Origin: Stegostoma tigrinum
Lineage: Eukaryota
Direction: 5' to 3'
Assembly: GCF_030684315.1 (NCBI RefSeq)
Contig: NC_081368.1
Location: 43,725,734 to 43,789,733 of the forward strand
DNA: 64,000 nucleotides
Position numbers and translations under genes: made by a program. Below the pieces are notes generated by a model, which was given only the letters and a program-made list of their open reading frames with translations, did no database searches and was not told where the DNA came from. Within the stretch, counting starts at the first letter, position 1. Each line of letters opens with the position of its first letter. Shown here piece by piece: positions 1-64,000 of this stretch.

Positions 1-199
1 AGAACAAAGTGTGTAGCTGGATGAACACAGCAGGCCAAACAGCATCTCAGGAGCATAAAAGCAGACGTTTCGGGCCTAGGTCTAGGCCTGAAATGTCAGC
101 TTTTGTGCTCCTGAAATGCGATGCTGCTTGACCAGCTGTGTTCATCCAGCCCCACCCTGTTATCTTGGATTTTCCAGCATCTGCAGTTCCCATTATCTC
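1..199. mobile_element. Palindromic PLE-terminus mini-element
   Basis: 1-79 is the reverse complement of about 82-165, with the symmetry centre at the CTAG of hammerhead stem II. The right arm carries the ~35-nt tail ending GCAGTTCCCATTATCTC. Confidence 0.85.
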
Positions 200-392
200 A
201 GTGCTGGGTCCACTGCTTTTAGTCACTTATAGATGATTTGGATGTGAATATAGGTGTGGTTAGTAAGTTTGCAGATGACACCGAAATTAATGGAGTTGAG
301 CACAGTGATGGAGGTTATCTCGGTGTACCAGGGGACCTTTGATCAGCTGGGCCAATGACCTAAACAGTGGCAATAGTGTTCAATTTAGATTT
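200..392 (+). mobile_element. CR1-type LINE RT fragment
   Basis: Degenerate translation SVLGPLLL...DDLD...VSKFADDT. Confidence 0.75.
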
Positions 393-401
393 ATTGAAAG
401 A

Positions 402-520
402 GTTGAAATGGTTTGTGACTGGGAGGTGCAGTTGTTTATTGCAAACCAAGCCTAGGTGTTCTGCAAAGCAGTCCCCAAGCCTCTGCCTCTGATGTAGTGG
501 AAGCCACACTGTGTACAGCA
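402..520 (-). mobile_element. PLE GIY-YIG fragment
   Basis: Matches 16199-16320 (GAAATGGTTTGTGACTGGGAGGTGCAGTTGTTTATTGC...). Confidence 0.8.
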
Positions 521-1162
521 CTGATCTTTGCAATCACAGGTTTCCAGTCTGAAAAATAACCCTCTACCACCACTTTTTCTTGAATCACCACTTTCTATAT
601 ACTGTTAGAAAGTGATTTCCAGGATTTTGTAACTGCATTATTTTAAATTCCAAAGTTAGGATTTTATGTGACTTCCATTGAAAATTATAGGTGTTGTGTT
701 CCTCTGCTGTCTTTCTAGAAGGTAAAAAAGGTAATGGTCAAAGGAGCCCTGGTGAGTTTGAATAATAGAATGGAATCCCTTTGTGCAGAAAGAGGCCATT
801 TTATTCATTGGAGACTCAAAAGAACACACATCCAGACAGCCCCTCAGCCTATCCCCATAACCCCACATTTGTCACGGCTAACCTACCTAACACGCACATC
901 CCTGAACACAAGGAAATTTGACATGGTCATCCTGAGACATCACAAGACCCACAGACCTTTCTTTAAGAAAAAAAAAAATCAGTTATGCATCTTGAAATTC
1001 TGCCCTCTAATTGAATCTAAGTAGTTCATTGTCACAATTACAAATCAAAATGGTCAATCTGAGAACATTAAAAACATACAGCCAGCCAAGTTGACAAGTC
1101 AGGCAAAGAATCCTGAAATTTCAAACTGAGAAGTTGTGCAAAGCCAAAAAAGGGAGTATTAA

Positions 1163-1878
1163 GAGGGTTTCAGAGACAGTAGGAACTGCAGATGCTGGAG
1201 AATCTGCGATAACAAGGTGTAGAGCTGGGTGAACACAGCAGGCCAAGGAGGACCAGAGGAGTAGGAAGGCTGACATTTCAGGCCTAGACCCTTCAGAAAT
1301 GTGGGAAGGGTAGGAGGTTCTGAAATAAATAGGGAGGGGAGGGGAGGGGAGGGGGGAGGGGGAAGAAAGGAGAAAGAGGTGGAAAGATGGGATAGAGATG
1401 ATGGGTGGAGAGGAGACAGACAGGTCAAAAGAGGGAGGGATGGAGCCAGTAAGAAGTGGGGAGTTAGGGAGGAGATAGGTCAGTCCAGGGAAGACTGACA
1501 GGTCAAGGAGGTGGGATGAGGTTAGTAGGTAGGAAGTGGGAGTGGGGCTTGGAGGTGGGAAGTTTCAAAATCTCCCTTCCCCCTACTGCATCCCAAAACC
1601 ACCCCAGCTTGACCCACCTCAAGCCCCACTGCCACATACTAATATCATCCTGCCCCTTTGACCTGTCTGTTCTCCCTGGACTGACCTATCTTCTCCTTAA
1701 CTCCCCACCCCCACCTCTTTCACCTCTCCACTTATCTTCTCTATCCACCTCCCCTCTCCCTCTATTTCAGAACCTCCTTTCCTTCCCCCCCCATTTCTGA
1801 AGGGTCTAGGCCTGAAATGTCAGCCTTCCTGCTCCTCTGATCCTGCTGTGCTCTTCCAGCTCTACACCTTATCATCTT
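1163..1878. mobile_element. Inverted pair of PLE 3' termini
   Basis: Minus arm about 1172-1560 and plus arm 1561-1878, with a 12-bp TSD AGGGAGTATTAA at 1151-1162 and 1879-1890. Confidence 0.88.
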
Positions 1879-3467
1879 AGGGAGTATTAAAATTAAGTTA
1901 TTTAAACAAACAATTAACTGGACACTTGCAATAGGACAATTTTCTCCATCATGGAGAAGTGGGGATGCTTGGCAATTATGTAATGTTCAATATTATTTGA
2001 CTGCTTCAGCATCCTAACAGTTGTATGTTCAAGTGCAACAAGAACTGGACAGTACCCAGGCTGGCAAGTAACACTGCACACAGTCTCTTACGGGGCCGGG
2101 CCAGGGAAGAGCGCGCACGTGTCGGGGGTGCAGGGGAAGGGAAGAAAGAGAAGGGGGTGGTGGTTAAGTTGACTCCAAAAAAAAAAAAGCTGAATTCCCT
2201 CAATTTAGGGCTAGCCAGAAGCTGAAGTGGCCACAAGTCAAAAGGATAGGAATGCTGCACCAAGTTACACACCTGACTCCCCAAAGTCCTTCCACAGGAC
2301 AAGTCAGGAGTGCAATGGAATACTCCCCACTTGCATGGATGAGTGTAACTCCTATATTAGATGCTTGACACCATCAGGCCAAAAGCAACCTGCTTGATTA
2401 GCACCATATCCATGCTATGACAAGTGGATACAGTATACACTAGCCACAAGATGCAGAGAAGTTAGGTAGTGATTAAGTAGCACCTTCAAAACTCAACCAC
2501 TTCCATTTGGAAGAGGGAATCAAATATATAGAAACGTTGCAATGTCCAAGTTTCCGAGCCAATCACCATCCTGACTTGGAAGTATCCCTTCTTTCATCAA
2601 TGGGGAGTGCATTCCAGGTTTTGCCCCAGCAGCACTATGGGCCTACCTACTGCACTCAAATGCAATTAATAAAAAAGGTGACACTTACCACCTCAAGTCC
2701 AACTAGAGATGGGTAATAAAAGTTTGTGGTAGGATGTGCAGATACACTCTGGCCAGGATGTTTTGGGCTAACCATGTTCAGCTGTTTCAATGACCTTCCC
2801 TTAGAAGGATGTAAGTGTGACTATTCAAATGCAACTCATTAACATTTACAAAGTTGGATACAAATAGTGCATCCGAAATGGAAGTTTGGAAATAATTAGC
2901 TAAAAATACAATGAAATTTTAGAACCATAGACAGACAGACTTCAGTCCAACCAGTCCATCATCCCAAACTGGTCTGTTCCTGACCTATATCCTGCCAGAC
3001 TTTTCCTAGTCATGTACAAACTCAGAAGTCTTAAATGTTGTAATTGTACCCACATCCACCACTTCCTTGGGAAATTCATGCACATGTGAACCACCCTTGT
3101 CTTTCAATCTTTCTTGCACCTTGATGTGCCCCCCCAGTCTTAATTGTCCATCCTGGGGAGAAGACTACCAACTGTATCCCTTGTTTTAGGAGCTCAATGT
3201 CACAACTTCTATACTCCAGGTTTAAAATCCAGTCTTTTATAAAAAGGCTTCTACACCTGGCAAATCTGGAATGGAGAGAAAACAAAAACAGACTAGCTAT
3301 AAGTGAGATTGGAGGCCAAGAAATTCTTTAGCATGTACTCACCATATTCCTGAAAGAAAGTTTGACACCACCCAGGCAAGTTACACAGCTTAACTGTTAC
3401 CTTTCAAAAAGCACTTTACAAAGCACTTTACATGGGGAGAACTGCCACCTCAGATGTTCTAAACAAA

Positions 3468-3591
3468 CAATACCAGCACTTGAGGCTCACTATTACCTAG
3501 AATGGTGACAAAACATCTGAAAACAAATCTTCCAGCAAGCAAACTTACATCCAGAACCTCAACCTGAGCTACAAATCTTCTCAAAGCTTGC
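3468..3591 (+). mobile_element. 124-bp insertion with TSD, probable second PLE-family terminus
   Basis: A perfect 13-bp TSD TGTTCTAAACAAA lies at 3455-3467 and 3592-3604. There is an internal hairpin TTACC-TAGAAT-GGTGA followed by CAAAACATC. Confidence 0.65.
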
Positions 3592-4075
3592 TGTTCTAAA
3601 CAAAAGAGCGTTCCAAAATAGCAATCCTTCTGAAGGACTACTTGGCTTAAAAAGTCTGATCTCCGTGAGGAGCTATTTCACTAGCTAGTTTCCTCTTGTT
3701 TCTCTGGAGGATAGTGCAACCCATGAGACAGTTGTATTTATTGGATTATCTGTCTGTGTTGTCATCATGGCCCACTTTAGTGAGTGCAATTATATGGTTT
3801 AAATCCTCAAAGTAATGGAGGAAATTCAACATCCCTTTTAGGCTCAATAAAAGGGCCTTCAAAAGGTATTGGTAGTCTATTTCTGATAAGAACATCCCAG
3901 CTCCACCTGTTCCAATTATTACAAAATGTCTGACTAGGTTGATACTTTGGCTATTACAGTTTTAACCATTGAATTTGTTTAAATAAAGTGAAAATTGAAG
4001 TCTCAGGAAGATACCAAATTCTGAGATTGTCTCAAATAAGAGAAATTAATCCTGCTTTAGACAAAGTCAAGCCAT

Positions 4076-4140
4076 TTTATTTATTGAGTATGCAAGTTAG
4101 ACAAGACAGTACAAAATGATCTTCAAACTGGGAATAAAAA
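4076..4140 (-). promoter_or_regulatory. Candidate BMP15 polyadenylation signal with upstream CPE
   Basis: Two overlapping minus-strand AATAAA (4085-4076) and a TTTTTAT about 50 nt upstream (4140-4134), at the end of about 1.4 kb of repeat-poor sequence after the stop codon. Confidence 0.4.
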
Positions 4141-5510
4141 TAGCTTAGTTTACAACACTTTTGCTTAGTGTACACAAATGCTTAGATTCAAGAGTTTTGC
4201 ATTGGTAGCCTATAACATGCAATATTTCAATTTAAAGATATTTTAATACAAATGGGAGGGCTGAAAGCAAAGTGCAAAAATCATAACTCACTCAGACCAC
4301 CTAGTTTAGTGCATCCATGTTCAAACTTCTGTTTACTTTTGAATATTGTAAAACAGACAAATGAGTATGCTAGCCCACAGAAATCACTTGTACATGGAAA
4401 ATGTTGATGTGTAGTGCAAATGTTTGAAGTTTGTTAGAAATACAGCAAAAGTGACAAGACCAGCATAGTAAGTAATTCAGACTTTAGTACAGTTTAATTC
4501 TACCTACATACACTTCAGATTAAGCTAGCCCTTTGAACTACAGTAGCCAAAAATACTGCAATTTCAGTTCCAATCTCTGGGCACTGTAGAGTTTAAAAGT
4601 TAAGATGCAAAAGTTTGGTTTAAAACCAAAGTGCATTAGCCATTTAAAATTCTTATGGTTCCATTGTATACAATCCCTAGTGAACAAACAATAAATCGCT
4701 CACTTAAGTGAGTTACCCCCCACCCTCCCCAATTGTTTGGTGCTTCCCTCAGCTCTCACCCACCTGCTGGTCACCACACCCTTGTATTATCTTGTGCATC
4801 ATCTGATGAAGAGAGGTACCTACAACGAAGGTAATTTTTACTCAGGACTTCCTGAATCACCTAGTGAATTACCCTCAAGTGAAACTACAGCTGAAGCAAT
4901 AGCAAGTTCCCATGATATGGCTTAAAAAGGTTACTGCAGCTCAGGTGAAGTAACTTTGTTGGAATCCTAATTCTGGAGGAGTTAAAATTTGAGTATTTAC
5001 ATTTTCTTGAAAGGATTCTTTTTTCAATGGGTCAACAGTATTAGACTTGACAACTTTAATATAAAAGATTGACAAAGTTTAGCATAAACTGGAAGTGATA
5101 TTTACAAAATCACAATTATAAATACATTAAATCTAGACTACAGAATCAATTTCTTGCCACATCAAGTATATTGGTCTCAACACTTTCATTGTCTTTGCAG
5201 AAGGTTCTTGGGACACCCACTTTGCCTTTCCTCCCTGCTGCAGTCTTTGCAAAGCTAAACTTGAGATACTGAAGGGCTACATTTGCACCATGAACTCAGG
5301 TTGCCATAAATGTAGGAAGAGTGTAGAAATAAGCCTTCACTGCAATTAAATTCAACAGCAAGCCATTTTATGACTTGCTTTGATCAATGTGATTACATAA
5401 ACATGACCAGACCAATTTACTTTGCACATTTTATGTTAACTATGTCAGTGCACTCAATATTTTCCTAAACTAGCCCCAAATTATCTAGAATTGACAATAG
5501 GCACTAAAGT

Positions 5511-6379
5511 TTATTTGCAAGTACAAGACACAGCAATCATGTCCTTGTACTCTTTGTACACAATGTGATCATTTTGTTCCTTCAGCAGGACACTAATTGG
5601 ACTGTATTTCAGAGGGACACAAGATGGACGGGGCACATGTTTATCAACAATTTCATTAATAAAATTCTGCACTATGGCATGATTTGGAGAGTGGTAACCA
5701 TAGTGAAGAATTCTAGGACAGTCTCCCCTGCAGAATTTTGGATTGTACCTATGAGGAGCCACAATCCAATGATCCCAACCCAGTTGCTCAAAGCTTACCC
5801 AGAATGAATGGAGCTTGCATTTGTTCCTTGGAGGACTCGTAAGATAGTTAGGAACGACTGAGCCAATGTTGCTTAGTTGTCGTGGCTTCCTAGACAGGAC
5901 ACGGGATTTGGATGAACCCTCTAGAGATTGTTTTTCTGATTTTTCTTGTCTTTGATGTGCAGTTTTATCTGTGTCATTTAAATATAGTAGCAGAGAAGGC
6001 ACTTGTAAATGGACAGCATAGTTTTTTCTTTTGTCCAGAGTTCTTTCTTTGACTTTTCCAAATTCAGCACACTTGTAACTGATATGCAGATCCACTTTCT
6101 TCACAGAATTACCAGTTGGGAGAAAGACACAAGGAGTTACATCAGCTTCTGCCCATCGTTCATTCAGGTTTAATATAAACCTTATGGGCAATTCTATGTC
6201 AGTGGCATTCTGTATGAAGTTTAGATTAACATAGTTTGCAAGGAGACATCTGATTTCACAAGAGACTAAGAGTTGATTGGCAAGAGGACTGTGCAAATAA
6301 ACAACAACAACTTTAATCAAGTGCTCCAGCTCTGGAAGATAATGCAGATTGTATTGAACATGATGCACATGCCAATGAC
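5511..6379 (-). CDS. bmp15: BMP15 exon 2 (rest of prodomain, furin site, mature TGF-beta domain)
   Basis: The acceptor TCTCTTTTTTTAG|GT at 6380/6379 restores frame (G-H-W-H-V). The exon has an RKPR|Q cleavage site and a mature domain CKLHSFWVSFEQLGWDHWIVAP...SPNHAIVQN...VPRPSCVP...YKEYKDMIAVSCTCK. Ser replaces the dimerisation Cys, as in GDF9/BMP15. Total CDS is 1233 nt (410 aa). Adjacency to SHROOM4 favours BMP15 over GDF9. Confidence 0.95.
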
Positions 6380-7214
6380 CTAAAAAAAGAGACAGACATT
6401 GGAAATGTTAGCAGGGATTCAGTGCATCTTACTAGCAATTTATAAACTTCAACATTTCTTAGTAGGATGATGGAGTAATCTAGGATACTGCAGACTAGCT
6501 AAAGTTTGAGAGGGGAGATAGTGGTGTTCCAAAGATACTAAAACATTGATTTAGTATTCAAAATTCAAGCCTAAACAATACTTAAATTTCAAGGACAGGA
6601 TAGATTACACAGCAATTAACATTTTAAAAAGAGTTCACATTCATGCCATTCATTCTTACACTCTTCAGTGTCATCTGAAAAAGATGAAAGGTGACACTAG
6701 AACCCCTAAAGTCTTGAATTCAAGTGGAAGCCATCCAGGGACAACTACTAAGAGTAGTAGAGATAAAAGGTTATTATTCAATTAGACAATTGTTAAATTC
6801 AAATTTTCAGACATTCCATTTTAATTCCAATAACCACATAAAACATTCCACTTTTGAAGTATTCATGTACATTTATGTTTACTGGATTGCACAGTATTCC
6901 CCCAAAGGGAAGAGATGGAGTCACACACCCTTAGCAAAGTTTCAAAGAGAACATTGAGCTAGTGAGATTCTGCAGAAACTTACAAGTGGCATTGGTTAAA
7001 TATCAGTTATAACTTGATTTGCAGAGTGCTTTTGCAAATCCTGGGTTTAAAATCAAAGCTAAAGTTATCCCAGCTCTAAAAAAAAGTTGATTGTGTAGTA
7101 GGCTAAACTCACTACCCACGATTACAGTTTACCAATGCAGTTTGAAAGACACTGATCAATAATATAATGCTTTCATTGAACTTAAAACTAAGGTTCTAGC
7201 GGATGTTGATTTAC

Positions 7215-7578
7215 CGGAGTCGGCGAGCAGGATACTTGCACTGGGTTTCACCAACCGAATAGTGTTAGTCATAATGGTCCGGTTAGCTTTAGGCTTCCCA
7301 TCACGATCTGCTAACTGCTTGTAGAGAGTGGCCATATATTCCATGTGTTGATCATCCATCCCTTGTTTCGAGGGCAGCGGAGGACGGGGACTAACTTTTC
7401 CAGCCAACATCTCGATAAGGGGACCGAGGTCTCTAATCTCCCTCTCGGCAGGCGCTTGTTTCTCCCCAGCCCCTCCATGCAAAGCTACAAGCTCCAGCAA
7501 ACAGATCAAAACTCGGAATACGTTACGGCTACGATTCCGATTCATCACCCAGCACATGTTAGCTGCTAATGGTATCAT
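7215..7578 (-). CDS. bmp15: BMP15 exon 1 (signal peptide and N-terminal prodomain)
   Basis: The ORF 7578-> has a hydrophobic signal stretch (VFRVLICLLELVAL) and a prodomain segment (HMEYMATLYKQLAD..GKPK.NRTIMTNTIRLVKP) resembling BMP15. It ends at a phase-1 donor G|GTAAAT (intron starts 7214). The true start could be a downstream Met (MCWVM). Confidence 0.9.
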
Positions 7579-9249
7579 AGTACAAGTTTCTGCAAATCAG
7601 GCAGGACCATAGCTCTGAGGCACTACTAAACTCTAACACGCTACCCGCAAGGCTCCATAAAGCAGTTTGTGCAAATTAGCTCCTCATTAAGGGGATCTCA
7701 TGTGATATGATTGAATCGATCCATTGTCAGTGACGTATTTAATTTCCATTGGCATAAGTTAATGACTTTGATCAGATTGGTGGCACGATTATATCTGTTC
7801 AATGTGACGCAAATTTTTTATGATTAAGGAGTTACACTTTCGGTATTTAGAAATTTATGACTTATTGTATCCAGATTTCAGAAAGTACCCGGTTAAAAGC
7901 CAATTACATTCTTAATTATCTTAAAAGCGACTTTTCATTAGAACTTGGCGGCCTCCGCAATTGGAGCATCAGCATCGGACAAGGATATTTTCACGTGGGA
8001 TGCAATTGACCATTCTAAAATGTCTCGATGGAAAACTATTCTTCCTTTAGAATGTTTTTCCTCAACCTGTTCCAACATATTATGACACACCTCTAGAGCA
8101 TATGGGACTTGAACCCAGGCCTTTGGCATAGACATAGAGACACTAACACAGTGCCTCAAGAGTCTGATCTCCTCCCTTTAAGCTGATAGTAAATATCAAC
8201 CATTAATTTGTTAAATGGCTGTAAAAATATTTTTTCATCTTGATAAAAAGATTGGAGGACCATGGTTGGCTGTTTGTACTGTTCAGCTAATATTAGAATA
8301 GTCATCATATTAATAAAGAAGCTGCCATGAACAAAATTATTCATAATTTTCTGATTTAAAATGATAAACATATATTCATATGATGCTCTTCCTGTAGAAA
8401 AATAAATCTTGGTTTTTTTATTATAATTTAATCAGGTTTCCTTCAGTTAACAAAAGAAAAATTTCATTAGTTACAAATTGTGAGGAAAAAAAACAAACAA
8501 ATGCATATATTACAATAAGGAGCAAGTCCGAAAAAAGTTTAAAAATAAATATATATGGTTCAATCCCAGAGTCATTTGTGAAGAAAAGACAGTAGAATGC
8601 TGTAGCTATTAAATGGAATGGTAACAACAGTATTAACAATCTCAAGATTCTTGGCTTTTCAAACTGATTGAAATTCTTTTGTTCTGGTTCCTTTTAACAG
8701 AGGCTGACTGGTAGAACACAGATTGAGAGACAATTTTTTTTTCTTTTCTTTATTTGCAGTGCCGGAGTTTTTAATGGCTGCTCCCAAGCTGTGACCTTCA
8801 TAACACATTGACCCACACTTCTGGCAGTCTTGTGATTTTTTTAACCCCTTTTTTGTAAATCTTTGGAAGGGTAAGATACAAACCTGACTGCAAGAGAGAT
8901 GTATGTTGTCAGTATCTCATCATCTTTTCCTTGTCAGTTTTACAGTTTGAAGTTTCCCTCACCCTGTACGGGTGTGAGATCCCATGGTTCCACAGAGGAC
9001 TCTGCCAGACAGTTACTGAATTCATATCCATAGTCCACTTTGGCAGTTGCAGTGTTCTTTTGAAAAATAATGTATTGAAATTAAAAGTTTAATATGTCAG
9101 CCAGCCAGACACTTCGAAGGAACATTACTGGCATGTATGTTTTTAAGGGGAAATCACAATTGACTATCTTGCTGGAACATTTTTTGAAAAGGTAACTGAT
9201 TTTCAGGATAATGTTGCTAATGTGTGCATGGACTTTCAGAACGTTTGAT

Positions 9250-11840
9250 AAAATGTCAACACAACAGACTTGTGAACAAAGTAAGATAATAGAATTAGAG
9301 AGACAGTAGCAACAGAGATACGACATTGGCTGAGTGATGGGAAACAGAAAGCAATAGATAATTGATATTTTTGGGCTGGAAGAAGGTATGAAGAGTAGTT
9401 CTGCATTGGTTGGTATTAGGACACTTAGCTTTCCTGTTGCATATTAAAAATCCGGATGTGCAGGAACATATCCCAAAGTTTCCGCAGAATACAAAATGTG
9501 GAGGCATTGAAAACTCTGAGGACAGTTGTGAACTTCAAAAGGCATTGATAAGTTGGTGGAATAGACAGATAGGTAACAGATGAAATGGTAGGGTCATGTA
9601 TTCATAGACGTTTACAGCTCAGTAAAAGGCCCTTTGACCCATCAAGTCTGCATAATCAAAAACAACTACCTAACTATTTTAACCCCATTTTCCAGCACCT
9701 GTCCCATAATCTTGGATGTCTTGGCATCTTAAGTATGCATCTAAATACTATTTAAATATTATGAGGTTTTCTGACTCTACCATACTTACAGGCAGTAACT
9801 TCCAAATTAACACTCTTCCCATCATCAATCTCCTGCTGTACCCTTAATGTATGCCGTCTGGTCATTGATCCCCCTTTAAGGGGAAAAGTTCCTTCCTGTA
9901 CCCTGTTTATGCCTGTCATAATTTTATACATGTCAACATGTCCCCCTCAGTTTATTCTACTTCAGTCTATCCAATCTTTGTTCTTCTCAAGCCAGGCAAC
10001 ATTCTGGGAAATCACTACCAGACCCTGTCCAGCGCAATCACATCCTTCCTATTATGCATATTCCAGAACTGCACACAATTATCTAGTTGTGGCCTTACCA
10101 ATATTTTTTATAGTTCAAGCATAACCTTCCAGTTCTTAAACTCTGTGACTTGTCTAATAAAGGCAGGTGTTCCGTATGCCTTCTTAACCACTTTATGTTC
10201 CCGTCCTGCTATCTTAAGGGACCCATAGACATGTATACCAAGGTCATAGAGTCATGCAACACAAAAACAGGCCCCCAAGTTTCCCAAATTAAACTAGTCT
10301 CATTTGCCTGCATTTGGCCCATATTCCTTCAAACTTTTCTTATTCATGTACTTGTCAAACTGTTTTTTAAATGTTGTAACTGTACCTGCCTCTACCACTT
10401 CCTCTGATAGTTCATTCCTTTTATCTTCAGTGTGAAAAATAACACAGTGTGGAGCTGGAGGAACACAGCAGGCCAGGCAGCATCAAAGGAGCAGAAAGGC
10501 TGACATTTCAGTTTGGATAACGAGGGTGTAGAGCTGAATGAACACAGCAGGCCAAGCAGCATCAGAGGAGCAGGAAGGTTGACATTTTGGGCCTAGACCC
10601 TTCTTCATTATTTTCTGAAGAAGGGTCTAGGCCTGAAATGTCAGCCTTCCTGCTCCTTTGATGCTGCCTGGCGTGCTGTATTCCTCCAGCTCCACATTGT
10701 CTTATCTCTGACTCCAGCATCGGCAGTTCTTACTATTTCTGTGTGAAAAAGTTGCCCTTCAGGTCCTTTTTAAAACTTTCCCATCTCACTTTAAACCTAC
10801 GCCCTCTAGTTTTGAACTCCCATACCAAAGAACAAGATCTTTGCTATTCACTTTATCTATGTCCCTCCATCTGATTCTTGCTGCTTGCCTGAGTCCTACT
10901 GTTTATCATGTGCTTCCTCTCCTTATCTGTCCTGCCCTAGTGCACCAATACACACTTATCCAGATTGAATTCCATTTGCAACTGATCAGCCCATCTAACC
11001 AGCTCGTCTATGCCCTTCTGTAACCTAAGACTATTCTACTTAGCATTTGCCACCCCACTAACATCTGTATCATCTGCACATTTACTGATCAACCCTCCTA
11101 CATTCAAGTTGAAATCTTCTATATGTGCACCACAAGCAACAAGAGCCCCAATACTTATCCCTGTGGAACAGCACTGCACATAGGCTTCCAGTCACAAAAG
11201 ACTCCTCGGCCATCACCCTCAGCTTCCTACCACACAGCTAATTCTGCATTCAATTAGCTAAATTTCCTTTAATTTATGGGCTCTTACCTTTGTTATTGCT
11301 CCCCCCCCCCATTGTAGGACCTTATCAAACGCCTTGCTGAAGACTGAGTCAACTGTGTCAAATGCATTGCCCTCATCCACACAAATAGTCATCTCTCCGA
11401 GCAGATTCCGCTCAATGCAAACAAGTGTGAGGTGATACATTTTAAGATAGTACAATGTGAAGGGTACGACTCCAAAGAGTGTGCAGGACAAGAAGGACCT
11501 GAGTGTACATGTGGGTAAGTCAGTAAAGATGACAGGACAGGCAGAGAGACCAGTTAATAACACACACTGTGTTCTATACTTTAATAATAATGGATAGAGT
11601 ACAATAACAAGGAGGTTATGTTGAACTTGTGTAAGACACTAGGTAACCCTCAGCTGGAGCATTGTGTACAGATCTGCATGCCATTCTTCAGGAAGGATAT
11701 GACCAAATTGGAAAGAGAGCAGAATAGATTTACAAGAATTTTTTCAGGGATGAGGAATTTTAGTTATGAAAACAGATTGGAGAAGTTAGGACTGTTTTCC
11801 TTGGAAAGGAGAAGGGTAAGGAGAGATTTGATAGAAGATA
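9250..11840. mobile_element. Cluster of nested CR1/HER1-like LINE fragments in both orientations
   Basis: Frames include D.V...FSKAFDKV (11258-11563 -) and KTL..PQLEHCVQ...LEKLGLFSLERRR.R.DLIE (11618-11881 +). Minus-strand 3' tails lie near 9605 and 10246. Confidence 0.8.
10440..10740. mobile_element. Palindromic PLE-terminus mini-element nested in a CR1 fragment
   Basis: Two minus arms (10440-10510 and 10516-10608) and one plus arm (10615-10740), with a 10-bp TSD GTGTGAAAAA at 10430-10439 and 10741-10750. Confidence 0.85.
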
Positions 11841-12764
11841 AACACCTAAGCAGGAACAGCAGTAGCAAGAGAGGAAGTTAAATTAAAAAGAGAGGGTGAA
11901 GAAAAACGAGACTGCATCTACTTCAAGTCACTAGTATCAATTGCCTTTTCAAAGGTTTTATAAAGTCAGGGGCAGCCAACACTGGTTAATTTATTAGGAC
12001 TGACTTCAGCTTCACAAAAACTGCTTGGCACTCTGCTTCCTGCACCACCTTTACCAGTTTTCATAACACACTTGTTAAAAGTAGAGATATTGTACTGGCG
12101 TTAGACACAGACTGCTGATAAAACCCACATATAAATAGAAATCTCATAATTTCCTGAATAGTTTTAAGAGTGAGGAATGCTATCAGAGTTTTCATCTTCA
12201 TTGTTCCTAACAACACTTGCCCTTCCCCTATCACATGTCCTGGATACCCTTGCTAATGCAAATTAACTTCTGGCAAAATAATTTGCTAAATCAGCAAATT
12301 ACAATTTCTTAAACCAAGATACTTTACATATTCTTCGCAGGTGTGTACCATAACATCTAAATGCCTTATGTCTACATGTATAACATATAAATAAATTACA
12401 CAATTAGGTACTTTAGATTCAGTTTGATTCATAAGTATTTGGAAAATAACTGGGACATTTTAAAAGATAAATAGCTCCACCTGTTAAAATCTACATGGTG
12501 TGAGGCTTTTGATGTTACTGGCATTTGGCAGTACCTCTTCAATAAACTTATCTTAGAATGGGTCACTGCCAACACTATCTTCTAACTAAGGAAGTAGGAT
12601 TGAATCAGTTTTCATCATTGCATTTAATTTTCTGTAATCTATGCAGTGTCACAATCTACTATGACAGCGCACTGATATTCAAGTATCACTGTTCTCAGGA
12701 TTGTCACAAAAGTTAATAATTTAAACAAACTACTTGAAGTGCCCAATTCCATTGTATTCACTTG

Positions 12765-13436
12765 TGTGATATGGGCTTTGCTTGCTGGGTCAACATTTAT
12801 TGCCCATCCCCAATTGCCTTGAGAAGGTGGTAGTAAGCTTCCTTCTTCACCTGCTGCAGTCCACGTCCTGCAGGTTGACCCGCAATGCCATTAGTGAGAC
12901 AATTCCAGGATTTTCACCAGTGACACTGAAGGAATGGTGATATTTTTCCAAGTCAGGATGCGAGTTGCATGTGGTAGTATTCCCATGTATTTACTGCTGT
13001 TGACCTTCTACGTGGAAGTGTGTCTTTGGTAAATTTTCGACGTTAATCATGTAGATAGTACACACTGCTGCTACTGTCCATCAGTGATAAATGGAATTGA
13101 TGGATGTGGTGCTAATCAAGCATCTTGGATGGTGTCAAGCTTCTTGAGTGTTGTTGGAGCTTCACCCATCCAGGCAAATGCCGAGTATTCCATCACACTT
13201 CTGACTTGTGCCTTGTAGGTGGTGGACAGGCTTTGGGGAGTCAAGAAGTGAGTTATTCACCACAGTATTCCTAGCATCTGACCTGCTTTTGTTTATTTGG
13301 TAAGTCTAGTTAGGTTTCTGGTCAATGGTAGTCCTAAGGGTGTTGGAAGTGGGGGTTTCAGTAATGCTAACACCACTGAATGTCAAGAGGTGGTGTTAGA
13401 TTGCCTCATATTGTAGATGGTCAGTTACCTGGCATT
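12765..13436 (-). mobile_element. 3' fragment of the same CR1-clade LINE
   Basis: Similar to 42690-43160. Related fragments lie at 2240-2730 (+), 34265-34670 (-) and 59560-59680 (-). Confidence 0.75.
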
Positions 13437-14533
13437 TTCCTGTGTGAATAACTCAAGTCAGAGTTTAATATGCTGGATAGAATGTTAATAAGTAGGATCG
13501 CATAGGTAGCAATAGTTTACTACTCCTAGCAAAATAAGCAGATAAGAAGGATTAAGGCATGCCTTAAGATGTGATGCAGGAGGTTGAGCTCCACATTCTT
13601 GGGGTAGAAATGTCTCAATCAAAAAGAATGGGCTCTGCCTCAACAATGCTGTAACCAACACCTTTGCACAGAAGTTTCTTCCTGGGGTTGCAAATTATTA
13701 AACTAATTTGGCAGAGAGATGAGCACCAATATTTAGAGTAGAAAAGAGGAATAAGATGCACAAAAGAGTAAATGTTTTGGATAATACTAGAGAAGGGAAT
13801 GGTGAGGCACACAGGTAGCCATAGTACATAGGAGCAGACTACAAAGTACCACAAGAATACAAAGACAAGTTTATAATGTATGCAAGCAAATGTACAAAGT
13901 GTGTTGAAGAAAGCTGCTGAACAATCAACACAAAAAGTCATGTGGGAATATCATATAGTGACAGCAACAAAAGTGTGGCTGCATTTTTCTTCAGTAGCCT
14001 TGACCAGGTAAAATGCTGGTTACTGATGCTCAGTTTTCTATATTCTTACATGTCCTGCCATAGGAATTTCATGTGCTGCTTTGAATATCTCTTTATACTA
14101 TTTGTACAATATCGCCATCTGCTAAATAACCAAATATTACTTGTCCATAGGTCTACAAGGATGTCTCCACTTCTTCAACAGGACTTCATTTTTCTAATAT
14201 TATAACTGTTGGGAATTCCTTCAGCTTAGGCTTCAATGTAAGCTACCTTTTTAAATTATTTAACTCTGGAACTGCTTTCTGAGTTTGTTGAAGATTTTTT
14301 AAAAATTTTAATCATCTCTGTCCTTAAAAGGAAGGTTTGTCCTGACCTCCTGTAAATGGATGACACTACATCCTCCTCTGCATATCGTCCACAAAGCTTC
14401 CTAGAGGTTCATGCCCTTTCTCCAGAGGGGATATGAATTTGTTCGTGTGTGAATTTTGCGAAGTATCTCTGTCTCCCGTTCTGAAATGCTTGAGGACAAT
14501 TCAGCTCAGTCAGTTTGAAGGTATAGCGTCAAT

Positions 14534-14552
14534 TGGACACCAGATGGCAGTA
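14534..14552 (+). promoter_or_regulatory. CTCF-like motif
   Basis: TGGACACCAGATGGCAGTA closely resembles the CTCF core consensus and lies in non-repetitive intergenic DNA. Confidence 0.4.
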
Positions 14553-15227
14553 TGTTGGGATTGTGCAGTGCTACCGAGGTTCAGAAGTGTTTGAATGAAG
14601 AACCAGATGTGAGTTACGACTGCTTAAAATACAGTTCTTTTGTTCAAGTGGGTCTAAAATTGTGACACTTTTAATTTAAATTCTTTCTGTATATTCCTAA
14701 TTTTCCCTTAAGTAACATGATCCAACTACTGAACCTTGGATTGGAATGTGACAAACTCAGCGTATTTTTTTAACAACAGTTACATATTATTTTGAGAATG
14801 AATAGATAACTTTCAGGTGCGATATCAAATTTTCTTTTAATAAGCAACTGTTTCCAGTTGGTTGAATGTTGTAGACAGATGCTGATGTATGCAAATAAAA
14901 TCGGACAAAACAAGTTAACATTGAAATTTTGTACGTAAGAATGGCCTCCATACTTTCCCAAGCATGACCCTGAATTTCTACTCAAATGCATTTAATAAAG
15001 TGGGGTCTTTACCACGTGCCTCCTGAAATTAACCTGAATTTCTGTTCATGAAATGCCTTATTGGAATAATTTCTGTAAAAATGATGGGGCTGAGACATTA
15101 CGGGTGCCTACTGGCGTGAAGATTTTAGAAGGATGGAAGTTCTCCTAGCAATATGACTTTTCAATGATGATTCGGTAGAGAGTGGTTGCCATTGTTTTGA
15201 ATCCTCAGGTTTTTTTTCTTCATAACC

Positions 15228-15580
15228 ATGATGTTGTGGAAATCACTAACATAACCAAGTTATCATCCCTAATTGCCCTTAAACTGAGTGGTTTACTAGG
15301 CCATTTCAGAGGTTAGTTAAGAGTCAAACACATTGTTGTGGATGTGCAATCCCAACTTAAACCAGACGAGGTAAGATCAGCAGACTTTTTTTGTGAACCA
15401 CACAGCTTTTAACAATTGTTTCACGGCCACAATACTAAAACTAGCTTTCAGTTCCACATTTATTTAATTAGTTGTATTTAAATTTCACCAACTGCTATGT
15501 TGGGATTTGAATCCTTGTCACCAGAGTATTGCTTGGTTTCTGCATAACAATCTACTCACAGTACCACCAAACTACTACCT
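15228..15580 (-). mobile_element. SacSINE1-like SINE
   Basis: The core GAGTGG..TAGGCCATTTCAGAGG..GTTAAGAGTCAA is shared with 41190-41410 and 45360-45670, and the tail is shared with the LINE 3' end. The family name is from memory. Confidence 0.6.
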
Positions 15581-15585
15581 GTCCA

Positions 15586-16782
15586 AGATAACAAAGTGTG
15601 AAGCTGGATGAACACAGCAGGCCCAGCAGCATCTCAGGAGCACAAAAGCTGACGTTTTGGGCCTAGACCCTTCATCAGAGAGGGGGATGGGGTGAGGGTT
15701 CTGAAATAAATTGGGAGAGAGGGAGAGAGGGGGAGGCGGACCGAAGATGGAGAGAAAAGAAGATGGGTGGAGAGAGTATAGGTGGGGAGGTAGGGAGGGG
15801 ATAGGTCAGTCCAGGGAAGACGGACAGGTCAAGGAGGTGGGATGAGGTTAGTAGGTAGGAAATGGAGGTGCGGCTTGAGTTGGGAGGAAGGGATGGGTGA
15901 GAGGAAGAACAGGTTAGGGAGGCAGAGACAGGCTGGGCTGGTTTTGGGATGCAGTGGGGGGAGGGGACGAGCTGGGCTGGTTTTGTGATGCAGTGGCGGG
16001 AGGGGACGAACTGGGCTGGTTTTGGGATGCGGTGGGGGGAGGGGAGATTTTGAAGCTGGTGAAGTCCACATTGATACCATTGGGCTGCAGGGTTCCCAAG
16101 CTGAATATGAGTTTCTGTTCTTGCAACCTTCGTGTGGCATCATTGTGGCACTGCAGGAGGCCCATGATTGACATGTCATCTGAGGAATGGGAGGGGGAGT
16201 TAAAATGGTTCGCGACTGGGAGGTGCAGTTGTTTATTGTGAACCGAGCGGAGGTGTTCTGCAAAGCGGTCCCCAAGCCTCTGCTTGGCTTCCCCAATGTA
16301 GAGGAAGCCACACCAGGTACAATGGATAGAATATACCACATTGGCAGATGTGCAGGTGAACATCTGCTTGATGTGGAAGGTCATCTTGGGGCCTGGGATA
16401 GGGGTGAGGGTGGAGGTGTGGGGGCAAGTGTAGCACTTCCTGTGGTTGCAGGGGAAGGTGCCGGGTGTGGTTGAGGTTGGAGGGGAGTGTGGAGCGGACA
16501 AGGGAATCATGGAGAGAGTGGTCTGTCCGGAAGGCAGTTGCAAAGCGGTCCCCAAGCCTCCGCTTGGTTTCCCCAATGTAGCGGAATTGCAAAGCGGTCC
16601 CCAAGCCTCCGCTTGGTTTCCCCAATGTAGAGGAATTGCAAAGCGGTCCCCAAGCCTCCGCTTGGTTTCCCCAATGTAGAGGAATTGCAAAGCGGTCCCC
16701 AAGCCTCCGCTTGGTTTCCCCAATGTAGAGGAATTGCAAAGCGGTCTCCAAGCCTCCGCTTGGCTTCCCCAGTGTAGAGGAA
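15586..16782 (-). mobile_element. Penelope-like element 3' fragment (GIY-YIG plus terminal repeat) with tandem array at its 5' end
   Basis: High similarity to 38000-38840. A tentative degenerate TSD is TACTACCTGTCCA (15573-15585) / TACGACCTGTCTA (16791-16803). Confidence 0.92.
16538..16782 (-). repeat. Five tandem copies of a 49-bp unit derived from the GIY-YIG 'YIGETKRRLGDRF' coding segment
   Basis: The unit TTGCAAAGCGGTCCCCAAGCCTCCGCTTGGTTTCCCCAATGTAGAGGAA starts at 16538, 16587, 16636, 16685 and 16734, with no spacers. Confidence 0.95.
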
Positions 16783-18271
16783 ATTATCCATACGACCTGT
16801 CTATAAGTTCGAGACATTTTAAAGGTGCTTTATGAAGCCCCTATGATTTCAGGAGAAGGACGGCATAGGCATGAAGCATGAATTCAGGTCATGGATGTTA
16901 GATATACAAGTGCAGGATCACGAATACAGAAAACCGCAAAATGGTGTCCATGTCATTACCCATAATGCAGCATTAAACTGCGGGCATTGTCTGAATAGGC
17001 TACCTTTTCTCTGTACCCCTATAATGGTCAGCATAACGGACGTAACTGTGTTAACTTCTGCATCCAGGTTTCTCTGGCCAGTTTCCAATAACATCGGTCA
17101 CCTCAGTTAATTGGCCTTTTATTGCTGCTTAGAATACAATATGAGTGCCTGGTTAAGGCACACATTGATTTCATTCAAGTCCACAAGAAAGGAAAAAAGA
17201 AAACCGTCAACTTCTGGATTTCTAGATGAGTATAGTGCCATTGATATCACCCATGTCACTATAAGGGACCATCCTAAAATGTCCTCAATATGAACCTTCA
17301 TGTACAAGAATGAATTTTGTTTGTGGGAAATGCAGATAGTGAGTGTTGACAGCCAATTCTTGTTGCAGTTCTGTGTATGCTATCTAGGAAGTAAACAAAT
17401 AATGACTATATGTTTACAGGAAATCCAGGACTCCACTGCAGTTTAGCCAAGGCAATACAGAAAGGTAGCTGACAAGAGATTAGAACTAGCCATTTAAGAC
17501 TTGGTTAACAACATTTTCAAAATCTACATATAAAATTCAAAACTGTTCCATTGTTCTAAATAGCCTTAATATGGAATGGATTAACTAAAGTCTCAAGACC
17601 TGTCCTGTACCTGACTGATTATAAGAATCTCCAACTTAGGGCACAAAAATCTGTAGGAAAGTTATAGTTTCCTGCAATCTTCAGAAGTTCGGGTCATTAC
17701 AAGGAAATTAGAAAAGGAGAAAGAAGATACTGACAATAAATTCTTTATGTGTGATGCAATAAAACACTTCATGATTGCTTGCCTTGCACACTACTAACGT
17801 AAGCTGCAATGGGTCAAATATCTTCTGTGAGATTGTAGATGCAAACAATAATTGCTATGTCAAAAGGGATAACAGAAAACCACCCTGGGAAAAATACACA
17901 TAACGACCAAATTTTCGGAAATGTCCATATTTTATGCTGCCTAGACATTTCCATATCCCCCATTATGTCTGCTGTTTCTCATTACTATGACTGTCCTTTG
18001 GGAATAAAACTCTTTTCATGTATTATCCTAACCTCACATTCTTATGCATTACTGCCGCCAAGGTAGAAGGTTTTAATTTGTAGCAGCAGCTGTACTGAAG
18101 GACTCTTTGAAATAAAGGACTCATACATCTCAAAGCCAAGATTCAGTTGCATAAATATAATTTTGCTTTTGGTTCTAATTTTGGCTGAGCCAAGATCTGA
18201 AACTTCCTCCTTAAAGGAACTTTATTGGTGCCATTACAATGACACTGCCATGAAAAACAGCAACATTTTCA

Positions 18272-18368
18272 TTCTGAGGAAGTGTCTCGGCCCGAAACAT
18301 CAGCATTCCTGCTCCTCTGTTGCTGCTTGGCCTGCTGTCTTCATCCAGCTCTACACCGTGTTTTCTGA
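18272..18368 (+). mobile_element. Solo PLE terminal repeat fragment
   Basis: CTGAGGAAGTGTCTCGGCCCGAAACATCAGC...TTCATCCAGCTCTACAC. Confidence 0.75.
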
Positions 18369-21300
18369 CATTTTCATTAACTTCTTTCTTGTCATTGATG
18401 CTCAGCCAATGATCATTCAGAGAAGGAAGAGAGAAAAGTGAGGGCTAAACGTCTACCAGAGCTTCATGTTATACTCACGTTTAAATGCTTTTTGCAAATT
18501 CCAGGCACTTATTTCTAGTTATTCTCTTAATTCAATGAAACAATATCTAGGAAACTTCTGACAGCTGCTTCTTTATAAATGTTTGAAAACCTCTTGCAAA
18601 AACCATTGAAGTGAATCAAACAAAAATAGAACAACCCATTAGGGCCATGTCCCTAAAGGATCAGATCAATATGCAATCAATGGGGGACATAATGCAGCCA
18701 AGCACCTCCTCTCTCTCTCACCCTGTCTCTCTCCCTTCCCCTCCCCTCCGTGCCCCTCCTGCCCCAGTATACAAGCTGAACTTATTGCTGCTTTGAAGGC
18801 AAAAACATACATTTGTTCTCAAATAGGATAGACAAAATAGATGAGAGACCATTTACAATAACACACGAGTGGAAAATTTTGGCACAAAGAAATATTCTGA
18901 TAAAGAGTCTAAACCACAAGGAGGAGACAGAGTGATTTTCTTTCTGTTTTTTGGATGCGGTTTTGATAGTGGTATTATGCTGTTGTCAACCACAGAAAAT
19001 CCTCCTTTTGGTAGTTGGCCCTAGGTCTTTTCCTTGAGTTAGGAATCTGTCTTTGTAAAGTCTTTGAGCATTGCCCCCTTCCACTCACAGGATGAGAAAG
19101 AGGGAGATCTTGTTGCTTGCAGGTTTTGCATGTCAGAGAGCCCAGCTGTACTGTCTCCTCTCAGGTCTGTGACACACTGCTACTTACAATCAAACCACAA
19201 GTTGTTGCTGGGTAGTTTCTTTTTCTTCAAACCAAAGACACCTGGTCTTAGCGAGTCTCACGGAAGTATTAAATCCAGTTCCTTCAAAATTTACAGACTT
19301 GTGCATGACCAATTATAAACAATTGCACCATCAGAAACATATGTGAGCATTGTTCATCATGGATAGCTTTTTTTGAAATATATGTGCATAACTTTGTCTA
19401 GTGGTGTATTAATGTTTTACTGTTTGCTTAATGTACTATGTGTGCAGGCTGCACCCATCCGTTTGTGAAACGTAAGTTAGGAATGTTAGCCGCTCCTACA
19501 ACTAGGTGTTAATTTTTGTCTCTATTTGAAAACTGATTTTCGATTTGTGGGCAGGATTTTGTTCATCTGGTGCATGTACCAATGATTCCAGTACATTTTT
19601 CAGGGCTGACAACAATGTTATTACTGCCTGTAATATGGAGATCACCATTGTGGGCAGGGGTTCTCAATTATTGTCTACTCTTTAGAGAGGTCGTACGTTG
19701 AAAGAAAAAAAATCCAAGCTAATGCAAAAGAGCAGCTATGAACAAGACATCGGAAAGAATGCACAGGATATTTACTCAAATAGTATCAGGGATTATTAGC
19801 AACATTCTGATTGTTTCACTTAGAGCAGATAAAGGTTAAGTAGAGATTTGATTAAGGTGTTTGAAATGATTGGTTTTTGACAGAGTAGACATCGGCAGAA
19901 AGCTGAATAACCAGAAGACACAGATTTAAGCTCATTGACAAAAAACCAGAGGTGATATTAGGAGGTAAAATGCTGCAAGTTGTTATGATTCACAGTGCAA
20001 TCTCTGAAAGATGGCAGAAATAGATTCTTTAAAAACAGAGTTAGGTAAATAGTTGAAAGGGGATTATTTGCATGGTTATGGGGAAAGGGCAATGCTGTGG
20101 AGCTAATTGTCTAAGCTTCAGACAGCTAGCACAGAAACAATGGGGTGAGTGGCCTCGTTCTGTGCTGTATTGTTATATGATCCTATGTTTTGTTCTCCCG
20201 ATTCAAATTAAATGTTTACACATCTGTAGAAAAAAATAGTGCAGAACATATTTAATTGTTCACCCAAATTTTACTACTTTCCCAATCATGTAAAACTATG
20301 GCATCCTATGAGCCAGCCATAGCCATGGTTTAGTAAAACTTGAATAAAATATAGTACAAAACATTCCCAGAATGAACAGCATGATTACAAATCAGCACAG
20401 ACAAAAACTGTCACATATAATCCCCTCATTCAAATGACCATCTGTTTAAGGAGGATGTAAAGAAAAAGTGAAGAATTTACTAAGAACAGGAAAAGTGAGT
20501 CATAAATAAGTCTAGAGGGAAGCCTTGAGTATTTCCCAAGAATGCTCCTGTCATCAACAATTTTAGTTTGAATGGGTGTGCATGTGTGTTAATCCAGGAT
20601 TAAAATCCTTGTCTTTTCTCTACAGCACCATGAATACCACTCGTGTGTATTTTTTTCCCATTTACATGTTTTGAACGATAGTGCTTGTCACTTACAGTGC
20701 AATGTAACTGTTGGATTCAATTCATGAAACAAGACTTTGAAATCAAGTCAAAGTCGGTGAGATGGGATTGCTGTCACAAGCATAATATGTTGACAATATT
20801 AAGGTGCTCAGAGTGTAATCCTGAAGGTTAACTATTACTATCACCACCCAATGCTAGCTAGGCTACAAAAATACATGTATTGATTTTTCTTATTTATTTT
20901 GCAACTTCTTCTTCTGTTGGATTTCCTGTCCCATTGTACCCAGTGAAAGAAGCAGGTGAACAATCTGATCTCTGACCTCCATCACACTGTAATCAGGCAT
21001 GAAACTTGTACTTCTGAATGCCTGTGTGATTTAATTTTATATCCCTGCCTTATGCCAGAGGTGGGTTTGAAGATTCACTGTATGGACAGCTGTGAGTGCA
21101 GAATCATTCTGTACAAACATGGGCGCCAGTAATCCACCAAACTATTTGTTCATGATTTCTATCTTTGAAAGGAGCAAGGGACAATTTACACTAGATTAAC
21201 TTAAAAAATAAAAAAGGTACTTTTAAGGTTAGCATGCTGTCTCATCTGCCACCATCTGCACAACTTCTGGAAGTAAATACATAAGATGATGTGACCTGTG

Positions 21301-24300
21301 GCTCAAGCAGATCAACATAATCCCAAATTTGATCACTGCTCTGTAATTTCAAATTGGTTGGTCTTAGCTAGAGCATAATTAGGGGCTTTATGTCCCAGGA
21401 TTGGGAGGTTAAAAATAAGGCGGAGTTCCAGCTCCTGAATTCAAAAATCTTTTGGGAATTCATAAAGAACTGGATTTTATACACCCCTGCTGGGTGTATT
21501 TTCAGTGAGTGTAAAGTAGGTCAGGTAGCAAGTCCGCCACTTTGTTGCCTATCCCTAAACTGACCCCAAAAACATGCTAGATGAAAGCAGGCTCAGAAAT
21601 CAGCAGCCTGTCCCCCATATTTAAGTGAATAATTAAAGACCAGTTCATCTTGTTATCAATCCTGTCGATCTGGATTATGTTACTCACGTCATAAAATAGC
21701 TGGTATGGACAGGCAGACAGCCTAGATGGAAAGGAGTAGAAGGCAGGAAAGGCCCTAATTTGGGGAGTATTCACTATGCATGAGGGTCACCCCCCTTCTT
21801 TGATATCTTCCAAAACAAAACCTCCAACAACCCCCCACCCCCCGCCACTTCACCCTCCCTGACCACCACCCTAAAAGGTCAGGTTTTGCCTTTTGGTAGT
21901 CCTTCATATAACCCTGACAGTATTTGGTACTGAACTCTGGTGCTGCCAGAACTACTGCTGTTGCTGCCAATCGCATTGGTCAGTAATTCCTGTGGGCAGG
22001 ATTGGCTTCCTCTGAGAAACTCAAGTCCCAGTATAACCCTAAACCTACTCCCAATGTTATGGCTGTGAGTTGCTTCAAGCTTATCAGATTTTGGCTGAAT
22101 TTCCTTCCCCGAGGTTAGGATGTAGGGGTTCAGCATTCTGCCCTCCCTACCCTAATTTTCAGCTCAAGGACGGAAACTAGGTAAGAACATGAACAGGATT
22201 GGTCAGCTTTGTTATTGGTTAGCCTGCTAATATTCTCTTATTAGTGATGAATGAAGCATTGAACAGAAGTAGTACAAGCCCACTTCTCTATTTATCATCT
22301 GGCCCACACCTTCCTTTCACTTTGGAACTGACCTTTGTATTTTGAACTTGGTGAGAAACTAAAATGTAGACATCCTAAATTAGATTTATAAAGGAAGTCT
22401 TGTCATATTCCATCCAAAAGTAAGCTAATCACTTCTGTGTTTTTGTTTTGGTCCTGGAAGGCTGTTGATAGTTTGGAGGGGAAACTGCAGATCATCCTGC
22501 AAGACAACTCAAACAGCTGTATTCTAGAAAACCTTGCTTCAGATTCTACCATCCTGACAAGGTGGCAGCTGTGGAGGCTGGTTGGCTGAGGAATAAAAGC
22601 AAGGGCAGGCTAGTGTAGAAGGGGTGGAGGACAGTTTCTTTCCCTTCCTGAGAGGGAATAGCAGGTTTGTACTCCACAGAGCCTGGCACAGAGCTTCAGC
22701 AGTTCTAGAATTCTGTAGTCCATCTTACTGGACTGCTATAGCATCCTGCATACCCCATTGCACAGTGCAAACCACAACTATGATGGCAACAGTCTGAGAC
22801 TGCATGACAGCAAACTGACCATGCATGACAATAATCTGAACTTGCAACCTAACTGTCAGCTATTGGATGGCCTCAATGGAAACTGCATTGACAGTCAGAC
22901 ATCACATCATTGTTAGATTCACTGCTGTGTAAATAGAATTAACTCATTTACATGCTGCAGACTATAGGCTGCACGCCCTGCCTGAAGCCCTCTATCAATT
23001 TGATGCTGGCCTTAGTGAATGAATGCAGCCTTTTTTAGTGCACCAAGAATTTTCCAATACCTATCTATCTCTGCTCCTTTGTAGGCTGCCCCATCAACTT
23101 CTTCATCTGGATGCACTGCCGAAGAACCTTTGTGCCAAATCCCCCTGTAGTGAAACAATATCTACACTGCCTTACCCTCTGTGGTAAGAGCCCAGTCTAC
23201 TTGGTTTCTCATCATTGTGCAGAATGCACATGTCATTCTCTAGAACAGATGTTGGAAATAATTCTGGGAAAGGGCATAACCAGACATGAATATTTGTATT
23301 GCTAGTTGTCATGCCAGTTTGCTGTACCATCCATCTCCTAGGCCACTTGCCCAGAGGTGGGAATAACACATTAAAGTAAGTCCTTTGGCCTTTACTGGCT
23401 ATTTAGGGAGGGTCATTGAGGTGCTGGGAATGAACCTAGTTGCATGGAGACTGTCTTTCTTTGGCAGACTTAGGGAATCAGCAGTTCATTCAGGCTTTCA
23501 GGCCCATGCTAAACTGCTTGACCAGGGCCATGACTGTGGGAGGCTTGAAACAAACCCTTCTATAGATGTTGAGATGATACCTCAAGATGGAAACATCTCT
23601 CTCCCTTACTTGAAATGGCAGTCTGCAACTCTTGAAATGCTGGAAGGACCTCTTAGTTCTCCAGCACTATGACCTTAATTAGACGGTGAGGGCACTTTTA
23701 GCTATTAATTGCCCATTTCAGATAAAATCACTGCAACGCTTCTGTTACCCTCACAATTCAGGGTCGGAATTTTGATTGGCTGAAGATTTGGAGTCTGGGC
23801 CCAAAATGCAAAAGTCTGATCAGAATGACAGTACTTAAGTTGGTGGCTGCATGTACACTGAGAGAGAGTGCTGTCTTTACATTATCACTGTCTTCTCAGT
23901 CTTCCTCCAGCGCCTAATCAGAATGAACCTTTTTAGAATCTCGGGGGAAAAGGTGTAAGAATTAGGTTATGGGGAAGGGAGTGGGCTAAAGCGACATATA
24001 TAATCTCGAATTTGAAAATCAGAATAGACCATGGGATTACAGAGAAGTTAGATGTGAGAAAATTGTGTCTGAGTATTCTGTCAATTTTGATGGTTTCAGC
24101 CAGGATGGCCTCACTGAGAGTATTGTGCAACCACTGGAGGTAAAAGAAACTGAGATGTTACAGCTGGAACATATTGGGGTGTGAGACTGTAATGTAAAGT
24201 TCACAGACATATACAGGAAAAAGCAGAATTTATTAAAAAGGAAGGTGGTGTGGAAATTCAGTTATCTGACATTATCTTGAAAATGTAAGTTGGAAGGAGT

Positions 24301-24819
24301 AGGCAAACAGAAGGAAGTAGATATGCTTAGGTCACCATTTTTGGAATGCAATAGTTTGATCTATAATTGAGAGAGAGCAGTATAGAATAGCCTACTCAGA
24401 AATTAAATCTGAAACAATACTTGTATAACTTAAAAAGAGAACATGTTAATGAGGAACTGGAGATTACTTTAAATACCAGCTGATGAGGAATGAGCAATGG
24501 CCCATTAGGTGATAGTTCCATCTAAGTCTGATAACGAAATTTTACAAGTGACTCAAAAAGATATAATAGCAAGTCACTCAAGTGTCAAGAAAACATAAGC
24601 TAAAATACAGAAACATTTTCATTGGCCAGAATTACATAAAATGTGGAACAAGCCATACATGTCAGGTCGCGTGGAATCCCCGAATATCAATTATACCTGC
24701 ACTTTTAATTATGAAACCACCTTTTATATAATAATTAAGCAGGACTTAATAGATCAAGCAAAAGAAAATAAAGAACTGACAAATCTGGAATTATCAAAAC
24801 AACAAAACTGGATTCTAGC

Positions 24820-24920
24820 AGTTCCGAAGAAGGGTCACTGGACCCGAAATGTTAACTCTGCTTTCTATCACGGGTGCTGCCAGACCTGCTGACTTTTTCC
24901 AGCAGTTTTTTTTGTTTCAG
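24820..24920 (+). mobile_element. Short PLE-terminus-related repeat with hammerhead-like motif
   Basis: CCGAAGA-A-GGGTC-ACTG-GACCC-GAAATGTT followed by the TGCTGCCAGACCTGCTGA family sequence. Confidence 0.6.
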
Positions 24921-25270
24921 GACTTAATAGATTATTAACTATGAGTTGGAATCTTATGGCTGAATTGTGTTTTGTTTTATAACTAAGTCTGAGTAGTCTG
25001 GGTCTTATGACGGGATTTCTGGCCAAGTCCTAGCAAGGTTTCTTGCAATGCCTTATCGAAGTCATCACATAAACTACTAATGTCGTCCTTATGGCACCCT
25101 CATGTCTGATTCCAGCACCATCCTACCATGCGTGTGCCCAGAATAATTTGCCAATCAGCCAATATCTACTGAAAGACTTCTACCCATGCCATTTTTAAAA
25201 AGCTCCTGCGTAACCGGACAAGCATTGGTATTCTGAAGCTACCCAGCTTGGTACTGGACAGAATCTAAAG

Positions 25271-25860
25271 ATGTCAGAGAGTGGGAAGCTGGCACTGAGA
25301 TTCACTGACAGGGAACTAGAGATTTTGCTGGTCAGGCTGATGTATAGGAGAGCAGATCTCTTCCTTGAGGACCATCAGAGGAGACCTGAAAGCTAAAACC
25401 TGGTAGCCTGGCCATCCTTGAAACCAACCAGGTCAGTCCCATCTCCGTGCTCTGGAGGAATGGCTAGAACTGCTTTAAGAAAGTCAAAGACCTTTTCCAC
25501 TCCTTAAGGGTAAGTGATATAGTATTCTCTTTGCTTCCTCACACATACTCAATCTCTGCTAAGGTACACAACTCCCACCAAGGCTCATAGGCTGTCACTG
25601 TCACACCTGCAACATCATCCCTCATTTGTTCCCTCTAGTGCCCCCCATACACCCTAACCCTGCACTGCCTCCTCATTAACTCAAAAAACCTCACTGTCTT
25701 TCCAGTACCTGTAACAGGACTAACAACTGTGCCACCCACTTTCAGCTCACTTAATCCCTTACTCTCTCTCAATGCAGGAGAAGGGATAAGGGAGCAGAGA
25801 CAGTCCATTGGGGTGGAGAGGTGCAAGACATTAGGTTCCTCACCTCGTTATTTTACAGGA
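25271..25860 (+). pseudogene. Decayed Myb/SANT-like gene of a Harbinger-type DNA transposon
   Basis: Reads MSESGKLALRFTDRELEILL...W...QVSPISVLWRNG*NCFKKVKDL with stops and indels. It has a donor G|GTAAGT at 25510 and an acceptor TCAATGCAG near 25777. Confidence 0.55.
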
Positions 25861-25927
25861 AGGCTATGACTGCTTCTGTAGGGAAGCAAAGACCTACATG
25901 TCCCACCAAATATGTAAATACCACTCT

Positions 25928-27046
25928 TCATTTCACTATAACTCATCACATGCTGTCAGTGTCATTCATTGCACATGACCTCCAATCACTGAATGCAGTG
26001 CCTTCTCTGTGTCTTGTGCCTTGTAGGTACTAGTGGGATGTCTACCGTCGGGTAGCTGCCTCCTGGAGCTCTGAGAACGAGAGTAGTGCTATGTTAGAGG
26101 AAGCATCAGAAGCGCTGATTCCTGCACTCACTGCTATCTGAAATCCTTACATCTCATCGGGAATGCCAGGCTGAGAAATATTGGGAGCATTAGCTGGTGA
26201 GTACCCTGTACAACAGCTCCACAGCTGTCTGAGGAAGAAATGTCCCAGGCTACTGATTACTCGGAGGACTGCTGGAGACTGGTTCAGCCTTAGGCAGCAG
26301 AGGGCTCTATGGTGTCAATAATCTGAGACTTCATCCCCAGACACAGGGAGGAGCAACAGAAGCAGACAAGGATGTGGAACACTGATAATGGGAACTGCAG
26401 ATGCTGGAGAATCCAAGATAATGAAGTGTGAAGCTGGATGAACACAGCAGGCCAAGCAGCATCTCAGGAACACAAAAGCTGACATTTCGGGCCTAGACCC
26501 TTCATCAGAGAGGGAACTGAAATAAATAGGGAGAGAGGGGGAGGCAGACGGAAGATAGAGAGAAAAGAAGAAAGGTAGAGAGGAGAGTATAGGTGAGGAG
26601 GTAGGGAGGGGATAGGCCAGTTCAGGGAAGACAGACAGGTCAAGGAGGCAGGATGAGGTGGTAGGTAGGAAATCATTTCACTATAACTCATCACATGCTA
26701 TCAGTGTCATTCATTGCACATCACCTCCAATCACTGAATGCAGTGCCTTCTCTGTGTCTTGTGCCTTGCAGGTACTAGTGGGATGTCTACCATCGTGTAG
26801 CTGCCTCCTGGAGCTCTGAGAACGAGAGTAGTGCTATGTCAGAGGAAGCATCAGAAGGGCTGATTCCTGCACTCACTGCTATCTGAAATCCTTACATCTC
26901 ATCGGGAAAGTCAGGCTGAGAAATATTGGGAGCATTAGCTGGTGAGTACCCTGTACAACAGTTCCACAGCTGTCTGAGGAGGAAATGTCCCAGGCTACTA
27001 ATTACTCAGAGGACTGCTGGAGATTGGTTCAGCCTTAGGCAGCAGA
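25928..27046 (+). repeat. 374-bp direct duplication (25928-26301 / 26673-27046)
   Basis: Both copies run TCATTTCACTATAACTCATCAC...TTCAGCCTTAGGCAGCAGA with scattered substitutions. Confidence 0.93.
26384..26672 (-). mobile_element. PLE 3' terminal repeat with tail
   Basis: Near-identical to 37881-38165. Further PLE scraps lie at 27047-27104. Confidence 0.88.
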
Positions 27047-27879
27047 CCCTCCTTGACCTGGAGGTAGGGAGGGGATAGGTCAGTTCAGGGAAGACGGACA
27101 AGGACTGATTGGTATCTGCCATGAACGGTCAGGCCCAGGTCCCTGAGGGGCTGCTGGAGAAGCACTCCATTGACCCAGCCATTGGTCCACAGGAGAAAAG
27201 GAAAGCCACTTCCTCACAAGGAATCAGAGCGTATCCAGCTAGAGGAGGAACCACGTATAATCCACTAACATATCAACATTCCTTCATCTCCACCCTGCCT
27301 GCCTGGTATGCATCCCTGAGCTGAGAAGGTGGTAAACAAGCCAATCATCATCAACCCATGCAGTTTTCCAGTGACTGATGTTGGAACAGAATTTTTTAAA
27401 AATACATTGACCTTCTTATTAAATATTTCATAGTCAAAGAGAGAGTGTTGTGAATTAAATCCAAATTCAATGCAGCTGTGATACTCCCTCATGCACGTAT
27501 GGGTGACAAAAAAACTGAACTCTAGACTGAACTAAGGGGAAATTGTTGATACCCATTTAAGAATGGAACTGCCATTTCAGAAAAAGGAATTTGATTTTTA
27601 CATGTAAAAGAAAATTAAAAACCCTGGTTGTGAAACTTGTTGAATAGCACTTTTTAAAGAACCAAAACCAAAGCAAAGGGCTGGAATGTCTCTTCTGTGC
27701 TAGCTGATTCAATGAAAAATTAACGGAAATCGGATGAAAATTGCAAAGCACATTCAGAGAGAGAAACTTGCATCATTAATAAACTTAAGATTTAGGATAC
27801 TAGGTCACAAGAATGGAAAACGTTGAAATTGATTATTTCCCAGATTTCTTTAGGATTCCAAACAAGTACTGGATTAAAA

Positions 27880-28134
27880 CCACACACTAACTCCCTAACG
27901 AACGGAGGTCCAAGTCTCAAAGTCCCGCCTTTGCGTTGCAATGGTTTAGTGCGGACACTTCACGTCGAGAAATGATTCGTTCCACTTAACGTCAATCTGA
28001 GAGAGGCGGAGGGGGGCTTTTTGGGGGAAGCTGTGTGTCAATGTCATTTCCGTAATGGATGGACTGAAGTAGTTAGTGGGAGAAGAGGAAAAAAATCAAT
28101 GGGAATGTGATGGAACTCCGAGTAATCGAAGATT
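27880..28134 (+). promoter_or_regulatory. Probable SHROOM4 promoter/5' UTR
   Basis: CpG content is raised relative to the CpG-poor background, with GC-box-like CCCGCC and GAGGCGGA motifs and ACGTCA/CACGTC motifs just upstream of exon 1. Confidence 0.5.
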
Positions 28135-28260
28135 ATGGAGCGCAGCAGAGAGACAGCCAGCATCTACCAACATATTCATGTGCAGTTACAAGGAGGAGCT
28201 CCATGGGGCTTCACTCTTAAAGGGGGGCTGGAACATGGAGAGTCTCTCACCATCTCAAAG
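28135..28260 (+). CDS. shroom4: SHROOM4 coding exon 1 (PDZ N-terminal half)
   Basis: Reads [42 protein letters not shown], then a phase-0 donor AAG|GTAAAA. It matches the Shroom4 N-terminus and lies in a CpG-richer region. Confidence 0.92.
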
Positions 28261-29994
28261 GTAAAAAACTGTAAGGAACTCGCGTCTCCCACCCCCCAAC
28301 AACTGCAAACAGGAAAAAAAAGTCCATTACAGCTGCAAAAAAAAAGGCTTCTACACTGTTGATGTTTTGGCCAGCGTTATCCATTTCACAGCAGTGAGAC
28401 AAAGAAGTCCAAAAGTTAAAGTCGAAATTTAAGATGTATATTTGAATATAAAATGCCCATAAATAATTGTGGTCTTAAATGATCAGCGTGAATAGAAATT
28501 CGGTCCTCCCCAGCACTAGCTTGTTGCTGAATGAGAATATGGAGAATGGAATGCAGATTAAATCGCATTGGGTCGAAATACTTTCTGCCAATTTTTTTTT
28601 GAATGATATAGCGGGAACGATTTATTTTATAGTGTTACAACGCCACATAGCTTTTGTTTCCGAGTAACTTCTTTTCTGGAGGTACTGTGATTAATTGAAG
28701 GACATAGTTCTCTTTGGAAATTAAGGTGTAATTTTAAAATTGCGAATTTTGCTAAGTTTATTGCAAAGCGGCTATTTTCACCTTGGATTGGTACTCCGTG
28801 CCTTTAAGCTCTGGAAAAGTTTGTTTTGGAGCAGAAAGGCAGTGGCAGGAACTCTGGCTCTTGTATCATATGGGTAAATGATTAACAACCCTCAGCCAAA
28901 TCGCGAAATTCGCCCATCGCTCCTCTGCGTTCGGTTGCTTCAAAAACGTGTTTGCGCCAAATGAAGAAATACAACGATAACAGGGATTCAGAGAAAGTTG
29001 TCATGTTTGCTGCTTTTCTCTTTGCAAGATGTGACCGCGATTCACTATTTGGGATAATTTTATTGACTTCGAGGATTGTTGCTGATGTAACCTGTTAAGC
29101 CCCCCAGGTACTAACAGAAAAGCACGGCCCTCGGTCCAGTCTGTCCAGCGGTGGGCCATTGCGACTCTCTTCTTTCGTTAATTGTCGCCAGATGCCAAAA
29201 GGAGGCGGCGGGGTCGGGAGTAGGTAATGTTATCTTGAAATGCAGTAAAGTTGTACCTTGTTTTCCAAAGGGAGCCGTAGCGTTTAAATGCTCAAATACC
29301 TCAAGAAAAGTGCCACCATTGAATGTTTTGGTGAGGATGGAGTGCTTGCGATTTTATTTTGAGCAACTCAAAGGAAAGTTCTGTTACATAAGAAGTGAGT
29401 TCTGGTTATTTTCGGGGGTAGGGGAGAAAGGGTCACAGGGGTTGCTAGATATTGTTCACAGTAGAGACGCAGTGATTAAAAGATGTCATCCTGTGTCCAA
29501 TTGCCGTGCTGCAGCTATCTTCTTATGTGCCTGAAACGGAAATCTTGAATGCCCGAGAGAGAGTTAACTTGTTGCACGGACGCTGCTGACAGCCAAGTCT
29601 AACTCAGCCACCACCTCTCTGAACTCCCTCTGCTGCCTGCCTTATTTTGGCTTGGGGTAGCATCTACAAGAGGGTGACCAGAATTTTGCTCCAATTAAAT
29701 TTAGGGAAGAATTACCTTTGTTTTTGGTCACTTGCTTCATTACACTCTTGATTACTGAGAATCAATCAGTTGGACACTTCAGAGGCTAAGCATCCTATCT
29801 AAGTCTGCACTGTACTTTGAACACTTTTGTCTCATTTACAAACCTGCTTTCCAACACCTATGACTCTGCACAAATGTGGAAGAATACAAAGATATTAGAA
29901 GTTGTGTATTTGGAGGAAGTTATAGTGATGGGGAGGGCATGTTTAAGGAGAGATCTGAAAATTTTAAGATGAACATTTTAAAATTTGAAGTGTT

Positions 29995-30325
29995 ATAGAA
30001 TTTCTACAGAGTGGAAGCAGGCCATTCAGCCCTTGAAGTTCACACAACCTCTGAAGAACATCCAACCCAGAACCTGTCTCCCAGTCTATCCCTGTAACCC
30101 TGCATTTCCCATGGCTCACTCACCTAGCCTGTACATCCCTGGAGACTGGGCAATTTAGCATGCCCCATCCACCTAACCTGCACATCTTTGGGCTGTGGGA
30201 GGAAACCCATGCAAACTCTAGGAGAGTGGGCAAACTGCACATAGACAATCGCCCAAGGCTGGAATCGAACCTGGGTCCCTGGGGCAGCGAGGCAGCAGTG
30301 TTAACCACTGAGCCACTGTGCTGTC
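29995..30325 (-). mobile_element. tRNA-derived V-SINE (HE1-like)
   Basis: Minus strand has an A box GTGGCTCAGTGG, a B box GGTTCGATTCC, a V-domain-like core (GGGTTTCCTCCCACAGCCCAAAGATGTGCAGGTTAGG) and a LINE-type tail. Confidence 0.85.
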
Positions 30326-31892
30326 CAGTCGTTAAACCCAGACCAATGGGATGATTGGTGAGTGGGTGCAGGTTAGGACATGGCCAACAGAGCTTTGAAT
30401 GTACTCTCAAACTTATGGAAAAGGGGTTGCTGAAAGCCAGCCAAGAGAGCCTTGGTAGAATCAAATATTGAGTTAACAAAGGCATGGATAAGTATTTCTG
30501 TGGAAGATGGTGTGAGGTGTGGGTGGGAAATTGTTGAGATGGATTTTTATGATATAAGGATCTGTGTTTTGGAACTCAGCTTGGTGTCAAATAAGATGCA
30601 GACATTGTGATCAGACTGGTTCAGCTTCACTCAGCAGTGAGGGTGACAGGTGGAGATGGTGGCTAGGTAATTGAGTTTATACTGGTTTTTAAGGTAATGG
30701 CTTTTGGTTTCCCAATACTTATTGAAGGAAATTTGTCCTCATCCACTATTTATTGTTGGACAAGAAGTGTAACAAATTAGAAATAGAGGAGTTGTAAGAT
30801 GAGATTATAAATTGGTTTACTACCCAGGATGCTACTGAAGTCGTTGTGACTGGAATTTGATCTCTGGAGCTGGCATCTGGCTGCCTGTATCCCAGTGACT
30901 TCGACTGAAGGACAAATGACCCCTCTTGTACTATATTGTTTTGAGGACAACCAAAGAGTTACATGTTTTGTCACTAAATAAAGTTCTTTTTAAAAAAGAG
31001 AATCATCACAGCAGATTACATCAATTACACTTATTTGTGAAATCACATATTGGAAATTGGCTTCAGTTTTCATCAACCTAATGTTGAAAGTATGACTGAA
31101 AAATCCCACCATTTCCAATGGTGAAGCTCTTTTCAAATGATGTCATGATCTCTTTCGATCTGATACTGTACATTTGTGCTATTACTGAATAGTTGATACT
31201 GGGCCAATGGTATCACTGTCTGTTTAACATTCGATTTGTTGATAGCCTTGATCTGCTTGTTATCACCTTGATCTTTTGCCGGTTTTTACACTTTCTGTTG
31301 TTTTTTGCAAAAATATGCTTTGTTTCCTAGTGGAAAATCACAATGTTAAAGCACTGTGTTGGATTAATAGTCAGAAAGCAAGCAGATATGGTGTACTTGT
31401 GGATGAAATTATTGCAGTGAGACTAGCAGGTAATTTGCCAATGGCCTTTACATTTTTGACGACAAACTTGGATTAAAATATCCAAATCTTTAAATTTCGA
31501 AAGGGCTGGACTAGAAAAAAGTTTTGCAGCCCATCATTCACTCCTTCAAAAATCTGTCCACTTCTCAAGTTTTTCCAGCACAGTGTCTTTCTGGATAAGT
31601 GTCGCGAAATGTTTGTCACCCTGTAAATGAAGTTGCTAGTCTATGTTCCTTCTTGTAAGCTTAAGGCTGTGATGTATTTTTCATAGAGCTCTGGCAATCT
31701 ATTATCAGAGTTCAGTTGTTTCTTCCATGAACACCGTCACCACTGAGCCTAGCCTTGTCCAAAACTAAACAAACTAAGGCTTTCATACATGTTTGTATGC
31801 AGATTCTTCAAGCAAAATTCTAAATCATGCGGGAAGGAATAGGATAGATGGGACTAAACTGTTCCCGCTTGTAAAAGAATTAATACTGAGAA

Positions 31893-32890
31893 CTCCAGAT
31901 CCAACACATCATCTTCCGACACTTCCGCTATCTGCAATCCGACCCCACCACCAAAGACATTTTTCCATCCCCACCCTTGTCTGCTTTCCAGAGAGACCAC
32001 TCTCTCCAGGACTCCTTTGTCCGCGCCACACTCCCCTCCAACCCCACCACACCTGGCACTTTCCCCTGTAACCACAGGAAGTGCTACACTTGCCCCCACA
32101 CCACCTCCCTCGCCCCATCCCAGGCCCCAAGATGACTTTCCACATCAAGCAGATGTTCACCTGCACATCTGCCAATGTGGTATACTGCACCGACTGTACC
32201 TGCTGTGGCCTCCTCTACATCGGGGAAACCAAGCAGAGGCTACTGGACCGCTTTGCAGAACACCTCTGCTCTGTTCGCAATAAACAACTGCATTTCCCAG
32301 TTGCAAACCATTTCAACTCCCCCTCCCATTCCTTAGATGACATGTCCATTCTGGGCCTCCTGAAGTGCCAAAATGATGCCACCCAAGGATTGCAAAAACA
32401 GCAACTCATATTCCGCTTGGGAACCCTGCAGCCCAATGTGGATTTTGCAAACTTCAAACCCCCCCCCCCCCCCCGCCACGGCATCCCAAAACCAGCCCAG
32501 CTCATCCCCGCCTCCCTAATCTGTTCTCTCTCTCACCTGTCCCCTCTTCCCACCCCAAGCCACACCTTCATTTCCTACCTGCTAATCTCATTCCAACCCC
32601 TTGACCTGTCCATTCTCCCCGGACTGACCTATCCCTTCCCTCCCTTCCCTACCTCCCCACCTATACTCACCTCTACTGGCTCCATCCCTGCCTCTTTAAC
32701 TTGTCTGCCTCCTCTCCACTTATCTTCTCCTCCATCCATCTTTGATCTTCCTCCGCCCCTTCCCCCTCCCCCTTTTCTTTTGAAGGGTCTAGGCCCGAAA
32801 AATCAGCTTTTGTGCTCCTAAGATGCTGTTAATCCTGCTCCACACTTTGTTATCTTGGATTCTCCAGCATCTGCAGTTCCTACGGTCTCT
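31893..32890 (+). mobile_element. Penelope-like element 3' fragment nested in a CR1 3' end
   Basis: GIY-YIG frame 32081->, terminal repeat plus tail, and TSD TACTGAGAA at 31884-31892 and 32893-32901. Confidence 0.9.
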
Positions 32891-34734
32891 AGTACTGAGA
32901 AGACATGGATTTAAAGTGTTGTGCAAAAGTAATGAAAGTGATGTTAGGGGGTGGAGTAGGCAAAATGCTTTCTCATAATAAGTAGTTTGGGTGGAAAAGC
33001 ATGGCCTGGAAATGTGGTGCAGGCCAATTCAATTGAGACATTCAAGAATACATTGGATGATTATTTAAATAGAAACAATATGTAAGTGTTTAGGGAAATG
33101 GAGAGGCAATGCAGACACAATGGGCCAAACAGCCCCTTTTTGCGAAGCAATACTCCTGTGATTCTGTATCTGTTTACTTTCCTTTTTCCCAGATAACCTC
33201 TGATCTGGGTATCTTGAGTTCATGTGGAGGAGACCAAGATGTGTTTTGGTGATGAGGTGCATACCAACATTTTATCCATTTGGTCAGGACAGCTAGTAAA
33301 ATATTATAATGATATTTTTACCCATGAAGTCAGTTTCAGCTTAAGTTAACATGTCAAGGTTATGGATAATGAGGATTTTGTTTGCAAGTGAATGACATTC
33401 TAGAAAGATTTCTCTTTCTTTTGACTTCTGTTGCTGTACTTTTACTGGTTCAAAATTCTAGAACTCCCTCCCCACCAGTACTGTGAATATACCTATGCCA
33501 TATAGATTGCTACAACTCAAAAAAGTGATTGAAAATTTTTATTTTCAAATTCAGAATTTATGTAAATTTTAATTAAAACTATAGAAATTAGATAAATGTA
33601 ATCATTTTAAAAATAAGGGCATTACTTAAGATTTAAAAATGCAAATGGATTTGTATGTATCTCACCTTCTAATGTATACCCTTTCAGTCTATTGATCCTT
33701 CACTTAAAAAGCTGGTCTTTGGCTACTCCCCCACTTTCTCCATATAACCAGCTTCACCCTAGGCAATATCCTGAGAGATTGACCAGTTACTTACATAATT
33801 GTAAGTAGACTGATTCTGAACTTTTATACTTTTTTTTCAAAAATGCCTTGTGTTGTATATTGACTGTACCAAATACTGAAGAAATATTAGCTGTTGAGCA
33901 CAACCACTTAGTGAAAAACATTCACAAAAGAAACATAGGAACTTGCTGTGTGAGGTGAAATAATGCAACTTCTGGCCAAAATGTGCCTTTTTTTGGAAAG
34001 CATGTGGTTAATATTACTTACAAGTATCTGCATGCTTAGTTGAGTCAAAATACCGGGGTTTTGAGACATTTGTCTGCATTTGTGGAATACCTAACTCAAA
34101 CTGCAGATCCTATTGTGTGGAATTCAATAGGCAATAATTGTTACAATTCTATTGCCTGGGATTTGTAATGTTGGTGCAATTAAAGTAGTGTTTGCTTGTT
34201 AGGTTCCCCCATTTCATACACATCTGGTTTGGCTATTTGTTCTTTCTTTTGGTGACTGGTGTTGCTGATTAGCTGGCATTTATAGCCTGTTCTTAACTGC
34301 TTTTGAGAAGGTGATAGTGTCCTACTTTTTTCAGTTGTAGCAATCTATATGGCACAAGTATATTCACAGTGCTAGAGGGGAGGGAGTTCCAGAATTTTGA
34401 ACCAGTTAAAGTACAGCAACAACAATATAGTTCCAAGCCAGAATGATGTCTCGTTGGGAGAGGAAGTTGCAGGTGTGGAGTTCAAATGGACCCACTGTGT
34501 TTGTCCTTCTAGGTAGCAGAAAATGTGAGTTGTGTTGGAATGTGTTGCTGAAGGAGGCTTGATGAGTTGCTGCAGTATATCCAATAAACATAACACATAG
34601 CTGCCACTGTCAGAGGGAGTAAATGTTTAAAGTGGTGGAAGGGTTGCAGATTAAACAGGCTACTTTGTCTAGAGTAGTATCCCTTTTACCTGCAGGACCA
34701 GTAGTCAGGATTGAGGTAGGACTGCAGCTAGGGG

Positions 34735-34756
34735 GTGTGTGTGTGTGTGTGTGTGT
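34735..34756. repeat. (GT)n microsatellite
   Basis: GTGTGT run of about 11 units. Confidence 0.85.
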
Positions 34757-35276
34757 ATCTGCAGTGATGATAATGTGTACAATTGAAGTATTGACATCGA
34801 GTAAGATGACAAAAGTTAAAGGGGTGTCTGAATGAGGTTATGGTACTTTATATAGACGGAGAGATTTAGGGAGTTTGTGAGGGCAGTGAACTCAAAGTGG
34901 ATGAAGGTTAAACCACCCAGGATGAGTTGGTGTTTATTGCTGAGTCCGAGAGAAAAACGCAGCAGAGATATGAGACAACTTATACCCATAGTATGTACTG
35001 GTTCTGTGGGTTAGCCATGGGAAATGCAGGAGTAGAGTAGGGTGGGGAGTCTAGGTGGAATACTTTTCAGAGGGTCAGTATGGATATGTTGGGCTGAATG
35101 GCCTGTTTCGACACTCTTTCAATTCTATGGATCTATTGATATGGAATTGTCATAAAGAATGAAGATTTTGAATGAATAGCAAGCGATGTGGGACGAAGTG
35201 AGAAGCCCAGAGGAGAAAGGACTTAAGTCAAGGAGCGATTTTAGTGATGAGTACAATGCCTCCTCCATGATGGTTT

Positions 35277-35611
35277 TCATAGAATCCCTAAGGTGTGGAA
35301 GCAAGCCATTTGGCCCATTGAGGCTGCATTAACTCACTGAAGAGCATCCCACCCAGACCCCCACCCGATTCTGTAACCCTACATTTCCCATTGCAAATCC
35401 ATCTAGCCTGCACATTCCTGGATATTGTGGGCAGTTTAGCATGAGCAATCGATATGCACATCTTTGGGCAATGGGAGAAAACTGGAGCACCCAAAGGAAA
35501 CCCATGGGGAGAATGTGCAAACTCCAAATAGACAGTTGCCTGAGTGTGGCATTGAACCCGGGTCCTTGGCGCTGTGAGGCAGCAGTGTTGACCACTGAGT
35601 TACCATGCCGT
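35277..35611 (-). mobile_element. tRNA-derived V-SINE (HE1-like)
   Basis: Colinear with 29995-30325, with A box GGTAACTCAGTGG and B box GGTTCAATGCC. Confidence 0.85.
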
Positions 35612-36443
35612 TCATGTCGAGAGAAGACAAGAACTTGTGAAAAGGGTGCATGAAGATCAAAAGAAAAGGGCTCCATTTGTGAATGGAATCATCTGACTAA
35701 AAAAAGGCAAGGAGATAATCGTGGCAGTAAAAGCGTTTTCAATCACATTGGGCTTACAGTTTGTTGAGGTGGGAACATGGAGCTCTTGTTGAGAACAGAT
35801 TATTCAGAATCAAAACAAAGTATTTAGATGAGATGGCTAACACCCAGCAATTTGATGTTTGGAACAGCTGGCTTAGAAGTAGAGATAGCCCTGATGCCAG
35901 GGCTATCAAGGTAAACTGGTGTGGATAGAAAAATGGCTTTAAGCAGTAATGGGATCTTTAGCTGTGAATTTGTCAAAGTAACAGGAGATGAAAGTTGATA
36001 TTAAACTGAGGATGAAGACTTTTATGTTGGTAAGGGGCAATGTGTACAAAGGTGATTGTGTAAAAGGGATTGCTTGGAGAATATGATTCAAAATGGATTT
36101 GGTATATGCAGTCACCAAAGAGAGTGAAAAGAACAGCAGTGACGGGGAACAGGCTGATTAATGCAAAGGGTAATCTTAATGAAAAAAGGAATGGATTGTT
36201 TAAGGCTAAGCTAAGTTTCTAATCATCTTGCAGCCAAAAATGTGGCTCGTGTGTAAATGGAGCAATAGAGATTAATTAAACAGTGGATGCTTTGTCTTGT
36301 CAGTGAAGAAATAAAATTGAACCGATGACTTTGCTTGTTTTTTTTGTCTAATGTTAAAAATTACTCAACCTCATTCTCTAGTGTATTTCAGTTGCTATTG
36401 TAAGTTGTAACACTCATTAGCACTTCCTAAAATATTCTTTCAG

Positions 36444-36595
36444 ATTGAGGATGGAGGGAAAGCTGCTTTGTCGAGAAAACTACAGGTTGGTGATGAAATT
36501 ATAAACATCAATGGCTCCCCACTCTATGGCTCAAGGCAAGAGGCACTCATCCTCATTAAAGGATCCTACAGAGCATTGAAGATGGTGGTGAAACG
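36444..36595 (+). CDS. shroom4: SHROOM4 coding exon 2 (PDZ C-terminal half)
   Basis: Acceptor TTCTTTCAG|ATT. The 152 nt read IEDGGKAALSRKLQVGDEIININGSPLYGSRQEALILIKGSYRALKMVVK-R, followed by a phase-2 donor CG|GTGAGC. It is too short to appear in the ORF track. I did not recognise exon 3 in the window. Confidence 0.95.
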
Positions 36596-37880
36596 GTGAG
36601 CAATTAATTCTGTAAAATTCAAAAAACCTCAATAAATTACGTTCTAGTTCAGTGAAATTGTCAAATTTGTGTTCACTAAGGAATAGTTCCCTTGAATTAA
36701 TAGAAATGTCCATGTACCTTCTGGGCTGATAACTCACTGTCTGTCATTGTGTGTCCCTAATTTCCTTTAATGAAGCTCAGGTCCTTTATCAATTTAATTT
36801 TGGGTGTCTGCTCTTCCACCAGCTCTGTGCTACATACGTGCCTATGCGCGTTACTCTTTCTCCACCACCTCAAGCACTCCCACCCACCCAACCCTCCCAC
36901 TGACCCACAAACCTGTGGTTACTCAGGGTAATTTGCTAATGCTATCGATCAGCATTTAATGTAACTTGGCAAACAAGACGGGGGTACAGGAATCAAGATG
37001 TAGCATTTCAAAGGTAAGCCAAGGTACACACAACTGGGAGAGGTGGATAATAGGAGAGAAGCAAATTGTAAAATAAAATGTCATATCAGAGTAAAAGGGA
37101 CTGTAGCTAAGGGCCAAGTTAGTTATATATGGCTGTGGACAAATGAAGTATGATAAGTAAGGGTTGGGAGCTTCAGGCACAGAGAAATGGGAGAATGTGA
37201 TGTGATATGATGGTAATTACAGAAACCTGTAATTACAAACAAAAAGGATGCTAGGTACTCCTGAGCATAAGATTTTCAACAAGATTGGAAAGAAAGCGGG
37301 GAAGTTGGCAGCATTGATTGAATTGAATATTAGGACTGAGAGGATGCCATGGAGACGTCGAGGACGCCTGTCTGATTGTAACACTCGTTTGCATTTGCAG
37401 CCTATTTGGTTAATGCAAGATAATGCATTACACTCAGTATATTCTAATGTCGCCAACAATTGGAAAAGATATAGAGTAAGAAATACGCAGTCAAAAGTGT
37501 GTAGGGATTAACTAGCAAAACGTGGCAAGTAGGGATAATTGGTGATCTAATTATCCTTTATAGAGATTGGAATTGTAGTAATGTAAAGGTGGCGGGGAAG
37601 AATTTATGACATTTGTTCAGGAGAAATTTTGTAGATCGATATGTTTCCAGCCCAGTGAGTAGGAGGCACTGCTGCATCTCATTCTTCTGAGTGGCATGGG
37701 TGAAGTGGGTATGTGTTAGTAAAGAGGTAGTAATCTTGGTACCATAAGATTTAGGTTTGCAATGGAAAAGGCGAAGATGCAAACCAATATAAAATTTTTT
37801 AAAATTGGATTGAGAACCATCTAGCTGAAGTATGTTGGAATCAAGGATTGGCAGACAAAACTGTGTAAAGGAACAATAAG

Positions 37881-40431
37881 AGATAATAGGAACTGCAGAT
37901 GCTGGAGAATCCAAGATAACAAAGTGTGGAGCTGGATGAACACAGCAGGCCAAGCAGCATCTCAGGAGCACAAAAGCTGACGTTTCGGACCTAGACCCTT
38001 CATCGGGGAGAGGGTTCTGGAATAAATAGGGAGAGAGGGGGAGGCGGACTGAAGATGGAGAGAAAAGAAGATAGGTGGAGAGGAGAGTATAGGTAGGGAG
38101 AGGATAGGTCAGTCCAGGGAAGACAGACAGGTCAAGGAGGTGGGATGAGGTTAGTAGGTAGGAAATGGAGGTGCGGCTTGAGGTGGGAGGAAGGGATGGG
38201 TGAGAGGAAGAACAGGTTAGGGAGGCAGAGACAGGCTGGGCTGGTTTTGGGATGCAGTCGGGGGAGGGGATGAGCTGGGCTGGTTGTGTGATGCAGTGGG
38301 GAGAGGGGACGAACTGGGCTGGTTTTGGGATGTGGTGGGGGAAGGGGAGATTTTGAAGCTTGTGAAGTCCATATTGATACCATTGGGCTGCAGGGTTCCC
38401 AAGCAGAATATGAGTTGCTGTTCCTGCAACCTACGGGGGGCATCCTTGTGGCACTGCAGGAGGCCCATGATGGACATATCATCTGAAGAATGGGAGGGGG
38501 AGTTAAAATGGTTCGCGACTGGGAGGGGCAGTTGTTTATTGCGAACCAAGCGGAGGTGTTCCGCAAAGCGGGCCCCAAGCCTCCGCTTGGTTTCCCCAAT
38601 GTAGAGGAATTCACACCAGGTACAATGGATGCAGTATACCACACTGGTGGATGTGCAGATGAACCTCTGCTTAATATGGAAAGTCATCTTGGGGCCAGGG
38701 ATAGGGGTGAGGGAGGAGGTGTGGGGGCAAATGTAGCACTTCCTGCGGTTGCAGGGGAGGGTGCCAGGTGTGGTGGGGTTGGAGGGCAGTATGGAGCGAA
38801 CAAGGGAGTCACGGAGAGAGTGGTCTCTCCGGAAGGCAGACAAGGGTGGGGATGGAAAAATGTCTTGGTTGGTGGGGTGGGATTGTAGATGGTGGAAGTG
38901 TCGGAGGATGATGCGTTGTATCTGGAGGTTGGTGGGGTGGTGTGAGAGAACAAGGGGGACCCTCGTTGGGCGGTTGCGGCGGTGACGGGGTGTGAGGGAT
39001 GTGTTGCGGGAGATGCGGTCAAGGGCGTTCTCGACCACTGTGGGGGGAAAGTTGCGATCCTTGAAGAGCTTGGACATCTGGGATGTGCGAGAGTGGAATG
39101 CCTCATCCTGGGAGCAGCGGAGGCGGAGGAATTGGGAATAGGGGATGGAATTTTTGCAGGAGGGTGGGTGGGAGGAGGTGTATTCTAGGTAGCTGTGGGA
39201 GTCGGTGGGCTTGAAATGGACATCAGTAACTAGCTGGTTGCCTAACATGGAGACTGAGAGGTCCAGGAAGGTGAGGGATGTGTTGGAGATGGTCCAGGTG
39301 AGCCTGAGGTTGGGGTGGAAGGTGTTGGTGAAGTGGACGAACTGCTCGAGCTCCTCTGGGGAGCAAGAGGTGGCGCCGATACAGTCATCAATGTAACGGA
39401 GGAAGAGGTGGGGTTTGGGGCCTGTGTAGGTGCGGAAGAGGGACTGTTCCACGTGACCTACAAAGAGGCAGGCATAGCTGGGGCCCATGCGGATGCCCGG
39501 GGCCACCCCCTTAGTCTGTAGGAAGTGGGAGGAATCGAAAGAGAAGTTGTTGAGGGTGAGGACGAGTTCGGCTAGGCGGATGAGAGTGTCGGTGGAGGGG
39601 GACTGGTCGGGCCTGCGGGACAGGAAGAAGCAGAGGGCCTTGAGGCCATTTGCATGCAGAATGCAGGTGTATAGGGACTGGACGTCCATGGTGAAAATGA
39701 GGTATTGGGGGCCAGGGAATTGGAAGTTCTGGAGGAAGTGGAGGGCATGGGTGGTGTCACGGACGTAGGTAGGGAGATCCTGGACCAAAGGGGAGTAAAT
39801 GGAGTCCAGATAGGTGGAGATGAGTTCGGTGGGGCAGAAACAGGCTGAGACAATTGGTCGACTAGGGCAGACAGGTTTGTGGATTTTGGGAAGGAGATAG
39901 AAACAGGCCGTGCGGGGTTGGGGAATAATAAGGTTGGAGGCTGTGAGTGGGAGGTTCCCTGAGGTGATGAGGTCATGAATGGTGTTGGAGATGATGGTTT
40001 GGTGCTCGGGGGTGGGGGCATGAACAAGGGGGCGGTAGGAGGAGGTGTCGGAGAGTTGGCGTTTGGCCTCGGCGATGTAGAGGTCAGTGCGCCATACTAC
40101 CACTGCACCACCCTTGTCTGCGCGTTTGGTGAGGTTGGGGTTGGAGCAGAGGGAGTGGAGGGCTGCCTGTTCTGCGGGGGAGAGGTTGGAGTGGGTGAGA
40201 GGGGTGGAGAAGTTGAGGCGGTTACTGTCTCGATGGCAGTTGGAAATGAAGAGGTCGAGGGAGGGTAGGAGGCCTGGGGGTGGTGTCCAGGAGGAGGACT
40301 TGTGTTGGAGGCGGGTGAAGGGGTCAGTGGAGGGAGGGTGAGGCTCCTGGTTGAAGAAGTAAGCGTGGAGGCGAAGGCGGCAGAAAAGCTGCTCTATGTC
40401 CAAACGTGGGTGGCGGAAAAACTGCTCTATG
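37881..40431 (-). mobile_element. Penelope-like retroelement (Neptune-like), 5'-truncated
   Basis: The 728-aa open frame 40403-38217 has RT motifs (ADKGG, FTMDVQSLYT, RYIDD), a Cys-rich linker CNRRKCYIC and a GIY-YIG domain (VVYCIHC..C..LYIGETKRRL..RF.EH). A 3' terminal repeat with tail follows. A perfect 14-bp TSD AAAGGAACAATAAG lies at 37867-37880 and 40432-40445. Confidence 0.95.
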
Positions 40432-41004
40432 AAAGGAACAATAAGTTACCTTTTAAAGACGAACTGCTTTGGGTAAAATTGAGGTCCACTCTCAAATAGG
40501 AAAGATCAGAGAAACTAATTCAGAGCTGTCTGGCTGATAGAAGAAATAGGAAGTAAAATGAAGAAGATAAAATGGGCATATGATTGATATCAAATTGATA
40601 ATGGAAGTACAGAACAGGCTGAATACAAAAAAATTCAGTGGAGAGTGTGAAAACTAATAAGAGAATCAAAATCAAGAATATGAATTAAATATTACTCAAG
40701 TTGAAATCCAAAAACCCACATCAGCATTTTGCATCACACATCATATCATCATCTTATAATCAGCAATCCATTTGTTTACCTATTCCTCTTCTCTCACTCT
40801 CTCTCGCGCTCTCTCTGGCCCCATCTCCATGCATCTTAGTCTCCCCACCCATCACAAACATAAATATCACCTTTTTGCAACTCTTTTCAGTTCTGACAAA
40901 GGGTCACTGAACTCCAAAATGTTAACAGTTTCTCTCTCTACCAGACCGCTTCAATTTCACAATTAATTTCTATTTTTATTCCAAAAGTTGCTTTTTTTTT
41001 CTTT

Positions 41005-41410
41005 CACTTTTGAGATGTGGGCATCTCCACCATCCTATAGTTGCCCATGAGAAGATGGTATGGTACTGTCTCCTTGAACGGCTTTTTTTTTTGTTTTTGT
41101 TTTTGTTTTTGCCATTGCCATTTCTGGTCCCTACATCAATGCCAGGTGGTCTGTCTGTTTCTGTTCCTTTTCTTCCTTTATTTGTAGTCAATACAACTGA
41201 ATGGCTTGCTGATCAACCTCATTGTTGTGGGTTTGGAGTTGCATATAAGCCAGACCAAGTAAGGATGGTAGTTTCCTTCCTGAATAACATTAGTAAAGAG
41301 ATGGGTTTCTCATGATGATCGAAAGTTGTTTAATTCAAGATTAAAACATGGTCTCCAGCACAAATACCAGTCTGGTGAATAGTCTAAAGATAATATCACT
41401 AGACCATCTC
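41005..41410 (-). mobile_element. Bipartite SINE-like derivative (head, LINE 5' part, LINE tail)
   Basis: 41410-41110 aligns to about 45660-45270, and 41080-41005 aligns to the LINE 3' tail. Confidence 0.55.
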
Positions 41411-42177
41411 TGAACCGGAGGTAATGGTAAAAGAAAGGGTGGAGTTAATCACACAGCAGAAGTGGATTTATGCATGGAGCCAGAAGGCATGGTTGAATTA
41501 CTTAACGAGTAATATCCATCTGTCTTTACTGAGGAAGAAGTCGTTGCCTGAGTCATAAGATGATAAACCATCGTTGATACATGAACTAAGAGAAAGTTAC
41601 ATCACCAGGATTGGACTAGATGCATTCAACCTGCTAAGGAGAACAAGTGTGGGAATTGTACAAGTGTTGAAATAATCTTCCAATTTCAATACAGGAGTAA
41701 TGAAAAATTGCAAATATTCAAAAATAGGTGTAAAGATAAGCCCAATAATAACATAATAGTTAATGTAACTTCCATGATAGTTTTAGATTTTTAAAATATT
41801 TTCTTTATCAGTCTGTTCAGAGAAGTTATTGCACATCAGGGAATTGAACTCGAGTCTCTTAGCTCAAGGGCAGGGACATCACCATTCTGCAACAAGAAGC
41901 CTTTAAACGTTTAGAAATTTGACAGGAGAATATTAGCAGTCACTTAGGCGAGTGTGGGTTAATTAAGGAAAGCCATGGATTTGATAAGAGCTAATTGTGC
42001 GTAGTGAATTTGATTGAAATTTTTAACGAAGCAGCAGAGGTGATTGTTCTGTTTATGTGGCCTTTCAAAAGAAATTTGAAATACCACGTAACAGGCTTAT
42101 CAACAAAGACCGTGGACTGGATTTGAAGCCTCTTTTTGTTTTGAGCTAGCTAAGTAAATATAATTGATCTATATATA

Positions 42178-42497
42178 AAACAACTGCAGATGCTGGAAAT
42201 TTGTAACACACAAAATAGAAGTTGCTGGAGAAACTCAGCAGGCCTGGCAGCATCAGAGCAGAGAAAACAATTAACATTTTGAGTCCGGTGACGACTGTTC
42301 AGAACCATCGATAAATGTGTCCTTGTGGATGTTGGGCAAGAACGAGATTAGATGTGGTCCACTTTGTATTTGTATTTGAATAACATCAATATTTCTTGCC
42401 CAGGCATTCTGAAGAAGGATGACAACTCAAAATGTTAACTTTGTTTTCTGTCTACAGATGCTGCCAGACCTGTTGAGTTTCTGCAACAATTTCTATT
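42178..42497. mobile_element. Older inverted pair of PLE-terminus-related repeats
   Basis: The minus arm 42178-42305 and plus arm 42405-42497 are imperfect reverse complements with decayed CTGAAGAAG...AAAATGTT cores. Confidence 0.65.
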
Positions 42498-42684
42498 TTA
42501 AATGTTACAACACCTATCAAGCCAGATTTCATTCTTTGGGATGTGCCTTACCCAGTAGTACCATCAGCTGATGGCCTAACAAGTATAATAAAGATATGTC
42601 ACCTTTGATGCACAGCAGTTATTTCAGCAAGTTGTTGTAATACATAGTGATGTGATGTGATGTGGATTCACAGCTATAACTTAT

Positions 42685-45670
42685 TTATTTTTATTCTGTT
42701 GTGGGATGTAGACACTGCGAGCTGGGCCAGCTCCTAGTTGCCGTTGAGAAGGTGGTGGTGCATTGCTTTCTTGAACTACTACGTTCATACACTCTAGGTT
42801 GACCCACACACCATTAGGGAGGGAATTCCAGAATTTTGACCTTAATGGTGAAGGAACAGTGAAATATTTTCAAGTGAGAATGGTGATTGGCTTGGAGGAG
42901 AACTTGCAGTTGATGGAGTTCCCATGAATCTGCTTTCTTTGTCCTCCTAGATGGAAGTAGTTGTGAGCTTGGAAGGTGCAGACTAAGGACTGACCTGCTC
43001 TTGTAGCCACTGTATTTATATGGCAAGTCCAGTTAAGTTTCTGATCAATGGTAACCCCGACTAAGTTGATCATGAGGATTTCAGTAAAGGTAACACAATT
43101 GAATGTCATGGGGCATGGTTTGATTGTCTCTTATTGGAGATGGTCACTGTGTGGTGTAGATTTTATGTAACTTTTCATATATAAGATTTTACATAAGATT
43201 TTATACTTGTCAGCCCACACCTGGATATTGCCCAGATCTTGTTGCATTTGAACATGGCCTGCTTCATTGTCTGAGGAGTCATCAATGATACAGAACATTG
43301 TGCGGTCATCAGCAAACTCCCCCACTTCTGAACTTAGGATGGAGGAATGGATACAGCAGTTGAAGCAGTTGGGACTAGGACACTACCCTGAGGAACTCCT
43401 GCAGAGGTGAATGACCTGTAACTTCCACATTCATCCTCCTGTCAGCCAGGTATGATTCCAGCCAGTGGAGAGTTTTTCCCTGATTTCTATTGATTCCAGT
43501 TTTGCTAGGGCTCCTTGATGGCATACTCAGTCGAACGCACCTTTGATGTCAAGGGCTGTCACTGTCACTCTCACGTCACCTCTGGAGTTTTCTATCCATA
43601 TTCGAACCAAGGCAGTAATGAGGTCAGGAGCTGAGTGGTCCTGGCAGAACATAAACTGGGTGTCACTCAGCAGGTTATTGCTGAACAGGTGCTGCTTGAT
43701 AGCACTGTTGGTAACACCTTCCATCACTTTACTGATGATCAAGAGTAGATTGATAAGGCAGTAAATGGCTAAGTTGGATTTGTCCTGCTTTTTATGTACA
43801 GGACATACTTTGGTAATTTTCCACATTGTTGGGTAGATGCCCGTGTGGTAACTGCACTGGAGCAGCTTGGCTAGGGGCAAGGTAAGTTCTGAAGCACAAG
43901 TCTTCAGTACTATTGCTGGAATGTTGTCAGGCCCATAGTCTTCACCATATCCAGTGCCTCCAACCATTTCATCATACCAGTAGGAGTGAATCGATATGGC
44001 TGAAGACTGGTTTCACTGATGCTGGGGACCACAAGCCGGCCAAGATGGATCATCCGCTCTGCATTTCTGGCTGCAAAATGCTGCAAATGCTTCAACCTTC
44101 TCTTTTGCACTGATGTGTTGTGCTGTTTCATTATTGAGGGTGGGAATGTTTGTGGAATCTCCTCCTCCAGTGAGATACTTAATTATCCACGACTATTCAT
44201 GATTGAATGTGGCAGGACTACAGAACTTTGGTCTGATCTGTTGGTTACGGGACCCCTTAGCTCTGCCTGTCACTTGTTGCATATGCTGCTTGGCACACAG
44301 TAGTCCTGTTTGGTGGCTTTACCAGGTTGATACCTAATTTTCAAGTATGCCTGGTGCTGCTCCTGGCATGCCCTCTTGCAATCTTCATTGAACCAGGGTT
44401 GATCCCCTGGCTTGATGGTAATGGTTGAGTGGAGGATATGCTGGGCTATGAGGTTACAGATTGTGCTGGAGTACAATTCTGCTGCTGTTGATGGCACACA
44501 ACACCTCATAGATGCCTGGGTCTTGAGTTGCTACGTCTGTTTGAAGTCTGTCCCATTTAGCTTCATGATAACACCCAACAACATGATGGAGGGTGGATTT
44601 TGTCCCCACAAGGACTTTGTGGTGGTCGCTCTTACTGTTATATGAAGATATATCTGCAGCCAGCAGATTGGTAAGGATGAGTTCAAGTACATTTTTACCT
44701 CTTTTTGATTCTTTCATCACCTGCCACAGACCCAATCAAGCAGTTATGTTCTTTAGGACCCAACCAGCTCAATCAGTAGTCGTGTTGCTGAGCCACTTTT
44801 GGTAGTGTACATTGAAAACCCCTGACCCAGAGCACATTTTTCACTATTGCCATTTCTAGCTGAGTGGGTACCATGGTCAGCATGGACCAGTTTAGGCCGA
44901 AGGTCCTGTTTCCGTGCTGTATTACTGTATGACTGTATCTCAGAACTGCCTCCAAATGTTGCTCATCAGCTGAGGAAGAACAGTATATGGTCATCACAGG
45001 AGGTTTCCTTGCCCATCTTTATCTGATGCTACAAGATGTCATGTGTTTGAGATTAAGTAAGAACTTTCAAGGCACCACCACTTAGATCAAGGACATGTCT
45101 AGGGATGGCAATGGTAATGGTGGTGTGTGGGACATAGTCAAACTCTGGACCATTCCTTAGAGACAATGCCAAGTTATTGCTTCACTGGCCTGTGAGACAG
45201 TTCTCCCAAATTTGGTACTAACTCCCAAATGTTGCTAAGGAGGACTTTATAGGGTCAACAGGGCTGTTTTTGCCTTTGTTGTTTCCAGTGCCTGGGTTGA
45301 TGCTGGGTGATCCATCTGGTTTTATTTCTTGTTGAGACTTCATACCAATTGATACAACATGAGTAGTGTGCTAGACCATTTCATAGGGCAGTTGAGCGTT
45401 GACCCATTGCTGTGGACCTGGAGTCACACGTGGGCCAGACCAAGTGATGATGGTTAATTTCCTTCCCTGAAGGACATTAGTGAACTGGATGGGTTTTTCC
45501 TGATGACTGTAAAGCTTTCATCTGAAGAAGCTTAATTCTAAATTTTTTTTTAAACGAATTGCAAATTCCATTATCTGCAGTAGTGGGTTTGGAACTTGGG
45601 TCCTCAGTACATTAGCTGAGTTTCTGGATCAGTAGTCTGATGATAATACTACTATGCCATCACCTCCCCT
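42685..45670 (-). mobile_element. Decayed near-full-length CR1-clade LINE with internal deletions
   Basis: Broken frames give endonuclease (VPNLGELSH; RGKNVLELILTN..SDH), PWFN, and RT (GPDNIPAIVLK, WK..KVCPVHKK, ALDIKGAFD, FADD). The 3' tail at about 42690-42780 is shared with 12770-12860. A tRNA-like head lies at 45670-45560. Confidence 0.85.
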
Positions 45671-47120
45671 TTGAAAACATTGTCTTTCTTTGTTATGAGA
45701 AGACGCTGAATGGATGCCTGGGAGCTGCTGATGTAAGGCATGATTTTTTTTTGTGTGAGTAACTATGTTACATTGCACAAACTCATTGTGGATAAGAGCT
45801 CCTTACTTGGAAGCCTTACCTGCTTCTTAAATATTGCCAGCTGTGTGACCAAGTATTCAGGCTATTCTTTCAAATTTGGCTTTTTGTGCATTTCTATACC
45901 CTGAACACTTCTATTTTTAATGGCAGTACTTGAGCCACTATCCTGCGACACATTGGAATTCGTTTACAAAATCCACGTTCCTTGTTACATCTGCCTTCTC
46001 CTTCTCAAACGCACATCTCCATTTCCCACACTGTATTCCCCGATTTCCTTCAAATTCACTTGGGCTTTCATCATTTGGGGTGAAAAAAAAAGCTACATGA
46101 GCATGTACTTGGGTTTTGCCAATTTTGTCTTTCGCAATTCTGACAATCTTTTTGAGCAATTCATTTGACATTGACACATCAGTATTTCTTGTTTATTAGT
46201 GAATTGGGTAACGCAAAATCAGTTTGGCTTCTGAACCAATTCCAGGACTGAATTGTTGATAATTCTATATTTGTCAACTTGGCAAAGTGCTGCAGAAAAT
46301 ACCAGTGGGTACTGTTTGTAAAGGACGCTGGTGATAGTGCACTATGTTCAATAGGGGGCCATCTACCACAACTAAAGAGGGTTAACTGGCCCAGGTGTGG
46401 TGGGCATTCCCTGTATTTCCCAATGTTTGCTTAATTATGTCTAATCAGCATTTCCTAACTTTTGACATATTCTCTTTCCCAGTTTTGACAGTTACTTGTT
46501 TATTCCTAAAATGACCCATAGATTTAAATAATTCTCCCATGTCCTGAATGTTGATTCATGCTGAGTCCTGCATTCACCAGTTTTAATCCCAGCCACTGTT
46601 TGGAGCTGGTTACAATTGACTTCTGTCTTAGGTTATGAGGAGAAAATTAAACAGATTTCTAATCATTGTCCAGTGACCTTCGTTGGAAAGTATGTGTTTT
46701 TGCAGAAGTTGGGCAAGAAGTGGATTAGCTGCAGTCTGTTTTGCAATTCAATAACTTAATGATATTTTTTGCCTAGTTATCACATGAATGGCAACATTTG
46801 CCTCTGAAATTGTACCCTGCCCTTTAAAGAAAGAAGCTGAAATAATAGGGAAAAATATTTTTCCTTTGCTCCTGATCTAGTTCAGGTTGAAGGGGAGAAA
46901 AGTTCTTTTACCATACCAAATCCAGTTTTGTTCCATACTCTTGGGCTGAGTTCGTACACTCTCTTGTATAAAGGAAGTTGTTGAATGAAGAAGGACGAAC
47001 GTTTTAAAAATATGGAAAACAGACTAGACCAGGTGGTTTGTGAAGAAAAATGGTAACACAGACTTTAATTTTCAGATGTAAATTGGTAATACAATCGCTA
47101 GCTATCGTGAAGGGGGACTG

Positions 47121-47330
47121 TTTAAGACAAATGAAAATAACTAAAATGAGGCATAAAGTGGCATATAGCATTAGTAATTAAAAGCATAATTACAAGTACT
47201 TCTATAATGTACAGATAAGCATCTTTTAAGACAAATGAAAATAACTAAAATGAGGCATAAAGTGGCATATAGCATTAGTAATTAAAAGCATAATTACAAG
47301 TACTTCTATAATGTACAGATAAGCATCTTT
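47121..47330 (+). repeat. Perfect 104-bp tandem duplication
   Basis: TTTAAGACAAATGAAAATAAC...GATAAGCATC starts at 47121 and 47225. Confidence 0.95.
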
Positions 47331-47598
47331 GCCAAAAGTAGAAACAGTGATTTAGTATTTTGTTAAGAATCTTATCTGTGGCGTGTTGGAGGGCCTCTTA
47401 CCTCTTCAATTTTTGATTCCACATTACTTTCTAAAGTTAACCATTTTGCAATCCTAAAATTTCATACTTTTCTTTGGAAATATTACTGCATTGACTTGGA
47501 GTTATCTGTGCTGATGTAAAGACTGTACTCAGGATCAGTTATTGAAAACCTTCGACTGCAGGAATTGAGAGAATGCACGTGGGCCAATCTCACCCATG

Positions 47599-49971
47599 TA
47601 ACTGCTGTCGAGACATTAACCGCCTCAACCTCTCCACCCCTCTCACCCACTCCAACCTCTCCCCCGCAGAACGGGCAGCCCTCCGCTCCCTCCGCTCCAA
47701 CCCCAACCTCACCATCAAACCCGCAGACAAGGGTGGCGCATTGGTAGTATGGCGCACTGACCTCTACATCGCCGAGGCCAGACGCCAACTCTCCGACACC
47801 ACCTCCTACCGCCCCCTCGATCATGACCACACACCCGAGCACCAAACCATCATCTCCAACACCATTCACGACCTCATCACCTCAGGGGACCTCCCACCCA
47901 CAGCCTCCAACCTCATTGTTCCCCAACCCCGCACGGCCCATTTCTATCTCCTTCCCAAAATCCACAAACCTGCCTGCTCTGGTCGACCCATCGTCTCAGC
48001 CTGCTCCTGCCCCATCGAACTCATCTCCACCTATCTGGACTCCATTTACTCCCCTTTGGTCCAGGAACTCCCCACCTACGTCCGTGACACCACCCATGCA
48101 CTCCACCTCCTCCAGGACTTCCAATTCCCTGGCCCCCAACACCTCATATTCACCATGGACGTCCAGTCCCTGTACACCTGCATTCTGCATGGAGATGGCC
48201 TCAAGGCCCTCCGCTTCTTCCTGTCCCGCAGGCCCGACCAGTCCCCCTCCACCGACACACTCATCCGCCTAGCTGAGCTCGTCCTCACACTCAACAACTT
48301 CTCTTTTGACTCCTCCCACTTCCTACAGACTAAGGGGGTGGCCATGGGCACCCGCATGGGCCCCAGCTATGCCTGCCTCTTTGTAGGTTACGTGGAACAG
48401 TCCCTCTTCCGCACCTACACAGGCCCCAAACCCCACCTCTTCCTCCGGTACATTGATGACTGTATCGGCGCCGCATCTTGCTCCCCAGAGGAGCTCGAAC
48501 AGTTCATCCACTTCACCAACACCTTCCACTCCAACCTTCAGTTCACCTGGGCCATCTCCAGCACATCCCTCACCTTCCTGGACCTCTCAGTCTCCATCAC
48601 AGGCAACCAGCTTGTAACTGATGTCCATTTCAAGCCCACCGACTCCCACAGCTACCTAGAATACACCTCCTCCCACCCACCCTCCTGCAAAAATTCCATC
48701 CCCTATTCCCAATTCCTCCGCCTCCGCCGCATCTGCTCCCACGATAAGACATTCCACTCCCGCACATCCCAGATGTCCAAGTTCTTTAAGGACCGCAACT
48801 TTCCCCCCACAGTGATCGAGAACGCCCTTGACCGCGTCTTCCATATTTCCCGCAACACATCCCTCACACCCCGCCCCCGCCACAACCGCCCGAAGAGGAT
48901 CCCCCTCGTTCTCACACACCACCCTACCAACCTCCGGATACAACGCATCATCCTCCGACACTTCCGCCATTTACAATCCGACCCCACCACCCAAGACATT
49001 TTTCCATCCCCTCCCCTGTCTGCTTTCCGGAGAGACCACTCTCTCCGTGACTCCCTTGTTCGCTCCACACTGCCCTCCAACCCCACCACACCCGGCACCT
49101 TCCCCTGCAACCGCAGGAAATGCTACACTTGTCCCCACACCTCCTCCCTCACCGCTATCCCAGGCCCCAAGATGACATTCCACATTAAGCAGAGGTTCAC
49201 CTGCACATCTGCCAATGTGGTATACTGCATCCACTGTACCCGGTGCGGCTTCCTCTACATTGGGGAAACCAAGCGGAGGCTTGGGGACCACTTTGCAGAA
49301 CACCTCCGCTCAGTTCGCAACAAACAACTGCACCTCCCAGTCGCAAACCATTTCCACTCCCCCCTCCCATTCTCTAGATGACATGTCCATCATGGGCCTC
49401 CTGCACTGCCACAATGATGCCACCCGAAGGTTGCAGGAACAGCAACTCATATTCCGCCTGGGAACCCTGCAGCCTAATGGTATCAATGTGGACTTCACTA
49501 GTTTCAAAATCTCCCCTTCCCCTACCGCATCCCTAAACCAGCCCAGTTCGTCCCCTCCCCCCACTGCACCACACAACCAGCCCAGCTCTTCTCCCCCCCC
49601 CCCCCACCCACTGCATCCCAAAACCAGTCCAACCTGTCTCTGCCTCCCTAACCTGTTCTTCCTCTCACCCATCCCTTCCTCCCACCCCAAGCCGCACCCC
49701 CAGCTACCTACTAACCTCATCCCACCTCCTTGACCTGTCCGTCTTCCCTGGACTGACCTATCCCCTCCCTACCTCCCCACCCATACTCTCCTCTCCACCT
49801 ATCTTCTTCACTCTCCATCTTCGGTCCGCCTCCCCCTCTCTCCCTATTTATTCCAGTTCCCTCTCCCCATCCCCCTCTCTGATGAAGGGTCTAGGCCCGA
49901 AACGTCAGCTTTTGTGCTCCTGAGATGCTGCTGGGCCTGCTGTGTTCATCCAGCCTCACATTTTATTATCT
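47599..49971 (+). mobile_element. Penelope-like retroelement, 5'-truncated, young copy
   Basis: The 602-aa frame has KPADKGG, GVAMG, RYIDD and GIY-YIG. A +1 C in the C-run at about 49359-49364 shifts the C-terminus. The terminal repeat has an intact hammerhead core. No clean TSD was seen. Confidence 0.95.
49879..49908 (+). ncRNA. Minimal type I hammerhead ribozyme motif in the PLE terminal repeat
   Basis: CUGAUGA-A-[GGGUCUAGGCCC stem II]-GAAA-CGUC. The palindromic ACGU stem III is compatible only with dimeric folding. Minimal hammerheads are an established feature of PLE pseudo-LTRs. Confidence 0.7.
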
Positions 49972-52299
49972 AGGTACTTGTACTTAGGCAGGTCTGTTGG
50001 ATGTCGATGACTGATCCAAGATTGATGCAATGCCTCATAGCCAGTCATTGAGATCTTGAAACCTTGATGAGCACCATTAGACATTCATCAAATGTGAGGA
50101 GTAAATAATTATGTGTGGGGGGAAAAATTAAACAAATGTGATATTTCTTCACAGATGCTCCTGACTTGTGTTTTTCCAGCATATTTAGTTTTTGTTTTGA
50201 TTTCCAGCATCCACATAATATTGCTTTTTTTAAAATGATTTAAGTTTCTTGTGCTGAAGGTCACTTTCAAATGCAGTTCAAAGTCTGTTTAAGCACTCTG
50301 TGTTTTCAATGAATAGCTCACTCTGCCTATTATTTAGAACGTTGTCACAACCTTCAGGCAAGTCCACCACGAGGTCAGTAAATTGTAAACGAATATAACT
50401 CCTGTAGTCACCTTTTTGGTTTGTGGTGTTTCAAGTTAAAGCATGCTAATTGTTTAATTACAAGTTCATGCTGAGAGTTCTTTTGAGGGTAAACTGATAA
50501 AGCTATGAACAAGAAATTACAAAAATATTAAAACAAATACAAATAAGACAGAAGCTTATGAACAGAAACTCTGTTAGTCTCTGTGATATGCTGTTGCTTG
50601 AGTTCCTCGACGCTGCAGAGAATAGGTTAACATTTAAAGTCATATTTGCAGCTGTAATGGTGCATTGGTTAAGAGGTGGTGTTTTCTTTAAAAGGTGCTT
50701 TCCTCAAAATAGAAGACTTTGAAAGAGATTGACAATTCCTTGATCTTTACAATTTCTGTGATTTTTTTTTAGCACTTTCTGTCTGCCTTTCCTTTAACAG
50801 AACACTGTTTCATTTCTGTGCACCTTTTTCCTTTATGTCTCCTTTGCAAAACCTGTTCTAAGGGTGGTTCTCAAAGCCACCTCTGCACATTGCTTGTTCT
50901 TGGCCAGGTTTCTGTATACAGTTCAAAATGGAGGAATGTCAATTTAAGGGAGTTAAGGGTGCCGTAAAGCAAAGAAACCCCTTCTTAAATTTATTCCTCA
51001 CATTTGCTGTTTCTTTGTGAAGTTAGAATTCTCACATCTTTCATTGTTTTGTGATCCTAGCAGTTGTTACTACTGGATAAATCCACACCTGGACTAATAT
51101 TTGATTTGATGGATTTCTTGAAATTACCAAGGTGATCTTTCAGCCAAACACAGCAAGTAGCACTGTAGATCATTCTTTTTTTTACCCCCTGGTTTTACAA
51201 TAAAATAGAAGTTTACACAAAAGAAAAGATAAAATAAATCAAGCTGTTTACGTTTAACACAATTTGGAAGATTTCTAAGCATACAGTAAAAATACACTTC
51301 CATCTATCCCAGCAATATCCCTTTAAAGATACCCAATCACTAGAGAAAATTCCCTTCTCTATCAAATCTATAGGTATGACATAACTATTGTTTTTAATTC
51401 CTGGTGTTGTAAACACCAGCATCTTCCTTGAGTATTCACACAACTAAGCTTAGACTACCTCAGCTTCAAATTACCCTTTTCCAAATTCTAACCAAGCACT
51501 TCAGGTATGGAACTTATGAATTATGGCAGCGCTAGCAAGATAGGCAGCATTCAGGCTGTCCATTCACTCCAGACCAACCACATTTCCACCCCCCCCCTTC
51601 CTTTTTGTCTTTTTTTAATCTTTTTCTCCTTCATCTTCGTGTTGGCAATGGCAGAGGAGGGATGGAGGATGGCTGAAGTGGGTTTCTTGGTGAGGTGGCA
51701 GCCTGGTCTGACAGCAGATCCAGAGACTCTTGATTGTGATATTCCCTGATCATGGACGACAGGAGTCACTAAGGCAGCAGCTGCAGCAGAGACAGGGCTT
51801 CCAGGTTGTGGTAGGCCCAGAGCAGGGACTCCTGGTTGTTGGCATGATGGCAGCAGCTCCTCGTTGTGGTAGGCTTGGAGCTAGGGACTCCAGATTCTTG
51901 GTAAGGCAGCCATGGCAATGGAGGTGGGAGTTCCTGGTTGTTGGGCAAGTATGCGCCCAACTTGGGACCCGGCATTGTCAGTCAGTTGGTGAGGTGGGCT
52001 CAGCCACGAAGAGGATGGCACCCGACTCCTACATTTGTGGGTACAGTACAGGCTGTTTAATGATGGTGCAGGTGTCGTGGTTCAGCTGGCTGACAGCCCA
52101 GGAATCCTGCTGGAGGCAGCAGAATGAAGATGAGTTTCTTTCAGGTTTTAAAAAAATTCTTTGAACAGTTACATTGGCACCAGATTGTCTTGACAGTTGA
52201 AGCTTTTTGCTGTATTTTACTATGTTGCTCATTATAGACTACAACCGACAATAAATCATCATCCGTTCAAAATCCTTAAACTGAGGTAACATGCTTCCT

Positions 52300-52558
52300 A
52301 ATAGAGTCGTAGAGATGTACAGCCTGGAAGCAGTCCCTTCAGTCCAACTCGTCCATCCTGACCAGATATCCTAAATTAATCTAGTCCCAGCACTTGGTCC
52401 ATATCCCTCTAAACCGTTCCTATTCGTGCATCCTTCCGGATGGCTTTTAAATATTTAATTGTACCATCCTCCACCACTTCCTCTGGCAGCTCATTCCATA
52501 CACACACCACCCTCTGCGTGAAAAAGTTGCCCCTTAGGTGCCTTTCAAATCTTTTCCC
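52300..52558 (-). mobile_element. CR1/HER1-like LINE 3' end
   Basis: Reverse complement of the family seen at 55120-55450, which ends ...ACATCTCTATGACTCTAT. Confidence 0.8.
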
Positions 52559-54224
52559 CCAATGTCTCTGAACTAATGGTTTTCTCTCAATGAACCTGTT
52601 TCATCCATCCAACTTCAATCAGAATATCTGCAGGCAGAAACCAAAAGCGTTCCCAGCTATTAGTTTCATCCTAAACAAAACTAAATCCAAGTCCTAATCC
52701 TTCTAACTGAAAGCAAGCTAATTCTCTCTGACATTTACTCTGTCTGTTTATAAAGCTCTTGTAATGCAAACAAATTCATATTTCCATTCCAGGAAATTTC
52801 TCTGCCATACTAGTAAGAAAGAAACATGTTACCAGAAATAACTGACAAGCTAATTATTAAATCCCCCTCATACATACTGGACCAAATTTCTCATGCATTT
52901 AGTTAAAACTAACTATAAATTAAGTGATATTAAAATATACAATAGTCTCACATCTTGCATTGCAATTGTTTGTTTGCAAGCTCTTGGTATTTCAAGAATC
53001 TTTACGTGTGTGGGCACATCTATCTATAATCCATTTGGAGCCTTTTTAAAGTCTCTTAGGTTGGAGCAAGATTAGGATTTCTTTACAAATTCCAAAACAC
53101 ATCGTTTTTTAATAACAATGTCTAGCATGTGGAACCGGGAAAAGAAGTTAAGATTTTAAACAAAAAGGTCAAAAGGTGAACCAGATTGCAACCTATTGCA
53201 AAGACACAGACAGCCAAACCAAATCAGCGTTGCTACCTCTGTATTCACAACAGTCAAATTAAAACATTCAAAAACCCTCAAAATTGACCCCAGTGGTTTT
53301 TGAACAGAATTTTGAATAACCAATCCAAAACTCTAAGAATAATCAATTCCAGATCCCAAATTACATCTTAAATGAAATACTTAGTAATTTTATTAGTATT
53401 ATAGTAACTTCAGTAGAGCAAAATTAAAGAATAGAGTAACCTAATTGGTCTAAAATCCAAAAAACCTTTGCTCTCAGCCCAATTCTTTGTATATATCAGC
53501 AAACAAATATAGTTAAGGGATAAATAAAAGAAACAACAAATCAAAACTAAACTGGCCAAAGTATTTAAGTGGTTTTCATGGCGCATTGTTTCAAAGATGT
53601 CAGTAGATTTTTGGTTGATGTCTTCAAAAAGATTAATCCAGGTCATGTTTATAGTTTACTCGGATAAAGGCAGTAATGATAATAACTCAGTTTTGTGAGT
53701 TCTGAGCTTCCTTATTGGAGGTTAGTCAAGGAACTTTCAAATTGTCATGCTCTAGCCTCAGTTGTCAGAGTCCTCCACAGAGAATAGAATCTACGACCCA
53801 AATTGAACCCTGACAGGCTGGCTGTGTCCTCCATGAGGTCCTATTCACCATTCAACGTCTGCCATCTTCCTGAGCATAAGATCTTTTCCAGACTTCCTGG
53901 AATATGTTCACAGGTACTGACCTCATTACTAGCCAGCTTCTGCTATTTGTTTAAACAGAATGCACTTCCGTGGTCTTGTGGTGTCTGCAGAACCTTTTGA
54001 CCACGACTCAACACACAATTAACTTCCAGGCCTGGCCTCACAAATAAGCAAAAGGGTGTTCGGTCTGCTTTCCTTTTAACACAAGCTATTACCACAGTCA
54101 AAGTCATCTTTAACTTACAATGCCCACTTCTCAGCTCAAAACCAAAATTGATAAAATAATGAAAATGTAAAAATGAAAAATCAGCAACACTGCATTACAC
54201 TCACTTCTAAGATGAGATCCCAAC

Positions 54225-54805
54225 ACATTGCCAATTTTCTTCTCTGTAGCATTACCCAACTCCCATCTGTGTCGACTCACTGCTGCTGAAATCCTCATCC
54301 TGCTTTTGTTACCTCTAGACTTAACTACCTCAGTACACTGCTGACCAGCCTTCCATGTTCTCCAGTTCATAAATTTGAGCTGATCCACTTTTGTTCAAAA
54401 TAACTCTTCTGCCTGTGTCAGAATTTGAAAAAGTCCCTTTTTGACTATCGCCCTGTTCTTGCTGACCCATATTGACTGACAGTTAACCAATCCCTCAATT
54501 TTAAAGCCCTAATCCTTCCTTTTAAAATATGAGGAAGTCCTCTGTCCTCCCACTCTGTGCAATCTCTTCCTGTGTGCATCCGTGATTTTAATTTTTTCAC
54601 CATCGGTAACCATGCCATCAGTTACCTCGGCTCTGGAATCCCCTCCCACTACCTTTTAATATCTCTATCTCATTTTTCTCCTTTAAAATTGACCACTGTA
54701 ACCAAGCTCTTAGTTACTTGACCAATTGTCTCCTTGTGTGACTCAGTGTCAGGTTTTTAATCTTGTGCTGTACTTCAAGTGAGATTTAAATACAAGTGTT
54801 ATTTT
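54225..54805 (+). mobile_element. L2-like LINE 3' fragment
   Basis: AAEILI.AFVTSRL.Y-like translation and an A/T-rich AAATACAAGT end. Opposite-strand relatives lie near 29900-30800 and 34700-36200. Confidence 0.55.
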
Positions 54806-55119
54806 AACATGATACTGATGCAGCTCACCTTAAGAGTTTGACCGCATCAGTTATTTTAGCCTAAAGTTGAGGATGCTTTATTTCTCAGAATTTGAGGAAG
54901 GTACTTCATGTACACTCAGAATAAGAACCCTTCCTAGGTGTTGTGGTAATTGGGCTACTCATTCTAGAAGGCGTGCCTTGTTCTGCGTCGATTATAAATG
55001 GAACATGTCAACATAAAAGCTACATTCTAGATTAACATCTTTCCTTTATGCCCTTTCTGTCCTTTGTATAACTGTAATTTTTCTAGTTGCACTGAATTTT
55101 CTGTTAAATCTCCTTTTTT

Positions 55120-56260
55120 GAAGAGGGGTTGGTATAAAGGTCTTTTCCCCAGGGTAGAAGCATACAGAACCAGAGGGCATAGGTTTAAGGTGAGTAGGGA
55201 AAGATTTTAAAAGGGACTTAAGGAGCAACTTTTTCAAGGAGGGGATGGTGTGTATATGGAATGAAGCGCCAGAGGCGGGTACAATTACAGCATTTAATTG
55301 GCATCTGGATGGGTACATGAACATAAAGGGTTTGGAGGGATGTGGACGAAATGCTAGCAAAAGGGACTAGATTAATTTAGGATGTCTGATCAACATAGAC
55401 CAGTTAGACTGAAGGGTCTGTTTCCATGCTGTACATCTCTATGACTCTATATTCCCTCTCCTGGGTCTTTAATAAAATGCTTATTTACTTTGAATACTCT
55501 GTTAAATGGATAGGATGCTCACAGATTTAAAGCACAAAACATACCATGCTCTTTACTGAGCAGAATAGATTTTTTTTAAAGGAAGTTAAATGACTCCTGA
55601 ATTTCACGGTGTAGAGGAATCTGGATGCTCTTGTGTGTGAGTCACAAAATGCCAGTAAGCAGGTGCAGCAAGTAATTATGGCAGCTAATAGAATACTGTC
55701 TTTTATTATGAGAGGATTTGAGCATAAAAGTAAGAATGTTATTCAGGGTGTTGTTTCAAAACTATGTGTGGTTTTGTTCATCGTATTTTTGGGAAGGATT
55801 CAGGTTCATTAGAGGTGGTTCAGTGGACGTCCATTTGCTTGATATTCGGAATTATCAGGTTGTCTTTAGCATGACAGATTGGACAGGCTTGGCTTATTTT
55901 TTTTCTTGAGTTTGTAAGAGTAAGAGGTGATTTGTTGAAGTTTGACATTCTGAATGGTGTTGATAAGATTAGTGTGGAAAGGATGTTTTCTTTTGTGGAT
56001 GAGCCCACCACTACGGGACACTTGTTGAAAATCAGGAATCACTTGTTTAGGATGTTCTGGAGGATAATTTTTTTTTGAGGTTTGTGTGACTTTTTAACTC
56101 TGTGCCTCAGAAGGCCGTGGAGGATGGGGCTCATTGAATATTTTTAATATGAGGCAGTAAGATAGAACATAAATGGATCAACCATGATCTTTTTGAATGA
56201 TGGAGCAGGCTTGAGGAACCGAATGGTGTATCTGTGCTCCTAATTCATATGCCCATATAC
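55120..56260 (+). mobile_element. Two CR1-like LINE 3' fragments
   Basis: 55120-55450 has a CTATGACTCTAT tail. 55600-56260 has decayed CR1 C-terminal coding sequence and a 3' UTR. Confidence 0.7.
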
Positions 56261-57299
56261 TGTTTATCCAGTGACAGCAATTTAGATGCTATGCCCTTGC
56301 CTTCAGCAACACGCTAAATACCTTGTATTCATTCCTCCATCTTTATTCCAATGTTTTTCCAAATTTCCCTGAATTTCTTGACTACCTGCTGGATATCTTC
56401 CCCCCCCCTCCCCCACCCCTTAAAGTGCACTGAGTCTTGGCAACTGCTTTTGCAGATATCTTATCAAGAAAATAAAAGTGAGAAGAGAGGCTGGGTGTCT
56501 TGTGCCAGCTAACCTTTCACGCGATAGTTACTCTTATAGACAGTCACTGCAGTTATTATCGGCAGGAAATCTAAAGCTGCTACACCCACCAAACATTTAG
56601 TTGATTGAGGCTGGCTGATTCTAATTAAAAAATAACTTGCAGGGAAATAGTTGGTAACTCCTCTATATTTGTAATTTATTTGGAAGCTCAGACTTGTACT
56701 CGAGAGACAGCAGATCCAGGCAAATGTGTCTCCGGTGAGTCCACGTTTAATCTTTTTGAGGCAATAAAACCCATTGTGAGTGGGTTTTATTCAACTTGCA
56801 GTGATTCAGCTTGGAAATTATTTCTTCATATTTGATTTTTAAAAAGTCTGTCCCGTTTCTTTAAAAAACAATGCATGTTCGACGTGAATAAGTGCCAGTT
56901 AGATCTTGCAGACGGGGCTTGGCTTGGACGATTGTTGAATACAGTGAGGTGAGAGGACTTTTGTTTCTGAAAGACTAGAATACCTGTCGATACTTCCTGC
57001 CTGAGCTTGAGTCACATGAAGATCATTAACTTGAGCACAGTATTCGAGAGAATATACAATGCTGTTGCAAATTAAATTTGAAACTGAAGGAGAGGAGCAC
57101 GCACTGATGAAACAAAAAATGTCCTATCTCCCTCCTTTGTTTCTTTCTATAACCCCCATCTTCACCAAAAGTGGAATTTGAGTCAGCACTTAAATTGTTT
57201 TTAAAATAAATGTAAAGCAATTCATTTTCAAGTTAGGAATTTTCTTTTTCTGCTTTGCTGAGCTGAGATATTGGGTGCTAAGTTGTCCCATTTAGGATG

Positions 57300-57790
57300 G
57301 GATAGATGAATGGATAGTCCTACCTTTACTAGAATGTTGCCAGGCTGGGGAATTTTAGCAATGGGGAGAGGTTGGAGAAGTTGGGGTGATTTTCTTGGAA
57401 CAGAGAAGGCTGAGGGGTGACATGATTGGGGTATACAAAATTGAGAGGTGTAGAAATGGAGTCGACAAGAGGAATCTGATTCTCTTGGCAGAAAGTCCAA
57501 AAAGGGGTTGTGGATTCAAGCTATGTAGCAAAAAAGGGTTAGAGGGGATGTGAGGAAAAACTTCTTTATGCAGAGAGTGTTGGATGTCAGGAATTTGCTG
57601 CTTAAATTGGTGATTGGAGGCAGAGGCTGTTTTTAAACTACCTCAGTCAGCACCTTAAGAGTTGTAAACTGAGGACTATAGGCAATGTGTAGGAAGATGG
57701 GATTAGAAAGAGCATCTGGGTGTCTTTGGGTTAGCATGGATAAGATGGGTTGAATGGCCCCCTTCTGTGCTGTATCATTTCTATGATTTT
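57300..57790 (+). mobile_element. CR1-like LINE 3' fragment
   Basis: LEKLG*FSWNRE-type decayed motif and tail TTGAATGGCC..TTCTGTGCTGTATCATTTCTATGA. Confidence 0.7.
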
Positions 57791-58068
57791 GCTCCTTGGT
57801 GAGGTTGGAGTTTGATCTTTTAAATAAGAAGTTTTAATGATTCTTGCTGGACTGGTAATCTGGAGCTAATGTTGTGATTTTGACAGGAAGAAAGAGCAGA
57901 TAACTAAACCCCAGTGCACTTCCAGTTACACATATTTGTGTAAATATATTGATTCAATTCTGTACCAATGACCTCTCTCTTGTACAACTGCCCAGAAATA
58001 AATGTTTGCTGATTATTCGGAACAAAACGTATTCTTAAAGCATGTGGAAGGCACTGGTTAGCCACTAA

Positions 58069-58199
58069 NNNNNNNNNNNNNNNNNNNNNNNNNNNNNNNN
58101 NNNNNNNNNNNNNNNNNNNNNNNNNNNNNNNNNNNNNNNNNNNNNNNNNNNNNNNNNNNNNNNNNNNNNNNNNNNNNNNNNNNNNNNNNNNNNNNNNNN
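58069..58199. other. Assembly gap (131 N)
   Basis: Run of N. Confidence 1.
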
Positions 58200-61100
58200 G
58201 CAATTGGTGGGCTGTTTAAACAAAGGAAAAAGACTCCGGACTCTCCACATCTATCAAGTAGAAACAAGTAAACATGACTATAAGCACTGTCTCAGGGAAT
58301 ATGTTTATGTTGTATTGAAAAGCATAATAAGGGAAAACAACATATAAGCATAGACTAAAATTCTCAACTGAGGTTCTCCTTGCAGCAATTCCCTACCCTT
58401 ACCCAGAAGGACTTTACCTACTTATCAAATCCTTGAGGATTCCTTCATTTCTTGGGTCCAAACAAAAGTACCACAGCTCTCAGGATTCACTTTAATATCT
58501 TCTTAATGTTTCCCAAGTTGCAAAATCTTCATAGAATTCTTCCATTAGCATTTGATAACCAATCCTCCTCCATGGCATCTCGTGAGACGTCATTATTGTG
58601 GTCTTCTCAACTCAAGCACGTGTCCCTGCATTCTTGCTTAGCACTTGCAGAAATTACCTTGATTTTTGGCTGTTCTTTTACTCCTGGTCATCAACTTTGT
58701 TTTTCTGTGGGCTGAACTGAAGGCTTAGAGCCACCAATGTGGAAGAATTGCACAACTAAATACCTGGAATACCAACGAAGGCTCCACTCTGAATTAATGA
58801 AATCCACGGTTACAGGTTAGTTGAGTTCCCTGATGGATTTTTAGATTAATTAACTAATTTTTAGCTTCAGTATTGAACACTTTGACCATGAGGTCTGCAT
58901 GAATAACTTAAATTTCTGTTGAAATTAGGTGGATTCTCATCAGACATGCTGACTGTGATTTCCTCAGCTGAGTGATGACCACCATTCATTTTTTTTTCAC
59001 TTTCATCGTCAAACTCTGACCAAGCATAGAACACTTTGAACTGCCATTGTTTAAAGTGTTATTGCAATTTCCAACATTTTAATTACCTTAGTCTCACAAT
59101 TTCAATCTTCCTAAATATTAAAATATTAACATAAACCCTGAACTAGATGATTATAACACAATGTAGTTCCTACCTTGTTATGAATAATATAACACACAAC
59201 AACCAGGAAGAGATTAACAGGAAGATCTGTAACTGGATGGTTATTCAAAGGTCTTAGCTAATAATTCAGAATGCAAGTTAAATTCTACTCTGGTAATTTG
59301 AGAACTTCTTTTATTACATTAAAAAGAAATCAAGGACCAAATTGCTGCTTGGCCTGCTGTGTTCATACAGCTACACACTTTGTTACCAAAACCTTGGATT
59401 TGATTTAAATTCTAGATGGGATATATGGAAGAATGATCATTATGCTTATTTTAGACTAACAATGTGCAGGGCTTTTTCTGGTGGACCTCTTTCAAGATCA
59501 AAAGATCTGGAAGTTAGCATAAACTAGCTACTTGACTTTTTAAAAATGTATTCATTTTGCGGGATGTGGGCATCGCTCAAGGGCAATAAATGTTGGCCAC
59601 CAGAAGGTGATGTTGAGCTGCCTTCTTGAACTGCTGCAGCCTATCTGCGTGAGTTGACTCACAATGCCATTAGAGACGGAACTAAAGTAATTGCAGGCAG
59701 GTAGGTGCAGGGTGACTGACCCAGCGCAAGGTAAATGCTACTCAGTTTTACAGTACTGTTGTGAAGAATACCACATGGGCTGTTGTGCCCAAGAAGAAGG
59801 CTAATGACTGCTTTTCAGAGTAACAAGATCTGACTAATAAAGATGCCCAAATTTAAAGAGAGTGTTTAAAAGCAGGTGTTGTAAGAGGGGTAAGAAAAAT
59901 CCATGGTGCCTTTTGTTTGCTACAATTGGATTTTACAGGCATGTTGCAATACTGTGATATACTATAATACTGTGACTTTAATTAGGACACTAACTCAATG
60001 ATTCTGATGATTATTTTTATTCTTGCAGAATGGTATTCAGCTGCATATGGTCATCAAAATTTTTTTCTCACGGTGTGGGCCATACACTCAAAATGCTTTC
60101 CTAGTGACCTCATGCTTCCTTTCTTCTGTGGTTTATTTCCCCAGACTGCATCCTGTAGGGAGGGATTGGATTTGGCAAGGAACAGCCATTTTGCAGAATG
60201 AGCTAATTTTTCAGGTCTGTGAGGAGCATGAACCTGACAGTTTTTTGTTTTCTTTTAAATCATCACAACTGTTAAAATAGTGCAGCTTGCTGTGCAAAGG
60301 GAGTGGCAGCAGTCATTTGGCAACAAGTTCCTACACTGCTGCATAAGGGTGGATCCAAAAGCAATACCCTGCTGCCTAGATGTAGAATTCTAGAATTGCT
60401 TCCAGTTCACTCTTTTTAAGTCTTCAGCTTGGATTAGTAGTTACATGTAACAAATTGAGTTTTGAGAGCCGTGTAATCATGGTGATTATTCAAACATAGC
60501 ATGTTCAGAAGGAGCTAGACCAAGGGTAGCATTGGGCGAAACTTCTGGTTGCAGGGCCACATTTGGTTACACAAGCCAAATGAGAGGTCGGTCATATGTG
60601 CTCAAGACATGTACAGTTTATAATACAGATAAATTTTTGGTCCAAATGAAATCATAATCTTTGCAACTAGACTGTTGTAACAACGCATTACATACAATAA
60701 TGAAACCAAATGTACCGTCTTTTTCACAATGCAATTAGTCACTGTTCCAACTAGCTCAGGTGGAAAATTCATCTCTCTTTCCCTCTGTCAGCCGCTATAA
60801 ACATTCTTTTTGCTTGCATGCAGGTATTGCTCTTCAGTTAAAACATACTAAAAAACGAAGGAGTGAATTACCAAAATTCTCTTAAATGAAAAAGAAATTT
60901 TCCTACCTTCAGGTGGGGGTGGGGTGGAAGAAATAAAAACGTGACATGAAACACTGACAAATACAGATAACAACAAGTTTCAAAGTGAGTGTGTCTGCTA
61001 CAGGCTGGTAGAACAACAGTTAGACAATTAAACGTTCCAGACACTTTGAGAAGTTAGCTTCTTAACCTAGACTACAGCTGGTTATTTGTTAACTCTCATC

Positions 61101-63816
61101 TGCAGCAGCATTAAAATCTGTATATATCTTTGTTTCAACGAATGGTCAATTTTCCCAAGTTGCATTTTCATCAGGCATGTTTTCCTAAATGATGAGAGAC
61201 ACAGGCAAGGAAGGCAAAAGTCCTAGCTGTTGCTGTCACATTCATTTTTCCCTTCTGTGTTCTGCTCTAAAGTGGCAATTGAAGTTTAGTTGACTTTTTA
61301 TGTCAGAGCCTAGCTCTATTGTCTTTACAAGCTGGCTAACTGGCAGGTGAACCTTTCATGTCCCAATATTTGAAATTATCATACATGTGTAAATTAAACA
61401 GAGATAACAATTTCTTGACACAGACTCAGTTGCCTGGTTTCAGTGCCTTTATCTAAAATACCAATTTGAATCAGATGCCTTAGTTTATTCCACATAGGTC
61501 TCCGAAGCTTGTGGCAATCTATTAGGTAACCATCGTTGTAAAGTTAGGTCCATGAATCTAACACTTTGAAATGGTAGAAGTTAAAACTTAATATTTACGA
61601 CTATCATAACATCTCACTTATTTTCAGTGACGTCAAGTTCTTGTGTTAATCTTTCCTTGCATCTGCAGCATTCTTTTGTCTTGCCAATGTAAATGTTGCT
61701 TTAGTATGTTTTAAAATATGGTGTTTCAAGCCACCAAGGGAAAAGCAGTAAAGAAAAAGAAAATGTGGAGAGACAAAAGCATTTCACAGGCAGTTCTACT
61801 TCCATGTGAAGTACCATGATCTGTATCATCTCCCTACCTCTCATTCCTGGAGTTGGGTTTTAATAATCCCAATGTTCATTTTAAAAGAGGTCCCCTCAAG
61901 GACATCTGTAGTCTGTTTCACACCTGTTAGGAAACATGTTTTCATCCTTCAATATTCTCAAAATGTAAAAATCTAACAAAACCATATGCTCCTCATTCTC
62001 TGTTATGTTCATTATTCTCCTTCTAGGAATCTAAAGTTTAGCTGCTTTTTCAAGTCTTATTTTCAGAACTTCATAAACCTATGAGCTCCTGTGGGAGCTT
62101 GACAAGTTGCTGAAGGGATGTTTCATTTTGCGGGAGTGCGTGAGGACACAGTTTAAAAGTAAGGAGTCTCCTACTGAAAGTTGAAAGTAGGGGATCGTTA
62201 TCTGAATGTCATGGATCGGTGGAATTCTATTCCCCAGTGCGTGGTGAAGGCAGAGTTAGTAAATATTTTTAAGACAGAGTTAAATTATTGGGAGTAGTCA
62301 GGAAAAGGGAGTTCAACTGCAATTGGATCGGCAATGATCTTTTGAAATGACGGAGCAAGCTCAAGAGGTCAAATGACCTCCTCCTGTATCAGCAACCTAA
62401 TCAGTGAGGTGACTGTCTGTCTGAAACCGTTAAACCACAATTGTTAATTGAGATCTTCTGATGTATGGATCTTGGGACTTGTTACAGGAGACATTATAGT
62501 GATGGCTTCCTGTCTTTCACTGACCTCCAAATGGAAGTTTAACAAACTCCTGCAATGAGTTTTGTTTTGTCATAGCCACTCTGACTTATGCTTGGAAATA
62601 GCTGGTACCTGGGAGCAACTTTTTTTTTTGGCATTTTCCCTTCCCATGGCACCATAAAGTTCTACTCCTGTTGCATTATGAACAGAAATTGTAGTGTGGA
62701 AGTAAAACAATTGTGTATAACAAATCTGGACAGAAGTGAAAATGTGTAGAGGCCTGAGAGATTTTAAAATACTTGTGAAACGATTCAGACATAAAATATT
62801 TCTTCTCGGTGATTTGATTTATTTTCTATTATTGACAATGCAGAATGGAAAATAGAGGAAATGGGTTATTTCCACCTTGTGAGGTGAGTTAACCTGATTA
62901 TGTTTAATTATACTGTAGCTTTTTGTATATTTATCTATAAAATTCTGCTTTTAGCATATGCTGGTCTGAAGGCTGGAAATTCAGGAGTTTTTAAACAATA
63001 AGTAACACTCAACATTCTGAATATAATCTTCCATCTTTATTATTTGAATTCTGTTCCTCCCGTCCACTCACCCACCCATATGGGTGGTGAATCGAGCTGA
63101 ACCATCATCAAATTGGAAATTACATTTTGTTAGTGTTCAGGAAGATTATGGACTATTACTGTGGAGTGACTTGCCTATGCAAGGACAATGTGACCATTCT
63201 TGTCTCTGAAATGTGGGAAATGGAAAATTACCCAACTTGTTCAATTCAACATCGAGAAAACATTTCACTCTGCTGGTCAAATTGCCAGTGTTTAATTCCT
63301 AGCATGTGGTCTGACTAGTGTTGCCAAAAAGTAACTTCTGACTGGCTGGCTGGCTGACTGACTATATTCGGAAGTAGGTGGTGCAGATAAGTTGACCCTT
63401 TGTAAGCTGTGGCCAGTACATTAATCATTTGTATGCAAAGCCTGCAGTTTTGATAGTATTCCAGTTCAGATCTTCAAACCTGGTGGACATCTGTTGTATC
63501 AAGAATCCTGAACCCATTCTTACCAATTTGAAAGGGATTAGAAATGTGACAGTTGTGACTTCTGTAATGAGGAGAGAGAGATCATGCTGTTGCAACTATA
63601 GAACAGAGAACAGTACAGCACAGGAGCAGGCCCTTTGGCCCACCATATCTTTGCTAACCATAACTCCATACCAAATTAATCCCATCTGCCTGCACATGGA
63701 CCGTGTTCCTCCATCCCTCTATTTCCTGCCTGTCCATGTGCCTCGGTAAGTGGCTATCATCTGTTCTTCTGCTACTTCTCCTGGTACTTAACTGTTCTGG
63801 ACACCTACCACCACCT

Positions 63817-63970
63817 AAATAACAAAGTGTGGAGCTGGATGAACACAGCAGGCCAAGCAGCATCTCAGGAGCACAAAAGCTGACATTTTGGGCCTAGACC
63901 CTTCATCAGAGAGGATGATCAGAGAGACTTTGTTATGTTGGATTCTCCACCTTCTGCAGTTCCCATTATC
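63817..63970. mobile_element. PLE-terminus mini-element with short inverted arm
   Basis: Minus arm 63817-63912 and plus-strand tail 63927-63970, flanked by CACCTACCAC at 63802-63811 and 63970-63979. Confidence 0.8.
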
Positions 63971-64000
63971 ACCTACCACACCCTGTTTTTTTTAAAAAAA

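Follow-up and report, generated by a model that had tools for sequence, protein, structure and literature searches.

The 64,000-nt stretch of the Stegostoma tigrinum genome analysed here (contig NC_081368.1, positions 43,725,734 to 43,789,733; referred to as the window) contains five short insertions built from inverted 3′ termini of a Penelope-like element (PLE). The initial annotation explained them either as products of two-ended priming by a Neptune-like PLE or as a self-propagating, retrozyme-like family, which raises the question whether these palindromes descend from one another or are made anew by their parent element.

To place the ends of individual arms, positions were counted backwards, with -1 as the last base of the tail, on a natural copy of the parent element, L091:6242-8115(-), which is the medoid of 18 long tailed copies. 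With this numbering, -129 is the first base of the hammerhead core, the cut is predicted between -102 and -101, and tail-less ends are located near -37. The window copy at 37879-40445 was rejected as a reference, because its private deletion just upstream of the ribozyme produced a false pile-up of ends at -126/-129. This copy, on the minus strand, is a young, 5′-truncated parent PLE with an RT, a CX4CXXC linker, a GIY-YIG region, and a tailed terminus, while a second 5′-truncated copy at 47546-49974 (plus strand) is 91% identical to it and ends without a tail. The window also contains a truncated tail-less parent copy at 15582-16782 (minus strand), which has an internal 49-bp tandem expansion and a weak GIY-YIG match, a truncated parent terminus with a tail at 26384-26673 (minus strand), and an older truncated PLE copy at 31893-32890 (plus strand), which is tailed and has a 12-bp target site duplication (TSD) with one mismatch. 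The single parent ORF, in which the RT is followed by a C-terminal endonuclease (EN), gave weak Pfam matches to RVT_1 (E 7e-5) and GIY-YIG (E 0.002), both below the curated cut-offs, and a GIY-YIG-type motif is visible in the translation. The CX4CXXC motif was found between RT and EN in the ORFs at 38217-40445 and 47546-49381, and a CX2-5CXXC linker at the same place was described for Neptune-type PLEs (PMC8557442). By this linker motif, and not by a tree, the parent fits an EN+ Neptune-type PLE, with Nematis as the alternative. Among the 30 loci fetched were three full-length copies (L191, L192, and L195), in which the terminus with its tail precedes the ORF and about 39 nt separate the tail from the ATG. 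Both the ribozyme and the tail are thereby placed within the mRNA leader.

The ribozyme motif was searched for in the window and in an unbiased sample of 140 evenly spread 10-kb tiles, which together cover 1.4 Mb of the 3.2-Gb genome. The data showed 89 minimal type-I hammerhead motifs in tiles and window and none in the reversed tiles. The motifs have the core, the bulged base, helix II with G10.1-C11.1, the palindromic 15.2-16.2 positions, and helix I. Several of these features, namely the core, a bulged base preceding helix II, the pair G10.1-C11.1, and the palindromic 15.2-16.2, were described for the minimal type-I hammerheads of metazoan PLEs (PMC4209133). Helix I, which is just 2 bp long in 78 of the 89 motifs, is formed by CT/AG in 50, TT/AG in 17, and TT/AA in 10 of them, and its pairs covary between subfamilies. 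Families with a GUU in place of the GUC at the cut were also seen in this search. The Rfam hammerhead model was not matched among 15 hits at E values up to 5. The Rfam miRNA matches of the palindromes were far under threshold. Judged from its sequence, the motif is a real minimal hammerhead, which is predicted to cleave itself after GUC. An intact example in a parent terminus of the window was located at 49875-49910 (plus strand) with the descriptor from PMC4209133; its core begins at 49879, the predicted cut is at 49906/49907 (corresponding to -101), and 49875 corresponds to -133, where many arms begin (see below).

All five window insertions are arranged head to head, as had been annotated, with the correction that one of them has three arms. 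The mini inverted insertion at 1-199 has arms starting at -117 and -120, inside stem II of the hammerhead; the adjoining DNA (L040) showed that its true start lies about 33 bases before the window, that its left arm reaches -4, and that both arms are tailed, so that the single tailed arm reported for all five is seen in four. The older two-armed insertion at 1163-1878, which is delimited more closely as 1172-1878, has arms starting at about -325/-324, a tailed left arm, an exact 12-bp TSD (1151-1162/1879-1890), and a 3-nt deletion in the hammerhead core that is common to both arms. The three-arm insertion at 10436-10740 belongs to an older subfamily; its left side is a minus-strand tandem of two arms without tails and its right side a single tailed arm (-130 to -1) on the plus strand, flanked by a 14-bp TSD with one mismatch (10426-10439/10737-10750). 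At 42178-42510, an inverted pair from an older, more diverged PLE family has a tailed left arm, a spacer of about 105 nt, and degenerate hammerhead cores. The last one, at 63817-63970, is a lopsided mini inverted insertion with arms of -134 and -46 and 14 nt of filler. Its tail-less arm begins at one of the two preferred 5′ edges (-134) and has G12 changed to A, its tailed arm is just 46 nt long and has no ribozyme, and its TSD is 10 bp (63802-63811/63970-63979). A TSD was searched for at 1-199 and at 42178-42510 and none was found at either, which agrees with the three duplications previously noted, the lengths being 12, 14 (with one mismatch), and 10 bp instead of 10-12 bp. Judged from the sequence, the description of the insertions as hammerhead-bearing is only partly true, the right arm of 10436-10740 being the only window arm with a near-intact core.

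To see how common this arrangement is, the 140 tiles were used as a sample. They contained 293 termini and 68 inverted pairs, in 54 of which both arms were at most 140 nt long (called minis below); scaled to the genome, these counts give rough figures of ~155,000 pairs and ~120,000 minis. Exactly one tail was present in 64 of the 68 pairs, two tails in two, and none in two, the tail-to-tail arrangement was seen in none of the 68, and control patterns read backwards had no matches genome-wide. The single tail, the lack of tail-to-tail pairs, and the empty control indicate that the head-to-head pairs are not due to chance. The arms were both mini in 54 pairs and both long in 12, and only two pairs were mixed (Fisher p 2e-11), while in the 12 long pairs the lengths of the two arms were not significantly correlated (rho 0.27, p 0.39). 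The TSD lengths peaked at 13-15 bp in both size classes, with overlapping ranges, and a TSD of at least 11 bp flanked 36 of the 54 minis and 9 of the 14 longer pairs; a repeat of at least 10 bp was present at 20 of 300 random places. It is on these TSDs and on the copy numbers that the reality of the junctions rests. Because long and mini pairs have common TSD lengths and a one-sided tail, the minis are seen as the short end of the known insertion with inverted pLTRs. These data suggest that the palindromes are probably the shortest class of two-armed insertions of the Neptune-type PLE, a likely dead end that is built anew at each landing, in agreement with the two-ended priming by a Neptune-like PLE that the initial annotation had offered.

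Similar insertions of EN+ PLEs were described previously, with a head-to-head inverted, 5′-truncated copy, a palindromic junction, a single TSD, and a 30-40-nt tail on one end (PMC3846280; PMC8557442; PMC2377424). The layout of head-to-head arms with a tail is therefore already published, and what is added here are two classes of arm 5′ ends, since the inner ends cluster at two fixed bases, unlike in the insertions described in the available parts of these papers. Other differences are that the coding part is usually absent here, that the copies are of the order of 100,000, and that the TSDs are 13-15 bp long, compared to 8-10 bp in the rotifer copies. In Schistosoma, pairs of hammerheads on opposite strands 100-700 bp apart were reported (PMC4209133).

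To learn whether both arms come from one template, the arms of each pair were compared. They agreed in haplotype at 55 of 58 typed loci (71 distinct loci), where 47% would be expected, and the divergence between arms was 5.0% in 45 young pairs compared to 9.2% after shuffling, the lowest of 1000 shuffles giving 7.3%. When arms were sorted by whether they begin before or after the predicted cut, 33 young minis comprised 10 with both arms post-cut, 19 with both pre-cut, and 4 mixed (p 4e-5), a table that is weakened by four more inverted pairs, found among 76 unpaired young arms, whose tailed arm is very short and which the 60-nt filter had missed. Gene conversion between arms could also be a source of their likeness. 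One two-tailed copy (L277) has different tail alleles on its two arms, and such copies suggest that two RNAs are sometimes used. For an anole element it was observed in vitro that both strands are cut and extended and that two RT start sites define the tail, and a dimer of the enzyme was predicted (PMC11167929). The simplest model is that two cDNAs, usually from one RNA, are made on opposite target strands and anneal at their 3′ ends. A related process is twin priming by LINE-1, in which a single RNA serves as template for primers at both ends of the target and microhomology joins the cDNAs. There a different, upstream segment is inverted, unlike in the palindromes described here, which copy the same segment twice.

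The likeness of the arms could also arise if a single cDNA folded back and primed its own second strand, with the endonuclease or a template jump ending the second arm about 35 nt short. This would explain why the arms match in length and share alleles and why their centres resemble hairpins, with the RNA copied just once, and self-priming has been proposed for the junction palindromes of PLEs (PMC3846280). However, such a process predicts that the tailed arm extends further 5′, while the tailed arm was longer in 30 pairs, shorter in 30, and equal in 4. A folded-back second arm also could not gain a tail that had not been copied, yet two-tailed copies exist, one of which (L277) has differing tail alleles on its arms. 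Moreover, one of the RT start sites mapped in vitro on the anole element matches the tail-less end (PMC11167929), and insertions with three arms (L284 and 10436-10740 in the window) show repeated priming on RNA. Taken together, these observations make the fold-back of one cDNA a rather doubtful explanation, and the model of two cDNAs is followed below.

The 5′ ends of the arms were not evenly distributed. The rate of ends per base among 168 young arms was 0.002 from -200 to -141, 0.021 from -135 to -115, 0.003 from -114 to -102, and 0.011 from -101 to -80, which describes two walls, each sloping downstream. At the first wall, 10,604 exact matches begin at -133/-134, and no end beyond -134 was present among the first 50 listed of 8,207 palindromes, even though the search pattern permitted ends up to -145. 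The position -133 coincides with the start of a C-run. The wall fits the consensus of a TCT-type initiator, a weak agreement, since it lies within a pyrimidine tract. Transcription of PLEs was described as starting in the upstream pLTR (PMC6765202; PMC2377424), and the wall at -133/-134 is likely to reflect the RNA start. Contigs of presumed RNA from another organism, which gave cover in 3 of 4 runs, were set aside as evidence, since such contigs reveal neither starts nor strand. A cap-derived G was also considered at -134, where G exceeded A by about 13 to 2 in ~36 non-partner contexts among 100 matches listed (hand count), and it is not claimed here because the excess could equally well result from palindromic addition and from the general bias towards G or AG.

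The second wall was best seen in a palindrome centred on the cut-site AGCT, the four bases after GUC, which accounted for 595 perfect copies of 1,604. Among the first 50 listed of these 1,604, AGCT was found 21 times, GGCC 6 times, and ACGT, an equally long palindrome located four bases upstream, twice (hand count; p 7e-5), and AGCT also made up 16 of the first 50 matches listed for another palindrome pattern (hand count). When the AGCT palindrome was excluded, the ends of 100 matches listed of 1,013 were distributed as 17 at -99, 10 at -100, 42 at -101, 17 at -102, and 14 at -103 (hand count), and 13 of the 17 ends at -102 in this young family were one partner-derived join. In the young family, an end at -99 could have acquired its preceding AG by palindromic addition, so an older subfamily with AGCC after the cut, which is free of this confound, was counted as well. 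There, 100 matches listed of 255 gave 30 ends at -99, 13 at -100, 28 at -101, 5 at -102, and 24 at -103 (hand count), where 19 of the 30 at -99 and 13 of the 24 at -103 were single microhomology joins and where -101 exceeded -100 by 28 to 13 (p 0.03). All hand counts were made on the initial rows of each listing, and these derive from the first contigs alone. A sharp edge at -101, next to a nearly empty -102, thus recurs in the older subfamily as in the young one. One insertion (L284) contains three arms inside one TSD, all of which start at -101. In the tiles, just 2 of 168 young arms, which form one pair, start exactly at -101, and most of this class starts a few bases downstream. Of 37 unpaired short arms, 6 also have AG in front of the 5′ junction, a general bias that somewhat inflates the count at -101. 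It is likely that the edge at -101 marks the predicted hammerhead cut, in which case the genome would record cleavage by the ribozyme in vivo. The cut-site class was not found in print in searches of papers outside the subscription journals.

Both edges might instead be sites at which RT stalled or ends were trimmed, namely the C-rich tract at -133 and the base of a hairpin at about -100, on ordinary 3′-end templates and with no involvement of the ribozyme. The hairpin predicted over the ribozyme ends at -100, so that a stall there could mimic the cut, and the somewhat raised number of ends at -99, the C-run at the first wall, and the general AG bias at 5′ junctions are all in keeping with it. 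On the other hand, this hairpin is weak (-11.4 kcal/mol) and no better than those of shuffled sequences, and, allowing for chance extension, almost no ends at -102 were found in either subfamily. The edge lies on the scissile bond in two subfamilies whose downstream sequences differ, and the described start of transcription in the upstream pLTR (PMC6765202; PMC2377424) also argues against stalling. We consider stalling or trimming an unlikely origin of the edges, and prefer their assignment to the RNA start and to the ribozyme cut.

To evaluate the proposal of a self-propagating family, the junctions between arms were compared. The 33 young minis in the tiles had 31 distinct junction coordinates, and four was the highest count of any junction among the first 50 listed of 8,207 palindromes in which each arm extends beyond -121 (hand count), so that the junctions, for which it had been asked whether they are shared or unique, proved diverse. 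Some are shared, one of them by 595 exact copies, without propagation, because template ends and microhomologies recur, and the proposed test, in which shared junctions would speak for amplification, has to be corrected accordingly. The recurring sets (the -127/-121 junction, the leader start, and AGCT) were each present on all three haplotypes of the parent, the same haplotypes that occur in long copies, and within the AGCT set the outer end of the tail-less arm ranged from -55 to -29. A supposed -127/-121 junction family, which made up 16 of the 39 top hits, was rejected as an artefact of query selection; this junction has 38 exact copies genome-wide, on three haplotypes. Four palindromes that were folded are predicted to be 78-89% paired, and other folded palindromic transcripts are predicted to form long hairpins in which the letters of the ribozyme core are mostly paired, while the cut-site palindromes contain no ribozyme whatever. 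The arms of 60-130 nt offer too few sites for a tree.

If existing palindromes were transcribed and re-inserted in trans by the PLE enzyme, as a hairpin or ribozyme family similar to retrozymes, the exact recurrence of junctions in 595 and in 38 copies would be expected, as would the alleles common to both arms of one copy and the core deletion in both arms of the insertion at 1163-1878, and non-autonomous PLE derivatives are known (PMC8557442; bioRxiv 10.64898/2026.07.22.740005). The diversity of junctions, the presence of every recurring one on all three haplotypes, the varying outer ends even within the AGCT set, the artefactual nature of the 16-copy family, the long copies with the same anatomy, and the ribozyme cores that are missing or predicted to be paired nevertheless make this origin very improbable, and for the bulk of the palindromes it is largely refuted. 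Animal non-LTR retrozymes are likewise non-coding, PLE-derived, and related to hammerheads, but those described form head-to-tail tandems, in which successive units each contain a complete ribozyme (bioRxiv 10.64898/2026.07.22.740005). The units here are inverted, many palindromes and most window arms are without an intact ribozyme, and the 31 junctions in 33 minis, with the recurring ones spread over three haplotypes, do not show descent from a master unit.

With the formation of each palindrome anew as the preferred reading, the following pathway can be proposed. The enzyme would cut both target strands about 14 bp apart, and each free 3′ end would then prime RT, one where the tail ends and the other ~35 nt inward, which are the two start sites observed in vitro for the anole element. 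A single RNA would usually be the template of both cDNAs, and synthesis would continue to the 5′ end of this RNA, either the start of transcription (-133) or, after self-cleavage, the base after GUC (-101). The 3′ ends of the cDNAs would be trimmed slightly and joined by microhomology annealing or bluntly, and mutual copying would complete the palindrome. The long two-armed copies would arise by the same route from the terminus that follows the ORF on its 3′ side. We tentatively suggest that the genome contains thousands of fossils of hammerhead cleavage in vivo, in which one cut RNA was copied twice by a dimeric enzyme, starting at two sites, and each cDNA primed the second strand of the other.

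[quoted passage not shown] The Poseidon ORF starts inside the hammerhead, while here ~39 nt separate the tail from the start of the ORF, and the element is of a Neptune-like clade. In that study, no RNA-seq reads started at the cut and the unprocessed RNA was the dominant substrate, which compares with a minority of genomic copies that begin at the cut here. Three papers (PMC11167929; PMC8557442; PMC4209133) regard the integration of PLEs and the in vivo role of their hammerheads as open questions, and the last of them states that in vivo evidence is absent; the insertion ends described here would give indirect evidence. If the pathway is correct, the tail, the inverted pLTR, and the second-strand synthesis of PLEs would be explained in one step. 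Two base-exact predictions follow, namely that the RNA starts at -133/-134 and that its cleaved form begins at -101, and about 100,000 stubs in one genome provide a large sample of integration products. For annotation, the palindromes should not enter catalogues as a MITE, miRNA, or retrozyme family.

As regards host genes in the window, in whose pre-mRNA intronic copies were suggested to create dsRNA, 91 of its 152 ORFs of at least 75 aa were scanned, and apart from the TGF-beta family no host-gene family was detected among them at the Pfam cut-off. The ORFs of the TGF-beta family are located at 5514-6407 and 7159-7596, and all five insertions lie outside the interval between them.

Non-coding units derived from the Neptune-type Penelope-like retrotransposon (PLE) are present at locus L103 (positions 4977-6183, on contig C22 of genome G000). 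Each unit, about 300 nt long and free of coding sequence, consists of the terminus from position -198, counted back from the tail end of the reference copy, through the tail, followed by the first ~104 nt past the tail. The units are arranged head to tail, each with a hammerhead region, and one inverted arm is also found there. Related joins, at different offsets, occur at three other loci of this genome (L048:9214-9627, L072:79-294 and L075:6067-6247). Compared with the palindromes, the L103-type units are closer in appearance to genuine retrozyme-type or circle-derived derivatives of PLEs.

In some copies, at several places on contigs C1 and C2, the ribozyme hairpin is skipped, with bases of the start site fused to bases at the predicted hammerhead cut; such copies make up 6 of the 100 young-family matches listed, out of 1,013. 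The lists of 5′ ends near the cut, for both the young family and the older AG-CC subfamily, also contain neighbouring matches on C1 and C2 spaced 106-130 bases from one another, which look like tandem units beginning at the cut.

Duplications were also observed at PLE copies in the window. At 16539-16782, where a truncated PLE copy has its 5′ junction, a 49-bp stretch coding for GIY-YIG occurs five times in tandem, suggesting repeated template jumps. A 374-bp direct repeat (96% identity; 25928-27046) flanks the PLE terminus at 26384-26673 on either side; it may represent either a target duplication of very great length or one that arose locally. The PLE copy at 47546 has an exact 106-bp tandem duplication (47121-47330) a short distance upstream.

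In the 140 genome tiles, target site duplications of at least 11 bp accompanied 8 of 14 tailed short unpaired arms versus 2 of 14 tail-less ones; tail-less one-armed insertions may be resolved differently. The share of H1, one of the three parent haplotypes, was 38/72 among long arms versus 24/106 among short arms in the same tiles, and therefore the subfamilies may differ in the number of stubs that they leave.

As to other coding sequence, two minus-strand ORFs in the window (5514-6407 and 7159-7596) resemble exons of a TGF-beta family gene, possibly BMP15/GDF9-like, the first matching Pfam TGF_beta with an E value of 9e-31. A fragment of a LINE-type reverse transcriptase, distinct from that of the PLE, was detected by a weak RVT_1 match on the minus strand at 43530-44012.
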